Shown here: positions 1 to 64,000 of the stretch, piece after piece
Position numbering within the stretch: the stretch's first letter is position 1
Layout: each line of letters starts with the position of its first letter
From: a virus
Lineage: Duplodnaviria; Caudoviricetes
DNA: 64,000 nucleotides
Strand: one strand, 5' to 3'
IMG/VR virus record: IMGVR_UViG_3300032132_000439
Coordinates: 375 to 64,374 of that record
Program-made: the position numbers and the translations under genes
The notes under the pieces: model-generated
Databases searched by the model: none
Seen by the model: only the letters and a program-made list of their open reading frames with translations
What the model was told of the DNA's origin: nothing

Positions 1-156
1 AAGGATCGTCACAAGCGCCAGAGCTGCAATTGCTAGCTGCTCATAATTCCCGAAATACTCGGGCGGAATGCGGTGCGTTAGATCGAATATGAACAAGGCG
101 ATCACAACAGCCCACACCACCGCAAACTCACGGCCAAAGGTTTTTTTAACGTTCAT
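1..156 (-). CDS. Putative holin / small membrane protein (runs off window start; not in ORF track)
   Basis: Manual translation MNVKKTFGREFAVVWAVVIALFIFDLTHRIPPEYFGNYEQLAIAALALVTIL, two hydrophobic segments, overlaps endolysin end. Confidence 0.55.
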   Translation of the reverse strand, partial: MNVKKTFGREFAVVWAVVIALFIFDLTHRIPPEYFGNYEQLAIAALALVTIL

Positions 157-649
157 TGGTGCTGGCCTTTCCGTAGTCTTTCACAAGTGGGAAAGAGTAA
201 TCTTTGATCTTCTCGACAACCGGCCAATAGTAACCAATCACCCGGCTTGTTTTGAAAGGCTTGATGCTGGTTGTGTCGGAGTGGTTTGCACCAACACCCA
301 CGATGCGCCCGCGCTTGTCACGGCCCATGCCAAAAATTACATGGCCCTTGCCGCTGCCCTTAGCGCCACGCTCAAACACGACAACGCAACCCACAACCGG
401 AGCTTTTATTTTTTTGAAGTGCGGTGATTTTGCGTAGGATTGAGCCCGGCCCGAGCGGGTTGAGCGAATGCCTACTTCTTCAAAGCAATTTCCAATGAAT
501 GCCGCGCAATTGGGCACTTCGTCAGTTTTGACCCAATTCACTTTGATTTTCTTCCACCACCCCAGAATAACCGGGTTGTGCTTTCGGCCCTTGATTTCTT
601 TCGTGCCAATGTAGGTGAGCGCCGTCTTGAGCCAGTTAGGGTAAGCCAT
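146..649 (-). CDS. Endolysin, TIGR02594/NlpC-P60(CHAP)-like
   Basis: W..A...IG.KEI.G.KHNP.I..WW, DEVPNCAAF (catalytic Cys), GHV, G.N.SD motifs. Confidence 0.85.
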   Translation of the reverse strand: MAYPNWLKTALTYIGTKEIKGRKHNPVILGWWKKIKVNWVKTDEVPNCAAFIGNCFEEVGIRSTRSGRAQSYAKSPHFKKIKAPVVGCVVVFERGAKGSGKGHVIFGMGRDKRGRIVGVGANHSDTTSIKPFKTSRVIGYYWPVVEKIKDYSFPLVKDYGKASTNER

Positions 650-665
650 TTCAATTCTCCAATAT

Positions 666-1070
666 TTATTTGTAGTTTTTGATCAATGCGAAAAAGCGAA
701 CCGCCGCATACATCGTGCGCCGTTTCCACTTGGGAACTCCCAAGATTTCCATCGCCTTTAGAAAGATTTGATCGCCTTCAAGCCGCGTGCATTTTCTTGT
801 GGAGCCATCCGGCTTCAAGATCAGCGCGTGCGTGCAAAGGTAATCATGAACAACCGCCGCTTTCGCATACGGTCCAAGTGGTGGGAAAATACCCCACGTC
901 AGGCGCGGCGTTGATGCAAAATCGGTGTCGTATCCCTTGGGAACAACAACCCACTCACCGGCCAAATCTGTAAGGTAAAAAAAGAAAGGGCGGTGAACTG
1001 TTGCCAGCACCCGCCCCTTGCTGCTTCGATGAGTGATTTCAACGAGCAACGGTTCTGTAAAACTGCTCAC
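666..1070 (-). CDS. DUF1353 phage protein
   Basis: VPKGYDTDFASTPR, AAVVHDYL, D.IFL.AM..LGV motifs. Confidence 0.85.
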   Translation of the reverse strand: MSSFTEPLLVEITHRSSKGRVLATVHRPFFFYLTDLAGEWVVVPKGYDTDFASTPRLTWGIFPPLGPYAKAAVVHDYLCTHALILKPDGSTRKCTRLEGDQIFLKAMEILGVPKWKRRTMYAAVRFFALIKNYK

Positions 1071-2029
1071 TAAGCTAGCGGCGTTGGACCGTATGCCAAG
1101 AGATAGAACGCTGAGCCCGGGCTTGGTTGCGCCGTAAATCCTGTAATGCTGTTACCGTTGTAACTTGACGTTAGCGTCTTGCCCACGCCAACAGAGTTGT
1201 AATAGATAATGCCACCGTGAACGCCAATGCTGTCAGTTGTTATGAGGATCAAGCCCTTAACAATGCTGCCCGTGCTTTGCCCGTGGCCAAAGCCAATTGC
1301 AGGACCGCCAGTTGCAGTTAGCGTGCCACCGCCATTGTCAGCCGATCCGAACGCGCCATGAAGACCAAAGATGTAAGAATACTCATTGATAATGGGTACG
1401 CTCACATTCGTATGTGGCACACTGCCCGAGTGGGACGGCGGTGTCATTGCAATTGTGGAGCTTGGCGCTGACCACCCCGGCAATGATGAAGGCACATGCC
1501 AACCACCGTTTGCGCGAACGCGAATGTCACCTTGATTGTTTGCGTTGTTGATCGTGTAGACTGAGCCGGGGTTGCCGTAAGTCAGTCCCAGATTTCGCTC
1601 AGCAAACGCCCCTTGCGGAACTTCAACCCAAACGCCGCCACGTTTCTGGAAATAGGCTTTGTCGGTGCCCGCATTATCACCAACGACTGCAAAATCACCA
1701 TTAGCACCTAGCGCGTTGGACGGCGCGGAAAGGCTATTGTCCTGCAAACTAATCGCTTGGCCGTAACCGTACCCTAGTTTTTGACGGGTGCTGTCAAGTG
1801 TAGCTCCTCCCATGTCGCGCAAATATGCCGGAGTTGCGTATTTGAGATCGTCAGTGCCCGCATCTATTTCCGCTTGCGTTGCCTTAAGAACTAACCCTGC
1901 ATCCGTGAAAGTGGCGTAACCCTTTTGAACCTCATCCCAATTGTTTGCGCCGCGATAAACGAACTCTACGCCACCCACTTCATGGGTTGAAACATTAATA
2001 ACAAGACCAGTTGTTGGAAAATCACTCAT
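1070..2029 (-). CDS. Tail fibre / receptor-binding protein
   Basis: ATQAEIDAGTDD..YATP fibre motif, G/S/T-rich C-terminus; start taken at MSDFP overlapping upstream stop. Confidence 0.7.
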   Translation of the reverse strand: MSDFPTTGLVINVSTHEVGGVEFVYRGANNWDEVQKGYATFTDAGLVLKATQAEIDAGTDDLKYATPAYLRDMGGATLDSTRQKLGYGYGQAISLQDNSLSAPSNALGANGDFAVVGDNAGTDKAYFQKRGGVWVEVPQGAFAERNLGLTYGNPGSVYTINNANNQGDIRVRANGGWHVPSSLPGWSAPSSTIAMTPPSHSGSVPHTNVSVPIINEYSYIFGLHGAFGSADNGGGTLTATGGPAIGFGHGQSTGSIVKGLILITTDSIGVHGGIIYYNSVGVGKTLTSSYNGNSITGFTAQPSPGSAFYLLAYGPTPLA

Positions 2030-2436
2030 GACGCATCCCGCCAAGTGCCGCTACGTTTTATCCACGTCTTGAACTCATCGCCAGCGTTGTTGCCTGAGAA
2101 ACAAATGTCACCGTTATTGCCTATCGAGTTGGAAGGCGCGGCCATTGAGTTGTTTTGATAAGCGAATGAGTGAAAGCTTCCGTAATCAACATTGGTGCGG
2201 ATCGTGTCAAGAGTTGTGCCGCCCATGTCAGCTAGCGTTTTAGGTGTCACAAATTCTTGATCGTCGGTCCCGCCATCGGTATCTGCTTGCGTTGCAATGC
2301 GAGCTAGTCCTGGAGTTAACTGGTCTGCATAGCCAACTTGAACCTCATCCCACTGGTTAGGGCCGATATTTTCGAAAATAACACCGTCTTTGTCGAAGAA
2401 CTGCCCGATAGTGCCGGGGCTTGGAAAGTTTGCCAT
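2026..2436 (-). CDS. Short fibre/adaptor protein, paralog of N-terminus of 1070..2029
   Basis: Shared WDEVQ.GYA, ATQA..D.GTDD...TP..L.DMGG.TLD, APSN..G.NGD. Confidence 0.7.
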   Translation of the reverse strand: MANFPSPGTIGQFFDKDGVIFENIGPNQWDEVQVGYADQLTPGLARIATQADTDGGTDDQEFVTPKTLADMGGTTLDTIRTNVDYGSFHSFAYQNNSMAAPSNSIGNNGDICFSGNNAGDEFKTWIKRSGTWRDAS

Positions 2437-2942
2437 TATACTTGCACCCAGTTCGGGTTTGCGCCGTCATGGCGAAGTTGATAGTGCTTGTCGGTGTCAT
2501 CATCGCCGTACCAAGAACCCAGTGTGCGCTCATCTATTCCCGGCAACGAGGCCGTGGGGCCGTGCTCGTATGACGGCATGCCCGGCAAAACAACCCCTTC
2601 ATCATCAGCGCTTCGCATTAGATTTCCGAGCAAATGACCCGGCGTTGGAGTTACCCACGCCGCAACCCCAACGCCGCCGCCGTTGGGGTCGTAAGCGAGC
2701 ATTTCAGGCGGGACAATCACGGTGCCGACCAATTCAGCCGGCTTAATCCAGAAATCGTAATCCGCGGGAGCCGCTGGAACGATATCGTCTCGGAAAAGTG
2801 TAATTAAGCGCCACGCGCCAAGAACGCGAACAACACTTTCAGTGTAGCTATAAGCCTCCCCTGAAATTTTCTCAGGATCGGCAAGATTTTGAATCGCCCC
2901 GGCAATGCCGTGGGGGAATAGTGATGCGTCAGGTTGTGTCAT
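2436..2942 (-). CDS. Tail fibre-associated hypothetical protein
   Basis: Translationally coupled position in fibre cluster. Confidence 0.55.
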   Translation of the reverse strand: MTQPDASLFPHGIAGAIQNLADPEKISGEAYSYTESVVRVLGAWRLITLFRDDIVPAAPADYDFWIKPAELVGTVIVPPEMLAYDPNGGGVGVAAWVTPTPGHLLGNLMRSADDEGVVLPGMPSYEHGPTASLPGIDERTLGSWYGDDDTDKHYQLRHDGANPNWVQV

Positions 2943-2951
2943 TGTATTCCC

Positions 2952-3518
2952 TTAAATCAGTGTTACGCCGCTTGCTGTGGTTACGGTTGCACCGCCGACC
3001 AACAATGCAAGATCGTCAAATGTCATTTTGAACTGTTGCGTCATCGACGTGTCCCACCAAGCAATGTAATCTTCGCTTGGAACGACCGCGTTTGACTCGG
3101 CCAGATCATTGATTAGGAACGATGAAGCGCTGACTGAAACGTAAGTCGTGGTCGAGCTATCCCAATGGAAAACTTGGTTCGGAACCGCTGTGTCATCAAT
3201 AAAGACGCGGGGGCCGGGAGCCGTTGGAGCAACACCCAATTCAGAAAGCAGCGGGATAGCGCCTTTTTCTGAGGTTTGTTGGATCGCTTGCCAAAGCATT
3301 GTGTGGTCTGTGTCATCAAGTGTGATACCAGCCGACACGCAAGCCGTGCGCAAGTTGCCGGTTACGATATTATACCAGCTTGCAGAGCGAACGGTTCCGT
3401 CAGGAACGCCCGCCGCCGAACAGTTTTTGAACCAAGTGTCTGCAGTTTCAACAACCGGGTCAGGGGTTGGTAGGGTTGTTGCGTAGAAAGGTGTTTGAGG
3501 GCCGAATGCTGTAGCCAT
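2952..3518 (-). CDS. Tail fibre protein with Mu gp49-like N-terminal anchor
   Basis: GTVRSASWYN...NLR.....AGITLD..D.T.L.QAI anchor motif. Confidence 0.7.
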   Translation of the reverse strand: MATAFGPQTPFYATTLPTPDPVVETADTWFKNCSAAGVPDGTVRSASWYNIVTGNLRTACVSAGITLDDTDHTMLWQAIQQTSEKGAIPLLSELGVAPTAPGPRVFIDDTAVPNQVFHWDSSTTTYVSVSASSFLINDLAESNAVVPSEDYIAWWDTSMTQQFKMTFDDLALLVGGATVTTASGVTLI

Positions 3519-3530
3519 TGAAATTCTCCG

Positions 3531-4148
3531 TTAAATTTTGTGACCACTAAAGCGGCCAAGAATTGTGCGTGTTGCCGACCCACGATGTCGCACCTCAATG
3601 GTGACCTCATCGTCTGTCTTTAGCTTGAATGCCCCGCTTGCAGAAACCGCCGCTTTGTAAGCTGTGTTGCCCGTGTCCGCAGCATCGCCAGTTGCGCGAA
3701 TACCATTGATATAGAGATCAATTTCAAGCTCACGGTTGGCTTGCTCTTGCTGTGCATTTACATGCAGATTCCACCACCCGGCCTCATCTGCCCCGATCTT
3801 GAGAACACCAGCCAAAAGCGTTGTTGTTGATGCGTTTAAATCATCATCAACAATCGCAATGTTGGTGACCAATTGGTCTGTTGTAGGCGCGACCGTTTCG
3901 GTGAATGAATAATCAAACGCAACCGGTGTTTCGAGCTTCGCAATCCGAGCTAAAAGAGCGTCGTAAACAGCGCCCCCAAGATCATTCTTAATCGTGCAAC
4001 TTCCGCCGAACGCCGTGCTGTATTCAAGGGTGATGCCGTCACCGGCCTTCAAGAACCGCTTGAAGATGTTGTAAACCGTGGCCTTTTTCAGCTCCTTGGT
4101 CACGCCGTCATAGAGCATCACAAGTTGTTGGACTGCTTTAATTCCCAT
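3531..4148 (-). CDS. Tail fibre-associated protein, C-terminal C1q/TNF-like beta domain
   Basis: AGDGIT neck motif; ends L..DDEVTIEV......FSGHKI. Confidence 0.55.
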   Translation of the reverse strand: MGIKAVQQLVMLYDGVTKELKKATVYNIFKRFLKAGDGITLEYSTAFGGSCTIKNDLGGAVYDALLARIAKLETPVAFDYSFTETVAPTTDQLVTNIAIVDDDLNASTTTLLAGVLKIGADEAGWWNLHVNAQQEQANRELEIDLYINGIRATGDAADTGNTAYKAAVSASGAFKLKTDDEVTIEVRHRGSATRTILGRFSGHKI

Positions 4149-4157
4149 GATAGCCCC

Positions 4158-4496
4158 CTAATTGATTTCTGCTGTTGCTTCGAAAGTGAATTTCAAAGAG
4201 CCCGCGCCATCCGCCGCCTCTTTCTTTGCGATCCCAACAACGGCCTCAGCCAGCATTGTGAAGCTATCCGCGCTAACCGTGATCGCCACGCCCTGCGTGA
4301 CTGCATAGTCAACGATGTAACGGAGGTTTCCGGTCACGCTGTTAAACCACTGCGCATCAATTACGGTGCCGTCAGGGTTGATCGCGTCCGCACAATTTTT
4401 GAAGTATGTTTCAACATCTCCATAGCGGTTCGTCGCTTGGCCATCTGGCAAGCTGGTAACCGCGTTACGCCCTTGCGGGCTAAACGCATTTGACAT
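4158..4496 (-). CDS. Short fibre anchor protein, paralog of 2952..3518
   Basis: Shared T(Y/W)FKNC....PDGTV..A.W(F/Y)N.VTGNLR. Confidence 0.7.
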   Translation of the reverse strand: MSNAFSPQGRNAVTSLPDGQATNRYGDVETYFKNCADAINPDGTVIDAQWFNSVTGNLRYIVDYAVTQGVAITVSADSFTMLAEAVVGIAKKEAADGAGSLKFTFEATAEIN

Positions 4497-4504
4497 ATTT
4501 GGGC

Positions 4505-5404
4505 CTAATTGAGTTTGTATTGATAAGATGCTACGGTGTGAGCGTGCTTGATTTTATCGATCAAACATTTGATTGCTGACCAATCGGGAATGCAAATCCC
4601 CGTATCAACGCCGCAACCTAAATCTGAATCGAAACCAAGGCTTTCGAAAACCGCGCCGTTAGCTTGCTGCAAAAGCAATGATGCCGGAACATCAACCTCA
4701 ATGACAAAATGATGCGCATGGCCGTTGTAGACCTGAAAACCATCAACCGAGGCTAAGCAATCTTGCAATAGTTTGTTTGGCAAACGAGTTGGAGTGTTTG
4801 CGGCTACGTGCAAGTAATCAACCTGCCCAATTCCGCAAACCGTCACCGGCGTTTCGTAAGTCTCCGGCACAAGTTCATGATACCGAACGTACTCACAACA
4901 TTCGCCCGTGGCATAGCCTAGGACTTCACCACCCTCAGCGCACTCACCAACCGGGGCTAAACCTAAGTTTGATCCGGGAATGTTTGCAATTGGCTGTGGG
5001 CCGAGCTGAGCAAAGCCTGTGTTGTCTCCGCAAACATCAACCGGGTCAATTTCGTAACAGCGAATTACCCACTCAAGCCGCAAGGCCATTTCTTCATAGT
5101 AGGTGAAATCCGTTCCGCCCGCTGTTGCAACCTTTGCGCAAACATCATTTGCGAAAGGGTCACAATCCCAACCGGCTGAATAATCCTCTTTCCAAAGATC
5201 AAGCGTTTCGGTTGCGGTGCTGCAAAACATCTCTTCGATCATGTCGCAAGCGCGCTGTTCAACTTGCTGAACCCCGCCGCTTATTCCTGAAACCAGTTGA
5301 TTTAGATAGGTGCCGGGAGCATCAACGCTTTCCCAAGCGCGACCGCGCGGGAATAGAGCGCAAAAGCTTTTGGTGATTTGCTCCTTAGTCGGGCAAAAAG
5401 TCAT
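4505..5404 (-). CDS. Baseplate wedge protein, Mu gp48/YmfQ (DUF2313)-like
   Basis: L.PRGRAW, E.L..W, C.I.K.K.AHT motifs; follows baseplate J. Confidence 0.8.
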   Translation of the reverse strand: MTFCPTKEQITKSFCALFPRGRAWESVDAPGTYLNQLVSGISGGVQQVEQRACDMIEEMFCSTATETLDLWKEDYSAGWDCDPFANDVCAKVATAGGTDFTYYEEMALRLEWVIRCYEIDPVDVCGDNTGFAQLGPQPIANIPGSNLGLAPVGECAEGGEVLGYATGECCEYVRYHELVPETYETPVTVCGIGQVDYLHVAANTPTRLPNKLLQDCLASVDGFQVYNGHAHHFVIEVDVPASLLLQQANGAVFESLGFDSDLGCGVDTGICIPDWSAIKCLIDKIKHAHTVASYQYKLN

Positions 5405-5406
5405 TG

Positions 5407-6486
5407 TTACCCCCTAACGAGAATTACATTTCCGAGGCTTGGCATAATGCCGGTTGCAAAAGTAATATCGCCCCCGGGAATTGTGACCTCATGTGAGGTT
5501 TCGCCGGTCGCGTTTGCGATTGCTTGCCAAATCCATGAAATGCGGAGTGAGAAAGGTTGATCCGGCAAGCTTGGTTGTGGAGCCTGTTTGAACAGCTCAA
5601 TTAGAGCCGCCTCAACGTTAGCGCGAACCTCAGCCGTGTCCGGTGTCAAATTCTTGATTGTGATATCGATGTTGTCCAGATTTGGAGCAATCGCAACGGC
5701 TGTGGCCGTGGCTGGCTTGTTCAAATCAAACACCGCTTGCACCGCGTCCAAATCAGCTTGTTGAGGGATGCCATCTAAATATGCGTCATCCATCATGACC
5801 CAAACAGCAACAGTGCCTTCACGGAATGCGTTACCCTTAGCCCATGCGCGGGTTACCCCGGCAACACTAAGCGCCCACATCTCATAATCGCTCTCACTGC
5901 CCCCGTGAGGCGGGTTACGCTTACGGAAAAGCAACCGTTGCCGGTAATCCTCAATTCCCTCAATGTCAGAGCCCCGGCCAATGCCTTTGGGGTCTACAAC
6001 AGTTTCGGTAATTGCTGCGATTGCCGGTGACATAACCAACGGCGTGTCAGCCAGTGCGTTGCCGCTCGGCCCTGTCGCTTGGCCTGTGACTGCAACGTCA
6101 ATGTAACCAACGGCTGGCACTAACGCTGTCGCGTCTGTCGCATACGTTGCGCCATCATCTCTCGTCAAGATCGTGCCAGCCGGGATGCTAGTGCCCAATG
6201 TGCCGGTAAATCTAACGGCTCCCTCCGGGTAACTAGCTTGTTTTCGCGGCATACCCAACTCATCGCCGTGCCGCGTTAAATAATCGATTGTCGCCTTGCT
6301 CACAAAGGCCTGATCAAGAGCCGTCTTGATACGGCGATCAAATAAGTATGCCCATTGAGCCAGAACCTTAGCCAGCACGCCCCAAACATTTGGCCATAAC
6401 CAAGCATCGGAGCCGGGTGTTTCAGCGCGGAATGAAGCGCGAAAACGCGATCCCCATTCTTTCAGTGTTTCGACTTTGAATGCCAT
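5407..6486 (-). CDS. Baseplate J / Mu gp47
   Basis: G.D.E..EDYRQR...R..NPPHGG..SDY..WA..V.GVTRAW. Confidence 0.93.
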   Translation of the reverse strand: MAFKVETLKEWGSRFRASFRAETPGSDAWLWPNVWGVLAKVLAQWAYLFDRRIKTALDQAFVSKATIDYLTRHGDELGMPRKQASYPEGAVRFTGTLGTSIPAGTILTRDDGATYATDATALVPAVGYIDVAVTGQATGPSGNALADTPLVMSPAIAAITETVVDPKGIGRGSDIEGIEDYRQRLLFRKRNPPHGGSESDYEMWALSVAGVTRAWAKGNAFREGTVAVWVMMDDAYLDGIPQQADLDAVQAVFDLNKPATATAVAIAPNLDNIDITIKNLTPDTAEVRANVEAALIELFKQAPQPSLPDQPFSLRISWIWQAIANATGETSHEVTIPGGDITFATGIMPSLGNVILVRG

Positions 6487-7016
6487 TAGTTCACCGTTTG
6501 CTCCCAAAGCACGCCGAAGCGATACTTTTGCGGGTCATTATTGTTTGGGGAATAAGCATCAATTTGCAGGATCAAAGCGCTTTGTTGATCGCCAGAAATC
6601 TCAGCTTGAATTTCGAAACGCTCAACAGCGCCTTGATCGATCAGGGGTTGCAACGCATCTTCGCAATATTCGATTGCCCTCACCTTCACATCATCGTTTA
6701 GGTAAGACGGCCAAAGCGTCCAAAGCAACGAACCAAGCTCAGCCTCACCCTTCTCAGTCAGAACATCAAAGGTATCGCCAGCCCAACCCTTCCGATCAAC
6801 CTGCCCGGTCGGCAAATCCATCTCGTCAGGAAGGCGCTTGTCAGTGAACAGGCAAATGATCATCCCGGTTGCTAAACCGTCCTGAGCAAGTAAATCTCGC
6901 CCGTCAGTTGTGGGTTGAAGATCGGCCAGCCCTGTCTCATTGTTGAAAACCAGATCGGGAAGCAAATAAACGTCCGCAACATCGGCTTCATTGTCCCGAA
7001 TTCGGTATTCAAACAT
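6486..7016 (-). CDS. Mu gp46-like baseplate protein
   Basis: LFTD.R, GW.GD, LGSLLW.L, A.EY...ALQPLI. Confidence 0.9.
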   Translation of the reverse strand: MFEYRIRDNEADVADVYLLPDLVFNNETGLADLQPTTDGRDLLAQDGLATGMIICLFTDKRLPDEMDLPTGQVDRKGWAGDTFDVLTEKGEAELGSLLWTLWPSYLNDDVKVRAIEYCEDALQPLIDQGAVERFEIQAEISGDQQSALILQIDAYSPNNNDPQKYRFGVLWEQTVN

Positions 7017-7540
7017 TATAGTGACCTCACCGTGTCTGACCCAGATTTGATTGGCCACTTGCCAGAACTTGAGCCGGTATCAATTTCAACATAATCAACG
7101 TCTTTACGAGCGACCGCGTGCCCGCCTTCACCGCCCAGATCAATTGAACCGCTTTCAACAACAACGCTGTCCGCAATGATTGTTAGCTTGCCCACTTTGA
7201 TTGTGGATTCACCGCCGTGCATTTCGAAGTATTGCCCGCCGTTGTCGTACATCTTGGTTCCGCCGCCCGGCACGCCCGTGGGTTTGTCTCCCGGGCTTTC
7301 CAAGCCGATCACGATTGATTGGTCACGATTGCCGCCCAAGCAAAGCATAAGCCCCTCAGAGCCCGCTGGTGGTGTGCTGGTGAAGCCAAATTGCTGCAGA
7401 TGCGCAACCTTGTGGTTTCCGCCGATAACCTCACCGGCAACGCCGTCAAGAATTGTCGTTTGCTGGTCACCGTCAGTGTTGATCTCTTTCAAGCGAACCC
7501 TTGAGATCATATTTGCAACGCGGGTGTTTAAATCGGTCAA
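7016..7540 (-). CDS. Baseplate spike Mu gp45/gpV
   Basis: QQFGFTS.PP.GSE...L.LGG.R motif. Confidence 0.9.
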   Translation of the reverse strand: MTDLNTRVANMISRVRLKEINTDGDQQTTILDGVAGEVIGGNHKVAHLQQFGFTSTPPAGSEGLMLCLGGNRDQSIVIGLESPGDKPTGVPGGGTKMYDNGGQYFEMHGGESTIKVGKLTIIADSVVVESGSIDLGGEGGHAVARKDVDYVEIDTGSSSGKWPIKSGSDTVRSL

Positions 7541-8613
7541 GTGCCCAAATCCTCATTCGGCTTTACGGGGGAAGTATCAAAAACCTCCCATGTATCGAAT
7601 GTTCCAAAGTCCGCCGTTGAGTTGGTTTTCTTTCCGCTAAGTGTGCGGGGATCAACCAAATCAATATTTGCAGTTGTTCCGCCCGAACCTTGTTCAAACG
7701 AAACGCTCTTGATCAGCATGTCGCCGTCAATTCTCAATTTCTGAGACTTCACGTAGATCAGCTTATTTGGAAGCACCACCGCGCCGCCTGTCCGCCAACC
7801 CGCAATCGTAATTTTTGCGCTTTCTGCCCGGCCTTGCGATCTATTCGCACCGGCTACCGCCCGAACCTTTGCGCGGTCATCATCCGTTTCACCCTCATTG
7901 AGAACTAATTTGGGTCGGTAGCGCGCAATTCCGCCGTCTTTAGCTTTTCCGATTGCTTGCTGTGGCTTTTCACCGGAGCCAACACTTGATTGGCCCTTGA
8001 CGAAATAATCACTAAACCTGTCAGCCGTGCTATGCTTAGCGCTGGCCTTTAAGATATTATCGCCCTCAACCAGAGCGCCCGCTTGCCGCCCACCTTCACC
8101 GCCCCGCGTAATCACTAGCGATCCATCGGGTAAGCCTTGCAAGAATGCGTCTTGATCTTTTAGCTGACGATTCACCGCGTCAAATGGGCTTTCGCCTTGA
8201 TTGATCTGGAACCACGGCACTTCCGACAAATCAATGTCAGATGAAACGCCCAAACCCCATTCATCAACTTCGTTCGCCATGTCGAGGGTTGATTTGTCCT
8301 CAAAGCGTCCGGTTGCGTGAATGATGCTACTGTCAATGAAATCGCATTGTTTCGAGCGCCCGCTGAGCGTTACTTCATGGCTCCCACTATCGAAATTTGG
8401 CTCGAAGGTTTCAACAAAACCAACGAGGTTAAACCCGGCGACTGAGATCACGCAAGGTGAACCGGCTGGCTCATCAAATGCCGCGCTCTCACTATCCGCC
8501 GTTTTGATCTTGAATTTCCAAGCCGCCTGATTTGCCGCGCCCTGCATGCTAATGGATTTAAAACCCGTGTAGCTGCTAGACCCGACCGTTAAAGTGACTT
8601 GTTCAAGGCTCAT
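7537..8613 (-). CDS. Baseplate hub Mu gpP/gp44
   Basis: GRSK..D.ID.S, GES.FD, RFSDY.VKGQ, RYRP motifs. Confidence 0.9.
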   Translation of the reverse strand: MSLEQVTLTVGSSSYTGFKSISMQGAANQAAWKFKIKTADSESAAFDEPAGSPCVISVAGFNLVGFVETFEPNFDSGSHEVTLSGRSKQCDFIDSSIIHATGRFEDKSTLDMANEVDEWGLGVSSDIDLSEVPWFQINQGESPFDAVNRQLKDQDAFLQGLPDGSLVITRGGEGGRQAGALVEGDNILKASAKHSTADRFSDYFVKGQSSVGSGEKPQQAIGKAKDGGIARYRPKLVLNEGETDDDRAKVRAVAGANRSQGRAESAKITIAGWRTGGAVVLPNKLIYVKSQKLRIDGDMLIKSVSFEQGSGGTTANIDLVDPRTLSGKKTNSTADFGTFDTWEVFDTSPVKPNEDLGT

Positions 8614-9872
8614 GGCTTAGAAACCTCAAAGGTTTTAGGCAAAAACAAAGGATGCAAAACGCTGTTGCGATCAATGATCTCACTTGCCATCTCAGCATCG
8701 TTAAACAGTTGGTGAGCCATAAACGTTGCGGGCAAGCTAACTTGTGTCTCAATCTCGATGATTGGCCTCAGGTTAGCCGCAAACTCGCTGAGCTGATCAA
8801 TTGCGTGGTGCATAGATTTTTGCACCTCAATATGATCCTCAAACGTTTCAATATCCGTCATGGTTTCACTCAGCATGGCGCTAAGGGTTGCCCGAATTTT
8901 GATAGCCTCTTTGCGGTTGTCGATTTCAGCCCGGCTAGCAAGTTTCACCATTCCAAGAATAGCTAACTGGCGAACCATCTTGCTTGCGATCTGGGCTTGT
9001 TCATCCTGCAGAACTGCAACTGAATTTCGGTTGCGATCCAGTTTTGCACCGTTCAGCGCATCATCGTCGCGCACCAATTCAACCTGTTCCGCTGTATATG
9101 TCAGCGCAACCGGCTGCTCATAGCGCCCCGCATCGTAAAGATCATTTAGTTTGTCAAACAAACCATTCGCGTCAGCAACGCTATCAACCAATGAGAAAAG
9201 CGCGTTTCCTGCAGTTGTCGGGAACTCATCACCAACACCGCCGGATAAAAGTTCAGCGTTTAACGTTCTGATTAAGTGGCCAGTTTGCGTGCCCTCATCA
9301 CCCTCAAGTGTGACTTCATTCCCGATAGCTAACAGCTCAGTTACAAAGCTGAATAGAACAGTCTCCGCCGGGGAAATCGCGCCGGGTGTTGGGTAGTGGG
9401 AAAAATTAGATTGAAAAGCACTTACCACCAAGGTTAAAGCCGCGCTTGCCGCTTCCGACATTTGAGCGCGTAACAAACCGATCGGTAGGATGCCAAAGCC
9501 GCCACGGGGAGTTAACTGAAATTCTAAATCAATTCCAAAGAACCCCAACCGTTTGCGGCTGAAATTAGTTTTTATGCTTGTGCATGTTGCGAACGTGGCG
9601 GGCCGCGCGGGTAAACGCAACGTTGAGCTGCCCTTAGTGTTGCCAGCCGCAAGCAAAGCGATTGCAGCGGTGTCCGCGTCATTGCCGGGAACATATGCGG
9701 CGATACTGACCGAATTGGCCTTTCCGCCCAAATCCTCAATAAGAGGATCATCACGATCAATGAACTCGTGAACAGCAACGCGGCGACCGCCTGAAAATGA
9801 ATCTGTGTCAACAAAGAAAGGAACTCCCCGGAAAGAGGCCCGCTTCATGGTGCTTGGCCAGTCTTTGAGCAT
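8610..9872 (-). CDS. DNA circularisation protein (Mu gpN-like)
   Basis: ASFRGVPF.V, GRR...HEF..RD...EDLG, C-terminal RN...HP.F; GGAG RBS before ATG 9872. Confidence 0.92.
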   Translation of the reverse strand: MLKDWPSTMKRASFRGVPFFVDTDSFSGGRRVAVHEFIDRDDPLIEDLGGKANSVSIAAYVPGNDADTAAIALLAAGNTKGSSTLRLPARPATFATCTSIKTNFSRKRLGFFGIDLEFQLTPRGGFGILPIGLLRAQMSEAASAALTLVVSAFQSNFSHYPTPGAISPAETVLFSFVTELLAIGNEVTLEGDEGTQTGHLIRTLNAELLSGGVGDEFPTTAGNALFSLVDSVADANGLFDKLNDLYDAGRYEQPVALTYTAEQVELVRDDDALNGAKLDRNRNSVAVLQDEQAQIASKMVRQLAILGMVKLASRAEIDNRKEAIKIRATLSAMLSETMTDIETFEDHIEVQKSMHHAIDQLSEFAANLRPIIEIETQVSLPATFMAHQLFNDAEMASEIIDRNSVLHPLFLPKTFEVSKP

Positions 9873-9885
9873 GGCAACTCCTAAC

Positions 9886-9914
9886 AAAAAAAGGGCTCGC
9901 AAATGCGAACCCTT
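9886..9914 (-). terminator. Intrinsic terminator upstream of gpN-like gene
   Basis: AAGGGTTCGCA-TT-TGCGAGCCCTT followed by T run on minus strand. Confidence 0.75.
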
Positions 9915-10027
9915 TAGATATCTGCTGTCTATTTTTGGAAAACTTAGAAAGTTGCCATAATTGAAAACTACACCCAAGAACTGTTTGAAGTCAACAGCAA
10001 ATTACAGTGGAATTACCATTTTAGCAA

Positions 10028-12469
10028 TTATAGCTCTTGTGTTCCCACGCTTGGCTCATCAACACTACCGGAAGAAGTTGCAGTAACCTCCTGAATAGTG
10101 CCGCCTTCTACTTTAACAAGAACCTCAGCTTTCACCTTGCTATCAGGTGCAAGCTCAATTTCTTGTTTCTCGGTTAGCCCTTGCCCAATACCGTTCCCGA
10201 TATAATCGCCGGGCGCGATATCCTGCATGGCCAAGATTGATTGCTGAGCGACCGGCTGATTAAGTGGTGACACAAAGCCAACACCCTCACCCCGAGCCTC
10301 TTTCTCAGCAACTTTTTCGGTGCTTTCAAGTATTGAAAGAACAGCCGGAGCCGCCGCTTTCCCGTTTCGCACACTTGCCGCATGCTCAAGAGGGGCAACG
10401 CGCTTGCCGGTTTCATCAACCTCAGCCGTCACTTTGCCCGTGAAACGATCAAACATTCCCGTTAGGTTTTCCCACTTTTCAGTTAGCGGAGAAAGCCATT
10501 GCATCACGTTGTCATACATCTCCTTAAAGATGCCGCCGATCTTCCCTGGAATTGATGCGATCTGAGCAGGAAAGCCAACCACCGCATCAATCAAGACTTG
10601 AATGTCACCAGTTGCAAGACCCGACCACTCTGCGATTTTTTCGCCAATGGTTGCGAATATAGCAACAACATTTTCAGGAATGTTCCGAATGAGATCGGTA
10701 AAGCCTGTTACAAACTCCGTAACCGGCGCTTGCCAGTCCGCGGGAAGCCAGCCAATCACCAGTCCGGCGATATCATCAACGATAGTGGCAATAGCGTCAA
10801 ACAAGCCATTCCAAACATTGAAAACTAACGTACTGAAATCTTCCCAAATCTTGATGCCCGCGTCAGCCACGGCTTGCCAATCACCAGTGAAAACACCTTT
10901 GATTAGATCGCCTACACCCTTCAAGACCTCAACCATGCCGGTGAAGATTTCAACGGTTCGGGTTTTCAATTCTTCCCAATGTTTAATTGCGCTGTAAGCC
11001 AATGCAGCAAACACCACCGCAAGGGCAGCAAATGGAGCCGCAACTGTCATGGCCGAGGCCGCTAATCCCCGCGCCGCAATTGCAGCGGTTTTAAAGCTTG
11101 CTGCAAGCGTTGGAATGTTGATTGCGCCAGCTAAGAGCGCACCCCTTGAAAACGCCGCTATGGCCACTTTCGCGGCCATTAAACCGCCACCCAATAGCCT
11201 TGCAACAAAGATCAGCTTGCCAATCCCGGCCACAACGCCACCAAGAACCCACATAACAGGGGCAAAGGCTGCAGCTAGTGCAAGCGTTGTTGCAATCGTC
11301 GTTTGAGTGCCGCTATCCAGATTGCTAAACCAATCGGCAAGATTACCAACCGCTTCCGCTACCTTTTCAATGGTAGGTAACAAAGCTTCCGCAAGTATCA
11401 CTTGGACCTTGAAGATTTGCCCCGAAAGTTTCTTGAAAATCTGCCCGGTCGTATCCATCCGGTTCATCCACTCAGTTTCAATGCTTAAGGCTGCAGCTCT
11501 TGAATCGTTAGCCGTCAGCAAAGCATCACCGAGCAAATCGATATTGTCGATTAGGGGGGCAAGAGCCCGAGCCTCATCACCGAAGATTTGTGAAAGGGTC
11601 GCTTTCTGCATGTGTTTGGGTAATTCATTCACCCGCGCAATGACGGTTTTAATCGTGCCCATTGCGTCTTTTTGCATGTGCTTAGACACGGCAACCGCAT
11701 CAAGGCCAATGGCCCTAAAACCCGCCTTGTGTCGTGATGTGGCTGCTGCGCCAATCGTTAGCGCCTTACCCATGTTCCGAATAGAAGTCGCGGCTACCTC
11801 AGTTTCTGCGCCGGTCGCAACCAACGCACCACCAAGAGCGGCAACCTCCTCTTTCGTCATACCCATTGTTGCAACGGCTTCAACACCAACCCGGCGAACA
11901 ACATCCAAAATCTCGGGCGCTGTTGCGGCCATAGAGTTTGAAAGCTCATTGATCACGCCAGCATATTGTTTTGTGGTGTCGGTTGTGAGCCCCATTGATG
12001 CGCGGATTTTTGCAAGAGCAACGCCAGCCTCACCGGCTTGCATATCGTAGGCGGTGCCCACTTTAGCAACCATTGCGGACCATTCGACAATCTCTGATTT
12101 GTCGATTCCAGATTGACCGGCGGCGGCTGCGATCTCAGCCATACCCGTTGCGGTCTGTCCCAACACCGGCCCCAGAGTCATGAACTCATCGCGCATCGCG
12201 GTTAGTTCGCTCTTACTGGCTCCATCAAGAACCTTGCGAACATCTGCCATTGCATCGTCAAGATCAATTGCGCCTTTTACGCTATCGGTTAGGAACGCGC
12301 CCACGGCCAAGGACGGAACGGTTGCACTTGCGCCAACGCGCTGCATGCCACGGCCAATGCCGCTCAGCTTTGTCGATAAATCTTTGGCTTGATGCGCGAC
12401 CGACGAGAAACCTGCCCGGGTCATATCATCCGCAAAGATACCAATGCGGGCTTTCATTGTGTTATTCAT
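10028..12469 (-). CDS. Tape measure protein (TP901 family)
   Basis: Long Ala-rich helical protein, MADVRKV, AAAGQSGI, IFG.EA motifs; exact start uncertain. Confidence 0.93.
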   Translation of the reverse strand: MNNTMKARIGIFADDMTRAGFSSVAHQAKDLSTKLSGIGRGMQRVGASATVPSLAVGAFLTDSVKGAIDLDDAMADVRKVLDGASKSELTAMRDEFMTLGPVLGQTATGMAEIAAAAGQSGIDKSEIVEWSAMVAKVGTAYDMQAGEAGVALAKIRASMGLTTDTTKQYAGVINELSNSMAATAPEILDVVRRVGVEAVATMGMTKEEVAALGGALVATGAETEVAATSIRNMGKALTIGAAATSRHKAGFRAIGLDAVAVSKHMQKDAMGTIKTVIARVNELPKHMQKATLSQIFGDEARALAPLIDNIDLLGDALLTANDSRAAALSIETEWMNRMDTTGQIFKKLSGQIFKVQVILAEALLPTIEKVAEAVGNLADWFSNLDSGTQTTIATTLALAAAFAPVMWVLGGVVAGIGKLIFVARLLGGGLMAAKVAIAAFSRGALLAGAINIPTLAASFKTAAIAARGLAASAMTVAAPFAALAVVFAALAYSAIKHWEELKTRTVEIFTGMVEVLKGVGDLIKGVFTGDWQAVADAGIKIWEDFSTLVFNVWNGLFDAIATIVDDIAGLVIGWLPADWQAPVTEFVTGFTDLIRNIPENVVAIFATIGEKIAEWSGLATGDIQVLIDAVVGFPAQIASIPGKIGGIFKEMYDNVMQWLSPLTEKWENLTGMFDRFTGKVTAEVDETGKRVAPLEHAASVRNGKAAAPAVLSILESTEKVAEKEARGEGVGFVSPLNQPVAQQSILAMQDIAPGDYIGNGIGQGLTEKQEIELAPDSKVKAEVLVKVEGGTIQEVTATSSGSVDEPSVGTQEL

Positions 12470-12482
12470 GGATCGCACCTAC

Positions 12483-12516
12483 AAAAAAAGGCGCAACCCC
12501 TTAACGAGATTGCGCC
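12483..12516 (-). terminator. Terminator-like hairpin upstream of tape measure
   Basis: GGCGCAATCTC..GGGGTTGCGCC then T7. Confidence 0.65.
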
Positions 12517-12934
12517 GCTTGTTTTCGTTTCTTGATGTAGTTAGCGTACCGCTCGTGCCATTTCAGCACGTCATCAGCACTCATGCCGTTCAATTCGCTA
12601 ACTGGAAATTTTGCCTCAAAAACTAATTCGTCTATGAGGTCGGGGAGTTTTTTGCCGGTGCTGTTTCAGTAACAACAACTTGCATCAAGCGAGCCAGATC
12701 ATTGGCGGGAACCTGAGCCAAAAGCTCTTGGTCAAGGCCGGTGATAGCTTCAAGATAATGCGGCATAACTTTTGTTTTCATCACGATTGAAACATTATCG
12801 CCATCCGTACCAACAACGGTGTCGTATGGGAGGCCATGTTCAAGAACCAACAAGCCGGGAACTTCCTGCAGCTTGATTTTGTCTTGCTTGCCTTCGTGAG
12901 TTTCGATTGCGCGTGAAAGTGTAAATTCAGTCAT
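12501..12934 (-). CDS. Tail assembly chaperone G (12632..12934) with -1 frameshift extension GT to 12501
   Basis: Between tube and TMP; slippery A-AAA-AAC at 12647-12653; -1 frame LPDLIDELVFEAKFPVSELNGMSADDVLKWHERY resembles P2 gpE'. Confidence 0.8.
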
Positions 12935-12989
12935 TTTTCTCTCCAAGAGTTTGGCGGCGCATTACCAGATGCACCGCCGATTTTTCAGT

Positions 12990-13367
12990 TTATAGATTAA
13001 CTTCACGGCAAGCGGATGAAACCACTTTCAAGCCTGAAATCTCACCGGAGCCCGTGTTTAGCGAGGCCCGACCGACAAGATCAGCTTCCGTGAATAGGTA
13101 TTGGCGTTTCATGTCGATCAATGTGATTGTCACATCAACACAAGAAAGATCACCAAGCTCAGCCAGTGATTGCCCCATGCGATCTGAAATCGTAATTTCA
13201 GCTTCCGCCGGAACAGCCTTTACCGTTACATAGTGAGTGCCGTTTGCGTTTGCGTCCGCTTCCCGTTCAACCGTGCTTGGCTGAACGGTAACGTCACCGC
13301 GCAAGTTGTATTTGTTGTTGCCAGCTTTAATGCTGACGCGCCCTGCGGCGTTGTTGCAACCTTGCAT
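12990..13367 (-). CDS. Tail tube protein (Mu gpM-like)
   Basis: Size, position after sheath, GE....F/V C-terminal pattern. Confidence 0.8.
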   Translation of the reverse strand: MQGCNNAAGRVSIKAGNNKYNLRGDVTVQPSTVEREADANANGTHYVTVKAVPAEAEITISDRMGQSLAELGDLSCVDVTITLIDMKRQYLFTEADLVGRASLNTGSGEISGLKVVSSACREVNL

Positions 13368-13381
13368 AATTTCTTACCTTA

Positions 13382-14866
13382 TTAGCTGTTGAAGTTGCCG
13401 AGCTGTTGATGAGTGATCATCTGAGCTGCGAAGACGCGGAATTGGTTCACCATGTCAGGCGGTAGGACCGCATCAATCCGGTCTGGATCGGTAACGCTAC
13501 GCTCCATAGTGAGCAACGATTCAAACAGTGCGTAATTCTCGCAAATGCTGAGATCGCAAAGTTTTGCATAAGCATGCAAGACCGTGGCGCGAACCTCATC
13601 AACTGTAGCAACGTTGTCCCGGTTTAGTGGGTCAGTTTCAGCAAGTGCAACCTGAGAATAAGCCCCGGTAACTTCCGCTTTCAAGAAACGTGCAACGCCC
13701 ATGCTTTGGAACATTGTGTTCACATTCAACCAACTTGGATCGGCAAGCCCCCAATCATTCAATTGGTAAGTTGTGTTCATGCGATCAATGATCACGTTGC
13801 CAGCTTTATCAACCCGGTAACCGCAAAGGCCGTCAAAATACATTGATTGACGCTCGGTGAGATCCCAACGGTCAGCGATCAACTTTGGAGCTTTGATGCC
13901 CTTCAAAGTTGTTGCGTGCATCGGAACCGAAAGGTTCGTGCCAATGCCGTTGAAGTGTGCTGCAGTAGCACCGGCAAGAGCGCCTACCCAATCAAAGATT
14001 GGTGAGCCTGAATTGTAGACCGGCATAATTGATGCGTGCGGGTCGTTACGGGTATTACCGAAAGCGCTCAACACCGCATAGGTGCCGTTTTTCGCTGTGA
14101 TAACGTGGCCGTAAAGCTCTTTAGCGTAAGACCAGCGACCGCTTGTGCCGTCCATAAAGTCTTGCGTTGCATCAAGGTTTGTCGCGTCATTGAACGGCAT
14201 GCCGATCACGTCAAACTCTTCATCGCCCAAGTTCGCAAGCAAACCTGAAACGTCAGCCGTGCCAGCACCACCAGTAAAGGCAACCACTGTGAGCAATGTT
14301 GCGCTTGTCACGCCTTCATCACCAACGCGATCAAGTTCCAACACCATGTCGTCACTGATAACACCCGTGAAATCAGATGTTAGCGTAACAACACCAGCCG
14401 CATTAGCTGCAGTTACCGGCGTGTAAACATTGGCGTTGATTTCTGCAACGATGTTTGCGGCAATGTCTGTGTCTGTGTCAGTTGTTGTCACTGCAACTGA
14501 ATAGCGTTCACCATTCAGATAGAAGTAAACCGTACCAGCCGCCGTCAATGGCGCGCCCGCAACTGTGATTGTAGCTGTTGAAGCTGCGCCCGCACCTTCG
14601 GCAACAGATGCAACCCAGATTTCTTGCAACGGCGCGTTGTCGCGTGCTGCTCGGTACATTGCTGCAAGAACGGAATTTGCACCGGCAAGCTGATCAATGT
14701 TGTCGTTTACGAGTGTCGCCGTGTCGTTCGCTAGTGTGCCGGTTGCACTTTTGTGACCGACGAGCAAACAACGATTAGATGATTGAAAAACCGCTTGTGA
14801 GGGGTTGATTTGGAACGATGCCAAAGGAACCCGCAAGTTTTGTGGAATGTCTGCAACTGCAACCAT
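13382..14866 (-). CDS. Tail sheath protein (Mu gpL-like)
   Basis: IP.NLRVPL, RWSY...YGH, TTYQ.N..G..D.SWL, PPD.VNQ.RVFA. Confidence 0.95.
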   Translation of the reverse strand: MVAVADIPQNLRVPLASFQINPSQAVFQSSNRCLLVGHKSATGTLANDTATLVNDNIDQLAGANSVLAAMYRAARDNAPLQEIWVASVAEGAGAASTATITVAGAPLTAAGTVYFYLNGERYSVAVTTTDTDTDIAANIVAEINANVYTPVTAANAAGVVTLTSDFTGVISDDMVLELDRVGDEGVTSATLLTVVAFTGGAGTADVSGLLANLGDEEFDVIGMPFNDATNLDATQDFMDGTSGRWSYAKELYGHVITAKNGTYAVLSAFGNTRNDPHASIMPVYNSGSPIFDWVGALAGATAAHFNGIGTNLSVPMHATTLKGIKAPKLIADRWDLTERQSMYFDGLCGYRVDKAGNVIIDRMNTTYQLNDWGLADPSWLNVNTMFQSMGVARFLKAEVTGAYSQVALAETDPLNRDNVATVDEVRATVLHAYAKLCDLSICENYALFESLLTMERSVTDPDRIDAVLPPDMVNQFRVFAAQMITHQQLGNFNS

Positions 14867-15078
14867 TATGATTTATCTCCAAAGGATTGTTTTACAACCG
14901 GAGCGGATTGCTTAGGCTGCTTAGTTTCTTTGACTTCAACAAGATCACCAGCATTCAAGCGGCGCTTGTAAAAAGCATTAAGCGGAAGTTTTTTGCCTTC
15001 AACCGGAACGGGATCAAAATTGCGATCCGGTTGACGAACTAAACAGCCCTCAGCGGGCTTCAAGACCATTGTTTTCAT
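14866..15078 (-). CDS. DUF2635 (Mu gp38-like) protein
   Basis: KPA.G..VR.P....P.EG......Y.RRL..GD.V. Confidence 0.85.
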   Translation of the reverse strand: MKTMVLKPAEGCLVRQPDRNFDPVPVEGKKLPLNAFYKRRLNAGDLVEVKETKQPKQSAPVVKQSFGDKS

Positions 15079-15089
15079 GTTGTTTCCCG

Positions 15090-15914
15090 TTAGGTTTTAA
15101 TATCAGCTAGCACCGCCTCAGCACGCCCGTCAGGCCCGTGAGTTGCAGTACCAACAGTGTTGGGGTCGTGAGGGTTAGCTGCATCAATCGAAATTCCGAT
15201 TGTCGCGCTGTTTTGTGTAATTGATTGTGCCGTTGGATAGCTTTTCAGCATGTCCTCAGCTTGGTTGATCTTTGCTAGAAAATCCCCAGTTGCGTTTTCC
15301 CGAACCGCTGTGAAGAAACTTTCAAGGTAAGGGGCAATCCCCGTCCCCATTTTCAACCCGGTTGGATCGTCCGCCGCCGCTAATGCATCAACTGTGGTTG
15401 ATTCAAATTCCGGCTGGCATGGCCGACACTCGAAAACGATTTGCCGGGCTGCAAGTCTTATGTCGCCTTTCGGTGACATAACGGGATTTGATTCAACGCT
15501 CAGCATTTGCCGGGCCGTGTTGTGAAAGAGCTGCGACCAAGTTGTTGCGCCATTCAACAGAGCTGTGAAAACCTGTGTTTCGAAGTGGTCCAAAACCAAT
15601 TCAAGTTCAGCGTCAGTTTCGGGGATTAAATGATCAACGTTTTCTTTGTTCTCTTCAAACTTAGAAAGCGAAATTTCGATCAACAGCGTTTCGTCAGGAA
15701 CTATCCGGGAGCTGTTACCGTCATCAATAAAACGGAAAACGCTACCCGGCGTATAGACCATGATTAAGGGCTGTTTTTCTTCGGCCGCAATAACGTCCAA
15801 TGAATCAAGACGGCTATCAAATACCCGCCCCCCTGCAATGGTTGCGTCATTAAGACCGCCGTTAGTCAGGCACGCAATGGCCGACCAACGAAGCAATGTT
15901 TTTGCAGATGCCAT
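15090..15914 (-). CDS. Tail completion / terminator-like protein
   Basis: T.AG.RVFDSR motif, position before sheath. Confidence 0.65.
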   Translation of the reverse strand: MASAKTLLRWSAIACLTNGGLNDATIAGGRVFDSRLDSLDVIAAEEKQPLIMVYTPGSVFRFIDDGNSSRIVPDETLLIEISLSKFEENKENVDHLIPETDAELELVLDHFETQVFTALLNGATTWSQLFHNTARQMLSVESNPVMSPKGDIRLAARQIVFECRPCQPEFESTTVDALAAADDPTGLKMGTGIAPYLESFFTAVRENATGDFLAKINQAEDMLKSYPTAQSITQNSATIGISIDAANPHDPNTVGTATHGPDGRAEAVLADIKT

Positions 15915-15916
15915 GA

Positions 15917-16297
15917 TTAGCCCTTGCCCACTCTTGTCAGGTAATACCGGACCCGGCCAAAGCCAGTTGGTTCAACATTGTTAATCCGGTAAAGAACACC
16001 GATCATCGGGCGAAAAATGTAATCACCTTGTACAAGCTCATAACCAACCTCATTGATATCAATGGAGGCGTGAGCATCGAAGCTGGTTACCAATGCGCGT
16101 TCACGGTCGCGCTGTGAAAATCCCTTGGCTTTGAATATGCCAAGAACAAGAGAAACGGCCCGGGTTGTGTCAGGGACCGCCCGAAGCTCACCTCCGCCGC
16201 TCATGGGGCGCAATTCAAGAGTTTCGCCCATCTCTTTTGCTACTGCTTTAGAAAGCTGGTTTTCATGATCAAACCAAATCGACTCAAAACCGGCCAT
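15917..16297 (-). CDS. Head-tail joining protein (gpFII-like)
   Basis: GD.......Y.I..VEP.G.G.....L C-terminus, synteny. Confidence 0.65.
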   Translation of the reverse strand: MAGFESIWFDHENQLSKAVAKEMGETLELRPMSGGGELRAVPDTTRAVSLVLGIFKAKGFSQRDRERALVTSFDAHASIDINEVGYELVQGDYIFRPMIGVLYRINNVEPTGFGRVRYYLTRVGKG

Positions 16298-16326
16298 CTA
16301 AAACCCCCTTTAGGGTAGTGAGAGGC

Positions 16327-16782
16327 TTAAAGCCCCCCACCAGTATTTCCTGCATTTTCCTCATTAACAGGTTCGCCGTTTCCGGCTGCGTCTGGTTGAG
16401 GTGCGTTTTCAACTTCAACTTTTACAAGTTCAGTTGATTGCTCTTTTTCGACTGTGCCACCTTCATCGCCGCCTGTAGTGTCGGCTTGCGTGAGTTGCAC
16501 CTGTCCGTTTGCAGGTTCGTTATTTTCTTGCCCCGCTGGGGCTGCATTTACCGGCTCTTCAACCTTAGCTGGCTCGTCGGGCTTTTTAGGCTCGCCTTGA
16601 ACAACTTTGATTTTGTGAGCTTTTGAAACTTTGATGCGATCAAAATTCGCAGATGTGCGAGTGATCTTGTCTGCAAGTTTCTTCGGTAGGTCGCCGGTCT
16701 GGTATCGTTTCCCAGTCTCGGCAGTAACGGAGCGGCGTTTGTCGAGCCGCACCGTTACATCGCGTTTCATGCGAACCAGCAA
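16327..16782 (-). CDS. Hypothetical head-region protein with acidic low-complexity tail
   Basis: ORF directly after capsid gene. Confidence 0.5.
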   Translation of the reverse strand: MLVRMKRDVTVRLDKRRSVTAETGKRYQTGDLPKKLADKITRTSANFDRIKVSKAHKIKVVQGEPKKPDEPAKVEEPVNAAPAGQENNEPANGQVQLTQADTTGGDEGGTVEKEQSTELVKVEVENAPQPDAAGNGEPVNEENAGNTGGGL

Positions 16783-17814
16783 TTACTTAGCCTTCACAAG
16801 AAACTCAGGACGTGAAACCATAGGCAACACGTTCATTTGAGCTTCCATATCAATGCCTTTGCCAAAGCGCATAGGCTCTTGCTTAGCATAGCGCTCTTGC
16901 GCTTTTGTGTTGACCGTTTCCATATAATCAGCCGGTGCAAAATTCTCAGTGAACACTTGCTTAGTGCCCAATGGAATGATGCGAGCCTCACCGTCGGCAA
17001 GGTAATCATATGTGGTTGTTGTGTCTGTGAGCGGGTTGTAATAATCAACCGTACCATCATACTCAACAAACGTTAGGCCGTAATGCGTGAAGTTATCGCG
17101 CATTGAATCACGGTTAGGGTTTTTGCCCTGAGCGTTGTTGAAGAAGCGATATGCTTCGCGCGTTTCAGCGTCCTGCATAACCTTGTCCATGAAGCCAACG
17201 GAACCCAGAACAACAACACCGGTAACCGTTTCGCCTTTTTTGATCTTGCGGTAATAACGCTTGATCTCGGCTGCAGTCTTTTCGATGTTCGGTGAGCCTG
17301 AGAAATCGAAATCAAAGACTTCTTCGGTTACGCCAAATTCAGTGAACAGATCAAACATTGTTGAACCGTCAGCGTCTTGGATAAGACCGTGAACCGCACC
17401 GTTACGCAACCATTCGCGCGTTACGTCCAGCTTATCGGCCATCGTATCAAGGCGCTCATTTACGATCTCTTCAACAACTTCAAGCTGATCGTCAGAACCG
17501 AACTTGCGTTTGTTTTGGATCGCGTCAGCCAAAAGACCATCTTCAATTGGGAAGTGTGGAATTTCAAAGCTGCGAATGTGACGTTTACCAGTGCGGTTTT
17601 TCGCACCCGGCGCGCCACGAACGGCTGACGGAACAAGGTTGATTACGCCGTTTTTGTATTCGATTGAAAAGTTTGTGCCGTACAAAAACTCAGACTTGAA
17701 CAGGCCCATGCTGTTCCAGATTGAATCTTTGTTCGGTACGATGTTGATCGCCGTAGAAAGCGAACGAACCCCAAAAGCGGGATTATCAAAAATTGCGAGT
17801 TGATCTTGGTTCAT
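16783..17814 (-). CDS. Major capsid protein (lambda E family)
   Basis: L..AIN..P, TREW.R.GA..G.I.DADG, APADY.ETVNT, Q.N.LP...RP..LVK. Confidence 0.93.
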   Translation of the reverse strand: MNQDQLAIFDNPAFGVRSLSTAINIVPNKDSIWNSMGLFKSEFLYGTNFSIEYKNGVINLVPSAVRGAPGAKNRTGKRHIRSFEIPHFPIEDGLLADAIQNKRKFGSDDQLEVVEEIVNERLDTMADKLDVTREWLRNGAVHGLIQDADGSTMFDLFTEFGVTEEVFDFDFSGSPNIEKTAAEIKRYYRKIKKGETVTGVVVLGSVGFMDKVMQDAETREAYRFFNNAQGKNPNRDSMRDNFTHYGLTFVEYDGTVDYYNPLTDTTTTYDYLADGEARIIPLGTKQVFTENFAPADYMETVNTKAQERYAKQEPMRFGKGIDMEAQMNVLPMVSRPEFLVKAK

Positions 17815-17823
17815 GTTAACCCC

Positions 17824-18222
17824 TTAAACCAAAGAACGGCAAACAATACCCAGAGCTGTTAGCCCTAGAATTGCCGCGTCTTTTTCTGCTTGTGTTGTTA
17901 CGTTTGCGCCCCACTGCAATGCAGGACCAGCAACACGCGCTAGACGCTCAAGCGTTACCGCTTCAACATCTGCAGTGCCGGTTGCGTCACAACCTGTGAG
18001 CAAAACGCCTGTGATGATTTCTGAGCCGTCAGATGCGGTTGGGTCGAAAGGAACATAAAGCTTTTCCGCTGTGATCATTGCCATTGGCGTTCCAGCCAAG
18101 TGCAAGCCAGAGCCAGCTTTGATTTTACGCGCTTCACGCGAATAATCAGGCTGTTCCCAGAGAATGAAATCATTCTGGTTTACGCCCTCATAGAAAGGAC
18201 CGCTTGATTGAATTGTTGTCAT
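17824..18222 (-). CDS. Head decoration protein (lambda D-like)
   Basis: YSRE, DP.A.DGSE...GVL motifs. Confidence 0.85.
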   Translation of the reverse strand: MTTIQSSGPFYEGVNQNDFILWEQPDYSREARKIKAGSGLHLAGTPMAMITAEKLYVPFDPTASDGSEIITGVLLTGCDATGTADVEAVTLERLARVAGPALQWGANVTTQAEKDAAILGLTALGIVCRSLV

Positions 18223-18227
18223 GGATT

Positions 18228-19544
18228 TTAGTCCTTAATGTTGTGGCGCTGCTTCATGTTCGCGACAAGGCGATCAGTTGCATCAACACCGTTTGTTGTG
18301 TCTGCGGCTTCAAGTTCTTCATCGCCCGCATCGCCCGCATCGACGTTGTTGCCGCTCAAAGCTTCAAGAGCTTGTTCGCGTGCGCTCGGCTTAACCGCTG
18401 GCTCGGGAGTGACAACAGGCTTTTCAACCGCCGCCATATCGATTGCGGCTGCAGCAAAAACAGCTTCCGCTTGCTCAAGTGAGAGCTTTGTTTGCAGAGC
18501 AACAGCTTGCGCTAGTGCCGGTGTGGCCTTCGCATTTGCAGAGCCCATGATTGAACCAATGCGCGCCGTGGCCGCATCTTCTCCGGCTTGCTGCGCATCT
18601 GCTAAGTCTTGATCAGACATTGCATATCCTTTGTTTGTTTTGAAACTTGCGCCCTTGCCGGAACTGGCTGAGAGGCTTTGAGATAGGGAAATCGCCGCTG
18701 TTAAATCACCAATAAGGTCAACGAATCCCGTTTCACTTGCTTCCGCGCCCAAGATTGTTCTTGAACGGGTATCGTTCACCGCTTGCTCATCAACACCGCG
18801 CAACGTCGAAACGTGCGAAACAAATTGATCATGCAGTTGGAGAATTTTTGAATTGATCTCGCCCGCCGCGTCATCGGTCAGACTTTCAGCCGGGTTGCCC
18901 ACGGCTTTAAGATCATTGGAGCGGAAAACCCGGGGCTTAACGCCTTGGGATTTCAACCGTTCGGTCTGGTCGTAATGGACCATGATCACGCCGATTGAGC
19001 CCACCATTGAGGAAGGCATTGCAACAATCTTTGTTGCACCGGCTGCAATCGCATACCCGGCACTTGCCGCCATACCATTTGCAAAAGCGACAATTGGCTT
19101 GATCTTTGAAAGCTCGCGAACTCGCGCGCCCGCTTCCATAGCACCAACGGCCTCACCGCCCGGCGTGTTCATATCAAGAACAGCGCTCTTGACTTGCGGG
19201 TCATTTATCGCCGCTTCAAGAGCGGTTAAGAACCCCTCATAAGAGGTTAGGCCAGAACGAGCCCCAACCCATGCGCCACGGTTTACCAAGCTGCCAGCAA
19301 CGGAGATGATCGCCGTTGACTGTTCAATATTGTAACCCGCGAAATTTTCGCCAGCGTAAACAGGTCGCCCAACCAAACCAGCACTAATAGGCTCTTGAAC
19401 GCCTTCGATTGATTCAAGATCAACTAGAGCGTCAACGCCGACACGGGGAGCCAAAACCGAGGCGATAACCTCAGCTTTGGTTTCCGTTGTCATTAGTGGT
19501 TGATTGAAAACCCGCTCAGCTAAATTAGCTAAGTGAGTGGCCAT
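18228..19544 (-). CDS. S49 prohead protease with C-terminal scaffold (lambda C/Nu3-like)
   Basis: LD.NTPGG, ASAGY..A, GSIGV. Confidence 0.93.
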   Translation of the reverse strand: MATHLANLAERVFNQPLMTTETKAEVIASVLAPRVGVDALVDLESIEGVQEPISAGLVGRPVYAGENFAGYNIEQSTAIISVAGSLVNRGAWVGARSGLTSYEGFLTALEAAINDPQVKSAVLDMNTPGGEAVGAMEAGARVRELSKIKPIVAFANGMAASAGYAIAAGATKIVAMPSSMVGSIGVIMVHYDQTERLKSQGVKPRVFRSNDLKAVGNPAESLTDDAAGEINSKILQLHDQFVSHVSTLRGVDEQAVNDTRSRTILGAEASETGFVDLIGDLTAAISLSQSLSASSGKGASFKTNKGYAMSDQDLADAQQAGEDAATARIGSIMGSANAKATPALAQAVALQTKLSLEQAEAVFAAAAIDMAAVEKPVVTPEPAVKPSAREQALEALSGNNVDAGDAGDEELEAADTTNGVDATDRLVANMKQRHNIKD

Positions 19545-19547
19545 CAA

Positions 19548-20234
19548 TTAAGCCCCTAGAATTGGATCGGTATATTCAACTTCATCAGTCAAAAGGTCAC
19601 CAAGATCGAATGAGGGGCGTGTTGCGCGAACTACCGTTAAAAAGTCGTTTTCGTTACTGATTTCGCGGACAAATGACGCCCCTAAACCGCTACCGCCAAA
19701 GTCAGGCGTGGAATAGAAATAGACAAGGTTTCCGTTGTCTGGATTAGTTGTTTTCGACACGGTGAATGTCGATTGAGAATCGTTCTCAAAATCAACAACA
19801 ACATCGGCTGGCATGTCGTCGTTTGGATCATTATCAACCAAGTTGGTTTCAACAATATCCGGCGCGGATGCCATAGCCTTAACTAGATTAGCAATTGTGT
19901 ACTCAGAGCCATCAACAGCAATGATTGCGCCAAGAACGCGCTCACCAACGCTATCATCAACCAATAGGGCGCGAAACAAATCTCGAATACGATCCGCCTC
20001 CGCTTCACTTGGCTGCTCCAGAAGATCAAGGCGATCAACAATTTCAGCCACTTCATTAGCCAATGGAGAAACCGCACTGTTGATTGCGTCTGCAAGGTCC
20101 GCGTCACCACTTTCGCGCAAAGTCGCTTCGTCAGCGATTGCGGCCTGAATAACGGCGACTTGCGTACGTAGGTTGGCCCGACGAACAAACGCCTCAATGC
20201 CCGTGTTAATTTCGTAGGTTTTTTCGTCTACCAT
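19548..20234 (-). CDS. Hypothetical acidic protein between portal and protease
   Basis: Long ORF, N-terminal coiled coil then beta-rich domain; start MVDEK downstream of terminator. Confidence 0.6.
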   Translation of the reverse strand: MVDEKTYEINTGIEAFVRRANLRTQVAVIQAAIADEATLRESGDADLADAINSAVSPLANEVAEIVDRLDLLEQPSEAEADRIRDLFRALLVDDSVGERVLGAIIAVDGSEYTIANLVKAMASAPDIVETNLVDNDPNDDMPADVVVDFENDSQSTFTVSKTTNPDNGNLVYFYSTPDFGGSGLGASFVREISNENDFLTVVRATRPSFDLGDLLTDEVEYTDPILGA

Positions 20235-20252
20235 GTTTCTCAAAATCCCATT

Positions 20253-20281
20253 AAAAAAGCCCGCCAAAAATGACGGGCTTT
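20253..20281 (-). terminator. Intrinsic terminator
   Basis: AAAGCCCGTCA-TTTT-TGGCGGGCTTT then T run. Confidence 0.8.
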
Positions 20282-20415
20282 AGTTTTCCGGGCTTTAGCC
20301 GGGTTTTCATATGCGACTCCAAGGAAAGAGGGAGGATCAATTTATTAAAATCGCATACTTACAATTACCATAACTAAACTGTTTGTCAAATAAAATCACC
20401 AAATTGGTGAATTAT

Positions 20416-22029
20416 TTACACTTCACCGGCTGGTTTGCCGGGTTTAGCTGGCTTTTCTGGTTCATCTTCAAGCTTCAAACTCTTGATCACACCCTTTTCG
20501 ACGGCCTTTTGTTCAAGCCGCTCCTCCCAATCGTTGCCATCTTGAGCCGCGATTGATTCAAGGGTTTCAACACCCATGTCCAAACCAAGCTCTTGAGCTT
20601 TACGTTCTTTCATCGGGTCAATTTGTGGTTTGCCGGACATAATGAATGCGCAACGTGCAAGAGCTTCCCAGTTGCCATAGAAATCTCCAACGCCCGGGGG
20701 CAAGTCAATTTCACCGATCAAGAAAGCCTCTTCAAGCCAAGCTGCAAACAATGGCTGCAATACTTGCGAGTGGACTGTTGAACGCGCAACCATGTAACCT
20801 TTCCAAACATCTGCGAGCGCCGTGCGGGCTGCAGCATAAGGCAATGAGCTGTAGTTTTTGGATAGGCTGGCAAAATCGATGCCGGTTGCCGCTGAGAATT
20901 GACGCAAGAAAGCGGCTTCAAACGCTGGAAAGTTTGCGTTCGATGTACTGCCCATTTTGATGTCGAGTTCTTCATTGGGCAATAAGTGGGGGATGCGCGC
21001 ACCTTGCATCGTGATCCCGGCGCTGCTGTGATATCCCTTCACTTGCTGCATATGATCAATGCCAAGGGCTGTGATCGCGTTGCCGCCTAACTTGTTCTTA
21101 AGCGCATCAAGATCGCTCCCGACAACCTCCATCGCCTTCTCATAAGGCAAGTTGGTTTTGATAACCGCTGCATATGATGCTTGCGTGACGGCACGCTGTA
21201 GCTCGGTTTTGTTGTAATTCTTTAGCATCTTCATGCTACCGATTGCGCTTGCGAACTTGCTAACGCCCCGGCTCATTTCTGCATAAGGTTGATCAAATGC
21301 GTGCAATACGATTGGTCGGCCCATTCGGGAAGACGTGCGCGCGCTCACATATCGCTTTGCGTGAACCAAGCCGTCAGTTTCGTTCGGGTGTTTCTTGCGA
21401 ATGTAATAGTGCGTTGGTGCGCCCATTGCATTGCGGCGAATACCGTGCCGCACATTGCGATCACTAGAATATTTGTCAGGCGTTTCGAGGCGATCAATAG
21501 AAATATGCTGCAAACACGTTCCAAATTTCAAGCCGCGCTTATATGCGGTTCGGTCAAATTGAACCAAGGCCAGCGCTTCACCATCAACAAAAATGCCCGC
21601 GTCCATAGTGCGCATCAATGCAGCAAGATCACCCCGGCGTTTTGCATCTACGTTGTGACGGAACCCATTTGCAAACAGGTCAAACTTGCGTTCCACTTGT
21701 CGCGCCCAATCCCGTGATTGTTCCGGTGAGATCCCGAGCAACTTATAATCAGGCTTCGCAGATAGTTTGATACGCGAACCAATTACGTTGTTTGTGTGCG
21801 CGTCCCGGGCGCTAACGGCAAAAGGGTCATTGCGCGTAAGTGAACGAGATCGCGAACGCAACAGCTCACCGGATTGATCAAATTCATTGTCGGCGCTGTT
21901 GTTGCTGGTGTACCAGTTACCACCCACTTCACCGCCCAGAGCTGCCCCGTCATAAGGCGTGCCGTAACCTAAGCTTGCTGTTGCCCCGGATAGAAAATCT
22001 GTGGCCTTGTTGATCATTTTAGTGAACAT
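20416..22029 (-). CDS. Portal protein, lambda family
   Basis: LR.RSR.L.RND, DGE, RGVS, IDP.KE motifs. Confidence 0.95.
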   Translation of the reverse strand: MFTKMINKATDFLSGATASLGYGTPYDGAALGGEVGGNWYTSNNSADNEFDQSGELLRSRSRSLTRNDPFAVSARDAHTNNVIGSRIKLSAKPDYKLLGISPEQSRDWARQVERKFDLFANGFRHNVDAKRRGDLAALMRTMDAGIFVDGEALALVQFDRTAYKRGLKFGTCLQHISIDRLETPDKYSSDRNVRHGIRRNAMGAPTHYYIRKKHPNETDGLVHAKRYVSARTSSRMGRPIVLHAFDQPYAEMSRGVSKFASAIGSMKMLKNYNKTELQRAVTQASYAAVIKTNLPYEKAMEVVGSDLDALKNKLGGNAITALGIDHMQQVKGYHSSAGITMQGARIPHLLPNEELDIKMGSTSNANFPAFEAAFLRQFSAATGIDFASLSKNYSSLPYAAARTALADVWKGYMVARSTVHSQVLQPLFAAWLEEAFLIGEIDLPPGVGDFYGNWEALARCAFIMSGKPQIDPMKERKAQELGLDMGVETLESIAAQDGNDWEERLEQKAVEKGVIKSLKLEDEPEKPAKPGKPAGEV

Positions 22030-22672
22030 CGAAACGAACTCCCCGCGCTGGTCCGCGTGACATTGTTAAATCAGGTAGGTCGGTGACTTCCTCACCGCAT
22101 AGCCCGTAAAATCTTTCATAAACAACCAAGAGCTTGTCGATACTTGAGGCGTGATACCAAACCTCTTGATCCTCATAGCGAACCCGCTGAGGTTTATCCG
22201 GGTTGAGTGTCAGCGTTTCAATTGCGTTGTAGATGTTGCGCAACAGTGTGGCACACCGGCTTTCCGCCGTTGTTTCCAACTGAGCAGATTGGGCTTTCTC
22301 GTGTTCCGCGACCGCAACACCATAAGTGATAACTTGCGTCGGGCTTGCAACACCACCAAAGCTAAGCGCCCCGGCTCCCGTTGCTAGACCACTGAAATTC
22401 ACCGCGCCCAAAGCTACGTTGCTAACATCAACCGCCACGGTGCCGCTTATCAGAAGAACCGATTGCGGTGTGTTGGTGATGCTGAGATCAAAAGTGTCAG
22501 TTGCGAATGTTACCGTGCCGATAACTTCCTCACTGTGAAACGTTCTGTCAGGATACGTGATTGCAAACGTGCCGGAAAATACCCCGGCATCATCAAACGT
22601 CCCCACAACGGTAGCATTGCCCAAAGTTGGGTCATTTGCCGCCAATGTAATTGACCGCCTATTAGTTGTCAT
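22019..22672 (-). CDS. gpW-like head completion protein with long N-terminal extension
   Basis: Between terminase and portal; C-terminal VRYEDQEVWY....I.KL and RGP.RGV.F resemble gpW. Confidence 0.6.
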   Translation of the reverse strand: MTTNRRSITLAANDPTLGNATVVGTFDDAGVFSGTFAITYPDRTFHSEEVIGTVTFATDTFDLSITNTPQSVLLISGTVAVDVSNVALGAVNFSGLATGAGALSFGGVASPTQVITYGVAVAEHEKAQSAQLETTAESRCATLLRNIYNAIETLTLNPDKPQRVRYEDQEVWYHASSIDKLLVVYERFYGLCGEEVTDLPDLTMSRGPARGVRFDVH

Positions 22673-24489
22673 GATGCGAACTCCGCGCCTAATGCGCTCA
22701 AACTAAGAGCGCCGTTGTTTGTTTCTTTGATCTTGTTCAAATTGTTCAAGCGCCCCTCAAAGTCAGGGTTAAGGCTATAACGAGCCGCCATCGCATAAAC
22801 GAACGTATCAATTGCTTCATTCCGAGCGCCGGGCTTTTTGAACCATTCCCGCTTGGGAAAACCGTTCATGTAAATGATACGGGATTTTTCCACGGTCATT
22901 TGCTCAAAATATCCAGCCTCATATCGGGTAGGAAAGTGAATGCAACCCGGCCCCGCTTCCACGATTGGATAACGTTGATAAATGAGCGTTTTCGCATCAT
23001 CCACGCCGACCAAGTAAAGTTGGGTTTTCCGAATGTTCTTGTTTGTTGATCGCTTCCAAATAGGCTTGTCAGGACCGGGAACGCCTTTGATCGCGTGCCA
23101 CGGCCTAAACGATGCATTGTGTTTGGCTGCAAACTCATAAACTTGTTGCGTTGTGTTACCATCGCCCGAGTCAATTGCCGCCGCTTCAACGCCAAGCATT
23201 TCACCACTAGGGTGTTTGAATTTTCGCTTTAGCTGTTCTTCAAGAGCACTCCAAACTTGCTGACTGTAGGGGCTGCCCGAAAGTATCACGTTGTCTTGTG
23301 ACCAACATTCCTCATCAAGACCCCAAGCCAAGAACTGCACTTCAAGGCGATCAGGTTGCACGTCAATGCCCGCTGTAACCAAGCATGCCCGTTTGTCTAT
23401 TACATCGGCTGGATAGTCCTCAGCACGGCTTTGCAAGCTTTCTGCGTTTGCAGTCTTGGCCAAGCTATCCTCAAAGGTTTCCGCCAACCGGGTATTTACG
23501 AACGTTTGCAACCGTGGCGGGTCATCTTTCACGTTCACAAAAAGCTCAGCCAGCTCACCGAGCTTTGCCCAAGGGCTGGCAATGGCGTTGAGGTGAAAAC
23601 CGGCCTTGCCGTTATATGGTGCCGTTGGAGTCCAAATTCCCCGCTGCACTGATTCATGTCGATCAGCTTTTGACCAATCACAACCACATGAAACGCAGTT
23701 ATATGAAGCCTCACGCGGACGGCCTTTAGGCCACTTCACCCGGGACCACTCCAAAATTTGCGGGTGATCGCAATGCATGCAAGGCACATAAAGAACCCGC
23801 TGATCAGTCTCCAAATATGCCGCCTCAATACGGCTCAAGCCCTTCACGGTTGGCGTGCTTGTAAGAATGATCTTACGGTTCTCACTAAAGGTGGCTGTAC
23901 GCTGAGCAACAAGCTCAACAGGATCGCCCTCACGGGTGCTGACGTTATACCGATCGATCTCATCAAGTAGGGCAACCCGAATAGGTCGGGAAGCAAGGCT
24001 TGATTCTGAATTTGATGTTACTAGCGTTAGGTGACCGCCCGGGAACTTAATGTAACCGTCTTTAATGCCGCCACCCTTTTTGCCGGGATCGCCGCACCGC
24101 TCTTTCAGCTCGGACATATCCCTAATCATCGGGTGTACGCGGTCATTCTGAAACGCTTGAGCCATAACCTCAGTTGGCTGTACAACCAGCATAGGGGCCG
24201 GGTCATGGTGTATATGATAGCCAACGGCATTAAGGATTAGCTCAGTTTTACCAAGCTGAGCGCCGAACAAGAGAACAACCTGTTCCGAGGCTCCATTGCT
24301 GATTTCACGCATAGGCTCGCGCAAGTATGGCGTTCGGCTTGTGCGCCACCTTCCCGGCTCCGCACTCGCTTCCCCGCTAAGCATGCGGTGATCATCTGCC
24401 CAAGTATCAATCGTATGATCCGGGGGCAGTTGAAAACCATCAACCCAACCTTGGCGAACCTCACCAACACGGTTGGGGGCAAGGGTCAT
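22669..24489 (-). CDS. Terminase large subunit (lambda GpA family)
   Basis: RTPYLRE, AQLGKTE Walker A, LLDEIDRY, STPT, GIDVQ.DR, NEA.D..VYA. Confidence 0.97.
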   Translation of the reverse strand: MTLAPNRVGEVRQGWVDGFQLPPDHTIDTWADDHRMLSGEASAEPGRWRTSRTPYLREPMREISNGASEQVVLLFGAQLGKTELILNAVGYHIHHDPAPMLVVQPTEVMAQAFQNDRVHPMIRDMSELKERCGDPGKKGGGIKDGYIKFPGGHLTLVTSNSESSLASRPIRVALLDEIDRYNVSTREGDPVELVAQRTATFSENRKIILTSTPTVKGLSRIEAAYLETDQRVLYVPCMHCDHPQILEWSRVKWPKGRPREASYNCVSCGCDWSKADRHESVQRGIWTPTAPYNGKAGFHLNAIASPWAKLGELAELFVNVKDDPPRLQTFVNTRLAETFEDSLAKTANAESLQSRAEDYPADVIDKRACLVTAGIDVQPDRLEVQFLAWGLDEECWSQDNVILSGSPYSQQVWSALEEQLKRKFKHPSGEMLGVEAAAIDSGDGNTTQQVYEFAAKHNASFRPWHAIKGVPGPDKPIWKRSTNKNIRKTQLYLVGVDDAKTLIYQRYPIVEAGPGCIHFPTRYEAGYFEQMTVEKSRIIYMNGFPKREWFKKPGARNEAIDTFVYAMAARYSLNPDFEGRLNNLNKIKETNNGALSLSALGAEFAS

Positions 24490-25040
24490 ATGTCAGCAAC
24501 CTCTTTTTGTAATTCTTCGATAGCCTCCCGAATTTCGGTTTTGAGGCCTTCTTTCCCCGCCTCAATCAGAAAGGGGGCTAATCTCGCGTTTAGGGTTTCC
24601 AGCTTCCGCCGCACCGCTGTGGCGATCTCAAAGCTATGAGATTTCACATCTGCAGCGCTCACCAGCTCCCCGGCTTCCTCTTCAAAGCGTAGCTTGGCGC
24701 GTTTTGCTTCATAGGCGGCTTTTTGCGCCCGTGCTTGCAAATACACCCGGTTGCTTTGATCCGCTTCCTGAGCGGCGCTTATTGCAGCAGCATTGTCCGC
24801 GCTCCGCGTTTGCGGTGCTGGCGTTTGTCTGGGCTCCGGTGTCTCCGGCTCCGTTGTTGTGTTGTTTGCCCGGCGGCTGTGTTGGTCAAGTGATGCAATA
24901 AGGCGATCAACATCGGCGGTCAGGTATAACCCATCGTCACCGCGTGAAATCCGTCCCTGAGCTTCAAGCGCTCGAATGCGCCGGTCACTAACACCAGCTC
25001 TCCGCGCCGCTGCAGTCTGGTTGAGGCGTTCAGCACTCAT
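24486..25040 (-). CDS. Terminase small subunit (Nu1-like)
   Basis: N-terminal HTH, Y..ARA....A....L......GELV. Confidence 0.85.
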   Translation of the reverse strand: MSAERLNQTAAARRAGVSDRRIRALEAQGRISRGDDGLYLTADVDRLIASLDQHSRRANNTTTEPETPEPRQTPAPQTRSADNAAAISAAQEADQSNRVYLQARAQKAAYEAKRAKLRFEEEAGELVSAADVKSHSFEIATAVRRKLETLNARLAPFLIEAGKEGLKTEIREAIEELQKEVADI

Positions 25041-25206
25041 AAAACACCTATTTATTCGATTTTGTCACATTACCATTCCGCGCTGTTTTGTCAAACAATT
25101 CCCGCAATTGGTAATTATTTTATCAAAAGTGCATCTTTTTTATTGCAGTATTGGTAAATCCGGTTCAGAGTGTGGTTACTGGCTAAGGAAATTGGAGAGC
25201 AAAACA

Positions 25207-26310
25207 ATGATCACAACTGACCGCACATATGGCGTTGAAATTGAAGGCGTTATGCCATCGGGTATCTCAAGAGCTGAGGTAACTTTCGCACTTAAACAAG
25301 CTGGCATGGACGTTGAATTGGAAAGTTACAACCACATTGTCCGCCCAAGCTGGAAAGTTACAACTGACGCAAGCGTTGGATACGGTAGCGGTTTCGAGTT
25401 GGTTAGCCCGATCCTAAAAGGCGCTGACGGTTTGCGCCAATTGTTCACCGCCCTAACGGCCTTAACTGAGCTTGGCTGCTCTGTGAATAAGTCTTGCGGT
25501 ATGCATGTACACGTTTACGCTGGTGATTTCTCAGCTAAGGAAATCGGCAAAATTTCCAAGTGCTTTTTGATGTATGAAAACTTTTTTGACTACATTATGC
25601 CTTTGAGCCGCCGTGGTTCTTCAAACCGATATGTTAAATCGAACCGCTTGCATTCAGGTGGCGGTTATAAGCCTTTCCATGCTAACGCCGGTATGGATCG
25701 CATAAGCGCTGCAAAAACAATCTATGAAGTTTATAACGCTGTTCAAAGTGATCGCTTCTACAAATTCAACTTGCAAAACCTTGTTGGCGGCCACCGCTTC
25801 AACACTATCGAATTTCGCCAGCACGTTGGCACGATGGACACACAAAGCGCCCTGAATTGGGTTGCTCTTTTGGTTTCGTTTGTCGAGAACGCTGCAAAAT
25901 CAAAAATCCGTAAACGCGAAAGCTTCAAGGACGCTGACAAGCACTTGCGCGCTGGCCGTGAAATGGCTGACTTTTTCCGCATGTTTAAAACGCCTGAGGC
26001 GGTTCAATCTTACTATAAGGATCGCTATGCATTTTTCCGCGATGAAGAAACGGCAGTCATCAAGGCTGAGAAAGATGCGATCATACGCCGTGAGGAAATC
26101 ATCGGCAACATTACCGATCTAATCGAGCGCGCCACGGCAAAGCTTGAACACATGGCTACTTTCAAGCGCCGTCAGTGGAATAAAGAGGGCCGTTTGCGCC
26201 GCAATATCCGCATCCTGCAAAACCCAACCGCTGAGACAAATTCAAAGCTTGAAGTGGCCGTGCGCCAACTTGAACTTGCACTTACACCGCGCACCCGCCG
26301 CGCCGCTTAA
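25207..26310 (+). CDS. Putative amidoligase (Amidoligase_2, COOH-NH2 ligase)
   Basis: TYGVEIE, W.VT.D.S, ELVSP.L, SCG.HVH, TIEFRQH.GT; RBS TTGGAGAG before ATG 25207. Confidence 0.9.
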   Translation: MITTDRTYGVEIEGVMPSGISRAEVTFALKQAGMDVELESYNHIVRPSWKVTTDASVGYGSGFELVSPILKGADGLRQLFTALTALTELGCSVNKSCGMHVHVYAGDFSAKEIGKISKCFLMYENFFDYIMPLSRRGSSNRYVKSNRLHSGGGYKPFHANAGMDRISAAKTIYEVYNAVQSDRFYKFNLQNLVGGHRFNTIEFRQHVGTMDTQSALNWVALLVSFVENAAKSKIRKRESFKDADKHLRAGREMADFFRMFKTPEAVQSYYKDRYAFFRDEETAVIKAEKDAIIRREEIIGNITDLIERATAKLEHMATFKRRQWNKEGRLRRNIRILQNPTAETNSKLEVAVRQLELALTPRTRRAA

Positions 26311-26325
26311 TTGAAAGAGAACATC

Positions 26326-26799
26326 ATGACAAATTCAAAATATTATTTCGCTTACGGCTCTAACTTGAACGTTGAACAAATGAAATTCCGGTGCCCTAAA
26401 GCCAAGCTTATCAAAACCGCGCATTTGCCAGATTGGAGGCTTGTGTTTAGAGGCGTTGCTGACGTGGAGCCGTTTGAAGGGCTTTCCGTTCCCGGTGCCT
26501 TGTGGGCTGTGACCGAAGAATGTGAGAAGTCGCTAGATCAGTATGAGGGTTGCCGCCCTGACGGTAATGGTCTTTATCGCCGTGAGTTCATTGATGTTGT
26601 GACTGAGAGCCCGAACGGGGCTCCCATAAAAGAAACTGCGCTTGTCTACATCATGAACCGTGACGGGTATGATGCGCCGGGGGAGATTTACGCCAGAAGC
26701 ATTATTGATGGCTATAAGCACAACAATCTTGACCCACAACCACTCTATCAAGCCATATCATACGCCTTTGACAACTCCCCAAGCCTAGCCGAGATTTAG
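26326..26799 (+). CDS. Gamma-glutamylcyclotransferase (GGCT/AIG2-like)
   Basis: YFAYGSNL..QM..RCP, LD.YEG. Confidence 0.92.
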   Translation: MTNSKYYFAYGSNLNVEQMKFRCPKAKLIKTAHLPDWRLVFRGVADVEPFEGLSVPGALWAVTEECEKSLDQYEGCRPDGNGLYRREFIDVVTESPNGAPIKETALVYIMNRDGYDAPGEIYARSIIDGYKHNNLDPQPLYQAISYAFDNSPSLAEI

Positions 26800-28179
26800 A
26801 GCTTTCAAAACATGGGGAGATCGCGCCAATGGTCGTGATTTCCCTAACATCATTTCAAACTCATATTTAACGGCGCTGGTGACTTGATCAACCGGCAATT
26901 CTTCGGTTTTGATCCCCATGCATTGCCATGAGCTATCGCCGCCCCCGCCTTTCATTTCTTTGCAGGAATAGCCGTATTGATCGCATAGGTCGCGGACTTC
27001 ATCGCGGGAATGGTATTTCTGGTAAAACCACTCACCATTGCGGTATAGGGCCGTGAGGTTGTTTTCATCCAAGAACTCAACATAGCGCATGCTCGGTGAG
27101 CTTCGGTTGATTGTTTGCCGATCAAATGATTTGCGATAATCAAGGCAACGCCCTGAGAAGAAAATGCGACCGCCCACTTTGCAAGCTGCATTGATGAACG
27201 TCAGCACCGCATCTTGAGCTTCCATGCAATCAACGCTGTTCATCACGCTATCAAGAACAACAGCGTCATAACCGCCGTTCTTTTCAATATCCGCGCACAT
27301 GTGATCGATCATGGCATTGATCGCGCTTGCATCTAATGTTTTGGAGCCGCCTACTCGGCGGAACAATTCAACGTCATGCACGTTGAAGCCCTGCTCACGC
27401 AAAAACTTCGCATAATCGCCTTGCCCTGCGCCGAAATCCAGAACCCGGGCCTCACGGTTATTTAAAAGCCAGGGAATTACAAGCTTCTCATAAAGGTTGC
27501 TCTTGTTTTCCTTACCGCTATCGGTTTTGCGCTTGCGATACATTTGCGCGAAAGTTTGAATGTACGTGTTCCGCGGGAGATGCTCATAACTGAAAACACC
27601 GTATTCCCGGCTCAGAAATTGCACGTATTCGTCCCGGCGCTCATCTGGCACAACAAACACCGTGAGGTCACAACCGAGCAATTTTGCGGCCAAAGCATAT
27701 TGCGCGCAATGAATGATCTCGCCCGACTGGGTAGCAACAACGCCACCCCATGAGCCAAATTTGACAATCAATTTGCAGATTTCTTGACGTACGTTTACGC
27801 CGGTTGCACGCAAATTGCCCTCAAGCGTATCGCCTTTTATGACGGTATACCCAAGCTCGGGAAAGCCGCCCTTGAGACTGCACGCCTCATCGCCACGGTC
27901 CAAATCGGTGCCGTTGTGAAGTTGGTTGAAACGAACTTCATCATATGTAGTGGTTTTGGCTGACAGGACATAAACGGGAGCCGTTGTTTCGCCCAATGCA
28001 CGCAAAGCCCGTGTGCGCTGGTGACCGGCAACCAATAAGTCGCCGCGAACAATTAGCGGTTTAACAATCCCAAAACGCTTGATGCTTTCTTTCAGAACTT
28101 CAATGTCGTCATCATCAATCTTGCGCGGGTTGTAAGCCGCCCCACGCAAGCCGTCCAATGAATAAGCAGGATCAAGCAT
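26785..28179 (-). CDS. ParB-N domain + class I SAM-dependent methyltransferase fusion
   Basis: YNPR.I, FG..P, AGHQR; VLDFGAGQG motif I; LDSVMNSV. Confidence 0.8.
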   Translation of the reverse strand: MLDPAYSLDGLRGAAYNPRKIDDDDIEVLKESIKRFGIVKPLIVRGDLLVAGHQRTRALRALGETTAPVYVLSAKTTTYDEVRFNQLHNGTDLDRGDEACSLKGGFPELGYTVIKGDTLEGNLRATGVNVRQEICKLIVKFGSWGGVVATQSGEIIHCAQYALAAKLLGCDLTVFVVPDERRDEYVQFLSREYGVFSYEHLPRNTYIQTFAQMYRKRKTDSGKENKSNLYEKLVIPWLLNNREARVLDFGAGQGDYAKFLREQGFNVHDVELFRRVGGSKTLDASAINAMIDHMCADIEKNGGYDAVVLDSVMNSVDCMEAQDAVLTFINAACKVGGRIFFSGRCLDYRKSFDRQTINRSSPSMRYVEFLDENNLTALYRNGEWFYQKYHSRDEVRDLCDQYGYSCKEMKGGGGDSSWQCMGIKTEELPVDQVTSAVKYEFEMMLGKSRPLARSPHVLKALNLG

Positions 28180-28837
28180 TTTCACCCGCCCGAGCCAGCA
28201 ACCAACGGACAAATCCGAAATATGCGCCGTGGCTTTCTGAATACATCGTCAGCGTGTCTTTGAGATCAGCCGCCTCTTGATCCGTCATTGGAACCTTGAT
28301 GCCATCAAAGTTGAATGTCGGGCCGGTCACGCCGGTTGTTGATTCATCGCTGCTTTCGGATGAGATATCAACATGATCGCCACCGCTACCGTCATCAACG
28401 GCATTGTAAGTGGTGTTTTCACCGGTGCCACTGTCCATGAGGTTGTCGAGAATATCAGGATCGAACGCAGCAACTTCCAGATCGAAGCCCTGCTCTTCCA
28501 GAGCTTTCAACTCAGTTGTGAGCAATCCATAATCCCATTGGGAATATTCGCCGGACTTGTTGTCCGTGATCCTGTACATCTGGGCTTGCTCATCGGACAA
28601 ATCCGAGGCCACCTTAACGGGAACCTCAGTGTAACCGAGCTTTTGAGCGGCGCGCCACCGGGTGTGTCCTACGATAATTACGCCGGTCCCATCTACGACG
28701 ATCGGTTGCTGAAAACCGAATTGTTCCAACGACATAGCGACCTTATCGACCGCCTCATCAGAGATGCTTCGTGGATTGTTGTCGTATGGCAATACATCCT
28801 GTATTGGCCAATCGGTAACATCAAACGTCCGTTCCAT
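28172..28837 (-). CDS. ParB/Srx N-terminal domain protein
   Basis: PY.NNPR, FGFQQPIVVD, GHTR..AA..LG, DNK..E...WD. Confidence 0.88.
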   Translation of the reverse strand: MERTFDVTDWPIQDVLPYDNNPRSISDEAVDKVAMSLEQFGFQQPIVVDGTGVIIVGHTRWRAAQKLGYTEVPVKVASDLSDEQAQMYRITDNKSGEYSQWDYGLLTTELKALEEQGFDLEVAAFDPDILDNLMDSGTGENTTYNAVDDGSGGDHVDISSESSDESTTGVTGPTFNFDGIKVPMTDQEAADLKDTLTMYSESHGAYFGFVRWLLARAGENA

Positions 28838-28899
28838 TTTTCTCTCCTAAGTGATTGTTTTTATTGTAGTGAATTTATTGCAGGGGTATTTTGTTCCAC

Positions 28900-28985
28900 C
28901 GGACCCTGTAAAAATTTCAGAAACTAGCCAGATATCGGGGGCAACGCTTACCCGCATGGGTGAAGCTTAGCTCCGTAGTACCTTA
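28900..28985 (-). other. Possible cos/packaging initiation region
   Basis: Intergenic GGTACT...GCGGG...CCCCG pattern of the kind seen upstream of GpA-type terminase operons; inference only. Confidence 0.3.
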
Positions 28986-29088
28986 AATGTTAATGAAACC
29001 AATCACTTAGCATGTCTTGCTAATGTGCTGACTCATTGAGTGGGAAGTGGTGGGGTTTTGCAGTATAAACACTGAGTAGAATAATATT

Positions 29089-29661
29089 CTAACCAGCTAC
29101 ACCAAACTGCTTGGCGTAACGCTTCATCAATCGATCCATCTCGTGAATGATACGAGGCCCGGCCACCTTGTTAGCCGCCTCATGCATCCTCACCTTAGAT
29201 TGCCCCTTGATCATCTCGTTGGGTATGCTAGGCCCGAACTCTTTCTTAATGGGTAAGCGCTTACGCCCTACCCGATGAAAGACGTGGCCACCCATCTTGC
29301 CCACGATGAATGAGCCACGATTCAAGGTGCGCTTGCCCCATGCACGGTGTGTTACACCCTTGCGCGTCTGACGGGGCTTAAACCGCTTCAAGGGCAGATA
29401 TACGCCTGAGCTTTCAATAACGAAGTCAAGCCGCCCGGCATAAGCTGTGAGCTTACGCAAATTGCCGTGGCTTACGATATCCCGTTGGATCAACCCAACC
29501 TCTTTGGATAGCGTGCGGCGAACTTGCGTAAATGCACTACTGCCCGCACGGTTTAGCACGCGGGCAATAACTTTTGATTTCTCTTTGCCGCCAAGCGCCT
29601 GAAACGCCCGCTCAAGCCCTTTGATATCCTCAGCGCTAAAACGTACGTGTCCAACAGCCAT
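29089..29661 (-). CDS. Minor tail / virion morphogenesis protein (gpZ-like)
   Basis: R.LNR, VF.R.G..RLPI....GPS.P. Confidence 0.8.
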   Translation of the reverse strand: MAVGHVRFSAEDIKGLERAFQALGGKEKSKVIARVLNRAGSSAFTQVRRTLSKEVGLIQRDIVSHGNLRKLTAYAGRLDFVIESSGVYLPLKRFKPRQTRKGVTHRAWGKRTLNRGSFIVGKMGGHVFHRVGRKRLPIKKEFGPSIPNEMIKGQSKVRMHEAANKVAGPRIIHEMDRLMKRYAKQFGVAG

Positions 29662-29669
29662 GCGGCCTC

Positions 29670-29840
29670 CTAACGCCTAATAGAGCGCCTTGCAGCTATT
29701 GCGCGGGCAATGCTGCGCATATCGGTGCGGGTTGCTTGGTTAAACTTGTTAACAGCTCGCCCAAGAGCGCGGGGATTGCGTTCGCCAATCGCAACCGCCG
29801 CACTCTTGATCGCATTTGCACGGTCGGTGCATCCGCACAT
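29670..29840 (-). CDS. Small basic hypothetical protein (not in ORF track)
   Basis: MCGCTDRANAIKSAAVAIGERNPRALGRAV..., 56 aa, ATG overlaps upstream stop. Confidence 0.5.
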   Translation of the reverse strand: MCGCTDRANAIKSAAVAIGERNPRALGRAVNKFNQATRTDMRSIARAIAARRSIRR

Positions 29841-30127
29841 TAGATTGAGATTTCTTCAATGAAATATGCCAGCTCAGCGTCATCGTCTTGACCTGTGGCC
29901 TTTGCAACGATTTTGATCTCATCACCAAGTGCTAGGGCTGCAGGAACATCGTTCATGCTTGTGTGTGGCCAAGACTGCACTGGATACCATCCAGCCGCGC
30001 CGTTGGGCTTTAGGTAAATGTTTGCGCTCATTTCATTCGCATCTTTGAAAATAGCGCGGTATGCGTTGCCGGTTGTTAGTGTAACAACAGGGCTTTCGAG
30101 GTTGTCGCGAGTAAGAATGCCTTCCAT
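29840..30127 (-). CDS. Hypothetical protein
   Basis: ORF with RBS in late operon. Confidence 0.55.
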   Translation of the reverse strand: MEGILTRDNLESPVVTLTTGNAYRAIFKDANEMSANIYLKPNGAAGWYPVQSWPHTSMNDVPAALALGDEIKIVAKATGQDDDAELAYFIEEISI

Positions 30128-30139
30128 GACATTTCCCTT

Positions 30140-30481
30140 CTATTTGTAAACAGTAGCCAAGCCGAGGGTCACCATCTCAGAATTGAGTGATGTTTCGAAA
30201 TCATCATGGATGAATGCGAGCCAACGGCCATATTTTCCCTTGTTACGGGATCTCAACGTGCGGATTTTGACGGTCTTGCCTAAGACACGTTCACGCAACC
30301 AATCACGGGTAATTAGACCCTCAGTCCGGCTTGCACCACGGACCTCAGGTGCATTGATCCCGGCCAATCGTAGCTTTTGGCCTTTAAGCCAAGAGCCAAA
30401 GCCCAGATCAATGTCAACGGTTACCGTGTCACCATCATATACTTTGGTGACGACGGCATTGCGTACGTATTCGTCTTGCAA
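30140..30481 (-). CDS. Thermonuclease (SNase) family protein
   Basis: VYDGDT, RL.GI.APE, KYGR.LA, LN..MV..GLA; TTG start inferred. Confidence 0.88.
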   Translation of the reverse strand: MQDEYVRNAVVTKVYDGDTVTVDIDLGFGSWLKGQKLRLAGINAPEVRGASRTEGLITRDWLRERVLGKTVKIRTLRSRNKGKYGRWLAFIHDDFETSLNSEMVTLGLATVYK

Positions 30482-30482
30482 C

Positions 30483-30797
30483 CTAAGCGGCCAATTGCCA
30501 TGCAATGAAGCCAAAGGCGATGAAGGCCATGAACACAAGAATTGCGTTCTTTGATGATTTGCGCGAATTGGCCAACTGCTCGCGCACCGGCTCAACAATC
30601 GTGTTGATCTTAATCACGCCTTGCTCCACTTGAAGCTCATTGGTTTCGTCGTGGAATTCAACAACAAAGTTGCCATTGATACGCGCGCGCAACCAGTCGA
30701 TTGCGAACAATTCAATTTGCCAAGGGTGCAAGCCCTTTTCGTTTAGAAAAACCCGAAGCTCTTCCAATAGAGCCTTGCTCAAACGTTTCTTTTTCAT
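30483..30797 (-). CDS. Hypothetical protein with C-terminal TM helix
   Basis: Start follows CAACTTGGAGA; hydrophobic C-terminus. Confidence 0.6.
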   Translation of the reverse strand: MKKKRLSKALLEELRVFLNEKGLHPWQIELFAIDWLRARINGNFVVEFHDETNELQVEQGVIKINTIVEPVREQLANSRKSSKNAILVFMAFIAFGFIAWQLAA

Positions 30798-30825
30798 TTC
30801 ATTCTCCAAGTTGATTTTTTGCCAT

Positions 30826-30852
30826 AAAAAAAGCCCCAATTAAGGGGCTTTT
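30826..30852. terminator. Intrinsic terminator (possibly bidirectional)
   Basis: AAAAGCCCC-AATTAA-GGGGCTTTT. Confidence 0.75.
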
Positions 30853-30879
30853 GGTTTTGCTAATCATTTACAGATTTGC

Positions 30880-30993
30880 CTACTTTTCCGCTCTCGCGGC
30901 TGTCTCTATTTCGTCAAGGTTGCTCAAAATTCCAGCGATTTTCTCACGCATATCCCTAACTACATCTAGTATAACTTCAGTTTGTTGACTCAT
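30880..30993 (-). CDS. 37-aa helical protein under a LexA box (candidate antirepressor)
   Basis: AGGAGG RBS, MSQQTEVILDVVRDMREKIAGILSNLDEIETAARAEK. Confidence 0.55.
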   Translation of the reverse strand: MSQQTEVILDVVRDMREKIAGILSNLDEIETAARAEK

Positions 30994-31038
30994 CGCGTTT
31001 TCCTCCTGCGCGTCAGATACCGTACTCAATAGTGAATA

Positions 31039-31053
31039 GAACAAAAATAGAAC
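31039..31053 (-). promoter_or_regulatory. Alphaproteobacterial LexA (SOS) box GTTC-N7-GTTC
   Basis: GTTCTATTTTTGTTC lying between TTGATG and TATTCA (17-bp spacer). Confidence 0.75.
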
Positions 31054-31259
31054 ATCATCAATTGCAAAAAGGAATATAATCACATCAATTGAATATATTC
31101 CTATTAAGTGCACCACCCTCCCAAGTTCAATTCACTCATTAGTAATTATTAATACTTAGAAAAGGAGCGCTAACTCGCTGATCCAAATAATGTATTCAGA
31201 TTTACGCACGTATATGTAATGAGTTTGTCCGGGTTCACCAGAGCATTAACTAGGCATTT

Positions 31260-31871
31260 ATGGAACAAAACAAGATTATTACCAAAAAAAATGCATTATC
31301 AACAATTAGGGAGGAGTTCGGACTGAGCCAAGAGCAACTAGCAGAGCTTATTGATATATCACCCTCAACAATATCGCGTTGGGAGCGCGGCAAGACATTG
31401 CCGCCGCTGCTATCCGCTGTCAGCCGTAAGCATAACCGACCGCTGACATATGTGACGGCTATGGTTGATCAAGAGTTGCGGGGCAAAGTTCGTGCCTCAG
31501 AGCGCCTTGAGGCGTTGTTTCATGGCGATAACCTAATGATTGTAGAATTCAGCAAAGGCGTTCGCAGTGCTTTCCCTTTAGTTGTGGCAACAATTGGGCT
31601 TGGCATAACACCTTTCCTAAGAAATGAAACGAAGCGCGTTTTTGCAGAAAACATGCCCCAATTCTTGCGTGCAATGAACACGCCCGGTGCAAGCTGCAAA
31701 TGGTGGGCACCATACGACGGCAAGAACACAGAGAGTGGTTTGATTTCATCAGGTCTGAATATGCAGCTCTATTACATGGGGTCAAAGGTCGTTTATATGG
31801 AAGCCGCGCCCATATCAATTCAGGAAAGCTTAGAGCGACCCGTTGGTGAAATGATATTCGAAGGAATTTAG
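31260..31871 (+). CDS. XRE HTH regulator with possible PAS-like C-terminal domain (moron)
   Basis: LSQEQLAELIDISPSTISRWERG; opposite strand, AT-rich upstream. Confidence 0.75.
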   Translation: MEQNKIITKKNALSTIREEFGLSQEQLAELIDISPSTISRWERGKTLPPLLSAVSRKHNRPLTYVTAMVDQELRGKVRASERLEALFHGDNLMIVEFSKGVRSAFPLVVATIGLGITPFLRNETKRVFAENMPQFLRAMNTPGASCKWWAPYDGKNTESGLISSGLNMQLYYMGSKVVYMEAAPISIQESLERPVGEMIFEGI

Positions 31872-31895
31872 CGCCCCACTTTTGCAGGGCGCTAA
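31868..31895. terminator. Hairpin between convergent genes
   Basis: TTAGCGCCC...GGGCGCTAA. Confidence 0.6.
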
Positions 31896-31899
31896 GCAT

Positions 31900-32259
31900 T
31901 TATAGTTTGGTATAATAGTGAATTACGCGACCACTGTCAGCCGCTGTAGTGTCTTGCACAACAGCGTAGGCACCCGTCGCGCGCGTGAATGTAATATACA
32001 AGCCGCGATCTGAAACGCTGTATCCTGCAACATCTACGGTAGAGGCATCAGGATCGGTCGCGCCGGTTGTAAACACTTCGAGTTTAACCGTTTGATCAAC
32101 GCCGGGCGTTACTGAATCGGGCACGCCTCCGATAATGTCAATTACCTTTTCGTAGATTGGTTTCCCATCGACCCAAAGGCGGTCGGTTTCACGTTCGACG
32201 GCTGAATATGCCACGGGGGCTTGTACACCGCCAATTGGGACTGTGTTATTTGAACTCAT
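31900..32259 (-). CDS. Small fibre-tip-like protein
   Basis: W.DGKPIY.KV and terminal YTK motifs typical of phage fibre C-terminal domains. Confidence 0.6.
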   Translation of the reverse strand: MSSNNTVPIGGVQAPVAYSAVERETDRLWVDGKPIYEKVIDIIGGVPDSVTPGVDQTVKLEVFTTGATDPDASTVDVAGYSVSDRGLYITFTRATGAYAVVQDTTAADSGRVIHYYTKL

Positions 32260-32270
32260 TTTGAACCCCT

Positions 32271-35057
32271 TTAGGCCATTTTAGCGACGAATGTGATACC
32301 AACACTGTGATCAGCATCAGTTGTATTCAAGCGATCAAGTGTGATTTCGTTGGTGCCTGATTTGCCTGTTGCACCAGCAGCCCAGTTGAATGTCCCCGCA
32401 GAGGTGTTAACGGCAAAACCATAAACATCGTCAGCGCCAGTGACCTCAAATGAGATTGCATCATCGTTGTCACTGCGGAACCAGATTGAGTAATAGCGAA
32501 GTTTACCTTTTTGGTAGTAATTCGCATTGTTTACGTTGTACTTGCCATTAGCAGGGTTGTCGCTAGTCGTAACAACCCACGAATTACCCGCCGTTTGGTT
32601 CAGTGTGGCTTCGACAAGTGCTGTGTCGTTAACCTCAGTGATTACTTGAGGCACAAGCTTAGCGTTTGCCGCGTCCCATTCAAACGTGTCGCCATCAACG
32701 GCAGTCGATAGGTCGATTTCAACAGCTGTTGCAGGCAACACTGTCGTTTCTGGCAGTTGTTCAACCAAGAAAGTTGAACGCACTCCAAGCTCACCAAGGG
32801 AACCGCTGGAAAAATCAATACCAACCTCACTGTCAACAGCGGGCGTGAAATACACTTCCGCGCTAGGAAGAACAGATTGATTGTGCGTCGCTTTCGATGG
32901 ATGTAGATCAATCGGGTCGGTCGGCCCGATATTAGCATTTGCCGTCAAATCTACGAACCTGAGTTGCGCGGCATCACCGGTGCCAGAAGATGGAGGGAAC
33001 AACTGAAGGTGAGCAGATAAGCGGTATGTTTTACCCGCCTTAAGCCCTTGAATTGAGCCCGTGCCAGATAGTGACAGAACAGCATGAACGTCACTAAAGT
33101 GCGTTACATCAAAGCCGTAGTGAGTTGCACCGGAGTCGTTTGCCGTCGCTGAGAGGCCAACTTGAATGCGTGAAAGCGGTTCAACTGTAATGGCATCAAC
33201 TACGCTATAGCTTGGCTCAACACTGATCGAAAGCGTGTTCGCATCACGCACATAAAGCAATGACTGGGCAACGCCCGTGGACGGCTTCACATCAGTGAGC
33301 GCACCGGCTGTTGTTTGATCCAACCAATAATATTCACCAACGCTCAAACCGTGACCCGTGACAGTGACAGCGCCAACTGTTGTGATAACGAAATTATCAA
33401 CATCAACAACGCTGGTTACGATTGTGTGCGCATCCAAATCACCATCTGTTGCAACGGCTTTGACCCAGTTGGTGCCGTCGTGGTGAACCGCTTCAAGTTG
33501 TGAAAAACCGTGAGCTGTTTGGTTCACATCTTCAAGCAAGCGTGACGCTTCGCCGGAAGACACCATGCCATCACTGTCAGCAACAAGAACCCAATGCTGA
33601 CCCGTGTTTGTTGGCTTGATAAAGTGCAAGACGCGATCACCAGAGTTGTTTTGCGCCTGAGTGATTGTGCCAATCGCTGTTGCGCCATCAAAGCCCTTAA
33701 AGGCTGAGCTGAAAACAAAGTCGCGATCAATTGTATCGATGTTGCGAAGGTGAACAATAACGTCACCGAGAATACCCGTGTTACCCGTAAAGCTTTCAAT
33801 TTCACAATTGCCTGTCGAGGCATTGGAGGAAACAAAGCGGTAAGCGCCTTGGCTGTAGCTTAGTTCTTGAGGTGTTCCAGTTGCAAAGATGGATTCAACG
33901 CCTACAAAGCCGTACTTCTTTGCACTAAAACCAGCTTCATCAATTGCCCCTTTTACGTCGCCCGCCTGTTCAAAATTGACCGCGTTGCCGTCAAGTTCAA
34001 CAGTGCGAGGGCCGGTTAGTGTACCATCTGTATTGAAGATGTTTTCACTTACGGCTGGCGTTTCCCAAATAAGCTTTGCAGAGCCAGCGGGTGAAATGCT
34101 CCAAATGTGTGTGACCGTATCGGTGCCAACATCTGTGCCAGTATACCAAGCCAATGCCGGGCCAGCGATTGCACGAGCTGTGACTTCCGATTCAGTTGGG
34201 TTTGCAACATCAGAAGCCGCAAGAGTTGCCGCTGTGATAAATACATGCGCACCGGTTTGGCTGTAAAGCTTGCCATCGCCCGCTTTGACAATCTGGTTGA
34301 AAGCAACGCTTGAAATTAGGTCGTCAGGGTCAAGAGCGTGCAAGCCGTCAGAGCCGACCTTTAGCAATTGCTCAGCATCCGCTGAAACGTCTTGCGCTGG
34401 GTGCTTATGGTCGCCGCGTGCATACGTAACAGCTGAGCCAGCCGCGCCCGAGCCATCATCTGAGGCCGGTGCAATAACGTTCTCAGGGCCAACAGGTAGT
34501 AAAGTTGACAAATCCATAGTGAATGTTGACGCATCATCGCGTGTGATCGTTAGAATGCCAGATGCATCAACAGTGCCCGACATAATGCGGGCTAGATTTG
34601 TGTCGTCGAGATATAGCGACAAATCAAGGGCGGTTGGTGTGCCCGCTTCGTCGGTATATGTCAGAATGTTCGCAACCAAAGTTAGGCTAGTGAGCGTTTC
34701 TGCAACATTGTCAGTGATTGTTACAGATGCGCCGTGATCATCGGTGATCGTAAACGTGCCATCACCATTGTCGAGCGCAACAGTGCGCTTGGAATCGAAA
34801 GTAACAACAACACCGGCACCATTGTTGTGAGAGAACGTGCCGTCACCATTGTCCGTGATAACTGAGGTGACATCATTGATCGCGTCAAGTTGGGTCTTGA
34901 GCACCTTGCCTTGTTCAGCCGAAAGAGGCGACAATGCACCACCCGTGGTTAGGTTATCAATGACTTCACTTTTGCGCACCAACGATGCGCTATCTGACAG
35001 GCCGGTCGAAGATGAAACCCCACCCTCCCGGCGAGGCCGCGACGTAATCATGTTCAT
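32271..35057 (-). CDS. Large fibre/adhesin-like virion protein
   Basis: LSAEQGKVLK, repeated DNGDGTF, YARGDHKHP, HG...G..Y motifs; T/S/D-rich. Confidence 0.7.
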   Translation of the reverse strand: MNMITSRPRREGGVSSSTGLSDSASLVRKSEVIDNLTTGGALSPLSAEQGKVLKTQLDAINDVTSVITDNGDGTFSHNNGAGVVVTFDSKRTVALDNGDGTFTITDDHGASVTITDNVAETLTSLTLVANILTYTDEAGTPTALDLSLYLDDTNLARIMSGTVDASGILTITRDDASTFTMDLSTLLPVGPENVIAPASDDGSGAAGSAVTYARGDHKHPAQDVSADAEQLLKVGSDGLHALDPDDLISSVAFNQIVKAGDGKLYSQTGAHVFITAATLAASDVANPTESEVTARAIAGPALAWYTGTDVGTDTVTHIWSISPAGSAKLIWETPAVSENIFNTDGTLTGPRTVELDGNAVNFEQAGDVKGAIDEAGFSAKKYGFVGVESIFATGTPQELSYSQGAYRFVSSNASTGNCEIESFTGNTGILGDVIVHLRNIDTIDRDFVFSSAFKGFDGATAIGTITQAQNNSGDRVLHFIKPTNTGQHWVLVADSDGMVSSGEASRLLEDVNQTAHGFSQLEAVHHDGTNWVKAVATDGDLDAHTIVTSVVDVDNFVITTVGAVTVTGHGLSVGEYYWLDQTTAGALTDVKPSTGVAQSLLYVRDANTLSISVEPSYSVVDAITVEPLSRIQVGLSATANDSGATHYGFDVTHFSDVHAVLSLSGTGSIQGLKAGKTYRLSAHLQLFPPSSGTGDAAQLRFVDLTANANIGPTDPIDLHPSKATHNQSVLPSAEVYFTPAVDSEVGIDFSSGSLGELGVRSTFLVEQLPETTVLPATAVEIDLSTAVDGDTFEWDAANAKLVPQVITEVNDTALVEATLNQTAGNSWVVTTSDNPANGKYNVNNANYYQKGKLRYYSIWFRSDNDDAISFEVTGADDVYGFAVNTSAGTFNWAAGATGKSGTNEITLDRLNTTDADHSVGITFVAKMA

Positions 35058-35074
35058 AGTTTTTCCCCTGAACG

Positions 35075-35101
35075 AAAAAAGGCCCACCGATTGGTGAGCC
35101 T
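35075..35101 (-). terminator. tR'-like terminator after putative late promoter
   Basis: GGCTCACC-AATC-GGTGGGCC then T6. Confidence 0.8.
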
Positions 35102-35156
35102 CAAGATTTGGATTTTTGGAAAGTTACCACATTGGTAAATCAGACTGTTTGGAATG

Positions 35157-35696
35157 TCAAACTGTTTTTTGTATTCCCCAATAATTCGCCAAAGTGTCAA
35201 GTGCCTCAATTAGAGATTCTTGGTGATGATACCGCATAAGCTCATATGACTTTTGCCGCTCTTTGCTTTTCCGCCGGGCATATTCCGCGACCGTTGAACC
35301 ACCAAAGCACACTTGGTTTAGCAGAGATGCGGCAACACGACCGATCCGGGTGTTTGCTTGCGCTAGATCACCAGCCGCCTCAATTGCGCGATCTTGAACC
35401 CCTATTCTCGCACCGCTTGGAATGCGCGGTTCATAATCAACAGCTTTTAGGCCGCTGATTTCTGCGCTGTGGCAAAGCTCCCCGTATTTTCGCCCGGCTT
35501 GCAATTGCGCCCGGGTGATTTTGTGATGTTTGTATAACCGGCCCAAAGGGTCAGTTTTGAAATTGACGTGCGCTGTGATCTTTTCCGGTTCCCCATACGA
35601 ACCAAACTCAGGATTATCAATTTCAGCCTCTTCCACGTCAGCACCAAACACCGGCATGCGTGGCTTTGATCGCTTAGCTTTCGCCATTAGCGTCAC
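35157..35696 (-). CDS. Late transcription regulator (DUF6456 / Q-position protein)
   Basis: I...Q..AG..Y and L..ALD.LA..WG motifs; last gene before late promoter. Confidence 0.7.
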   Translation of the reverse strand: MTLMAKAKRSKPRMPVFGADVEEAEIDNPEFGSYGEPEKITAHVNFKTDPLGRLYKHHKITRAQLQAGRKYGELCHSAEISGLKAVDYEPRIPSGARIGVQDRAIEAAGDLAQANTRIGRVAASLLNQVCFGGSTVAEYARRKSKERQKSYELMRYHHQESLIEALDTLANYWGIQKTV

Positions 35697-36051
35697 CTTC
35701 GATCATGGGCGCTGAAAGGGTGATTAGGCGCGATGCGTTTAGCAAGATCGCCCGGGCTTCTGAATTTTCGCCGTGCATGTGTGCCATGCCTTGAATCATC
35801 GAGATGCACCGATCACGCTCACGGGTCATGGCCGTGTTAACAGATCGCACCGCTTGGTCCATAGCTGCAGCATTGGTCAAAGAGTTTTGGAGAACATCGC
35901 CAGATTTTTGGCTTTTGTTCAGCAGGTTTTCCAAAACCTCAATCTTTGGGCTTAGCTCACCGGTCGCTTCCTTGTGGCCTTCACGCCAACCAGCCTTGCG
36001 TGATTTCTCAAGCTCCGATTTGTGTCGAATTTCCAAAGTGCTTTCCGTCAT
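35674..36051 (-). CDS. Hypothetical coiled-coil protein
   Basis: Coupled ORF in operon. Confidence 0.55.
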   Translation of the reverse strand: MTESTLEIRHKSELEKSRKAGWREGHKEATGELSPKIEVLENLLNKSQKSGDVLQNSLTNAAAMDQAVRSVNTAMTRERDRCISMIQGMAHMHGENSEARAILLNASRLITLSAPMIEGDANGES

Positions 36052-36500
36052 TTCCGTGCAACCCTTTTCTTGCGATCAAGACCCTTGAACGCGATTTCGT
36101 CGATCTGTGGTTGTGGAAGCGTGAAACCAAATTCAGCCAGCCAATCCATGACAATGGGGGTCATGACCGTGATTGCAGCTCTTGGCGTATCCGCCTTGAT
36201 TGTGATCACCTTGTGGCCAAGCTTGCGAAAGTTCGCATGCCGCTTTTTTTGGTTTGCTGATCTGGAACCTTGCTTGGCCTTGACCTCAATGTGCCGGATT
36301 ATCTCCTTCGGGAAATATAACCTCAGATCAGGCTCCCCGGCTTGCATGCCGCTGGCCTTCGCTCTGCCCCGCTCAACCTTGCTCCGGTAAGCGCCATTTT
36401 GATCCGCCGCGAACATCAAAGGCGCTCCGGCATCGATCAAGCGTTGAAGCACTTGAGCCATGTAGGATTGAATTTGATTTTCAGAATATCGGATCGGCAA
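36048..36500 (-). CDS. VRR-NUC domain nuclease
   Basis: E..IQ, G..AG.PDL, IEVK...G..S..QK. Confidence 0.85.
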   Translation of the reverse strand: MPIRYSENQIQSYMAQVLQRLIDAGAPLMFAADQNGAYRSKVERGRAKASGMQAGEPDLRLYFPKEIIRHIEVKAKQGSRSANQKKRHANFRKLGHKVITIKADTPRAAITVMTPIVMDWLAEFGFTLPQPQIDEIAFKGLDRKKRVARK

Positions 36501-36559
36501 TTTTTCAGTTCTCCATCAACAACAGGATTGAAGGTTTACCGAATACGTGAATTGAGATC

Positions 36560-36870
36560 AAGAATTATCTGATTTGGCAATCAAGTAAAAATACTAGACG
36601 TTTTTAAAAACCACCATTTCTTACTTTCACCCTCTTATATAGATATAAATAGAAAGAGAAAAAGATAAGAAAGAACATAAAGAACACGCACACGAGAGGA
36701 TTAGTTTTATCCCTTATAGGGGAAAGTATTGAAAAGAAAAGCGTTTGTTTTCAATGGCTTATTCAGGTAATTTCCCCACTTAAATTTAGGAGGTTTTTGA
36801 AATCCTCCGATTGTTAGGTGTATAGGGGGAGCGCGAGAAAGTAGTTTAACGCGCTCCATTTTGGTGTGAA
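36560..36870. other. AT-rich purine-skewed intergenic region, candidate replication origin
   Basis: Non-coding, AAAGA repeats, directly downstream of primase gene. Confidence 0.4.
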
Positions 36871-36874
36871 AATA

Positions 36875-39379
36875 CTACAATGTGACCAGAGAATAGTTTC
36901 TTTTTGGTCGCCCCTTACCCTGCTCAACGCTCTCAACTATGGTCCCTGAATCCATCAAACCGCCCAATAATCGATCTAAAAGTTGTCTGTCAACGCCCCT
37001 TTTATTCATCTTTAGGGACACAAATGTGCGCGATGCGGAGCCCCCTTGATTGCGCAAAATGGTAATAATTGATCTTGTTCGTTTGAGATTTGCTTCATCG
37101 CTACTACTCGCAATTGACTCCATATTTGCAAAATAACGCATTTGATTGCCTAACAAGTGACTGACAAAATCAAAGGCAAATCGCAGGTGTTTTTGCTGTA
37201 TAGTCACGGCCCTGCAGTCCTCAGTTACCGCTAAGATCAAGGCTACTTTTAAAGCGTTCTCAACGGCGCGGTTAAACGCATCTGCAAGCGGGTTACCTTG
37301 TTTCTCAAGTTTGTTTACAATCTCCGTGAATTTTTCGAGCTGTTTAAATACAAATTCCCCTTGCTCTTCACTTAGCGCGATAATCATTGGAGTTGCCGTT
37401 TTACTCCCGTCGATTAGCCCGTTTGAGGATTGGAACTTGTTAACGCGATAGGCCAGTATGTCCGCAATGCCCGAGGCTGCTTTTGTTGGTGCTATTGCCT
37501 TGGATGCTTGCATTTTCGCCTCTTTGGTTTCGAAATGCATCATCATACGCGGCAAGAACCCCATAGACCAAAGGCTGTCGTTGTAGTTTTCGCGAAAATC
37601 TGACGGTGTTGTTGCTCCAATCATATTGAAACTTGGGTTTTGGACGGGATCAAAACGCCCCTTAATCTTAGCGCTTCCCGACCCCCTAGCCCGGCGCGAT
37701 CTTGCGAAGGACGATCCAGATGCGGAGTAGAGTTTTAGAAGGCTTGTTCTGATTTCATCTTGAGTGGCCACAATGTTTTTGCCGATGAATTTTTTCATGA
37801 ACCCGCCAAATTCATCAATCGAAGCCATGACGGCGGGTAGCTCTTTGATCATATCATAGAGCGCCGCCCCTGACGTTACGTCACCCTCTTGCATCAACGT
37901 GCTTGGCTGCACCCGGGTAAAGCAATCGTTTTCATCGTCATAAAGCTCACCGCCCGGCACCAAGTCACGATAGTAAACGTCGGATAGTTTCAGCACCTTT
38001 TCAACGGAGCTTAGTCGTGATGTTTTACCGTAAGCGGCACCGGCAACCGTGAGGGTGTAAACGTTGCTATAAGTGGTGTAACGCCCCTCAATAGCCCATG
38101 CGCGGCCTAGCAATGCCCCGCAATAGGTTAGCGCGGTTAAACCACTCATAAGAGGGCTCCGGCTCGGCGCGGCGCTTTCTAGATAATCGGTAAGATCGGA
38201 CCACACGCCTCCAAAGCTGTTAAGCCGCTTATGAAAGTCAAATTCACGCACAAGCCCCTTGACCACTTCATTGTCAGTGTTCTCCTCTTCCGCCTTCACA
38301 TCTGCAATTTCTTCCGAAGTTGGTTGCGTGGCGGCGAGCTGCTCAGCCTTTGCAAGCGCTGATTTTTTGTCCTCACTGGCGATGATTGATTTGACGTGTT
38401 CCGTATCATCCCAATTGGTTAGCGGATCAACAATGCTCATAAGCCACCACAACGCCTCATTGCTATCAATCCCGCGCGCGGCCATCACCAATTGAACGGG
38501 GCTGTAACCTTGATCAATTCCAAAGTCTTTAATGCCATTGCGGTTGATAGACAGGTTCTGACTGCGCTCAGCAAGAGGCCGTCCGCTCGAGCTGGATCGC
38601 CATGTTGCAACTGCCTTGTAGCCACCCGCCACTTGCTCCAAATTATACAGGTCCAGCTCTTCAACCCAACTTTGCAGATCGGCTAAGCTGAGGTTGTTTG
38701 CGATATCGTACCAATCCCCGTCCGACTGGCTCACGTCGCCGTTATCTTCGGACTTATCAGGGCGAACACCTTTGCGCTTTACGTTGAACGGTTTCAACGC
38801 TTCCGATATTGCCTCAACATGTTCATTGGTCAGCTCCGGTAATTCGTCGGCCGGAACGGTGCAAAGATCAACGCCCATCTCTTTCCACTCATAGGGGTTT
38901 TGTGTGTCCGGGTGAATGGTTGGCGGTATCACCGTTTGATTGCCCATGCCCAACACTTCGCAAACGCTTTTAGGGTGTTCACCTTTCTTGACTGGTGCGA
39001 AGAACTTTTGCGCCCTCACCGTGCCGTCAGTTTTATAAAATGCGGTATAGCCCTTTGCACCGACCTTCATTACATCGCTACCCGGCAAGCAAGCTTCAAT
39101 TGCCGCCACCATCTCCGGTGTTCCGTAATCAAGGTCAATAGCCACCACATTTGATGATCCCGGGCCTAATGCAATTCCAATGCCAGCTCCCGGCCATGTA
39201 GCCCAATTAGCCAATTGCTCAGCCGTGGGTTGCGTGATTGAAAACTGTGACCAAGCTTTTAGAGGATACCAGCGAGTTCCGTCATATAAGCCGGGGTATT
39301 TCGTGCCCGGTCTAATAGGGATCGGGCTGTAACCGTTTTCAACAAGTTGCTTAGCGATTTCATTAAAAGGTGACTGCAC
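36875..39379 (-). CDS. Bifunctional primase-polymerase with C-terminal P-loop (DUF3987-like) domain
   Basis: G...IP...K.P, VAIDLD, PPTIHP..Y.W; GAAYGKT, IDEFG; GTG start after GGAG. Confidence 0.85.
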   Translation of the reverse strand: MQSPFNEIAKQLVENGYSPIPIRPGTKYPGLYDGTRWYPLKAWSQFSITQPTAEQLANWATWPGAGIGIALGPGSSNVVAIDLDYGTPEMVAAIEACLPGSDVMKVGAKGYTAFYKTDGTVRAQKFFAPVKKGEHPKSVCEVLGMGNQTVIPPTIHPDTQNPYEWKEMGVDLCTVPADELPELTNEHVEAISEALKPFNVKRKGVRPDKSEDNGDVSQSDGDWYDIANNLSLADLQSWVEELDLYNLEQVAGGYKAVATWRSSSSGRPLAERSQNLSINRNGIKDFGIDQGYSPVQLVMAARGIDSNEALWWLMSIVDPLTNWDDTEHVKSIIASEDKKSALAKAEQLAATQPTSEEIADVKAEEENTDNEVVKGLVREFDFHKRLNSFGGVWSDLTDYLESAAPSRSPLMSGLTALTYCGALLGRAWAIEGRYTTYSNVYTLTVAGAAYGKTSRLSSVEKVLKLSDVYYRDLVPGGELYDDENDCFTRVQPSTLMQEGDVTSGAALYDMIKELPAVMASIDEFGGFMKKFIGKNIVATQDEIRTSLLKLYSASGSSFARSRRARGSGSAKIKGRFDPVQNPSFNMIGATTPSDFRENYNDSLWSMGFLPRMMMHFETKEAKMQASKAIAPTKAASGIADILAYRVNKFQSSNGLIDGSKTATPMIIALSEEQGEFVFKQLEKFTEIVNKLEKQGNPLADAFNRAVENALKVALILAVTEDCRAVTIQQKHLRFAFDFVSHLLGNQMRYFANMESIASSSDEANLKRTRSIITILRNQGGSASRTFVSLKMNKRGVDRQLLDRLLGGLMDSGTIVESVEQGKGRPKRNYSLVTL

Positions 39380-39629
39380 TGTATTTCTCCATTTACGCAA
39401 ATTTCGATATGCACAACCTCACCATATTCACCAAAAACGCAAGAGGGGGTGTGTATTGAAAAGGGTTGCAATTCTCAGTTTCGGTGATTATTGCAGTATT
39501 AATGCACCACTCAAACCCATGTAAACCAAGGCTTTTCAAAATAAGTTACCAAAAATGACATTTTTTTGTTGCATTCACTCAGGGATAAGTTAGATTACCA
39601 ATATTGAGAAAACAACTTGGAGAGATCAA

Positions 39630-39911
39630 ATGACAACGACTAAAGAGACTTTCATGCAAGCCTATATCCTGCAACGCGCCGGTGCCCACACTGGCTCCAT
39701 TACATCGGGCAAGCTTGTGGCTAGCGCTGCAAACGTTTGGCAAGAGCTGCAGTATGAACTTGGTAATGAAGAGCGCCCACAAGCGGTAAGCCATGATGAA
39801 GATGGTGTTGTAATCACGAACAGTGATGAAACTGACAGTAACGGCACAACTATCGGTGAATGCGATGCCGTGCCGATCCCGTTCATGAACACTCCCGGCG
39901 ATTTGGATTAA
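39630..39911 (+). CDS. Hypothetical early protein
   Basis: Start follows CAACTTGGAGAG. Confidence 0.65.
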   Translation: MTTTKETFMQAYILQRAGAHTGSITSGKLVASAANVWQELQYELGNEERPQAVSHDEDGVVITNSDETDSNGTTIGECDAVPIPFMNTPGDLD

Positions 39912-39975
39912 TCAGAATTGAGGTTGCGCTGACTGGCATTGGCGCAACCCCAAACTTTCAACTTGGAGAATTATT

Positions 39976-40314
39976 ATGTCGCTTATGGATATCGCGCAGT
40001 TTGCGCAGTTTCGACACGGAATTGAAAGCGTTGAGCTGAACGGAAATAGCATTCGCTTGCACTTCCCAAGTGGCCCCCTTGATGCACCAAAAAACAATGC
40101 TGCATTCGCTGAGGTCACGGCTCCGGTAAACCCCGCAATTGGCCTTGAAGTCTATGAGTTGGCTGTTCGGTTCTACATTCCCCACAATGACGGTCACGGC
40201 CTTCAACATACGCACCGCGCATTCTTCAATGACCGCACACAATTGCTTGATTATCTGAGCCGTGAAACTGGTTACAAATTTGAAGCGCCTAGCGATTGGG
40301 AGTTGGTGGCATGA
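39976..40314 (+). CDS. Hypothetical early protein
   Basis: Start follows CTGGCA hairpin + CAACTTGGAGA. Confidence 0.65.
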   Translation: MSLMDIAQFAQFRHGIESVELNGNSIRLHFPSGPLDAPKNNAAFAEVTAPVNPAIGLEVYELAVRFYIPHNDGHGLQHTHRAFFNDRTQLLDYLSRETGYKFEAPSDWELVA

Positions 40315-40427
40315 GCTATTCAACCCGCATGCAAATCTTGCTTGGCGCTGGCCTTGCTGCGCTTGTCTTTCTTACCCTTTTGGTTCTGGAAAACCAGTTA
40401 GCCGAAGCCGCGAAACTAGCGGTATGA
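40311..40427 (+). CDS. Small membrane peptide (not in ORF track)
   Basis: MSYSTRMQILLGAGLAALVFLTLLVLENQLAEAAKLAV, ATGA overlaps at both ends. Confidence 0.55.
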   Translation: MSYSTRMQILLGAGLAALVFLTLLVLENQLAEAAKLAV

Positions 40428-40633
40428 AAAACCTAGATTTGATAGCTTGCGCCGGTCTTATCTTGTCCGAGGCCGCCGTTCGCCCCGCCCCACCCCGTGA
40501 TGACCCTTTCAGCATGTATGGGTGGGGCGGAGGGCGATGCAGAACGCAACCCAAACCACCACCCTCAAAGGATCGCTCAAAGGCAAAAGCCGCACGTAAG
40601 CAATCCCGCAAAAATCGGAGAAAGAAAAAATGA
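40424..40633 (+). CDS. Small protein with Arg/Lys-rich C-terminus
   Basis: KDRSKAKAARKQSRKNRRKKK; ATGA coupling. Confidence 0.6.
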   Translation: MKNLDLIACAGLILSEAAVRPAPPRDDPFSMYGWGGGRCRTQPKPPPSKDRSKAKAARKQSRKNRRKKK

Positions 40634-41016
40634 AAATCGAAACATTGGCGGCGGAATGTCGTGATGAAATTTTGTCTAACCTTGGTGATCGATCCGGCAT
40701 AAACTTGGATAGCTGTTCTTTTGATGAAGAGATTTGGGAAGAGATCAAAACGGCTCAGTCTGAGATCATTGAACGCGCACTCCAAAAGCAGCGCGATGCC
40801 CTACTCACCGGCTCCAAGGAATGGGGAGATCGCAAAGACGATCTTACCGAGGTGATCAAGGCAAATCACCCGCACTATACAAAAGACTACGCACCGTATT
40901 CTCGCGCTCAAGAGTTGGTTTCAAACCGGCATTCAAAAGGTGCTTTGATCGGTCTGGTCAGCTACCTACTCGGCCAAGCCGCGATGATCGGTGACGCTGT
41001 GGAAAGGCACGGTTGA
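40630..41016 (+). CDS. Hypothetical protein
   Basis: Coupled ORF. Confidence 0.6.
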   Translation: MKIETLAAECRDEILSNLGDRSGINLDSCSFDEEIWEEIKTAQSEIIERALQKQRDALLTGSKEWGDRKDDLTEVIKANHPHYTKDYAPYSRAQELVSNRHSKGALIGLVSYLLGQAAMIGDAVERHG

Positions 41017-41330
41017 TCATGGGGCATGAGCTAAAAGCCACGGCCAATGACTTGCACCTTGTGTTGGAGACTTTCACTGTCGCCCAAATGGCCAACCCAC
41101 AAAGCGCAATAGCACCCATGAGGGCTGTTGCGGAACTTTTCGCACGACAACGGGCCAATGAGCAAGAACGCGCTCAGAAGAGCTTTAAATCGCTTTCGAT
41201 GCGTGTGGTCCAGCTTGATAGCGCATACGTGCGGTTAAAGAATGACCCCAACTCCCCGGAAGCGGTGAGCGAGCTGGAAAACCGATCAAAAGATGTTCGG
41301 GAAATCATAGACGCGGCGAGGTTTCAATGA
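41013..41330 (+). CDS. Hypothetical protein
   Basis: Coupled ORF. Confidence 0.55.
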   Translation: MIMGHELKATANDLHLVLETFTVAQMANPQSAIAPMRAVAELFARQRANEQERAQKSFKSLSMRVVQLDSAYVRLKNDPNSPEAVSELENRSKDVREIIDAARFQ

Positions 41331-41584
41331 TCAACAATCAAACAACCAAACGGTGTTTTGAGTGCGGTGACGTTTTTCCTGATCAGCGCGGGTTGGATAT
41401 CCATCTAAACAATTGTCAGTACACAATTGATGCACGGGAGGAAAGAGCTAAAGCCAGCCGGGATTTGGATATTAGCAATAGAGCCAACGAAATCTTTTAT
41501 GAAATTGTTGGTGACCATGATCAAGAAACCCTATGTCCGCGGAAGTTGTCTGAGTTCTTAGCGGAGCAGGAGTATTCAGTATGA
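41327..41584 (+). CDS. Zinc-finger (C2HC/C2H2-like) protein
   Basis: C..C...F.....L..H...C. Confidence 0.6.
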   Translation: MINNQTTKRCFECGDVFPDQRGLDIHLNNCQYTIDAREERAKASRDLDISNRANEIFYEIVGDHDQETLCPRKLSEFLAEQEYSV

Positions 41585-41733
41585 TTGGCCGTTTTCTTTG
41601 TCGCATTGGCTTTCACCGGTACGGACGGAAGTATTTTGCCGCCGGTAAAGATTGGGCCTTTGGTATGGGGCACCGGGCGCGGAACTGCAGACGTAAAGAC
41701 TGCAAAGTCACGCTGAGATATTGGCCCGACTAA
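41581..41733 (+). CDS. Small Cys/His protein, DUF1660-like (not in ORF track)
   Basis: LCRIGFHRY...C.R..C; AGGAG RBS. Confidence 0.55.
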   Translation: MIGRFLCRIGFHRYGRKYFAAGKDWAFGMGHRARNCRRKDCKVTLRYWPD

Positions 41734-41812
41734 AAACGCACATTGACAAACAACCCGACATTCATTCGAGTGCCGGGGATTCTTTAAACCAACTCAGTAT
41801 CTTGGAATAATA

Positions 41813-42607
41813 ATGCTTTCAAAGCTTTTTAAAAAAATCAAAAGTATCATTTGGTTCATAATCAAATGGTTTTTTCTGATCCCGCTTGCACTTTTTATTG
41901 TTGTAGGCTTATCGCTTGGCCTTTACGAAAACTTGACCGGCAACAAGATTGCTTGGCCCGGCAACTCAGAAGTTGCGGAAATTGCAGAAGCCAACCCTGT
42001 TGAAGAAACGGAAGTGCTTGATGCGGCTCCCGCTGTAATTGAAACCGAACCGGCAATAGAAAACTCAGAAGCGTATTTGGCCGGTCTTTACGATCAAGTT
42101 TTTCACAAGTGCGATCACGAGGCTGCTAACATTCCAGCGAACTCAGCTTTCTTGGCTAGCTATTTTCATTGGAGCGTTGCCTATGATGAAAGCTATTTCA
42201 CCGGCATGCGTGAGGGTCATGAGTTGATCCATGAACAAGGCGAGGAGTTCGCATGCGCCTACCTGATCGGCGTTCTGTCAAATCACGCCACAATCACGAA
42301 GCGACCAACCCCAACTGCAGATGATCGAGAATTTGCCTTCGGAACCGGCGTTTACTCAGCTTTCGTGGCGGATTGTGGCTACGTTCTGGATGGCTCAGAA
42401 TTGGGGAAAACACACCATCAGGCCGTTGCAACTGAGCGAATGAAATCGCTTACGGAATACCATGATGGACTGCACCTTGTTTACGATCTTGTCGAAAAGT
42501 TCGGGCTCAAAAGGGCTTGCGATGAAATCGCTCAGGGAGTTATCAAACCATCTGACTTTGGAATAAAGCCCGATATTCCAGAAAATCGATCACCGTTGTT
42601 GAACTAA
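41813..42607 (+). CDS. Membrane-anchored protein with two internal repeats (moron)
   Basis: N-terminal TM, own TTGACA promoter at ~41743, downstream terminator. Confidence 0.7.
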   Translation: MLSKLFKKIKSIIWFIIKWFFLIPLALFIVVGLSLGLYENLTGNKIAWPGNSEVAEIAEANPVEETEVLDAAPAVIETEPAIENSEAYLAGLYDQVFHKCDHEAANIPANSAFLASYFHWSVAYDESYFTGMREGHELIHEQGEEFACAYLIGVLSNHATITKRPTPTADDREFAFGTGVYSAFVADCGYVLDGSELGKTHHQAVATERMKSLTEYHDGLHLVYDLVEKFGLKRACDEIAQGVIKPSDFGIKPDIPENRSPLLN

Positions 42608-42614
42608 GCAAACC

Positions 42615-42640
42615 AAAGGGCGCATCATGCGCCCTTTTTC
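42615..42640. terminator. Bidirectional terminator
   Basis: AAAGGGCGCAT-C-ATGCGCCCTTTT. Confidence 0.7.
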
Positions 42641-43008
42641 TTCACCAATGCCAGCAAGTCCGCATTCAATTGAGACTGCCAACCCCTGCCCGTTAATCGG
42701 TAGTGTTTAAGCACCTCACTATCCAACCTTATTGAGATAGATTCTTTGCCCTTACCTGCAGGTAACTTAGGGCGACCACGCTTAGCCTTGGCAAACATCG
42801 CGTCTGACCATTCCGGGTTGTCAGCATCCGCCGCAATACCGGCCTGAATTTCTTGTTCCGTGATCAGTTCTCTTGGAGGAGTATTCGCCGCTCGTAGCCC
42901 ACTATATCTTACTTTTGCTTCGGCTCTAACTGCTTTAGCATCCTTTATAATAAACGAGCCGCTTCCTTGGCGGGTGTCATCATCCTTGCTCTTCGATGAT
43001 TTTCTCAT
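42625..43008 (-). CDS. brnA: BrnA antitoxin
   Basis: RGRP, ISIRLD..V...Y...G.GWQ...N..L. Confidence 0.9.
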   Translation of the reverse strand: MRKSSKSKDDDTRQGSGSFIIKDAKAVRAEAKVRYSGLRAANTPPRELITEQEIQAGIAADADNPEWSDAMFAKAKRGRPKLPAGKGKESISIRLDSEVLKHYRLTGRGWQSQLNADLLALVKKKGA

Positions 43009-43267
43009 ATTTTCGCACCTCCCTTTTGTTAGACTTTCGCAAGCTAATCACACGTATTGCATCTTCACGTATGGTGTAACAAATAGCATGTAACCGCTCG
43101 CCAATTTTCACATGGCATAACTGGCGCTCTTCACCGTCATGGTTTTGGGTAAGGCAAATCGCGCTATCCCAATCAATAAGCTTTGCGCTTTCAAACGCGA
43201 TTCCGTGCTTATCAAGGTTCTTTCGCGCCTTGTTATCGTCCCATTCATATTCAAATTCATCACTCAT
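42980..43267 (-). CDS. brnT: BrnT toxin (RNase)
   Basis: EWD..K...N..KHG..F, GEER, RVISLRK...E. Confidence 0.92.
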   Translation of the reverse strand: MSDEFEYEWDDNKARKNLDKHGIAFESAKLIDWDSAICLTQNHDGEERQLCHVKIGERLHAICYTIREDAIRVISLRKSNKREVRKYEKIIEEQG

Positions 43268-43276
43268 GTCAATAAA

Positions 43277-43288
43277 TGTATATACATT
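43277..43288. promoter_or_regulatory. Palindromic operator upstream of brnT
   Basis: ATGTATATACAT perfect palindrome 10 nt before start. Confidence 0.55.
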
Positions 43289-43415
43289 AAAACAATAATG
43301 CAACCTCAAAATGGGTACGTTTTATTGATAAAATGTACAAGATGCTTGTATATTGAGGTTGACCAAAGAATCTTCATCGCTCAGAGTGAGTACATGGACA
43401 ACTTGGAGAGCCACG

Positions 43416-43679
43416 ATGAAGAATTTTGTAGAACAGATTAAAGACCTAATGGAAGCACGCGGTTGGGCGGAAAATCGGAGCCGTTTCGTTTCCGTTTTAG
43501 TACCAAAATTGGAAGCCTACCCACCATATTTCTTTGCACTTGAAGAAACGCTTGAAGAGCAAAGCGGCACGCTTGCACTACGCGATTGCTTGCATGAAGT
43601 AATGCCATACGGCGTGAGCCTGAAAGACGATAACATGATTGATGCAATTGATGCTGTAATGGGTGAGTTGGTGTGGTAA
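43416..43679 (+). CDS. Hypothetical protein
   Basis: Start follows CAACTTGGAGAG. Confidence 0.6.
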   Translation: MKNFVEQIKDLMEARGWAENRSRFVSVLVPKLEAYPPYFFALEETLEEQSGTLALRDCLHEVMPYGVSLKDDNMIDAIDAVMGELVW

Positions 43680-43861
43680 TGGCTAAATCAACTTTAAAGG
43701 CCGCTGACAGGCATTTCGTTACGATCCGGGCCCATGCTGCAGTAGGTAATGAGGCCGCCGCCACGCGCTATTACTGCGAGCATCGGATTTCATATGCAAA
43801 ATTCATGAAAGCACTAAATGAGGGCCGTGACCAACGGAGGAGAAAACAAGATGACAAGTGA
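43679..43861 (+). CDS. Hypothetical protein
   Basis: TAATG coupling. Confidence 0.55.
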   Translation: MAKSTLKAADRHFVTIRAHAAVGNEAAATRYYCEHRISYAKFMKALNEGRDQRRRKQDDK

Positions 43862-44051
43862 AGATTTTGTGAGCTGGCTAGCAGAAATGAAGTCCGCGGG
43901 ACTTGGTCGATCTGACGCAAAGTGCGCTGAGCTTTTGGGTATCTCGAAAAACAGCGTTGTGGCCATTAAGAAAAATGGGGGCGACATACGGACCGCACTT
44001 GCGTGTAGAGCTTTGTTGCATCGCATGGAACCGTACGGCAAATCAGTTTAG
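43851..44051 (+). CDS. Small HTH protein
   Basis: MT..DF..W....G.S....AELLGIS..SV, ALAC.AL; GGAGGAG RBS. Confidence 0.75.
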   Translation: MTSEDFVSWLAEMKSAGLGRSDAKCAELLGISKNSVVAIKKNGGDIRTALACRALLHRMEPYGKSV

Positions 44052-44122
44052 CGCATTCAAGTGGTTGGAGCTTTCTTTTATACAACCGCGTAAAGAGCCA
44101 AAAGCAACACTATGCATGCAGG

Positions 44123-44156
44123 AAAGGGCTAGGGGTTCGCGCCCCTAGCCCTTTTT
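44123..44156. terminator. Bidirectional terminator
   Basis: AAAGGGCTAGGGG-TTCGCG-CCCCTAGCCCTTT. Confidence 0.8.
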
Positions 44157-44381
44157 AATTCCCATCTCCAACGCCGCCTCTTCACTGGCCTCAGAAATAG
44201 CCCTCATAGTCTCTTCCGTGTAAACACCAACTGCGATAGCCATTGCCTCAAAGAACGCCTCACGGCTTACGCCATCGAATTTAGCGCCCTTTGATTGCAA
44301 GAACGGCCCAACCTTTGCAGCGGCGCTTTTCAACGCCGCCACTTCAAAGTCTTCAAGGTTACTCAGATGGTTGTGTATCAT
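44145..44381 (-). CDS. Hypothetical protein (DUF6511-like)
   Basis: E..A...A....G.FL...G pattern. Confidence 0.5.
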   Translation of the reverse strand: MIHNHLSNLEDFEVAALKSAAAKVGPFLQSKGAKFDGVSREAFFEAMAIAVGVYTEETMRAISEASEEAALEMGIKKG

Positions 44382-46239
44382 CTAACGCACTCCATCTTGC
44401 AAGGCCATCAACCTCTCCCGGTTGACTTGTCGCGATCTTGCGGCGCTTTAACCGACCAAGGCAATCATCAACAACCGTGTAAAGCTGGCCGGTTACGTCC
44501 ATGATATCCTCAATACGCACCCCAACCGCTTGTTGTTTCAACACCTCATAAACGATGCGATCCGCGCCATTGGAGAAAGTGCCGGGCGCATCATAAAGGA
44601 AAGACTTAACGCGCGTGTAGCTGCCATCCTCTTGCACAACAATCCGGTCAGGACACCGCAAAGACTTAGCCCGAACAATCGCCTCACTGGTTGTGCTTGG
44701 GTAAGGCTCCTGCCCGCCGTGCGCAGTCCACCAGCGTTCAGCCATCTTGCGCGCGCCACCAGCATGCTCAAAACAAACCCATTCAGGAATAGGCGCGGAT
44801 TTCTTGACGCTTGGAATGTAATACCCAACCTTCATGCTCGTTGCGGCACCCTGCTTTTCATGGCGCTCAAATGTCCATGTTCGGCAAAAAGCTCCAGGGA
44901 GATTGGCCGCACGTTCATCCTCAAAGTGGCCTTGGTTTTTAAGCAAAGCGCGCGTGTCCGCCGTCCGATCGATCTTATCAGTTTCAACCGGCTCAGGGAA
45001 AACATACCCGCACTCATAACATTCACTGCATTGGATCGGCAAAATTGTACGGCAAGACTCTTGCGGGCACACTTTAACCGGCGCGTCCCCCACTTTATCG
45101 CTCTCAGAGCGCCGTTTCTTGGTTGGTGGTGGTTGCACATCATCAATAGGTCCGTGGCGCTTCACGTTGCCCGCAAAGTCCAACACAAGGCAATTTGTTT
45201 TGCCGGTGTCCGGTGAGATCCGCAAACCACGGCCAACCATTTGTTGATATAGCCCGGGGCTGGCTGTCGGGCGGCATAGAGCGACCAAATCCACGTTTGG
45301 TGCATCAAAGCCCGTTGTGAATACATTTACGTTCACAAGGCACCTCAGCTCACCGTTTTTGAACCGGCGAACCATATCCTCACGCTCACCTTTGCTTGTG
45401 GAGCCGGTTACGCATTCAGCGCCGAAGCCGTGGCCATCAAGCAAGTGCGTCAGTTGCTCCGCGTGATCAATGCTTGATGCAAAAACCAAGATGGACTTGC
45501 GATCATGGCCAACCTGAACGATTTCATTCACGACCGCCGCGTTGGTATCAAGCGTGTTCACTAGCTGATCAACTTGGGAGCTGTTGAAATCACCGCCTTG
45601 ATAGTTGATTGCCCGCATGTCGAATGTTGTGCGCATTGCCTTTGGAACAACCGGGCTAAGATAGCCGCGTGAAATCAGTTCACCAACGTTCACTTGATAG
45701 GCAATATCATCAAACATTGTCTCGTCAGTGTCGCCATATAGCAAACCACAATCCAAGCGATATGGTGTGGCGGTTAGGCCTAATGAACGATAGTTTTCAT
45801 GATGACGTTTTGCATCTTCAAACATGCGCCCGTACATCGTGTTAGATTTCGGGTTAATCGTATGAGCTTCATCAACGATGAATAGATGCGCTCCCCCGAT
45901 TTCATCAAGCTTGTTGTAAATGGTTTGAACGCCACCAAAGAGAATTTGAGCGTTACGGTCACGACGGCCAATGCTTGCGCTGTAGATGCCAACCGGCGCT
46001 TGTGGCCATAGGGAAAGCAACCGCTCCAAGTTCTGCTCAAGCAGCTCTTTTTGGTGCGTCACGCATATAATCCGCATGCCGGGATACATCTCAAGCGTCC
46101 GTTTGCAGATTTCAGCGTTGATCACCGATTTACCGGCGCCGGTGGCCAAATCGAGAATTGGGTTGCCGCCTACTTCACGCCAATATGTAAAAGTCGCGTC
46201 AACTGCAGCTTGTTGATAGTCGCGCAAAACATAATTCAT
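44359..46239 (-). CDS. DEAD/DEAH SF2 helicase (RadD/YejH-like)
   Basis: LRDYQ, ATGAGKS, DEAH, TATP, TGFD.P, QM.GRGLR, C-terminal Zn ribbon. Confidence 0.95.
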   Translation of the reverse strand: MNYVLRDYQQAAVDATFTYWREVGGNPILDLATGAGKSVINAEICKRTLEMYPGMRIICVTHQKELLEQNLERLLSLWPQAPVGIYSASIGRRDRNAQILFGGVQTIYNKLDEIGGAHLFIVDEAHTINPKSNTMYGRMFEDAKRHHENYRSLGLTATPYRLDCGLLYGDTDETMFDDIAYQVNVGELISRGYLSPVVPKAMRTTFDMRAINYQGGDFNSSQVDQLVNTLDTNAAVVNEIVQVGHDRKSILVFASSIDHAEQLTHLLDGHGFGAECVTGSTSKGEREDMVRRFKNGELRCLVNVNVFTTGFDAPNVDLVALCRPTASPGLYQQMVGRGLRISPDTGKTNCLVLDFAGNVKRHGPIDDVQPPPTKKRRSESDKVGDAPVKVCPQESCRTILPIQCSECYECGYVFPEPVETDKIDRTADTRALLKNQGHFEDERAANLPGAFCRTWTFERHEKQGAATSMKVGYYIPSVKKSAPIPEWVCFEHAGGARKMAERWWTAHGGQEPYPSTTSEAIVRAKSLRCPDRIVVQEDGSYTRVKSFLYDAPGTFSNGADRIVYEVLKQQAVGVRIEDIMDVTGQLYTVVDDCLGRLKRRKIATSQPGEVDGLARWSALDDTQPSE

Positions 46240-46532
46240 GAGCGCAAACCTTGGACGCGGAAGACGGAAGCGTTGTGCGAGAAACCTTCAAAAACGCCGT
46301 TGTCTGCCATGCGCATAATCCAGCTTTTTAGCGCGTTGACCGGCAAGCGCAATTCAGCGGCCAGATCAAGAAAGCGCATTGAACAAATACCGCATTCAGC
46401 AATTCGTTTTTCAATGATTGATTTTGGTGTTGCTTTAATGGTTTTCGGCTTACGTGTGCGCGTGTATTCAACACCGCAATCGCTAGGCCAGTCAAAACGC
46501 GGCGGAACCGCAATAGCTAGATAATCAGTCAT
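46236..46532 (-). CDS. Hypothetical wHTH-like protein
   Basis: Start follows CTGGCA hairpin + CAACTTGGAGG. Confidence 0.55.
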   Translation of the reverse strand: MTDYLAIAVPPRFDWPSDCGVEYTRTRKPKTIKATPKSIIEKRIAECGICSMRFLDLAAELRLPVNALKSWIMRMADNGVFEGFSHNASVFRVQGLRS

Positions 46533-46593
46533 GTGACCTCCAAGTTGAAAAGAACCGGGGACGGTGCCAGCCGCACCCGGTTTGTTGTTTGTT

Positions 46594-46716
46594 TTAGATA
46601 CCGGCTAGCTTTCGCATTGCCTTGAGCTTGCTGATTTCAAGAATGTTCCAAAAGAACCGGAAAGCTAAGGCAAGCATACCGACCACAATTAGCCATAAGG
46701 TGATGTCAAAAAGCAT
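46594..46716 (-). CDS. Small membrane peptide (not in ORF track)
   Basis: MLFDITLWLIVVGMLALAFRFFWNILEISKLKAMRKLAGI. Confidence 0.5.
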   Translation of the reverse strand: MLFDITLWLIVVGMLALAFRFFWNILEISKLKAMRKLAGI

Positions 46717-46717
46717 T

Positions 46718-47266
46718 TCAATGATCATAGGTAGCTCCCGCTTTATCCAATCGCGCAATCACGCTTTCGGCTTGGTTTAGTGCATCGCTGAGAGCATCGT
46801 GCTTTGTGCCCGTGTACTCAATTTCAGCGTCAGTTCCCCAAAACGCCTCAAGCGTCCGTACGCTTCGGGTTTGGTGGTATCTCCAAGGCACCGATAAATC
46901 GCAAAGCTCATAGGCTTTAGCCAAATGCGAACAATCAAAATCCGGGTCTTTCGCCCACACATGTTGCGGTCGGTGGTTTTGGAAAAGTTCACTAAGACGA
47001 TAGAGCGCCGAACCTATCGAGTAGCCACCTGTCGCAATTTGCGTGGCAAACAGCTCAACGTCAGTTTCCGCCCACCACTGCAGTGTTGAAAGGTCAATTT
47101 TCATGCCCATCGCAACGCACGATTGCGGGTCGATTTTCAAGTTAAGCTTTGAAATCATCTTGCCGTCAGGCAAAGTCGGATCAAAGACAACCGCGCCAAT
47201 TTGCGTGATCACTGAGCCGGGCTTTAAGCCAAGGTTTTCAATGTCAATCATAATGTGTTTTGACAC
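46718..47266 (-). CDS. 3'-5' exonuclease, DEDDh (DUF5051-like)
   Basis: MIDIE, IGAV.F, FD...L, H.AL.DA..QA. Confidence 0.9.
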   Translation of the reverse strand: MSKHIMIDIENLGLKPGSVITQIGAVVFDPTLPDGKMISKLNLKIDPQSCVAMGMKIDLSTLQWWAETDVELFATQIATGGYSIGSALYRLSELFQNHRPQHVWAKDPDFDCSHLAKAYELCDLSVPWRYHQTRSVRTLEAFWGTDAEIEYTGTKHDALSDALNQAESVIARLDKAGATYDH

Positions 47267-47271
47267 GGCGG

Positions 47272-47484
47272 TTACTCCAAAAGCTCATTGATGCGCTTTG
47301 CGATGCGCTCGGCTTTTTCTTTGTCGCTAAATGCAAGCTCATTATCGACCTCAAGATGATCGATTTTTTGCTTGTTTGTGGCGATTTTGGCCGCTTTCTT
47401 TTCAGCCACTTTCACCAAGTCAGTTGCGACTTTTTGCAAAGTCCCGATTGCCTTATTCAAGGTCAGATTTGCCGCTAGTTCCAT
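47272..47484 (-). CDS. Small coiled-coil protein
   Basis: Start follows CAACTTGGAGAG. Confidence 0.65.
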   Translation of the reverse strand: MELAANLTLNKAIGTLQKVATDLVKVAEKKAAKIATNKQKIDHLEVDNELAFSDKEKAERIAKRINELLE

Positions 47485-47485
47485 T

Positions 47486-47782
47486 CTATCTCTCCAAGTT
47501 GATTTTGCGTCCAGCCGGTGGCCCGGCTAATGCATTGTTGATATTCGGAGCGGTGCAATGATCATGGATCAAGTTGCCCACTACCCGGCGCAGTTCGTTT
47601 TCTTCAAAGATTTCCAGCCGGGTTGAAAATCTTATTGAGGCCATGCGGTTGATCGCATCGAAAACCTCAAGATCGACCAGCGAAAACTGGTTGGTTAGTT
47701 TGAAAATTGATGTTCCATTCGCAAAGCGGCGGAAGATTTCAACCTTCTTTTTTTCTGAAATGGTGGCGCTATATTCATGCAT
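47486..47782 (-). CDS. Hypothetical HTH-like protein
   Basis: MHEYS start overlapping upstream stop. Confidence 0.5.
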   Translation of the reverse strand: MHEYSATISEKKKVEIFRRFANGTSIFKLTNQFSLVDLEVFDAINRMASIRFSTRLEIFEENELRRVVGNLIHDHCTAPNINNALAGPPAGRKINLER

Positions 47783-48797
47783 TATCGCCACCCCGATTTT
47801 CCGGGTTGTCCGTAATGTCGCGGCCAGCCTTTTCATCTTCCCCAACCGCTTCCGGTGGTCCATCAATGAAGGTTTCGCCGTTATCCAAGGCGTAAGTAAT
47901 TGTGCCCGCATCTGGGTCCGCGTCGATCTGCTCACCCGGCACAAAGCAAGGGTTGAAAAGGTGGCCTTCACAACCGGCCAATTGCTCGTCGCGGTTTAGT
48001 GGCTTGCTGTGCTTTTCGCACTGCCATGAGCCGTAATCTTTATGAGCAAGCGGAGTTACGTGGATGCATGTGCGGCAAGAGCGTGTTTGAACAAACTCCC
48101 CGCCTTTGCAGATGTTTTTGTAATCGCAGAAGCGGCACGACCAAAAGTCAGGATCATCGGAGACACGGCTTGGCGCGTCGTCAGTGTAAACAATCGATTC
48201 AACGCGGTTGAAAAGATGCTCGCAAAAACCCTGATCATAATCGATAACAATGCTCATTACCGCGTCAGTGTTCTTGTTAACCGCAAGGTAAAGGCATTTC
48301 TTATAGCCGGTTAGGTGCATGTAAGATTGACACTGAATGAAGTGTTCCGGCTTATGCTCTTTCAGCCCCTTTTTAATCAAAGCGTCCCAACTCTTTTGGT
48401 TGTGTGATTTGCACTCCACAACAACCCATTGGTCGTCAATGCCGGGTACATTGTGTGCAACGCCATCAAGCAACCCCCGGGCATGCCCACCAACGCCCCT
48501 AACGCGCATCTGACGGCCTGTGTCTGGATCGTGGGTGATAACTGTTGCCCCGGCCCCGGCAAGCCCCTCAAGCAAGCGCTCTTCATGGATTTCACCAGTT
48601 TCAAACAAGCGGCACATTTTGCCATCAAATTGTTTGGGAGGCGTGGCCCAACGAAACGCATAAAATGGCGCTCGGTTGCAATCCGATCCAAGCATTGAAA
48701 GGCTAATACCGATTGAACCATATGGCTCACCGCGCTTGGCTTGCGAGTAATCGTAAATTTTGTTTGCAACGGGGTCCGTATCTGGTATTTCAACCAT
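47775..48797 (-). CDS. Cas4-like PD-(D/E)XK exonuclease
   Basis: S..G..C.R, G...E, G..DG, ECKS, Q.Q.YM, C.FC....C. Confidence 0.88.
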   Translation of the reverse strand: MVEIPDTDPVANKIYDYSQAKRGEPYGSIGISLSMLGSDCNRAPFYAFRWATPPKQFDGKMCRLFETGEIHEERLLEGLAGAGATVITHDPDTGRQMRVRGVGGHARGLLDGVAHNVPGIDDQWVVVECKSHNQKSWDALIKKGLKEHKPEHFIQCQSYMHLTGYKKCLYLAVNKNTDAVMSIVIDYDQGFCEHLFNRVESIVYTDDAPSRVSDDPDFWSCRFCDYKNICKGGEFVQTRSCRTCIHVTPLAHKDYGSWQCEKHSKPLNRDEQLAGCEGHLFNPCFVPGEQIDADPDAGTITYALDNGETFIDGPPEAVGEDEKAGRDITDNPENRGGDNA

Positions 48798-48890
48798 AAT
48801 AAAAAAATCCCATGATGTTTGCTCTCCAAGTTGACGTTGTGGTGATGGTTGGCCGGGCGAGGGATGCCAGTCCCTATGACCCCGGCCTTT

Positions 48891-49079
48891 TTATTGCCCG
48901 GATTTTTGCTTGGTTATGAAAAACGCCGCTTTGTCTTTGAGGGCTTGTTTGTTGTTCACCAATTTTCGATAGTCAGGCAGGGAAACAACGTCCCTGCCCT
49001 CAATTTCCACCAGCTCCGCATCATTGGTGATCACATCTTGGAACACCTTCGGTAGTGGGGCTTGATGTGTGACTACCAA
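48891..49079 (-). CDS. Hypothetical protein
   Basis: Coupled ORF. Confidence 0.5.
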   Translation of the reverse strand: MVVTHQAPLPKVFQDVITNDAELVEIEGRDVVSLPDYRKLVNNKQALKDKAAFFITKQKSGQ

Positions 49080-49615
49080 GGTTGTGCGCCATTATTGGCG
49101 GTTTGCGCTGGCGTGTCGGTTGCGCCGTTCATATGCGGTGGCTTTTCACCAGAGGCCGCATTTTGTGCCGGAGCCGTTGCCGCTGACGGGTGAATGAAAT
49201 GCTTGATTTCATTGCTCGCCTCATAGCCGTTTTTAGGCGGGTTAACTGCAAGCTCAACAATGAAAGGCAAGCCAATCAATTGATCAGTTTCACCCGGTGC
49301 ATTCTGACCAAAGCCCGTTGCAATACTGGCTTCACCGTAAAGGCGGCGACCTTTGCGCGCATAACCTTCGCTCGGGTGAACCACTGGGTAACGGAACAGG
49401 ATTTGCCGCCCTGCTTGGTCACCGTCAGTGATTTCAATCATCATGTGTACGGTGTACTTGTCAGTATGCTCACCGTTATCAATCGCCTCTTTCTCTTTAG
49501 GCGCGCGGCGGGAAGCTATGAATTTGCCGGGGTATTTGCCAGCCGGGATTGGTGTAAAGCGATCCGCGTCAATTGCCTCTTGTGCATCAAATCCGCCATT
49601 AGGTAGTGCTACCAT
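49073..49615 (-). CDS. ssDNA-binding protein (DUF669-like)
   Basis: P.PAG.Y, I.DG...GR, NEIK, flexible tail ending PW. Confidence 0.82.
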   Translation of the reverse strand: MVALPNGGFDAQEAIDADRFTPIPAGKYPGKFIASRRAPKEKEAIDNGEHTDKYTVHMMIEITDGDQAGRQILFRYPVVHPSEGYARKGRRLYGEASIATGFGQNAPGETDQLIGLPFIVELAVNPPKNGYEASNEIKHFIHPSAATAPAQNAASGEKPPHMNGATDTPAQTANNGAQPW

Positions 49616-49666
49616 TTTAAATCTCCAAGTTGTTGCGTAAGGGTGCCAGCCCTTACATTTCGCCGG

Positions 49667-50599
49667 TTAAGCGGCTGGCGTTTCAGTTGTTGTTGATTGG
49701 GTGTCAGGCGCGCCGTTGTCGGCAAGCTGCTCCGCTTCAACGGCGGCGCTAGCCTCTTGCTCTTCCGTAAGCACTGGCTCAGGTATTGCGGTTGGTGGCG
49801 TATCCATGCCCGGGAAGTAATCGGCCAAAACCTTATATCCCTGAGCTTCGTGATAAACGACCTCAGTAGGTGTTTTGTAACGCGACTTAGCGACAAACCC
49901 CGGGCGCTCTTCAAGATAGATCACGCGGGTTCCGTGGCCTTCCGCGTGGCTATGTTTCTTGTTGAAGCCACCCTCTTGCGTCTTGATGACTTTTTTCTGA
50001 TTAATGAAGCCAACCATATCAACATCATCAACAAGAAGATCGACCACCTTTTTGTGAAGGCGCGGAACATAGCGGTCATAACCTTCCGTTCCCGGCTCGT
50101 CGAAACGCTTAATGTCAAAGTGCGCTAAGATCACAATGGCCATGTTGCGAACGGTGCGCAGCTTGTTGAGCATGCGTAAAACGTCAGCGAACTTGTCTTT
50201 ATAGGCGATATAGCCTTTGCCATATCCCGGCTCTTCAATGTCAGGCCAACCGTTTTCAGCGCAAACTTTGCTGATAATCATCGGTTCAAGCTTGTCGATT
50301 GTGTCGATCACAAGGGTTTTGCGATCATGGGGCTCAGTGCCCAACATGCGCAAATAATCGACAAACTGATCATAACCAGTGCCTTTAATGTCCTGCCCGT
50401 CACCTGTTTTGGAATCTTGCACAAGTGGAAAACTGAAAACCTCAGTATCCGCTGGCAACCCCTCCTCAGTGAAGATGAAAGCCGGGTTGGGAAATTCGCT
50501 TGCAAGGCTGGTTTTCCCAAGCCCTGCAGTGCTGTAGAACAAACAACGCGGTGGCTTCACGTTCTTTGTTGTCTTCAACATTTCCATTAATTTTGCCAT
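49667..50599 (-). CDS. Sak4-like AAA ATPase recombinase (AAA_24)
   Basis: G.GKTSLA, TLVIDT.D.LE, GYGKGY, AK.RY. Confidence 0.9.
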   Translation of the reverse strand: MAKLMEMLKTTKNVKPPRCLFYSTAGLGKTSLASEFPNPAFIFTEEGLPADTEVFSFPLVQDSKTGDGQDIKGTGYDQFVDYLRMLGTEPHDRKTLVIDTIDKLEPMIISKVCAENGWPDIEEPGYGKGYIAYKDKFADVLRMLNKLRTVRNMAIVILAHFDIKRFDEPGTEGYDRYVPRLHKKVVDLLVDDVDMVGFINQKKVIKTQEGGFNKKHSHAEGHGTRVIYLEERPGFVAKSRYKTPTEVVYHEAQGYKVLADYFPGMDTPPTAIPEPVLTEEQEASAAVEAEQLADNGAPDTQSTTTETPAA

Positions 50600-50715
50600 T
50601 TTCTAACTCTCCAAAAATGTAAACAAATCGTTACGTTTTTGCGTAATTGGTATTTTTTTGCTTGCAATAAACGCCTGAGCGTATAGAAGATTAGGCTGCA
50701 ATAAAAAAACGACGC

Positions 50716-50759
50716 TTACCAAATCGGTAACATGCTGCAAGAATTATCAATATTGGTAA
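50716..50759. promoter_or_regulatory. Operator pair in divergent switch region
   Basis: TTACCAAATCGGTAA and TATCAATATTGGTAA between Sak4 and repressor. Confidence 0.65.
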
Positions 50760-50805
50760 TTTTTGCAAGCGACAAAATCATAAATAGTGGAGTAAAAATA
50801 CTGTA

Positions 50806-51456
50806 ATGTTAGAACAAGCCAGTACAATCAAGAGGTTACGGAAATTACGCGGCTTAACTCAGGGTGATTTAGCCCAGCTAATCGCAGAGAATACCGACCT
50901 CGAAACAACAACCGCCACGATTTCACGCATTGAGCGCGGTGATCGCCAGTTGACCGCAAAATGGATCAAGGCATTTTCGCAAGCGCTTGAGGTTGATGAA
51001 TACACAATCATAACGGGCAAGGCCGACATACCGGAAAGCACCGGCGAAAGCTCAGGCATTCCCGTTGCCGGAAGATTGAGCGCTGAAACGTGGTCGAGTA
51101 GCAAAGCTAGCAAAAGCGCATTCAAAACGGTTCCGGTTATCCCAACCGACGAATATAGAGACTATTCACATAGCGCTTTTGAGCTGGAAGAAAACAGCGG
51201 CGTTGAGGAGCTAACGAACGGGTGTGCTATTACAGTTCCCTATTACGATGCGCGGGTGAACCCAACACCCGGCGATCTGGTTGTTGTTCGCTTCACTCAA
51301 GGCGCGCAACCTGAGCGTATTTACCGCACTTGTGCCGGGGAATTAATTCGTGATCGCCTCACAAATACCGTTCAGCTTAGCGTGGCCGGGGTTTTGTACG
51401 AAGTGGAAAAAGCCGACCTATTGGGTAAAATTACTGCAATTTATAGACAAGTTTAA
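50806..51456 (+). CDS. CI-like repressor (XRE HTH + degenerate S24 domain)
   Basis: LTQ.DLA, TISRIERG; IPVAGRLSAE, GDLVVV. Confidence 0.85.
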   Translation: MLEQASTIKRLRKLRGLTQGDLAQLIAENTDLETTTATISRIERGDRQLTAKWIKAFSQALEVDEYTIITGKADIPESTGESSGIPVAGRLSAETWSSSKASKSAFKTVPVIPTDEYRDYSHSAFELEENSGVEELTNGCAITVPYYDARVNPTPGDLVVVRFTQGAQPERIYRTCAGELIRDRLTNTVQLSVAGVLYEVEKADLLGKITAIYRQV

Positions 51457-51518
51457 TAAAAAGGTTGACATAATTCACCGTATTGGTAAATTTTCCAAAT
51501 CAACTTGGAGAGGCCCAT

Positions 51519-52136
51519 ATGGATTTACACCACGAAACGGCTGGCACCGTTTTCAACAAAAAGATGATTTCAGGTCGGCTTGTCGATATCCTGAACCCAA
51601 CGACGGATGATATAATTTTCAGTGATATCATTCACGCGCTTTGCGGGATAACTCGATACGACAACCACACAACGCGCCCAGTTATGCTTTCTGAGCATTC
51701 CCTATATGTCGGGCATTTGATGCGAAGCATCGCCCCGGTGGGTGAGCGGGAAGAATATCAGCGCCACGGGCTTGCGCATGATTTCCACGAATACGCGCTA
51801 GGCGATCAAACAACGCCGGTGAACAAGGCTGTAACGCACCTTGCTGGCATTGATGGATTTGGGATGCTCAAGGCGCGTTGGGATTCTGTGATCTTTGAAG
51901 CCCTTGGAATGACCCCACCAACTGACGCAATAATTGAAGCGGTAAAATGGTGCGACCGGCAAGTTTTCATCGCTGAATATCAAGCGTATATTTACGATCC
52001 TAAGCCGACCGATATTGGCCTTGAAGAATGGCCAGACGACATTGTGGATTTGGACAAAATGCGCGATTCATGGCTTCACATTTCCCCACATCGAGAATTT
52101 GCGCGCATAGCTGTTAAGTGCTTCGCAAACATCTAA
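51519..52136 (+). CDS. HD-family phosphohydrolase (YfbR/YfdR-like)
   Basis: DI.HAL....R...H, EHS, HD.HEY..GD..TP. Confidence 0.88.
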   Translation: MDLHHETAGTVFNKKMISGRLVDILNPTTDDIIFSDIIHALCGITRYDNHTTRPVMLSEHSLYVGHLMRSIAPVGEREEYQRHGLAHDFHEYALGDQTTPVNKAVTHLAGIDGFGMLKARWDSVIFEALGMTPPTDAIIEAVKWCDRQVFIAEYQAYIYDPKPTDIGLEEWPDDIVDLDKMRDSWLHISPHREFARIAVKCFANI

Positions 52137-52182
52137 CACGGCTGGCACCGTGAAAATCTGACTATCAACTTGGAGAACTAAA

Positions 52183-52716
52183 ATGAACACAATCTTATCT
52201 TCCGAAATTTCCCACAAAATCATAGGTCACTATTTCGGTGCAAACCGGCAAGCGATGATTGATGAAGCGCATGTGCTTTCTCAAAAGGTCTATGAGGCAA
52301 CTGTGCCCGAAGGCGTTCGCGATGCAATGGGCATGGCCGCTGAGGGGATTTTTGAACCTTGTGACGAACTATCAATTCACATTGGCCGTGAAAAAGCTTT
52401 CAACCTACCTTTGAAAAATCCGGTTCCATCGTGCGCGGTTCTTGAGAACACGATTGTTATCTCAAGAGAAAGCAATGCGGTGCTATTTAAAGAGCTTGAA
52501 AAGGCCTTTAAAAAATTTGATGCCGCCGAAAAAACTGTCAGCGCCGCTGTTGACACTGTTCTGACTGCGATCACCCCATTTGCCACGGTTGAAGAGCTTG
52601 TTGCTCACTGGCCGGAATTGGCTGAAATCATTGAAGTTCCCGAAACGAAATTTAGCGGCGGTGAAAAGACAAACATCACCAAAGCAAAAACAGCGCTTGA
52701 AGCATTGGCCGCGTAA
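52183..52716 (+). CDS. Nmad5-like nucleotide modification-associated protein
   Basis: Helical, C-terminal TVEELVAHWPE motif. Confidence 0.65.
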   Translation: MNTILSSEISHKIIGHYFGANRQAMIDEAHVLSQKVYEATVPEGVRDAMGMAAEGIFEPCDELSIHIGREKAFNLPLKNPVPSCAVLENTIVISRESNAVLFKELEKAFKKFDAAEKTVSAAVDTVLTAITPFATVEELVAHWPELAEIIEVPETKFSGGEKTNITKAKTALEALAA

Positions 52717-52847
52717 TGCAGAGCGATGGTTGCGCACTTTGTTTCCTGCTCGGCGCGTGGCTCCACTCGGTTGGCTTTACCCTTGCGGGGGTATTGCTGG
52801 CCGCGTTGGCGCTTGGTTACTTCTTCGGGGGTAATACACCCGCATGA
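52716..52847 (+). CDS. Small membrane peptide (not in ORF track)
   Basis: 43 aa hydrophobic ORF, TAATG and ATGA coupled. Confidence 0.45.
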   Translation: MQSDGCALCFLLGAWLHSVGFTLAGVLLAALALGYFFGGNTPA

Positions 52848-53044
52848 CCGCTAAGCTGAAAATTACACGCACGCAAATTAATGCTGTGGCCGCTGTGGCC
52901 ATGCAAAATGATATCGCCATCTGTGTTGAGCATGAAGGGCTCAAGCTGACCGTCTATCCTGACACAAAGGTCGGTGATAGGGTTGAAGACGCAAGCCAAT
53001 CGAGCTTGGACAAATGGCGCAAAAACAAAGGCAAAAAGCAATGA
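52844..53044 (+). CDS. Small protein upstream of integrase (excisionase candidate)
   Basis: ATGA overlap with integrase. Confidence 0.55.
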   Translation: MTAKLKITRTQINAVAAVAMQNDIAICVEHEGLKLTVYPDTKVGDRVEDASQSSLDKWRKNKGKKQ

Positions 53045-54036
53045 CGAAAGTTAACCTTGAAGGCTTGCACATTGTTAAGGTGCGATCAAAGTCGGGTAAA
53101 CGGGTTGAATATCATTACGCCTTTCGTGGCGGTCCTCGCCTCACCGAAAAGCCCGGGACCGCTGCTTACTTGAGAGAGTTCCAACGCTTCGCCAAGGCAA
53201 AGCCGGTTGAAGCACTGGGCTCCGTTAGCGCTCTTATTGAAGACTATCGCCGGAGCGCGAAATTCCTGAAACTGGCCACATCAACTAAGCGATCCTATAC
53301 CACGGCCCTTGATCGCATTGGCGCTGAATTTGGGACCATGCCGATTGAAGCCCTTGAAGAAAGAGGCTCCCGAGCAGAGATTTTATTATGGCGCGACGAA
53401 ATCGCCGCCGAAACACCGCGCACCGCTGACAACACCGTCACCGTGTTTGCCCGGGTGCTTGCAATCGCCGTGGATCGCGAAATGATTATGCGCCACCCAT
53501 TGCAGAACATTGAAAAGGTCAGCAAAGCATCAAGGCGCGATGTTATCTGGTTGGACGATCAAATACAGACAATCATGGCGAAATCGCCTCAGACGATCCG
53601 TGAGGCGTTTCTATTGGCTTTGCATAGTGGACAACGCAAAGGCGATCTAATGGCCATGACGTGGGATCAATGGGACGGGGAAGCGCTAAAATTCAAACAG
53701 GGCAAGACCGGCGCGGTTGTCCACTTCAAACCGCACTCAGATTTGCGCAATATGTTGAACACCATGAAGCGGCCAAGCGTTCGCGTTCTGACCAATCAAT
53801 CGGGTGTGCCTTGGAGCGGTGGGTTTGATGGCGTGTGGCGCAAGAACCTTCAAAAGCTGAATATCACCGGCCTAACATTTCACGACTTGCGGGGAACGTA
53901 CATTACGACCGCATATCGCAACGGCACCACAATTCCAAAGATCGCGGAAGTAAGCGGTCACAGTGAGCGTGATTGCCAGAGCATAATTCGCCAGCATTAT
54001 CTGGCAACGGACGTGTTGAATGAAACGCAAGTTTGA
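53041..54036 (+). CDS. int: Tyrosine integrase
   Basis: GQRKGD, FHDLRGT, GHS, HY catalytic residues; next to att. Confidence 0.95.
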   Translation: MTKVNLEGLHIVKVRSKSGKRVEYHYAFRGGPRLTEKPGTAAYLREFQRFAKAKPVEALGSVSALIEDYRRSAKFLKLATSTKRSYTTALDRIGAEFGTMPIEALEERGSRAEILLWRDEIAAETPRTADNTVTVFARVLAIAVDREMIMRHPLQNIEKVSKASRRDVIWLDDQIQTIMAKSPQTIREAFLLALHSGQRKGDLMAMTWDQWDGEALKFKQGKTGAVVHFKPHSDLRNMLNTMKRPSVRVLTNQSGVPWSGGFDGVWRKNLQKLNITGLTFHDLRGTYITTAYRNGTTIPKIAEVSGHSERDCQSIIRQHYLATDVLNETQV

Positions 54037-54304
54037 TCGCTCAGTTATCCAAAACGGTAAACTGTCGGACAACGTGCCGCCGGTGTATTTGACCCTTACA
54101 ACTGCAGGTCACGACCGGGGTCATTTCTATGATCTTTTCTGCAGTAAAAACACCGCGAAAAAGAGAACAAAAGAGCAATTGCCCTGTAAAAAATGGCCTG
54201 TTTTTACACCAAACCACCCAAAAAGAACAAAACAAGACTCCTCCCAAGTGCCTGTTTAACAATGCGGAATCAGCGTTTTTATACTTCAGAAAAGGGTAAG
54301 ACCT

Positions 54305-54354
54305 ACTGACTTCTAATCAGCAGGTTACAGGTTCGAGTCCTGTCGGGATCACCA
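54305..54354 (+). repeat. attR: displaced 3' fragment of tRNA-Arg(UCU)
   Basis: CTGAC-TTCTAA-TCAG anticodon arm, ACAGG-TTCGAGT-CCTGT T arm, GGGATCACCA end; D arm and 5' acceptor strand absent. Confidence 0.88.
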
Positions 54355-54441
54355 TAATTATTGGAAATCAACAGCTTAGCGTGGCTAACCTACCTAAAGG
54401 TCACCATCGCCATCGGGCTCAGGCACGTTTTCTGAAAGTGT

Positions 54442-54663
54442 TCAAATGAACATGCCCTGTTCATCACACTTGGAACATTTCATGCGTTCGCTGAAATGAC
54501 GATCGCCAAGAGCTGGCACAAACTTATGGGTCACACCACGAGCTGCACAGACAAAATCAATGTTGATTAGTTTGCGGCACCGGCAATGCATATTGTAATA
54601 CACAGCAATCAACCGCATTCCAGCCCTTTTGGCCTGCCGCAATGTCTTTATTGATGATCTCAT
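54442..54663 (-). CDS. Small Zn-finger protein
   Basis: CRC...R.KCSKC; phage-type small gene. Confidence 0.55.
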   Translation of the reverse strand: MRSSIKTLRQAKRAGMRLIAVYYNMHCRCRKLINIDFVCAARGVTHKFVPALGDRHFSERMKCSKCDEQGMFI

Positions 54664-54681
54664 TGGCACAAATTAACAAGA

Positions 54682-54696
54682 GAACAAAAATGGAAC
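54682..54696 (-). promoter_or_regulatory. LexA (SOS) box GTTC-N7-GTTC
   Basis: GTTCCATTTTTGTTC just upstream of Zn-finger ORF. Confidence 0.7.
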
Positions 54697-54903
54697 AAAC
54701 TCGATTTGGATTCGGAGTTACTTTTCTAAAACCCAGCTCATTTCAGGAAGTTAACAATCGCACTGCTAGTTAGCAATTACTAGCGATCGCGGAGCCGATG
54801 TTTTAGGTTATACTTTCATTGGATCGGGTTTGTTTACCAACAGTTCCCCGATTAGTCAGCATTCCAGTGCTGCCTACTCCGTTACTAATATTTGAAGGCT
54901 ACT

Positions 54904-55680
54904 ATGATCGATAGACGCAAATCGGAAATCCTATGGCACTACACATCGTTAGACACCCTTTATAAAATATGGGATTCAAAATCTCTATTGGCGTCAGACA
55001 TTCGGGACCTAAACGATCGCAAAGAATGGAAGGTTGCCTTCGAAGCGTTTCGTAGCTGGTCGCAGAAATCAAATAACCCCGCTGCACTGAAGTTGCTTGA
55101 TGACAATCCGGAATTTGAAAACACAGCGGGCAACCAATCGAACAGGTCCATGGTAGTGTCTTTCTCTGCGAGGCGAGACAACCTTTCTATGTGGCGCGTC
55201 TACGGCAATATCCAAAATGGGGGGAAAGCAGAAGCCATCGGATTTGAGAAAAAGGACCTAATCTCAATTTGCAAGGCTCAAACAATTGGTGAACCCGGAA
55301 AGTGTGTCTATGAAATGGAAATCGCCCACGGGCTGCTTGAAGACCAACTTGGAAAACAGACTGAAAACTTCGAAACAGCAGCGTACTTTGCTGTTTGGCA
55401 ATTAGCCCACTGGTTGAAAGATAAAGGCTTCAGCGATGAAGCAGAGTGGCGCATTCCAGTACCAGTTGAGTACGACGGACACCGTAAAAATGTGGGCATC
55501 ATTGGCAACCGATTTAGGTATCCCATAGACCTGCAAGGGGCTGAAATCCACGAGCTGGGCATTGCCGAAATTATGGGCGGACCCACCACCTCAAAGGAGC
55601 TATTGGCTGCGTTCGTAGAAAACGCCTACGGAAAACGCGACTTTCCAAAAACTGAGACATCTTCGATCCCGTTTGTGTAA
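54904..55680 (+). CDS. DUF2971-like protein
   Basis: LWHYTS, LND..E, SFS...D.LSMWR.YG, K...F..E.EWR. Confidence 0.8.
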   Translation: MIDRRKSEILWHYTSLDTLYKIWDSKSLLASDIRDLNDRKEWKVAFEAFRSWSQKSNNPAALKLLDDNPEFENTAGNQSNRSMVVSFSARRDNLSMWRVYGNIQNGGKAEAIGFEKKDLISICKAQTIGEPGKCVYEMEIAHGLLEDQLGKQTENFETAAYFAVWQLAHWLKDKGFSDEAEWRIPVPVEYDGHRKNVGIIGNRFRYPIDLQGAEIHELGIAEIMGGPTTSKELLAAFVENAYGKRDFPKTETSSIPFV

Positions 55681-55823
55681 CTATCCGGCAGGCTTATGCC
55701 AAGCATCGAGGCGGTCTGTCACATCGCGGATGCCCTGTTTAACATCCCGAATATCCGACCGATATTCCTCACGCGCCCTAAAGGTTTCGTCCAGGTCAAA
55801 TACCACAACAGAAATCTATTGCT

Positions 55824-56489
55824 TTAGTTCGCTTGAAACTCGTCAATTATTGCAGACATCAAATGAAGAAATTCCTGTCCGGCGCGTTCGTCTAAGGTCT
55901 CAAGCTTGCTATGTTGGCTCGCAAAGACTTCCAGCGACATTTCGCCTTCAGAGACTGCCAACAATGCCTCGTAACGAGTCGACAAAATGACGTCTGCACT
56001 TGCGTCGCTGCCATAACATGCTCGAGCTCGCCCGTTACCCACGCTTAGAACGATACTTTCTCCGTCCACGTCTAACAGCGCTACAAAGCTCATATGATCG
56101 CTGACTACTTTGTCTGCCACGGCGCCAATAGTGGTTGCAACTGTTCGCAAGTTCCCAGGCCTAACAGTTGGTCCTTCCGCTGGGAACTTTGCACCAAACA
56201 ATGCCAACTCAAGAATGATGTTGCTTGTCGAAGCACCCAGTGAAGTTAGCTCGTAAACAGTCACACCATGAGCGGCTTCTGAGCGTTTGATTAGACCATC
56301 ATCTGTTAGTTTGCTTAGTCGCTCAGTCAGCAGATTAGCGGCTATTCCTGTTGGACCCTTTTGAAGTTCTGTAAACCTTGCAGGGCCAGCGTGCAAATCT
56401 CTCAAAATCAGCAATGTCCAACGATCACCAATACGATCGAGCCCTCTGGCAATTGGGCAGAGCAATTTGTATGAGCGCGTTTTAGCCAT
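55824..56489 (-). CDS. HxlR-family wHTH regulator with SCP2-like C-terminus
   Basis: CP.AR.LD.IGDRWTLLILRDL..GP.RF. Confidence 0.9.
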   Translation of the reverse strand: MAKTRSYKLLCPIARGLDRIGDRWTLLILRDLHAGPARFTELQKGPTGIAANLLTERLSKLTDDGLIKRSEAAHGVTVYELTSLGASTSNIILELALFGAKFPAEGPTVRPGNLRTVATTIGAVADKVVSDHMSFVALLDVDGESIVLSVGNGRARACYGSDASADVILSTRYEALLAVSEGEMSLEVFASQHSKLETLDERAGQEFLHLMSAIIDEFQAN

Positions 56490-56669
56490 TATCACCTCAC
56501 GAAAACGTTACTTTAAAAAATAAAGCGATCACTTTATCTATTACACTCAATCTACGGCGACGATCAATAATGTCAATACATTCAGCATGCTAAAGGCCAA
56601 CTGAAATGTAGTTTCGCCGTGAGATTGCATAAATAGATAGCCCTTTGGGCAGTTACATGGAGATACATT

Positions 56670-57197
56670 ATGACCGCAGTCCCTCAACTACTGGATAGGA
56701 ATCAAGAATTTGCAAAGAACTTCAACGATGCCGAGTTGCCAATTCTACCAAAACTGCGATGTGTGATCGTTGCATGTGTTGATGCAAGGGTTGACCCGGC
56801 CCACATCCTTGATTTGCCCTTGGGCGAAGCCGTGGTGATGCGGAACAATGGCGGGCGTGTAACAGACGAGATTATTGATGAAATTGCTGCCTTAGCCTTT
56901 ATGGCAGCAAACCTTGATGGAGAAATTCCGGGACCATTTGAAGTTATCATCATGGAACATACGCATTGTGGCGCAGAACGGTTCGCAGACCCAGGTTTCC
57001 AGGCGGTAGCTAAAGCACATCTTGGAATTGATGTTTCAAAAACAGCCATTAATGACCACCGTCAGTGCTTGACGAGTGATCTTGAAAAACTCGAAGCGGC
57101 AAAGAACATCCCCGATTATGTCCAAGTTTCAAGTCTTTTATACGACCTGAAAACTGGTTTGGTTGAGCAAGTGAGCGCGCCAAAGGCTATCCGTTAG
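56670..57197 (+). CDS. Beta-class carbonic anhydrase family protein
   Basis: C.DAR, RN.GGRV, H..CG. Confidence 0.88.
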   Translation: MTAVPQLLDRNQEFAKNFNDAELPILPKLRCVIVACVDARVDPAHILDLPLGEAVVMRNNGGRVTDEIIDEIAALAFMAANLDGEIPGPFEVIIMEHTHCGAERFADPGFQAVAKAHLGIDVSKTAINDHRQCLTSDLEKLEAAKNIPDYVQVSSLLYDLKTGLVEQVSAPKAIR

Positions 57198-57375
57198 TCC
57201 AGCAAAGCGGTGAGCATAGTAATGCTCGCCGCATTTTCATGTATTCCGCAAATCTCAGTAATGTGGCTTACATAAATGGTTGACGGCTCGAACCTGTTAG
57301 CAGTTCAGATATCCATTTGCTTATGCTTTTACCCGTGCGATGTTCGTATAAAAAAGCAAAGACAGAGGGCTACCA

Positions 57376-57672
57376 GTGATTTTAAACGAAATGAATAAAG
57401 ACGAATTCACCCGACGGTTTGCTGCTGACATGTTGGCTGAGTTTAAACGGGCCAGTGAAAAATTTCCAGCAAAAGACAACCCAACTGTCGCAGCGCTTAC
57501 CGAAGAGGTCGGCGAGCTGGCTCAAGCCATGCTGCATATTCGAGAGGGTAAGATACAGGATTGGAACCGCGTTTACGAAGAAGCTGTGCAAGTTGCAACA
57601 GTCGCAATGCGGTGTGCTTTGGAAGGCGACGATACGCTTAATGTCGAGCCGACAACAGATAATTGGAAATAG
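57376..57672 (+). CDS. MazG-like NTP pyrophosphohydrolase
   Basis: EEVGELAQA, EE.VQVA.VA. Confidence 0.75.
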   Translation: MILNEMNKDEFTRRFAADMLAEFKRASEKFPAKDNPTVAALTEEVGELAQAMLHIREGKIQDWNRVYEEAVQVATVAMRCALEGDDTLNVEPTTDNWK

Positions 57673-57761
57673 CTAGACTTCAACTCAATTGATGTTGGTC
57701 ATTGATATTCTCACGCATATGCCCATGTTGTTGGTAGTAAACACGCACTAAGGGGTAACAA

Positions 57762-58016
57762 ATGGGTATCGGTAGTTTAATAATCTTTCTTATAATCGGC
57801 GCGCTTTCGGGTTGGCTCGCTGGCAAGATCGTCAAAGGCTTTGGCTTTGGATTGGTCGGGAACGTAGTTGTGGGCATACTGGGAGCCGTAGTTGCCGGGT
57901 ACCTGCTGCCTGCTATCGGATTTGGTGTTGGCACAGGGTTTATCGGCTCCATCATAAGCGGCACAATTGGCGCGGTCGTTCTCCTGTTCGCAATCAAAAT
58001 AGTTAAACAACTTTAG
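57762..58016 (+). CDS. GlsB/YeaQ/YmgE transglycosylase-associated membrane protein
   Basis: IG...GWLA..I, G..G..VVG..GA, IGAV.LL. Confidence 0.92.
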   Translation: MGIGSLIIFLIIGALSGWLAGKIVKGFGFGLVGNVVVGILGAVVAGYLLPAIGFGVGTGFIGSIISGTIGAVVLLFAIKIVKQL

Positions 58017-58038
58017 TTACTAAGCAAAGGAGCTAGAC

Positions 58039-58209
58039 ATGGAACGCAAAATCAACGTCACCCAACACGGCGGAACTGGCATGCTTTGGTTTGTCGGTTG
58101 GCTTTTCACAATCGGGTTTCTTCAGCTCGGTTTCTGGAAAGGCCTTCTTGGCCTGCTCGTTTGGCCATTCTTTTTGGGCGCACATTTCGCACCGATTGCG
58201 GGCATATAG
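58039..58209 (+). CDS. Small membrane protein (not in ORF track)
   Basis: AAGGAG RBS; WF.GWLFTIGFL.L.FWKG...WP..LG. Confidence 0.7.
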   Translation: MERKINVTQHGGTGMLWFVGWLFTIGFLQLGFWKGLLGLLVWPFFLGAHFAPIAGI

Positions 58210-58325
58210 TAGCCCGCCAAGCAAAAATGTAGAATTGATTTGGATTAGTTCAAATAATCGACAATTTGCGCTTCAATTAAGCAAACTCCCCGTCTATGCT
58301 TTTATGCATATGATGGGGAAAATTG

Positions 58326-58937
58326 ATGAAAAAGATTCTAGTGCTTTTAGCGCACCCTGCGCCGCGCCATTCCGTTACTAACGGGCAGCTGTCGACAGTT
58401 GCACAAAGCATAGATGGGGTCACATTTGTTGACCTGTACAAAGATTACCCTCGTTTCAAAATCAACATAGAAGCTGAACAAGCTCGGCTTGAAGAGCATG
58501 ATATTATTCTCTTTCAGTTCCCTTTGATGTGGTATTCAACACCTTCCCTATTGAAAGAATGGCAAGACTTGGTCTTGGAATATGGCTACGCGTATGGCGA
58601 AGGTGGCACAGCCCTAAAGGGCAAGTTTTTGTTGCCAGTCGTATCCGCAGGCGGCCCAGAAAACGCATATGATGCAGATGGCTACAATAACTTTGATCTG
58701 CGCACGTTTCTGACGCCGTTGGAGCAGACTGCGGACCTTTGTCATATGACCTACATTTCTCCTTATGCGATCTACGCATCTCTTCGAGCAATCAAAGACG
58801 GGCGACTGGATCTGCACACTAGCCAGTATAAAGCACTGCTCTGTGCGCTGCGTGATGACAAGTTTGATTACAAGCAAGCCGCAAAACTCGACATTCTAAC
58901 TTGCGAAAACCTACCGCTTAAACAAGGAGCAAAATAA
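58326..58937 (+). CDS. kefG: KefF/KefG-type NAD(P)H oxidoreductase
   Basis: AHP, QFP..WYS.P.LLKEW.D.VL..G.AYG. Confidence 0.85.
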   Translation: MKKILVLLAHPAPRHSVTNGQLSTVAQSIDGVTFVDLYKDYPRFKINIEAEQARLEEHDIILFQFPLMWYSTPSLLKEWQDLVLEYGYAYGEGGTALKGKFLLPVVSAGGPENAYDADGYNNFDLRTFLTPLEQTADLCHMTYISPYAIYASLRAIKDGRLDLHTSQYKALLCALRDDKFDYKQAAKLDILTCENLPLKQGAK

Positions 58938-60841
58938 TGACCGGCTTTCTGTTTCAAGCTTTCGTGTATCTCTGCGCAGCTGTAATTGCGGTGCCAATTG
59001 CCAAACGCCTTGGTCTGGGTTCAGTGCTAGGATATTTGATCGCCGGCATCGTCATTGGTCCAGTTATCGGCCTCGTTGGCTCTGAAACTCAAGACATCCA
59101 GCACTTCGCCGAATTCGGCGTTGTCATGATGCTGTTTTTGGTTGGTTTGGAACTAGAACCAAAAGCGCTTTGGGCAATGCGCCATAAGTTGCTTGGCCTT
59201 GGCGGGCTACAAGTCGGCCTGACTGCGGGCATAATCGCTGCGATCGCGTATGCGTTGGGCGTAAATGTCCAAAGCTCTATTGCAGTTGGCCTAGTGTTTT
59301 CACTATCATCTACGGCAATCGTTTTGCAAACGTTGAACGAAAAAGGCTTGATGAAATCTGATGGTGGCCAATCAAGCTTTTCGGTGCTGTTGTTCCAAGA
59401 TATTGCTGTGATCCCAATGCTCGCACTCATTCCATTGTTGGCAGTGCAAGAATTGGTAGATCACCTACATCATGATGAACATGGCGGCGGCCATGGCGCG
59501 GAACTCAGTTTGGTTGATGGCCTTGCAGGTTGGCAGGTGGCTGGTGTGACAATGCTCGCTGTTGCGGTTGTGATCGTTGGCGGACACTATTTGTCTCGTC
59601 CCCTATTCCGCTTCATTGCTGGTGCTAAACTCAGAGAAGTTTTCACCGCTGCAGCTTTGCTTCTTGTCATCGGGATAGCACTTCTCATGTCGCTTGTCGG
59701 CTTGTCGCCAGCACTTGGAACATTTTTGGCAGGTGTGGTGCTTGCGAACTCAGAATTCCGTCACGAACTTGAAAGCGACATCGATCCGTTCAAAGGTCTA
59801 TTGCTTGGCTTGTTCTTCATTACGGTCGGAGCTGGTATCAACTTTGGCTATTTGCAAGACAATCTAGCGACCGTTTTCGGGCTAACTTTCGGTTTGATGT
59901 TGCTTAAAGCACTCGTTCTTTTGGGACTTGCCTTCATATTCAAATTGAAGGGGACCGACCGTTGGTTGTTTACTTTGAGTTTGGCGCAGGCAGGTGAGTT
60001 TGGCTTCGTCTTGCTCTCGTTCACGGTACAAAATGGCGTTATTTCGGGTGAGCTATCTCAACTTCTGCTATTAGTTGTTGCGCTCTCCATGTTGCTCACA
60101 CCTCTTCTGTTTATCCTTTACGATAAAGTGATTGTGCCAAAACTCACTGGCGATCGCTCGCGTGAAGAAGACGAAATCACAGAGCAAGGCACCGTAATCA
60201 TTGCAGGCACAGGCCGATTTGGACAAATCATCAATCGCTTGCTTTTAGGCAATGGATTTCAGACGGTCGTTTTGGACCTGAGCGCCGAAATGGTGGACCG
60301 ACTTGGCAAATTCGGAGTGCGCAGCTTTTACGGAGACGCATCTCGGCCAGATCTTTTGCATGCTGCAGGTCTACACGATGCGAAGATGATTGTTGTGGCG
60401 ATTGATGACCCTGATCGTGCTGCGGAAATTGTTCAACACGCCCGTCACGAACGCCCCGACATCCACATTGTGGCACGTGCACGTGATCGTACCGAAGTTT
60501 ATCGATTGTATCGAGCAGGTGCTAACGACATTATTCGAGAGACTTTCGACAGCTCTGTACGCGCGGGTCGGTCTGCCTTAGAAGGTCTCGGTATACACCC
60601 CTACGAAGCAGAAAAGATAGTCACAGCATTTACAGCGATGGACCTCAAAGGCATTCGCAAACTTGCGGACGCATATGACCCTGATACACCGGCGCATGAG
60701 AACGCTGAGTACATTCGCTTAGCACATGAGGTCGCTGCTGAGATGGACGAAGCTATGATGGGGTCGCGAGGCGCCCATAAAGGTTCAGTGGATCGTGCTT
60801 GGATGCCGCCGGGCAAACGTCCTGATTCTATTGATGAATAG
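58937..60841 (+). CDS. kefC: Glutathione-gated K+ efflux antiporter KefB/KefC (CPA2)
   Basis: LSSTA, LFQD, RHELE.DI.PFKGLLLGLFF, KTN domain G.GRFG. Confidence 0.93.
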   Translation: MTGFLFQAFVYLCAAVIAVPIAKRLGLGSVLGYLIAGIVIGPVIGLVGSETQDIQHFAEFGVVMMLFLVGLELEPKALWAMRHKLLGLGGLQVGLTAGIIAAIAYALGVNVQSSIAVGLVFSLSSTAIVLQTLNEKGLMKSDGGQSSFSVLLFQDIAVIPMLALIPLLAVQELVDHLHHDEHGGGHGAELSLVDGLAGWQVAGVTMLAVAVVIVGGHYLSRPLFRFIAGAKLREVFTAAALLLVIGIALLMSLVGLSPALGTFLAGVVLANSEFRHELESDIDPFKGLLLGLFFITVGAGINFGYLQDNLATVFGLTFGLMLLKALVLLGLAFIFKLKGTDRWLFTLSLAQAGEFGFVLLSFTVQNGVISGELSQLLLLVVALSMLLTPLLFILYDKVIVPKLTGDRSREEDEITEQGTVIIAGTGRFGQIINRLLLGNGFQTVVLDLSAEMVDRLGKFGVRSFYGDASRPDLLHAAGLHDAKMIVVAIDDPDRAAEIVQHARHERPDIHIVARARDRTEVYRLYRAGANDIIRETFDSSVRAGRSALEGLGIHPYEAEKIVTAFTAMDLKGIRKLADAYDPDTPAHENAEYIRLAHEVAAEMDEAMMGSRGAHKGSVDRAWMPPGKRPDSIDE

Positions 60842-61187
60842 TAGAAAGTTCGAAATTAGCAATATTGCGAACTAAAGCGTACTATGTGACTGCAACAATA
60901 TAGCCCAAGTGTACTAGTACAGTTGTTCGTCAAAATGACTGCAATCGATTACATTTGCAGAATTGCTTACAATTTGTGCAACACTGACTAGACCTAATTG
61001 CAATAATCCGTATCTTAGAATGCTTATTGGAAACGTAATTGTTAAGTGCGTTTGGAAGCAAAACTGCGACTGGTTTTCGAGGTGGAACTGAGTTTCACCA
61101 CGAAGGATTAAACCAGTTGGCCTAAGTATACTATGACAATTGGCCTCGGTTTCGCGCCCTATAGACTTTGAGGAATGGGTAACTGCG

Positions 61188-61577
61188 ATGAGTGAAGTAA
61201 ATTCAAAACTAGAAGACGGTAATTCAATCACAGGAACACTCACAGCTGGTTTGTCAGCGAGTAGCATGCTCAGCGTTGGTCAACGCAAACGCACAACACA
61301 TTTTCCAGAATCTCCGAACCTAATTGCCTTCGCCCGTCGCCTAAAAACGGTAACACGTCGTGAATTCGAAGTGTTTGAGCAAGTAATGGAAGGCCTCACT
61401 GCACTACAAATTGGTGAGCGTTTAGGCATTAGCCCTCGAACTGTTGATGTTCACAAAGCTCGTTTCATTCAAAAGGTTCAAGTCGATAACATGGTTGTCG
61501 CAGCGCGCTATTTCACTTGCCTTGAGACTTTGACTGAACTCAACGCAGACATGATTTCAGAAGCTACAGCGCTCTAA
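61188..61577 (+). CDS. LuxR-type HTH regulator
   Basis: T.RE.EV.....G.....I...LGIS.RTV..H. Confidence 0.85.
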   Translation: MSEVNSKLEDGNSITGTLTAGLSASSMLSVGQRKRTTHFPESPNLIAFARRLKTVTRREFEVFEQVMEGLTALQIGERLGISPRTVDVHKARFIQKVQVDNMVVAARYFTCLETLTELNADMISEATAL

Positions 61578-62039
61578 TTAGTCTTTGTTCATTCTTGGGT
61601 GGAGAACCTGATCGCCAGCTTTCAGGCCGATTTTGACAGAAATCCCACCTGCAATTTCAAACACAAATCGAACTTTTCCAGCTGAGGGGATTGGTGTGGG
61701 ATCGCGCGGCTTGGCATTCACGTGAATGTTAGCGATTTTGCCATTTTCAGCAATAAATATCATATCTAGCGGGATAAGTGTGTTTCGCATCCAAAACGAA
61801 ACTTCTCTTTCATCGCCGAAATCAAACAGCATGCCTTTGTCGTCAGCAAGTTCTGTGCGGAACATTAGGCCTTGAGCACGCTCTTCTGCGGTATCTGCAA
61901 TTTCAATCGTGAAGCTATGTGCGCCTGTCGAGCTATTGAGCGTTAAACTGTTTTCTCCAGCAAAACAGGCAGAGAGCATGAAGAACAAGCACACAGCAAC
62001 AAGCGAGCGCAACGAAGATCGAAGTGAAGTTGTGATCAT
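61578..62039 (-). CDS. DUF192 protein
   Basis: GLMFR, GMLF, FWM.NT.IPLDM.F. Confidence 0.93.
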   Translation of the reverse strand: MITTSLRSSLRSLVAVCLFFMLSACFAGENSLTLNSSTGAHSFTIEIADTAEERAQGLMFRTELADDKGMLFDFGDEREVSFWMRNTLIPLDMIFIAENGKIANIHVNAKPRDPTPIPSAGKVRFVFEIAGGISVKIGLKAGDQVLHPRMNKD

Positions 62040-62049
62040 AGGTAGATAT

Positions 62050-62667
62050 TTAGTGCGATGAAGGAGCGTCGCCCCAACCGTCTGGACGTATCTCTGCGAC
62101 CATCAGACCTTTAGGTCCGTCACCATAGCGCGCCAATACAAACTGTCCCGGACGAAGCTCAGCAAGCCCAAAACGGCGCAAAGTTTCCATATGGATGAAA
62201 ATGTCAGGATGGCCCTCACCTGCAGAAAGAAACCCAAAACCACGTAGTCGATTAAACCACTTCACTTCTAGGCGTTCCAGCTGTGACGAAGGCTCTACAA
62301 CCACATGGGTTTTTGCCGGCGCCAACTGAGAAGGATGTTTCGCGGTTGAATCATCCATAGAAAGAATTCTAAATGCCTGCAAACCGCCTGGACGGTCCAG
62401 AGCTTCAACGACTATTCGGGAACCTTCGTAAGCGGTCTTAAAACCATCGCGACGCAAACAGGTTACATGAACCAAGACATCTGGCATGCCATTGTCCGGA
62501 ACGATAAAGCCGAAGCCTTTCGCAACGTCAAACCACTTTATAGAGCCTGAGATCTCAATGACATCCACTGAAGGATCATTTAGAATTTCAGCGGTGTTGT
62601 CCGTTGTTGAAGTACTACCCTCGAACTCAACATCACCCTCTACATCGGCTGTAATCTTGGCCCCCAT
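62050..62667 (-). CDS. Cold-shock protein with two CSD domains
   Basis: Two KWF...GFGF motifs. Confidence 0.93.
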   Translation of the reverse strand: MGAKITADVEGDVEFEGSTSTTDNTAEILNDPSVDVIEISGSIKWFDVAKGFGFIVPDNGMPDVLVHVTCLRRDGFKTAYEGSRIVVEALDRPGGLQAFRILSMDDSTAKHPSQLAPAKTHVVVEPSSQLERLEVKWFNRLRGFGFLSAGEGHPDIFIHMETLRRFGLAELRPGQFVLARYGDGPKGLMVAEIRPDGWGDAPSSH

Positions 62668-62939
62668 AATCGCCTTGTCCTCTTGTCTGCCCACTCCACC
62701 ACAAGCAGGGTACACTTACTAATCTCCGATTTTGTCCGATTCAGGTTGATTTGTTAAGTAAATAATTAACGATCATTAACCATTTCCAGAACTGTACCCG
62801 GTTTTTATTTGAGGATTGAACAAAAACACCGCAACTTCAAAGGGATATAAGGCATAACTTATACACATTCAAACAACTGTGATTGTTGCGTTTTTTCAAC
62901 CAATCATGAATGGTTGGACCTGTTAGCGAAGGAATCAGC

Positions 62940-63359
62940 ATGAAATACTTACACACAATGGTCCGCGTGACGGACATAGATGAAAGCCTAAAGTTTTATT
63001 GCGAAGGCCTTGGTCTTAAAGAGAACAAACGGATTGAGAACGACAAAGGTCGTTTCACATTAATATTTTTGTCAGCGCCCGGCGATGAAGCGGCTCAAGT
63101 TGAGTTGACCTACAACTGGGATGGCAACGAGCAATACACAGAAGGTCGCAGTTTTGGCCACCTCGCCTATCGCGTCCAAGACATTTATGCGACGTGTCAG
63201 CACCTAATGGATATGGGATACACGATATCTCGTCCTCCACGCGACGGGCACATGGCTTTTGTTCGTTCACCAGACAATATTTCTATTGAATTGATACAGG
63301 ACGGTGATCTAGAGCCAATCGAACCTTGGATTTCCATGGAAAACATCGGCGCTTGGTAA
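62940..63359 (+). CDS. gloA: Lactoylglutathione lyase (glyoxalase I, VOC)
   Basis: LHTM.RV, ELTYNW, FGHLA, PD...IEL. Confidence 0.9.
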   Translation: MKYLHTMVRVTDIDESLKFYCEGLGLKENKRIENDKGRFTLIFLSAPGDEAAQVELTYNWDGNEQYTEGRSFGHLAYRVQDIYATCQHLMDMGYTISRPPRDGHMAFVRSPDNISIELIQDGDLEPIEPWISMENIGAW

Positions 63360-63466
63360 ATCAAGATTTCGTACAAAAGATAAAATCTTAACTATCCTTA
63401 TTGACCGGCGATTAGTCATCGCCGGTTATTCTTTGAGTTGATCATACAGTGCTCAAAGGCCAAGCG

Positions 63467-63916
63467 ATGCGTATATTTATCGCCCTTCTTATCAGTTTAT
63501 CTTTTCTGGCCGGTTGCGCCTCAATGGGCGGTTTTTCCGGCGGCAAAAGCTATAAGAAAAAATATGGTCTTTATGTTGAGCATTCCAAAGTTCAAACGTT
63601 CTGCCTATTGCCTAAGCTGCGTTACGTGATTTGGAAAGCTGAGATGCGCTTTGGCAAGAAAGCCATCGTAACTTCTGGCTACAGAAATCCATTTCATAAT
63701 TGGAAAGTTGGTGGAGCTTGGGGCTCTTACCACCAAAAATGCATGGCTGCAGATATCTTCATGCCTGGTGTCTCTAAGTCCAAACTCATTGCTTTCATGA
63801 AAAAACGTGGCGAAATTGGTGGCATGGGCTGTTATCCGGGCCGCAAGTTCATTCACATCGATATTCGCAAACGCCCTAGCGGTTACCGTCGCCCCGTTTT
63901 GTTCAAAGGTTGCTAA
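63467..63916 (+). CDS. YcbK/peptidase M15-family lipoprotein
   Basis: Lipobox LAGC, SGYR, S.H....AAD, HID. Confidence 0.85.
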   Translation: MRIFIALLISLSFLAGCASMGGFSGGKSYKKKYGLYVEHSKVQTFCLLPKLRYVIWKAEMRFGKKAIVTSGYRNPFHNWKVGGAWGSYHQKCMAADIFMPGVSKSKLIAFMKKRGEIGGMGCYPGRKFIHIDIRKRPSGYRRPVLFKGC

Positions 63917-64000
63917 CCCATTCGGTGCCATGTGCGTTGAAAAATCAGCTTTTTTTGAAATTTTTGAAAAAAAATGAAATTGCCTCTTGCGTCTTTCTTC

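Follow-up and report, generated by a model that had tools for sequence, protein, structure and literature searches.

A prophage hairpin family with a constant CUGGYA loop at cistron boundaries, linked to an extended start motif

The RNase III sites of phage T7 and the puf hairpins of Rhodobacter lie between cistrons, shortly before ribosome-binding sites. They are on the coding strand, lack U-tracts, and set segment stability and expression. RNase III needs duplexes of about 20 bp or longer, some two turns of the helix. Other repeated elements are built differently: in Cluster A mycobacteriophages the stoperator is a linear 13-bp DNA sequence bound by the repressor, and the PeSL cassettes of T4-type phages are promoter-stem-loop units that bear a promoter. 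In Cluster K mycobacteriophages, the function of the paired SAS and ESAS motifs was still unproven in 2025. The boxB hairpin of phage phi21 presents a hexaloop, CUAACC, that is read by a protein and combines a U-turn-like core with a non-canonical flanking pair (PMC12550061, PMC6061696).

Here we describe seven hairpins with a CUGGYA loop in a 64,000-nucleotide stretch of viral DNA (positions 375 to 64,374 of IMG/VR record IMGVR_UViG_3300032132_000439; hereafter the window). The prophage was taken as positions 1-54300, of which 4,151 nt (7.6%) are intergenic. Our analysis supports the view that these hairpins are a non-random, phage-wide and strand-specific family, situated at cistron boundaries and tied to the start motif CAACTTGGAG (Table 1). 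A preliminary description had listed all seven, and its coordinates, strands and sequences proved exact when rechecked in the window.

Table 1. Positions and properties of the CUGGYA hairpins (hp1 to hp7) and of the start motifs; energies in kcal/mol, scores in bits.
Feature	Position	Strand	Structure or sequence	Energy	Score	Placement
hp1	39922..39949	+	11-bp stem, 2 G.U pairs, loop CUGGCA	-15.5	22.6	10 nt past stop of orf 39630-39911; 9 nt ahead of start motif
hp2	51535..51552	+	6-7-bp stem, loop CUGGCA	-6.2	25.7	Within HD-phosphohydrolase-like gene 51519-52136; begins 13 nt past ATG (+16..+33)
hp3	52137..52152	+	5-bp stem, loop CUGGCA	-5.7	23.3	Immediately past stop of gene 51519-52136; 13 nt ahead of start motif
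hp4	46553..46582	-	Inner 4 bp and outer 7 bp, 1x1 mismatch between, loop CUGGCA	-17.6	24.8	5 nt ahead of start motif of orf 46236-46532, which overlaps helicase gene
hp5	48851..48887	-	Inner 5-bp stem, loop CUGGCA, within 7-bp GGCCGGG/CCCGGCC outer stem	-21.2	22.4	17 nt ahead of start motif, then 7-codon mini-ORF and Cas4-like exonuclease gene
hp6	49637..49656	-	7-bp stem, loop CUGGCA	-10.3	27	Between Sak4-like gene (10 nt past stop) and SSB-like gene; 4 nt ahead of start motif
hp7	12953..12978	-	10-bp stem, 1 G.U pair, loop CUGGUA	-17.7	22.7	Late tail operon; 11 nt past stop of sheath-adjacent gene; 2 nt ahead of variant motif of orf 12632-12934
Start motif, hp1	39959..39968	+	CAACTTGGAG			ATG at 39976, gap 7 nt
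Start motif, hp3	52166..52175	+	CAACTTGGAG			ATG at 52183, gap 7 nt
Start motif, promoter-proximal	51501..51510	+	CAACTTGGAG			ATG at 51519, gap 8 nt; hp2 follows within gene
Start motif, hp4	46538..46547	-	CAACTTGGAG			ATG at 46532, gap 5 nt
Start motif, hp5	48824..48833	-	CAACTTGGAG			ATG at 48813, gap 10 nt
Start motif, hp6	49623..49632	-	CAACTTGGAG			ATG at 49615, gap 7 nt
Variant start motif, hp7	12941..12950	-	ACTCTTGGAG			ATG at 12934, gap 6 nt
Start motif without CUGGCA hairpin	47492..47501	-	CAACTTGGAG			Other hairpin AGCCGG-GCCA-CCGGCT (47513-47528, -11.6 kcal/mol) 11 nt upstream
Start motif behind terminator	30804..30813	-	CAACTTGGAG			Canonical terminator-type hairpin and T-tract (30829-30852) 15 nt upstream
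Start motif, first gene of rightward operon	39613..39622	+	CAACTTGGAG			In 250-nt divergent intergenic region; upstream hairpin absent
Start motif after promoter-like site 43325-43354	43399..43408	+	CAACTTGGAG			45 nt downstream of site; upstream hairpin absent

The hairpin family and its start motif

The CTGGYA hexamer as such is not enriched in the window (57 copies observed, 53.7 expected), and the number of base pairs flanking its copies is bimodal, with 0-3 pairs at 50 of the 57 and 4, 5, 5, 7, 8, 10 and 11 pairs at the remaining seven. Six copies fall in intergenic DNA of the prophage, and each of the six forms a hairpin loop whose strand is that of its two neighboring genes; co-orientation with the genes holds for all seven CUGGYA hairpins. 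A family-wise hexaloop test covered 30 intergenic intervals (4,702 nt), stems of at least 4 bp and 300 composition-preserving shuffles. CTGGCA was the top hexaloop with five copies, followed by an unrelated hexamer with two, while the shuffle maximum for any hexaloop was four (in 2 of 300) and five was never reached. A crude count over the whole window, with stems of at least 5 bp and G.U allowed, also gave five copies of CTGGCA, equal to GTTGTT and ATCAAC.

As had been proposed, the hexaloop is open in the isolated fold of each hairpin. When folded with 25 nt of context per side, all seven retain their own hairpin in the minimum free energy structure, with the loop unpaired at a probability of 0.95-1.00, although hp3 and hp2 are thermodynamically weak (z -1.5 and -1.8, respectively). 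The stems of hp1, hp5 and hp7 differ from the rest at almost all positions, and the loop varies by a single C-to-U change. The earlier argument from co-varying stems is nevertheless weaker than it first seems. It is weakened by the preselection of the sites for pairing, by a stem top, SGG/CCS, that is common to four of the seven hairpins and to the outside copy described below, so that the examples are not fully independent, and by the phage itself, for which no close relatives were found. Stem pairing reached 89.8%, against 57.2% in shuffles, in a covariation count that is circular because its input sequences had been selected as hairpins.

The start motif is an extended ribosome-binding motif with 10 exact copies, all of them 5-10 nt upstream of an ATG. 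Six of the seven hairpins lie between a stop codon and this motif (its variant at hp7), with their 3' edges 18-37 nt upstream of the start codon. The spacings previously given for hp1, hp3, hp4, hp5 and hp6 were reproduced to the nucleotide, as were the variant-motif case of hp7 and the in-gene case of hp2. In the latter case a promoter-like site at 51465-51492 takes up all the space upstream, and the proximity of the hairpins to start codons, even where one has shifted into a gene, accords with a requirement for closeness to the initiation region and not merely for a gap to occupy. Internal copies of CAACTTGGAG are all preceded by a stable hairpin no more than 17 nt upstream (7/7), of which five carry the CUGGCA loop, one a GCCA loop and one is a terminator.

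Phage specificity and known RNA classes

The carrier of the element is a prophage from a marine alphaproteobacterium; the alphaproteobacterial host inferred earlier was borne out, the host being Maritalea-like. Host-genus genomes and distant phage relatives alike carry both motifs at background level. The covariance-model search suggested in the preliminary description, run with model R1, returned seven matches of at least 22.4 bits in the window versus one in three host-genus genomes (10 Mb), and in 10 Mb of host-genus DNA CAACTTGGAG was found 13 times versus 11 for its control. The 12-mer CGGCTGGCACCG, present in three copies in the phage, was found 44 times in 17 genomes, versus 51 for the control, and was likewise at control level in three further genomes. 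These motif counts agree with the earlier view that the element is not a host-wide repeat. The R1 search and the 12-mer background counts argue against a host REP-like repeat, with the phage's own host represented by its flank of about 10 kb. The bipartite pattern of hairpin and motif was matched in one of 401 genomes of the order, its control giving five matches.

The whole cassette was found once more, on an unrelated plasmid-like metagenome contig (L285), where a stop codon is followed by 12 nt, a 7-bp stem (8 pairs with a basal G.U) with a CUGGCA loop, 8 nt, CAACTTGGAG, 7 nt and ATG. No protein homology was detected between this contig and the window, and the comparative sample for the hairpin family thus consists of one genome and one outside copy. 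The signal is real and phage-specific, and the invariant loop points to selection on the loop.

The family also falls outside known RNA classes. Consistent with its proposed novelty, Rfam 15 gave no match over the whole window at gathering thresholds, and at E values up to 5 on 39400-53000 gave two weak, unrelated matches, none at a hairpin. U-tracts are missing from the sense strand at all seven hairpins, as first reported, the nearest approach being CUUUUC after hp4. Intrinsic terminators are ruled out by these missing U-tracts and by a terminator scan of 39000-54500 that returned none of the seven sense hairpins; canonical terminators with T-tracts and other loops are present at other prophage positions (such as 9883-9922, 12490-12516, 20256-20281, 30829-30852 and 44121-44156). 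T7-type RNase III sites, with about 20 bp or more of duplex, are likewise excluded, as the stems measure only 5, 7, 7, 10, 11, 4+7 and 5+7 bp.

A sense-strand reading and its alternatives

We tentatively favor an explanation in which the elements are RNA hairpins of the sense strand, located where cistrons begin, whose loop is read by one specific factor; that they act at the RNA level, that such a reader exists and that it affects expression is what we infer. The hairpins would be cis-acting elements of polycistronic sense-strand phage mRNAs. Their stems, free in sequence and in length (5-12 bp), display the invariant hexaloop C-U-G-G-Y-A, and each hairpin, together with the extended ribosome-binding motif CAACUUGGAG, would form a 'gene-start cassette' at a cistron start. 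A single sequence-specific trans-acting factor may recognize the loop and stem top some 20-40 nt from the start codon. This factor would most likely be a protein encoded by a mobile element, either one that binds RNA or a ribonuclease specific for the loop; a complementary RNA is less likely. Through its binding, about seven cistrons could be controlled jointly in their translation initiation, or in their endonucleolytic processing and segment stability. The 5-8 bp stems of hp2, hp3 and hp6, whose loops stay open in context, suggest that bulk structure alone is insufficient. G.U pairs make up five of 63 stem pairs, four of them internal, where the opposite strand would carry A.C; these four and the uniform co-orientation with genes fit an RNA element.

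The bipartite cis-element originally proposed holds as a phage-wide family linked to the start motif, while its proposed reader found no counterpart, neither a candidate protein nor a complementary loop. Pfam and PHROG searches detected no RNA-binding domain or arginine-rich stretch among the early proteins, and proteins of up to 270 residues starting at 28-54 kb contained no arginine-rich N-terminal motif; two ORFans were predicted from a protein atlas to resemble one winged-helix protein and one helical protein. An antisense-RNA target of the kissing-loop type would pair with an RNA whose loop or tail is complementary. Within the prophage, UGCCAG, GCCAG or UGCCA did not occur in any plausible non-coding hairpin; such a partner might be host-encoded. 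The CUGG of the loop matches the YUNR U-turn, a motif of RNA recognition loops (PMC4485353).

Reader-free action is possible but rather doubtful. The hairpins might be passive boundary structures that mark host RNase E-type cleavage and 3'-5' trimming of polycistronic mRNA, each capping the upstream segment and shielding the downstream ribosome-binding site from long-range pairing, a logic modeled by the T7 intercistronic sites and Rhodobacter puf hairpins. Such boundaries would be consistent with hairpins that begin 0-11 nt past stops and finish 2-17 nt ahead of the start motif, with spacers to the motif that are A/U-rich at several sites, with a hairpin upstream of each internal start motif (two with other loops) and none upstream of the promoter-adjacent ones, and with a protein in the operon carrying an Rv2179c-like 3'-5' exoribonuclease domain (46718-47266, E 4.8e-36). 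They would not account for an invariant six-base loop on unrelated stems or for the location of hp2 within a coding region, and hairpins of -5.7 and -6.2 kcal/mol make poor exonuclease barriers. Antitermination is far less probable: in this scheme RNA polymerase would acquire a phage N-type protein at the hairpin and linear motif, as it does at nut sites, yet that motif is a ribosome-binding site, fixed in its distance from ATG, the leftward operon has no terminators between genes, and there are seven sites instead of two, five of them operon-internal and one in the late tail operon. No small arginine-rich protein was found, and none of the seven hairpins has a boxA-like sequence beside it on the sense strand (at most one mismatch to a 10-nt consensus). 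The scheme draws on the bipartite layout itself, on the positions C1, U2 and C5 that the hexaloop has in common with the phi21 boxB loop, and on the placement of hp2 about 36 nt past a predicted transcription start and of hp1 and hp6 after the first gene of their operons.

Activity of the opposite strand is similarly improbable, even though the antisense hairpin, a GCCA or ACCA tetraloop closed by U.G, is slightly more stable at five of the seven sites, so that thermodynamics does not favor the sense strand. These UGCCAG/UACCAG elements would stop or mark counter-gene transcription, and the constant C and A on either side of the loop core become a U.G pair on this strand. Behind the antisense hairpin, hp4, hp5 and hp7 have a T-rich tail, and two plus-strand stems within hp4 are listed as terminator-like, but such a tail is seen at only three of seven sites, the four internal sense G.U pairs become A.C mismatches, antisense promoters are not evident (18 promoter-like matches versus 16.4 in shuffles), and this reading offers no account of the close coupling to the sense start motif and start codon. 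The same coupling has no rationale at the DNA level, where we consider it equally improbable that a hairpin extruded in single-stranded DNA serves as a priming, recombination or nicking signal, or that the site binds a DNA-binding protein. Six of the seven sites would be on the lagging-strand template if, as might be inferred, bidirectional replication began near the 37-bp palindrome at 50734-50770, and a Prim-Pol primase, a Sak4-like annealing protein, an SSB-like protein and an exonuclease are encoded around the sites. However, hp1 violates this replication polarity and follows gene direction instead, and neither G.T pairs nor a stem that varies around a constant loop would suit a double-stranded DNA-binding site.

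Comparison with described phage elements

The loop-read RNA hairpin that we favor shares features with several described elements. T7 RNase III and puf sites have no invariant loop, whereas the present family has one, with three stems of only 5-8 bp. Stoperators and PeSLs resemble it as phage-wide, orientation-dependent repeated regulatory elements at gene boundaries but do not place a constant loop on variable stems. The lambdoid nut sites, phi21 boxB in particular, share a short hairpin with the loop rather than the stem as key and a bipartite arrangement with a linear motif, although three of the six loop positions differ from phi21 boxB. Identity as a lambdoid nut site is ruled out by the lack of a boxA and of an N-like protein and by seven cistron-start sites in place of two promoter-proximal ones.

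The nearest analogue is the SAS/ESAS pair known from Cluster K mycobacteriophages, but with its logic inverted. There, as here, an asymmetric motif specific to the phage and containing the Shine-Dalgarno sequence lies just before the start codons of a subset of genes, almost all of them in one orientation, and SAS, like the present start motif, is rare in the host genome. About half of the SAS genes also have an inverted repeat directly upstream, comparable to our hairpins. The two phages differ in type and in host phylum, and their motifs are unrelated in sequence (SAS GGGATAGGAGCCC versus CAACTTGGAG). Motif sequence and variable arms rule out membership of the Cluster K SAS/ESAS class, leaving a likeness in position only. 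In ESAS the 17-bp arms are conserved and the spacer varies, as would suit a protein that binds DNA as a dimer, while the free arms and fixed 6-nt loop of the present family suit a reader of RNA hairpins.

Constant-loop hairpins and their start motif

The prophage carries a real, statistically solid and phage-specific family of constant-loop hairpins that is coupled to a private ribosome-binding motif. Its seven members (hp1 to hp7) lie exactly where the preliminary description had placed them, within a window that is the 64,374-base virus record minus its first 374 bases. When folded with 25 nt of context per side, all seven retain the hairpin in the minimum-energy fold, with a loop unpaired probability of 0.95-1.00. 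The loop hexamer CTGGYA is not itself over-represented in the window (57 copies against 53.7 expected), and 50 of these copies have a chance-like 0-3 complementary flanking pairs, the remaining seven having 4, 5, 5, 7, 8, 10 and 11. Prophage intergenic DNA amounts to 4,151 nt (7.6% of the prophage) and contains six CTGGYA copies, each of which forms a hairpin loop on the strand of both flanking genes. In a count of hexaloops across 30 intergenic intervals, made with no pre-selected hexamer, CTGGCA was the commonest with five copies, the next, an unrelated hexamer, had two, and the highest count for any hexamer in 300 composition-preserving shuffles was four, seen in two of them. Two observations run counter to this picture: in a crude whole-window count of stems of at least 5 bp with G.U allowed, CTGGCA (5) ties with GTTGTT and ATCAAC, and the top of the stem (SGG/CCS) is common to four hairpins. 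A constant loop is carried on differing stems, but the earlier argument from co-varying stems is weakened by the shared stem top, and the covariation count is circular, since hairpin formation was itself the criterion for picking the sites.

The partner motif, CAACTTGGAG, is the extended ribosome-binding motif of the early genes. Each of its ten exact copies stands on the coding strand with an ATG 5-10 nt downstream (mostly 7), and 15 copies are found with up to one mismatch against 4.5 expected, a number reached in none of 100 shuffles; late structural genes have TAAGGGG-type sites in its place. Within operons there are seven exact copies, and a stable hairpin is found no more than 17 nt upstream of every one, with a CUGGCA loop in five cases, a GCCA loop in one and a canonical terminator in the last. 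The three copies that head operons are without a hairpin, and for two of them a promoter-like site with a score of 10 of 12 is found less than 50 nt away. In gene 51519-52136, whose start motif is promoter-proximal, hp2 is instead located 13 nt inside the coding region, in an N-terminal stretch outside the PHROG profile match. In the tail operon, the CUGGUA-loop hairpin, hp7, stands ahead of a variant motif, flanked by a sheath-adjacent gene and by a small gene that weakly matches a tail protein. The gap between the preceding stop codon and the hairpin is 0-11 nt, and that between the end of the hairpin and the next start codon is 18-37 nt.

Two further details of this layout were observed. 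The GCCA loop is complementary to UGGC, the core of the CUGGCA loops, which may be coincidence or may mark a cis partner. One start motif drives a 7-codon mini-ORF (ATG at 48813) that runs through a seven-T run and whose TGA overlaps the start region of the Cas4-like exonuclease gene (ATG 48797, different frame), an arrangement (48790-48833) that represents either termination-reinitiation coupling or a homopolymer error of metagenome assembly.

Features of the window (energies in kcal/mol; those of hp1 to hp7 are for isolated folds with the hexaloop open)
Feature	Position	Strand	Detail
hp1	39922-39949	+	CUGGCA; -15.5
hp2	51535-51552	+	CUGGCA; -6.2
hp3	52137-52152	+	CUGGCA; -5.7
hp4	46553-46582	-	CUGGCA; -17.6
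hp5	48851-48887	-	CUGGCA; -21.2
hp6	49637-49656	-	CUGGCA; -10.3
hp7	12953-12978	-	CUGGUA; -17.7
GCCA-loop hairpin	47513-47528	-	AGCCGG-GCCA-CCGGCT; -11.6; 11 nt before start motif
Start motif of mini-ORF	48824-48833	-	
Canonical terminator	30829-30852		
Structural genes (myovirus-type)	10-25 kb	-	terminase, portal, protease, tail sheath, tape measure
Genes between packaging genes and early region	25207-28837	+ / -	amidoligase_2 gene (+); two ParB-N domain genes (-), one fused to methyltransferase domain
Prim-Pol primase	36875-39379		
Two-way terminator-like hairpin	42607-42646		strong; at BrnT/BrnA insert
BrnT ribonuclease toxin and BrnA antitoxin	42625-43267	-	E 7e-21 and 3e-16; oppositely oriented insert among early genes
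Leftward early operon	44-50.6 kb		Sak4-like, SSB-like, Cas4-like exonuclease, Rv2179c-like exoribonuclease domain protein, helicase
Rv2179c-like 3'-5' exoribonuclease domain protein	46718-47266	-	E 4.8e-36; inside hairpin-rich leftward operon
Palindrome	50734-50770		37 nt, near-perfect; -16.2; divergent region between leftward recombination operon and rightward HTH regulator gene
Rightward operon	50.8-54.0 kb		HTH regulator, HD-type phosphohydrolase, weakly Nmad5-like protein, integrase
Integrase	53041-54036		
Cellular genes	from ~54.9 kb		HxlR, carbonic anhydrase, KefF/KefC-like pair, cold-shock domain protein, glyoxalase

The palindrome is likely an operator or origin. The integrase is followed by a 644-nt gap and then by cellular genes (54260-64000 region), which places the right prophage end near 54.3-54.9 kb; no tRNA genes were found in the window. 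Identity of 82-83% between the KefC-like protein and Maritalea proteins, together with matches to it at 81-82% in three genomes (G044, G025 and G088), indicates a Maritalea-like alphaproteobacterium as host. The helicase sequence is recorded from one 183-kb contig, and the DNA was found in one marine metagenome run.

Occurrence outside the prophage

No existing Rfam family matches the hairpins, in keeping with the novelty supposed in the preliminary description: there was no match at gathering thresholds over the whole window and none at the hairpins with E values up to 5. A covariance model built from the seven hairpins (R1) scores them at 22.4-27 bits, the next best match in the window reaching 14.2 bits. 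Outside this genome a hairpin score alone is weak evidence, since the training sequences are matched by construction and a conserved coding stretch in GC-rich phage DNA scores 22-25 bits. R1 matches at five loci (L150 370-389, L158 2206-2225, L159 5895-5914, L121 8925-8944 and L148 364-383) are false positives, all being one conserved coding stretch, GGC TGG CAC (encoding ...GWH...), that in distant relatives precedes the helicase gene by 1,057 nt.

Host-related genomes have both motifs at control level, which speaks against a host repeat and agrees with the earlier assignment of the family to the phage. The 12-mer CGGCTGGCACCG, present in three prophage copies, has 44 occurrences across 17 genomes of a single related family, where its reversed control has 51; in three further genomes the counts are 0, 4 and 12, against 2, 5 and 6 for the control. 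In three host-genus genomes (10 Mb), CAACTTGGAG occurs 13 times against 11 for the control, and R1 has one match reaching 22.4 bits. The bipartite pattern was found in one of 401 genomes of the order, against five control matches.

A search for close relatives that could supply independent covariation gave no match by megablast of 39000-53000 against GenBank phages, nor did single-protein scans, one of viral contigs and one of genome contigs. The best tblastn matches, helicase at 40% and terminase at 48%, are both to Roseobacter phages; a comparison with 5.8 billion proteins gave 46% identity for the best helicase homologue, and the Sak4-like protein is matched in 5 of 243 family genomes (best 43%). 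Eighty viral loci of distant relatives (982,129 bases; helicase 39-43% identical) have both motifs at background, with five CTGGCA and three CTGGTA hairpins on stems of at least 5 bp and no CAACTTGGAG. Among IMG/VR viral contigs, a loose bipartite pattern returned at least 118 stretches; among the matches listed, six have four flanking pairs, and five of these six are one coding family. A stricter pattern returned 25 stretches, none with more than three flanking pairs, and among the matches listed by the two scans only chance-like ones were seen.

A scan of metagenome contigs for the bipartite pattern returned 11 stretches, corresponding to six distinct sequences, of which five are coding-region coincidences and only one is convincing. 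This is L285, a plasmid-like contig of 5,940 bp (58% G+C) with a ParA-like gene and a cassette at 4290-4349 (-) that reads, in order, stop codon, 12 nt, GCUCCGG-CUGGCA-CCGGAGC, 8 nt, CAACUUGGAG, 7 nt and the ATG of a 37-codon ORF. L285 and the window have no protein in common (tblastn, E <=1e-3), and against plasmids the ParA-like gene alone matches (~66%). Since the cassette on L285 is complete, the arrangement is not strictly private to this phage, though it is very rare.

Proposed reading and its rivals

We favour, tentatively and at a little under an even chance, the reading that the hairpins are sense-strand RNA operators through which one specific factor would co-regulate about seven cistrons. 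A constant loop on free 5-12-bp stems is the signature of a loop reader and points to a reader of RNA, not to a DNA-binding dimer; such a reader is favoured because bulk structure needs no fixed loop and neutral drift would erase the loop first. The hairpins sit where the 30S subunit occupies or scans the mRNA, and in the one case (hp2) in which a promoter-like site takes the upstream side, the hairpin is shifted to the other side of the start codon; these placements point to control of initiation, or a cut just upstream of the ribosome-binding site. Because neither motif exceeds control in host-type genomes, the reader is unlikely to be a general host function serving host genes. The earlier proposal of a bipartite cis-element read by a protein, nuclease or antisense RNA stands with respect to the pairing of hairpin and start motif, but no candidate reader emerged: Pfam and PHROGs searches of 54 window proteins gave no RNA-binding candidate, none of the early proteins has an RNA-binding domain or arginine-rich motif, and no complementary loop was seen in non-coding DNA. 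Two ORFans compared with a protein atlas appear winged-helix-like and helical, respectively, and neither looks like an RNA-binding candidate.

A broader version of this proposal, which we consider doubtful, is that the hexaloop hairpin and CAACUUGGAG form a private 'gene-start code' of mobile elements, in which the hairpin would be read by a previously unrecognised RNA-binding protein or nuclease, specific for the loop and encoded by the element, so that about seven cistrons are translated as a regulon with privilege or timing; the unrelated L285 would use the same code. Bolder still, and very improbable, is direct pairing of the loop with a conserved cellular RNA: GCUGGCAC occurs in L285 as well as in four of the prophage hairpins and is exactly complementary to GUGCCAGC, a stretch of 16S rRNA from one host-genus genome, and UGGC would presumably also pair with the GCCA-3' tRNA end. 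A CAACUU complementarity to 16S rRNA is a single 6-mer site at chance level and was rejected.

The main rival, which we judge unlikely, holds that these are passive boundary hairpins for segmental mRNA processing and stability; it fits their position and the phage's own exoribonuclease-like gene, whose Rv2179c-like product may bear on mRNA trimming at hairpins, but it leaves the constant loop unexplained. Each of the antisense, DNA-level and nut-like readings is at odds with one or more of the features tested. The seven hairpins are all oriented as their genes are, and on the antisense strand the invariant C and A flanking the loop core become a U.G pair that closes a GCCA tetraloop. Although the antisense fold is slightly more stable in five of the seven and T-rich runs follow three of the seven antisense hairpins, five of the 63 sense-strand stem pairs are G.U, and the four internal ones become A.C mismatches in the antisense. 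Sense mRNA is favoured as the active molecule over the less probable antisense strand, because these stretches are certainly transcribed within operons and are tied to start codons. For an element acting in DNA, bidirectional replication from the palindrome would account for six sites but not for hp1. A nut-like element is suggested by the resemblance of the loop to the phi21 boxB hexaloop CUAACC, read by the N peptide according to PMC12550061 and PMC6061696, but boxA, an N protein and the usual number of sites are all missing here. We also rejected a sigma-54 promoter, for which TGGCAC is the consensus at -24 with GC at the required spacing; by eye, no site has this GC.

Relation to known systems

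The hairpin family is new, and phage-wide start-associated regulatory motifs are already known as a kind. Such motifs have been known since 2011 with their function still unexplained, and among them the present case is clean, small and easier to read in mechanistic terms. A reader, if there is one, would make with the hairpin a new RNA-protein pair by which phages of alphaproteobacteria coordinate post-transcriptional control, and would offer operon design a compact orthogonal part; if there is none, the family indicates to what extent a constant loop can emerge in the absence of a reader. The family has a narrow reach, because in all that was searched it is carried by a single prophage, which lacks close relatives, and by a single plasmid-like contig. 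Further comparators are T7 RNase III sites, puf-operon hairpins, stoperators and PeSL cassettes. The CUGG of the loop conforms to YUNR, described in PMC4485353 as the U-turn motif of RNA recognition loops. Nearest in behaviour, on the published description, is the SAS/ESAS system of Cluster K mycobacteriophages. The phage-specific SAS contains the Shine-Dalgarno sequence and immediately precedes the start codon in some of the genes, about half of which also have the ESAS inverted repeat directly upstream; the function of the system is still unexplained. On that description the sequences differ and the present element is no member: ESAS has conserved arms and a variable spacer, whereas the hairpins described here are inverted in this respect, with variable arms and a conserved loop.

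Follow-up and report, generated by a model that had tools for sequence, protein, structure and literature searches.

A repeated start-associated sequence and fixed-loop hairpins among the non-structural genes of a prophage

Start-associated repeats and related systems

Cluster K mycobacteriophages carry a start-associated sequence (SAS), the 13-bp GGGATAGGAGCCC, in about 11 to 19 copies per genome (PMC3203893), and its function was still termed ill-defined in 2024-2025 (PMC11373665, PMC12699233). Upstream of about half of the sites lies the extended SAS, a 17-bp imperfect inverted repeat of conserved sequence; it includes a SigA-like promoter, and a DNA-binding protein presumably binds there (PMC3203893). 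We examined a 10-nt motif, CAACTTGGAG, that recurs before start codons in a 64-kb stretch of DNA carrying a prophage; this whole stretch is referred to as the window. An earlier note on this DNA had likened the motif to the SAS. Set against the published descriptions of the repeat, the likeness held feature by feature. Both are short asymmetric repeats present in at least 10 copies, a few nucleotides before start codons that are almost always ATG and in the orientation of the gene, and both combine a Shine-Dalgarno (SD) core with conserved positions unable to pair with 16S rRNA. Exact copies of both lie only in the non-structural region of a temperate phage. SAS copies are rare or absent in the host genome; for the motif, relatives of the host gave chance-level counts and a 9.7-kb host flank gave none. 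About half of the copies have a second upstream element, with a consensus varying between phage subgroups. The likeness did not extend to the sequence itself or to the nature of the upstream element. The motif of the window differs from the cluster K consensus, as do the host phylum and the virion type, and its upstream element is made of unrelated stems with a fixed hexaloop and is therefore not a conserved repeat sequence like the 17-bp repeat. Free stems around a fixed loop point to RNA.

In the Citrobacter phage Mordin, a 26-bp repeat lies upstream of eight hypothetical gene starts and was called "reminiscent of SAS" by its authors (PMC4611695). Mordin is also a Gram-negative myophage, and the 3' part of its repeat, AAACTGGAGAATCTA, resembles CAACTTGGAGA (PMC4611695). 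By the published consensus, on which this comparison is based, the Mordin repeat is longer, its description mentions no hairpin, and it belongs to an unrelated Felix O1-like phage. The PeSLs of T4-type phages are described as recombining elements of about 70 bp with a promoter and a terminator (PMC2839356). Like the cassettes of the window, these repeated regulatory units are small, contain a stem-loop and sit between small non-essential genes; in the window, however, just 10 to 12 nt and a 6-nt loop are held in common, and the conserved part is the ribosome binding site (RBS).

As a dimer, CsrA/RsmA contacts two GGA sites, one presented by a hairpin loop and the other located at the SD sequence. 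The window likewise presents one motif in a loop and a similar single-stranded one at or beside the SD sequence (CUGGCA with CUUGGA here; CCACCA with CCACCA in the relatives described below), but its loop letters are not of the GGA type, and the CsrA family (PF02599) had no match in the viral record or in three Maritalea genomes. In phage T4, RegB cleaves GGAG and RegA is a translational repressor of early mRNAs. Many early start regions containing GGAG are their targets, as they would be here, but those of T4 are not a fixed 10-mer, and neither RegB (PF10715) nor the RegA family had a match in the record, which CheckV rates as 77% complete. Rfam gave no match in the window at the gathering score; in 39.4-52.8 kb, allowing E values up to 5 brought up just two weak matches at chance level.

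The motif and its placement

The sequence CAACTTGGAG had 10 exact matches on the two strands of the window, against 0.16 expected, and was the top-ranked over-represented 10-mer of the 64,374-bp record. Dinucleotide-preserving shuffles (n = 100) contained 0.16 copies on average and 2 at most, and none reached 10. The ten copies listed in the earlier note were thus all recovered, at the same coordinates and on the same strands (Table 1). Each was in the sense orientation of the next gene and, as had also been claimed, was followed by an ATG after 5 to 10 nt, most often 7 (6 of the 10 copies; 8, 10, 5 and 6 nt in the other four). Nine of these ATGs start open reading frames (ORFs) of 70 to 205 codons, and the tenth (48813) starts an ORF of 7 codons, overlapping the ATG (48797) with which the 340-aa exonuclease gene begins. 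The 11-mer that includes the following A occurred nine times and the 12-mer TCAACTTGGAGA six times. The conserved block has a sharp edge at 10 to 12 nt, with no graded similarity in its flanks, and nothing is conserved downstream of the ATG among the 10 genes. Three sites previously named as variants (near 12941, 25189 and 50607) do each precede a start codon, but the letters in common are only TTGGAGA(G). Five further phage genes, that of the sheath among them, have TTGGAGA as their RBS; in the first 26 kb, such weaker variants precede four genes, three of the structural module and one amidoligase-like gene.

Table 1. Positions of motif copies, hairpins and neighbouring features in the window
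Feature	Position (nt)	Strand	Description
TTGGAGA-type RBS	656..662	-	
Late-region variant of the whole module	12932..12978	-	10-bp stem, CTGGTA loop, then AAACTCTTGGAGAG, then ATG 12934; 33.4 bits
TTGGAGA(G) variant	12940..12946	-	
TTGGAGA-type RBS	14876..14882	-	
TTGGAGA(G) variant, RBS	25192..25198	+	
Motif copy	30804..30813	-	ATG 30797; 104-aa ORF (30483-30797) beginning MKKKRLSKALL, no assigned function
Terminator-like hairpin	~30829..30852	-	GC stem and T run, directly upstream of the 30804-30813 copy; loop not CTGGCA
Motif copy	39613..39622	+	ATG 39630; 93-aa ORF leading a rightward operon that diverges from the primase gene; hairpin absent; promoter-like TTGCAT/TAGATT pair upstream (read by eye)
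Hairpin	39922..39949	+	11-bp stem (G-U pairs allowed), CTGGCA hexaloop; 9 nt ahead of the 39959 copy
Motif copy	39959..39968	+	ATG 39976; 112-aa ORF
Sigma-70-like promoter match	43325..43354	+	10/12 positions, consensus match only; 45 nt upstream of the 43399 copy
Motif copy	43399..43408	+	ATG 43416; 87-aa ORF; no hairpin
Motif copy	46538..46547	-	ATG 46532; 98-aa ORF, its end overlapping the start of the helicase gene (44359-46239)
Hairpin	46553..46582	-	4-bp inner stem, CTGGCA loop, 7-bp outer stem; then TTCTTTT, then motif
Motif copy	47492..47501	-	ATG 47484; 70-aa ORF; copy within the final codons of the upstream 98-aa ORF (47486-47782); upstream hairpin has loop GCCA instead of CTGGCA
Motif copy	48824..48833	-	ATG 48813; ahead of the Cas4-domain exonuclease gene (47775-48797)
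Hairpin	48860..48875	-	5-bp stem, CTGGCA loop, enclosed by a longer GC stem; 26 nt ahead of motif
Motif copy	49623..49632	-	ATG 49615; 180-aa ORF, resembles single-strand DNA-binding protein
Hairpin	49636..49657	-	8-bp stem, CTGGCA loop; 3 nt ahead of motif; follows the stop of the AAA_24 gene (49667) and precedes the next gene
TTGGAGA(G) variant, RBS	50608..50614	-	AAA_24 gene (49667-50599), first of the leftward operon
Sigma-70-like promoter match	51465..51492	+	TTGACA, 16 nt, TAAATT, with TG; consensus match only; stops 8 nt ahead of the 51501 copy
Motif copy	51501..51510	+	ATG 51519; 205-aa ORF matching deoxyribonucleoside 5'-monophosphate phosphatases
Hairpin	51534..51553	+	7-bp stem, CTGGCA loop; within codons 6-12 of the 51519 ORF, no motif copy after
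Hairpin	52137..52152	+	5-bp stem, CTGGCA loop; 13 nt ahead of motif
Motif copy	52166..52175	+	ATG 52183; 177-aa ORF
Integrase gene	53014..54036		Next to the likely right prophage end
Right prophage end (likely)	54306..54385	.	Short stretch 85-96% identical to Maritalea chromosomes, adjoining the integrase gene

The window is prophage throughout from position 1 to about 54.3 kb, with a myovirus-type structural module followed by replication and recombination genes and the integrase. The remainder, about 54.3-64 kb, is DNA of the host, a marine alphaproteobacterium; it looks Maritalea-like, and host synteny picks up again at about 57.7 kb. All ten exact copies lie within 30.8-52.2 kb, and the structural module (1-24.5 kb) has none. 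The division into host and phage made in the earlier note was wrong in that 1-30 kb consists of phage late genes, so the contrast drawn there was one between early and late genes of the phage. Its statement that the host part is free of copies holds for the 9.7-kb flank, but host DNA is limited to that flank. The motif-bearing genes would be early genes judging from their functions; the copy at 30804-30813 heads an operon that extends into an HNH-type endonuclease gene and a neck/tail-completion gene. The prophage also encodes two HTH regulators (50806-51456 and 31260-31871) and a ribonuclease-type toxin with its antitoxin, and a search for family matches of about 20 of its small proteins gave none. 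No nucleotide match to the window was found among 50,697 phage records, the nearest proteins, about 40% identical, came from phages of Proteobacteria and cyanobacteria, and the sole public run containing this DNA is a DNA metagenome.

GGAG is an SD core, and the motif is linked to the RBS. Pairing GGAGA with the Maritalea 16S tail gave a duplex of -6.4 kcal/mol, and the full motif gave the same value, which bears out the view that CAACTT lies outside anti-SD pairing. Judged from its relatives, the motif is not a feature of the host: across 243 genomes of the host family it stayed at chance level, with never more than 7 copies in any. Maritalea genomes of 3.1-3.6 Mb had 2 to 7 copies each, similar to a reversed control (13 copies vs 11 in three genomes). 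An ATG followed at 5 to 9 nt in 74 of 362 family copies (20%), compared with 16.8% for any GGAG in 400 kb of one Maritalea genome. No hexamer preceded more than two of 115 GGAG-type starts there; CAACTT stood ahead of 8 of the 21 GGAG-type starts of the phage.

Hairpins ahead of the motif and parallel modules in relatives

Six of the 43 CTGGCA sites in the window form hexaloops on stems of at least 4 bp (200 shuffles: mean, 0.58; maximum, 3). The stems measure 4 to 11 bp and are unrelated to one another in sequence. A 12-mer, GGCTGGCACCGT, is common to three hairpins. All six are found within 39.9-52.2 kb on the strand of the gene, and five precede an operon-internal motif copy by 3 to 26 nt. 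A seventh hairpin, with a CTGGTA loop, precedes a variant motif before a late gene, an ORF of 100 aa located downstream of the genes for sheath and tube. The hairpins were chosen because they pair, and the covariation count is therefore not independent. A covariance model gave 33-52 bits for the six window modules from which it was built and 26.7 bits for the best match in 151 family genomes. Three motif copies lack a hairpin, and all three are in promoter-bearing regions, as judged by two promoter-scan matches and one pair read by eye. The pairing of hairpin and motif is frequent, not obligatory.

The same architecture in other letters was found in four distant relatives with a homologous exonuclease (G106, G063, L342 and L362), where a YYACCAR loop is followed by an ACCA-rich pre-SD sequence, GAGGAG and ATG. 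The G106 prophage, the only relative checked for synteny, matches the window in gene order (AAA_24, exonuclease, helicase; tblastx) and has 10 modules, 9 of them clear, with a YYACCAR-type loop hairpin, an ACCA pre-SD sequence, GAGGAG or GGAGA, and ATG; the modules of the other three are of the same type. Clear modules were present in only 4 of the 84 relative loci scanned (47 of the 84 were at least 9 kb long), a locus being counted when at least three ACCA-loop hairpins were followed by SD and ATG (G106, L342 and L362) or, in the case of G063, on account of its repeated pre-SD motif. The window's own letters are absent from the modules of all four relatives; an architecture kept while its letters change would be in keeping with a co-evolving reader. 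A further module of the window's type lies on an unrelated, plasmid-like metagenome contig (L210), before a 37-codon ORF; there, an 8-bp stem with a CTGGCA loop is separated by 7 nt from the exact motif, and the motif by another 7 nt from ATG.

How the cassette may be read

We propose, with a probability of about one half, that CAACTTGGAG(A) is a start-associated cassette at the mRNA level, with extra letters kept for a lineage-specific reader. GGAG is the SD core, at a working distance from the ATG; the six bases before it are identical in all ten genes, and the following A in nine, though unable to pair with the 16S tail. In an operon-internal gene, the cassette stands behind a short hairpin with a free stem and the hexaloop CUGG(C/U)A; in a gene behind a promoter-like site, it stands without one. 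Loop and pre-SD letters may jointly make up a bipartite RNA site. The layout, its statistics, the chance-level counts in the host family and the parallel modules are observed; action on RNA, a reader working in trans and the direction of the effect are what we infer. The reader would most likely be a phage-encoded RNA-binding protein, less likely an RNA, and would adjust translation across the non-structural genes collectively, perhaps also the stability or processing of each cistron. The searches of the record gave no candidate for it; at 77% completeness, it may lie in the part that is missing. Uniformity of this kind could also come from gene conversion within the genome, with no reader involved.

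The letters might instead serve only in cis, CAACUUGGAGA being a very good unstructured ribosome-loading sequence through S1 or standby binding, with a hairpin that does no more than insulate the start site and guard the upstream cistron's 3' end. In three Maritalea genomes the bL25 gene has the identical 10-mer as its RBS, as do three other host genes (aminotransferase, GST-like and CobK), so it works with the host machinery alone; TTGGAGA before further phage genes, and ten starts that are all ATG at near-optimal spacing, agree with this. We nevertheless regard a purely cis-acting site as unlikely. The 10-mer is not enriched in the host family, where its ATG-adjacent share is close to that of any GGAG, no hexamer is favoured before GGAG in the host relatives, and a single host optimum would not predict the quite different fixed pre-SD letters of prophages in the same host family; the conserved loop would also be left unexplained. 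It is less probable still that the hairpin and RBS cassettes are module boundaries homogenised by phage recombination, their uniformity reflecting gene conversion. Many of the flanked genes are small ORFs without a known family, the phage encodes an AAA_24 protein, a single-strand DNA-binding-like protein and a Cas4-type exonuclease, the L210 contig bears an identical module, three hairpins have a 12-mer in common, and PeSL cassettes offer a precedent (PMC2839356). Conversion tracts, however, would copy the stems as well, and these are wholly different around identical loops; the common block is short and sharply bounded, and the searches gave no relative near enough to reveal shuffling.

Another candidate is an endoribonuclease target, cut within the single-stranded RNA that separates the hairpin from GGAG or, as by T4 RegB, at GGAG itself, so that upstream messages would be left protected by the hairpin and the downstream start activated or inactivated. 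A hairpin after the stop codon, then an A/U-rich linker containing the motif, then the start, would suit it, as would hairpin-less copies in promoter-bearing regions if the hairpin marks a processed end, and the prophage does carry a ribonuclease-type toxin with an antitoxin. We give this reading little weight: that pair resembles an ordinary accessory module, the RegB family had no match in the record, and ten exactly kept bases exceed the specificities generally attributed to RNase E-type enzymes. We hardly credit a signal in DNA, whether it served a phage-directed polymerase or sigma factor as a promoter element or one of the HTH regulators as an operator. CAACTTG is, by direct reading, near-palindromic about its central base, two such regulators are encoded, and CTGGCAC is similar to the usual consensus of the sigma-54 -24 element. 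The motif, however, always has the orientation of the gene, with ATG 5 to 10 nt away, nothing is conserved downstream at the expected place of a second promoter element, and a fixed loop on variable stems argues for a folded single strand rather than a duplex operator. Sigma-54 promoters follow a GG-N10-GC rule; by direct reading, GC stood ten bases after GG in none of seven hairpins (six in the window and that of L210).

The mRNA-level cassette may be part of something wider, although here we are tentative and inclined to doubt: a two-part RNA operator of alphaproteobacterial temperate phages, read by a phage-encoded RNA-binding regulator that would switch the whole non-structural set, with dialects co-evolving. 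Such dialects would be mutually exclusive: the window pairs CUGGCA with CAACUUGGAG, and the relatives pair YYACCAR with a pre-SD sequence rich in ACCA. Repeated start-associated sequences were already known; what is new here are the fixed-loop hairpins ahead of the cassettes and the parallel modules in relatives. If the two-part operator is real, it would provide a tractable Gram-negative counterpart of the unexplained SAS system of mycobacteriophages.

The repeated motif at phage gene starts

The 10-mer CAACTTGGAG was present in ten exact copies in the window, five per strand, each before an ATG as the earlier note had claimed (table). Dinucleotide-preserving shuffles of the window gave a mean of 0.16 copies and a maximum of 2, and this 10-mer was the commonest of the entire 64,374-bp record. 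The repetition of this start-site motif is genuine and greatly exceeds chance. The conserved block reached W-CAACTTGGAG-A; nine of the ten copies had the trailing A, and six had the form TCAACTTGGAGA. Conservation across the ten copies was absent past the ATG and reached no farther than two bases upstream of the block. All ten were in the sense orientation of the next gene; six had a 7-nt spacer to the ATG, and the spacers of the other four measured 5, 6, 8, and 10 nt. Nine of these ATGs opened ORFs of 70 to 205 codons; the tenth (48813) opened a 7-codon frame overlapping the ATG of a 340-aa exonuclease gene. This short frame could be a coupling upstream ORF, or its T run could contain a frame error hiding a true start at 48813. 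By its position, strand, spacing, and ATG rule, the motif belongs to the mRNA's translation initiation region. Three further sites put forward as variants (at about 12941, 25189, and 50607) did precede the starts of other phage genes as ribosome binding sites (RBSs), but they shared only TTGGAGA(G) with the motif.

The record is a linear virus record, 77% complete according to CheckV. Nucleotide synteny with Maritalea ran from 57.7 kb to the end of the window. Also common to both was a stretch of 80 nt adjoining the integrase gene, probably an attachment-site remnant. A search of the window with ARAGORN gave no tRNA. Based on the gene content, the integrase gene, and the limits of the Maritalea synteny, the prophage occupies about 1 to 54.3 kb, and only the final 10 kb are host flank. 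What had been taken earlier for the host part is, by the same evidence, mostly phage late genes.

Features of the window and copies of the motif
Feature	Position	Strand	Remarks
Terminase, portal, sheath, and tape measure genes	1-24.5 kb	-	
Amidoligase-like gene and following ORF	24976-26799	+	Opposite to flanking late genes, between terminase and ParB-like genes; chosen start of amidoligase-like gene 25207, RBS TTGGAGAG
Primase, helicase, two exonucleases, SSB-resembling protein, AAA_24 protein, HTH repressor-like protein, and nucleotidase genes	36.8-52.7 kb		
Toxin-antitoxin pair	42625-43309	-	PHROG "ribonuclease toxin" and antitoxin; accessory module between two rightward operons
98-aa ORF	47486-47782	-	ATG overlaps exonuclease stop; ends 1 nt before ATG of next gene; no Pfam match
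Frame of ATG 48813	48813	-	7 codons including a run of seven T; stop 4 nt past exonuclease ATG 48797
Integrase gene	53.0-54.0 kb		
Stretch common with Maritalea	54306-54385		85-96% identity to Maritalea chromosomes
3.3-kb segment	54.4-57.7 kb		Without counterpart in three Maritalea loci
Kef-type transporter	58.9-60.8 kb		82% identity to Maritalea porphyrae counterpart
Motif copy	30804-30813	-	Preceded by terminator-like hairpin
Motif copy	39613 (first base)	+	No hairpin; TTGCAT/TAGATT pair upstream, read by eye
Motif copy	39959 (first base)	+	CTGGCA hairpin
Motif copy	43399 (first base)	+	No hairpin; sigma-70-like match ends 45 nt before
Motif copy	46538-46547	-	CTGGCA hairpin
Motif copy	47492-47501	-	Inside final codons of the overlapping 98-aa ORF
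Motif copy	48824-48833	-	CTGGCA hairpin
Motif copy	49623-49632	-	CTGGCA hairpin
Motif copy	51501 (first base)	+	No hairpin; sigma-70-like match ends 8 nt before
Motif copy	52166 (first base)	+	CTGGCA hairpin

A hairpin upstream of the motif

Five motif copies were preceded by a hairpin with a CTGGCA hexaloop, which ended 3 to 26 nt before the motif and had a stem of 4 to 11 bp, the stem sequences being unrelated. A sixth such hairpin lay within the first codons of the ORF at 51519, and a seventh, with a CTGGTA loop and a 10-bp stem, was found before the variant AAACTCTTGGAGAG and the late-gene start at 12934. The window had 43 CTGGCA sites, of which 6 were hexaloops on stems of at least 4 bp; 200 shuffles gave a mean of 0.58 and a maximum of 3. 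Two-sided changes were found at five of five pairs of the common stem, a count that is descriptive only because the sequences were selected for pairing. A loop that stays fixed while its stems vary freely suggests RNA, not duplex DNA. Two of the three hairpin-less copies lay downstream of sigma-70-like matches. A sigma-54 promoter reading of CTGGCAC was ruled out by spacing.

The element matched no Rfam family. The six window modules used to build a covariance model of the hairpin and motif together scored 33 to 52 bits with it; in 151 genomes of Maritalea's family, the best score was 26.7 bits, with no convincing copy among those read. The Maritalea 16S rRNA has, at position 460, a sequence (GUGCCAGC) complementary to the loop and closing pair of four hairpins (39922-52152), GCUGGCAC; chance alone would give about 0.02 8-mer matches of this kind.

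Host usage and wording in relatives

The 16S 3' end in two Maritalea genomes read ...GGATCACCTCCTTTCT. With this tail, both the full motif and GGAGA by itself gave a predicted duplex of -6.4 kcal/mol, compared with -15.2 kcal/mol for a fully complementary Shine-Dalgarno (SD) sequence. These values support the suggestion that anti-SD pairing does not account for CAACTT. The rest of the 16S rRNA gave only two 6-mer matches, TCTCCA and AAGTTG, which is chance level. In three Maritalea genomes the motif occurred 7, 2, and 4 times, and a reversed-pattern control occurred 6, 5, and 0 times. None of the 243 family genomes had more than 7 copies, and the copies listed were scattered over contigs and unclustered. 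An ATG lay 5 to 9 nt downstream of 74 of the 362 family copies (20%), the share among all GGAG sites in a 400-kb part of a Maritalea chromosome being 16.8%. Within the same 400 kb, no hexamer recurred upstream of 115 GGAG-type starts, and TT directly preceded GGAG at 14 of these starts versus 12 of 21 phage starts, CAACTT accounting for 8 of the phage 12. The extra letters of the motif are explained neither by 16S pairing nor by a host-wide preference. Seven of the 13 Maritalea copies were RBSs of host genes: three bL25 (a ribosomal protein; one per genome), two aminotransferase, one GST-like, and one CobK. The motif therefore functions as a start site with the host machinery alone, and these copies count against a purely phage-private reading. 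In one family genome (G114), the same 22-nt string of motif plus GTCATTGGGATG was found on four contigs, probably as a repeated mobile gene.

No close relatives were found by nucleotide search in 50,697 phage records, with exonuclease, terminase, and primase peptides in IMG/VR, or with the primase in a metagenome collection. Terminase relatives in IMG/VR had 41% identity or less, and the primase query matched only its own record. The pattern CTGGCA N5-35 CAACTTGGAG matched at least 118 IMG/VR loci, with one or two copies in each of those listed; in the two-copy loci read, the copies were within coding sequence. The stricter pattern GGCTGGCACC gave one chance match in IMG/VR and 31 matches in metagenomes, where the full module was found only in an unrelated 5.9-kb contig (L210; 58% GC) with a ParA-like gene. 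This contig had one exact copy in the window's wording: an 8-bp stem with a CTGGCA loop, the 10-mer after a gap of 7 nt, and, after a further 7 nt, the ATG of a 37-codon ORF. In this region of the contig (4193-4350, minus strand), the ORF was hydrophobic, had no Pfam match, and was followed by a terminator-like hairpin; the contig was plasmid-like.

Distant relatives with 38 to 44% exonuclease identity were found in family genomes and IMG/VR. A prophage in one family genome (G106) had the gene order AAA_24, exonuclease, helicase in common with the window and contained ten modules in a different wording. Their hairpin loops, clear in nine of the ten, were of 6 to 9 nt and contained ACCA, mostly as the heptaloop CYACCAA; TACCA followed, and one to three bases after it came GAGGAG or GGAGA and then the ATG. 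In this syntenic relative, the pre-SD letters and the hairpin loop were thus replaced together, wholesale. Modules of the G106 type, each set with its own exact pre-SD consensus, were found in G063 and in two IMG/VR loci (L342 and L362), and none were found in G121 and G182. L342 and L362 alone, among 43 IMG/VR loci of at least 9 kb, had a 9-mer of this SD type that recurred in association with starts. An SD and ATG came after 6 of the 7 CTGGYA-loop hairpins of the window and after none of the 50 in 84 relative loci. By our own reading, the loop may resemble the word beside the SD (CUGGCA/CUUGGA in the window, CCACCA/CCACCA in the relatives). A distant relative's prophage (L181, in G182:C16) had eight copies of GGAAAGAAGG in 240 bp at about 7.76 to 8.0 kb, on both strands; this array looks iteron-like and not RBS-linked.

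Interpretation and relation to known start-associated sequences

The unexplained extra letters, the joint replacement of letters and loop in a relative, and the fixed loop on free stems favor a start-associated two-part mRNA element that would let a phage-specific reader control non-structural genes as a set. We give this reading, whose mechanism we infer, a probability of about 0.5. The reader would recognize the hairpin loop and the pre-SD letters on the mRNA and would thereby control these genes together, by activation, repression, or directed cleavage; the wholesale replacement, as judged from sequence comparison, fits a cassette read by something lineage-specific. No member of the RegB, RegA, or CsrA families was found in the record and no CsrA in three Maritalea genomes, and PHROGs and Pfam scans of about 55 window ORFs gave no candidate reader protein.

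The use of the motif as the bL25 RBS in Maritalea speaks for a strong start site and nothing more, the hairpin serving as insulation; we consider this unlikely beside letters that host preference leaves unexplained. Uniform copies might also be recombination linkers homogenized by gene conversion, a more doubtful explanation, and an RNase target, one of the roles proposed in the earlier note, seems less probable still. A DNA-level transcription signal is highly improbable, the fixed loop on free stems pointing to RNA.

The closest described system to the two-part element is the start-associated sequence (SAS) and extended SAS (ESAS) of cluster K mycobacteriophages. Features in common (PMC3203893) are copy number, start distance, ATG preference, an SD core with conserved non-pairing flanks, confinement to non-structural genes, and the presence, at roughly half of the sites, of a second upstream element with a consensus varying by subgroup. 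Scarcity in the host may be a further one, judged here from host relatives. The motif sequence, the phage group, and the kind of upstream element differ; in the ESAS the latter is described as a conserved 17-bp inverted repeat carrying a SigA-like promoter (PMC11373665). The earlier likening to the SAS as a start signal was sound, and its genomic setting needed correction. Other reports describe a 26-bp SAS-like repeat before 8 genes of Citrobacter phage Mordin (PMC4611695) and the PeSL cassettes of T4-type phages, a looser analogue of the window cassette (PMC2839356). In the literature searched, no such modules were described for alphaproteobacterial phages, a limited search that does not show absence. 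New in this analysis are the hairpin partner and the differently worded modules of the relatives.

The SAS was described in 2011 (PMC3203893); papers of 2024 and 2025 still termed its role ill-defined or said that it needed experimental verification (PMC11373665, PMC12699233). The window offers an independent SAS-like case in a bacterial phylum other than that of the mycobacteriophage hosts, and its RNA-hairpin-like partner, together with syntenic relatives using different letters, makes the role of the SAS testable. It could also bear on whether translational control has a private layer run by phages. Should the element be only a strong start site, it would be an expression signal, compact and portable, for use in marine Alphaproteobacteria.
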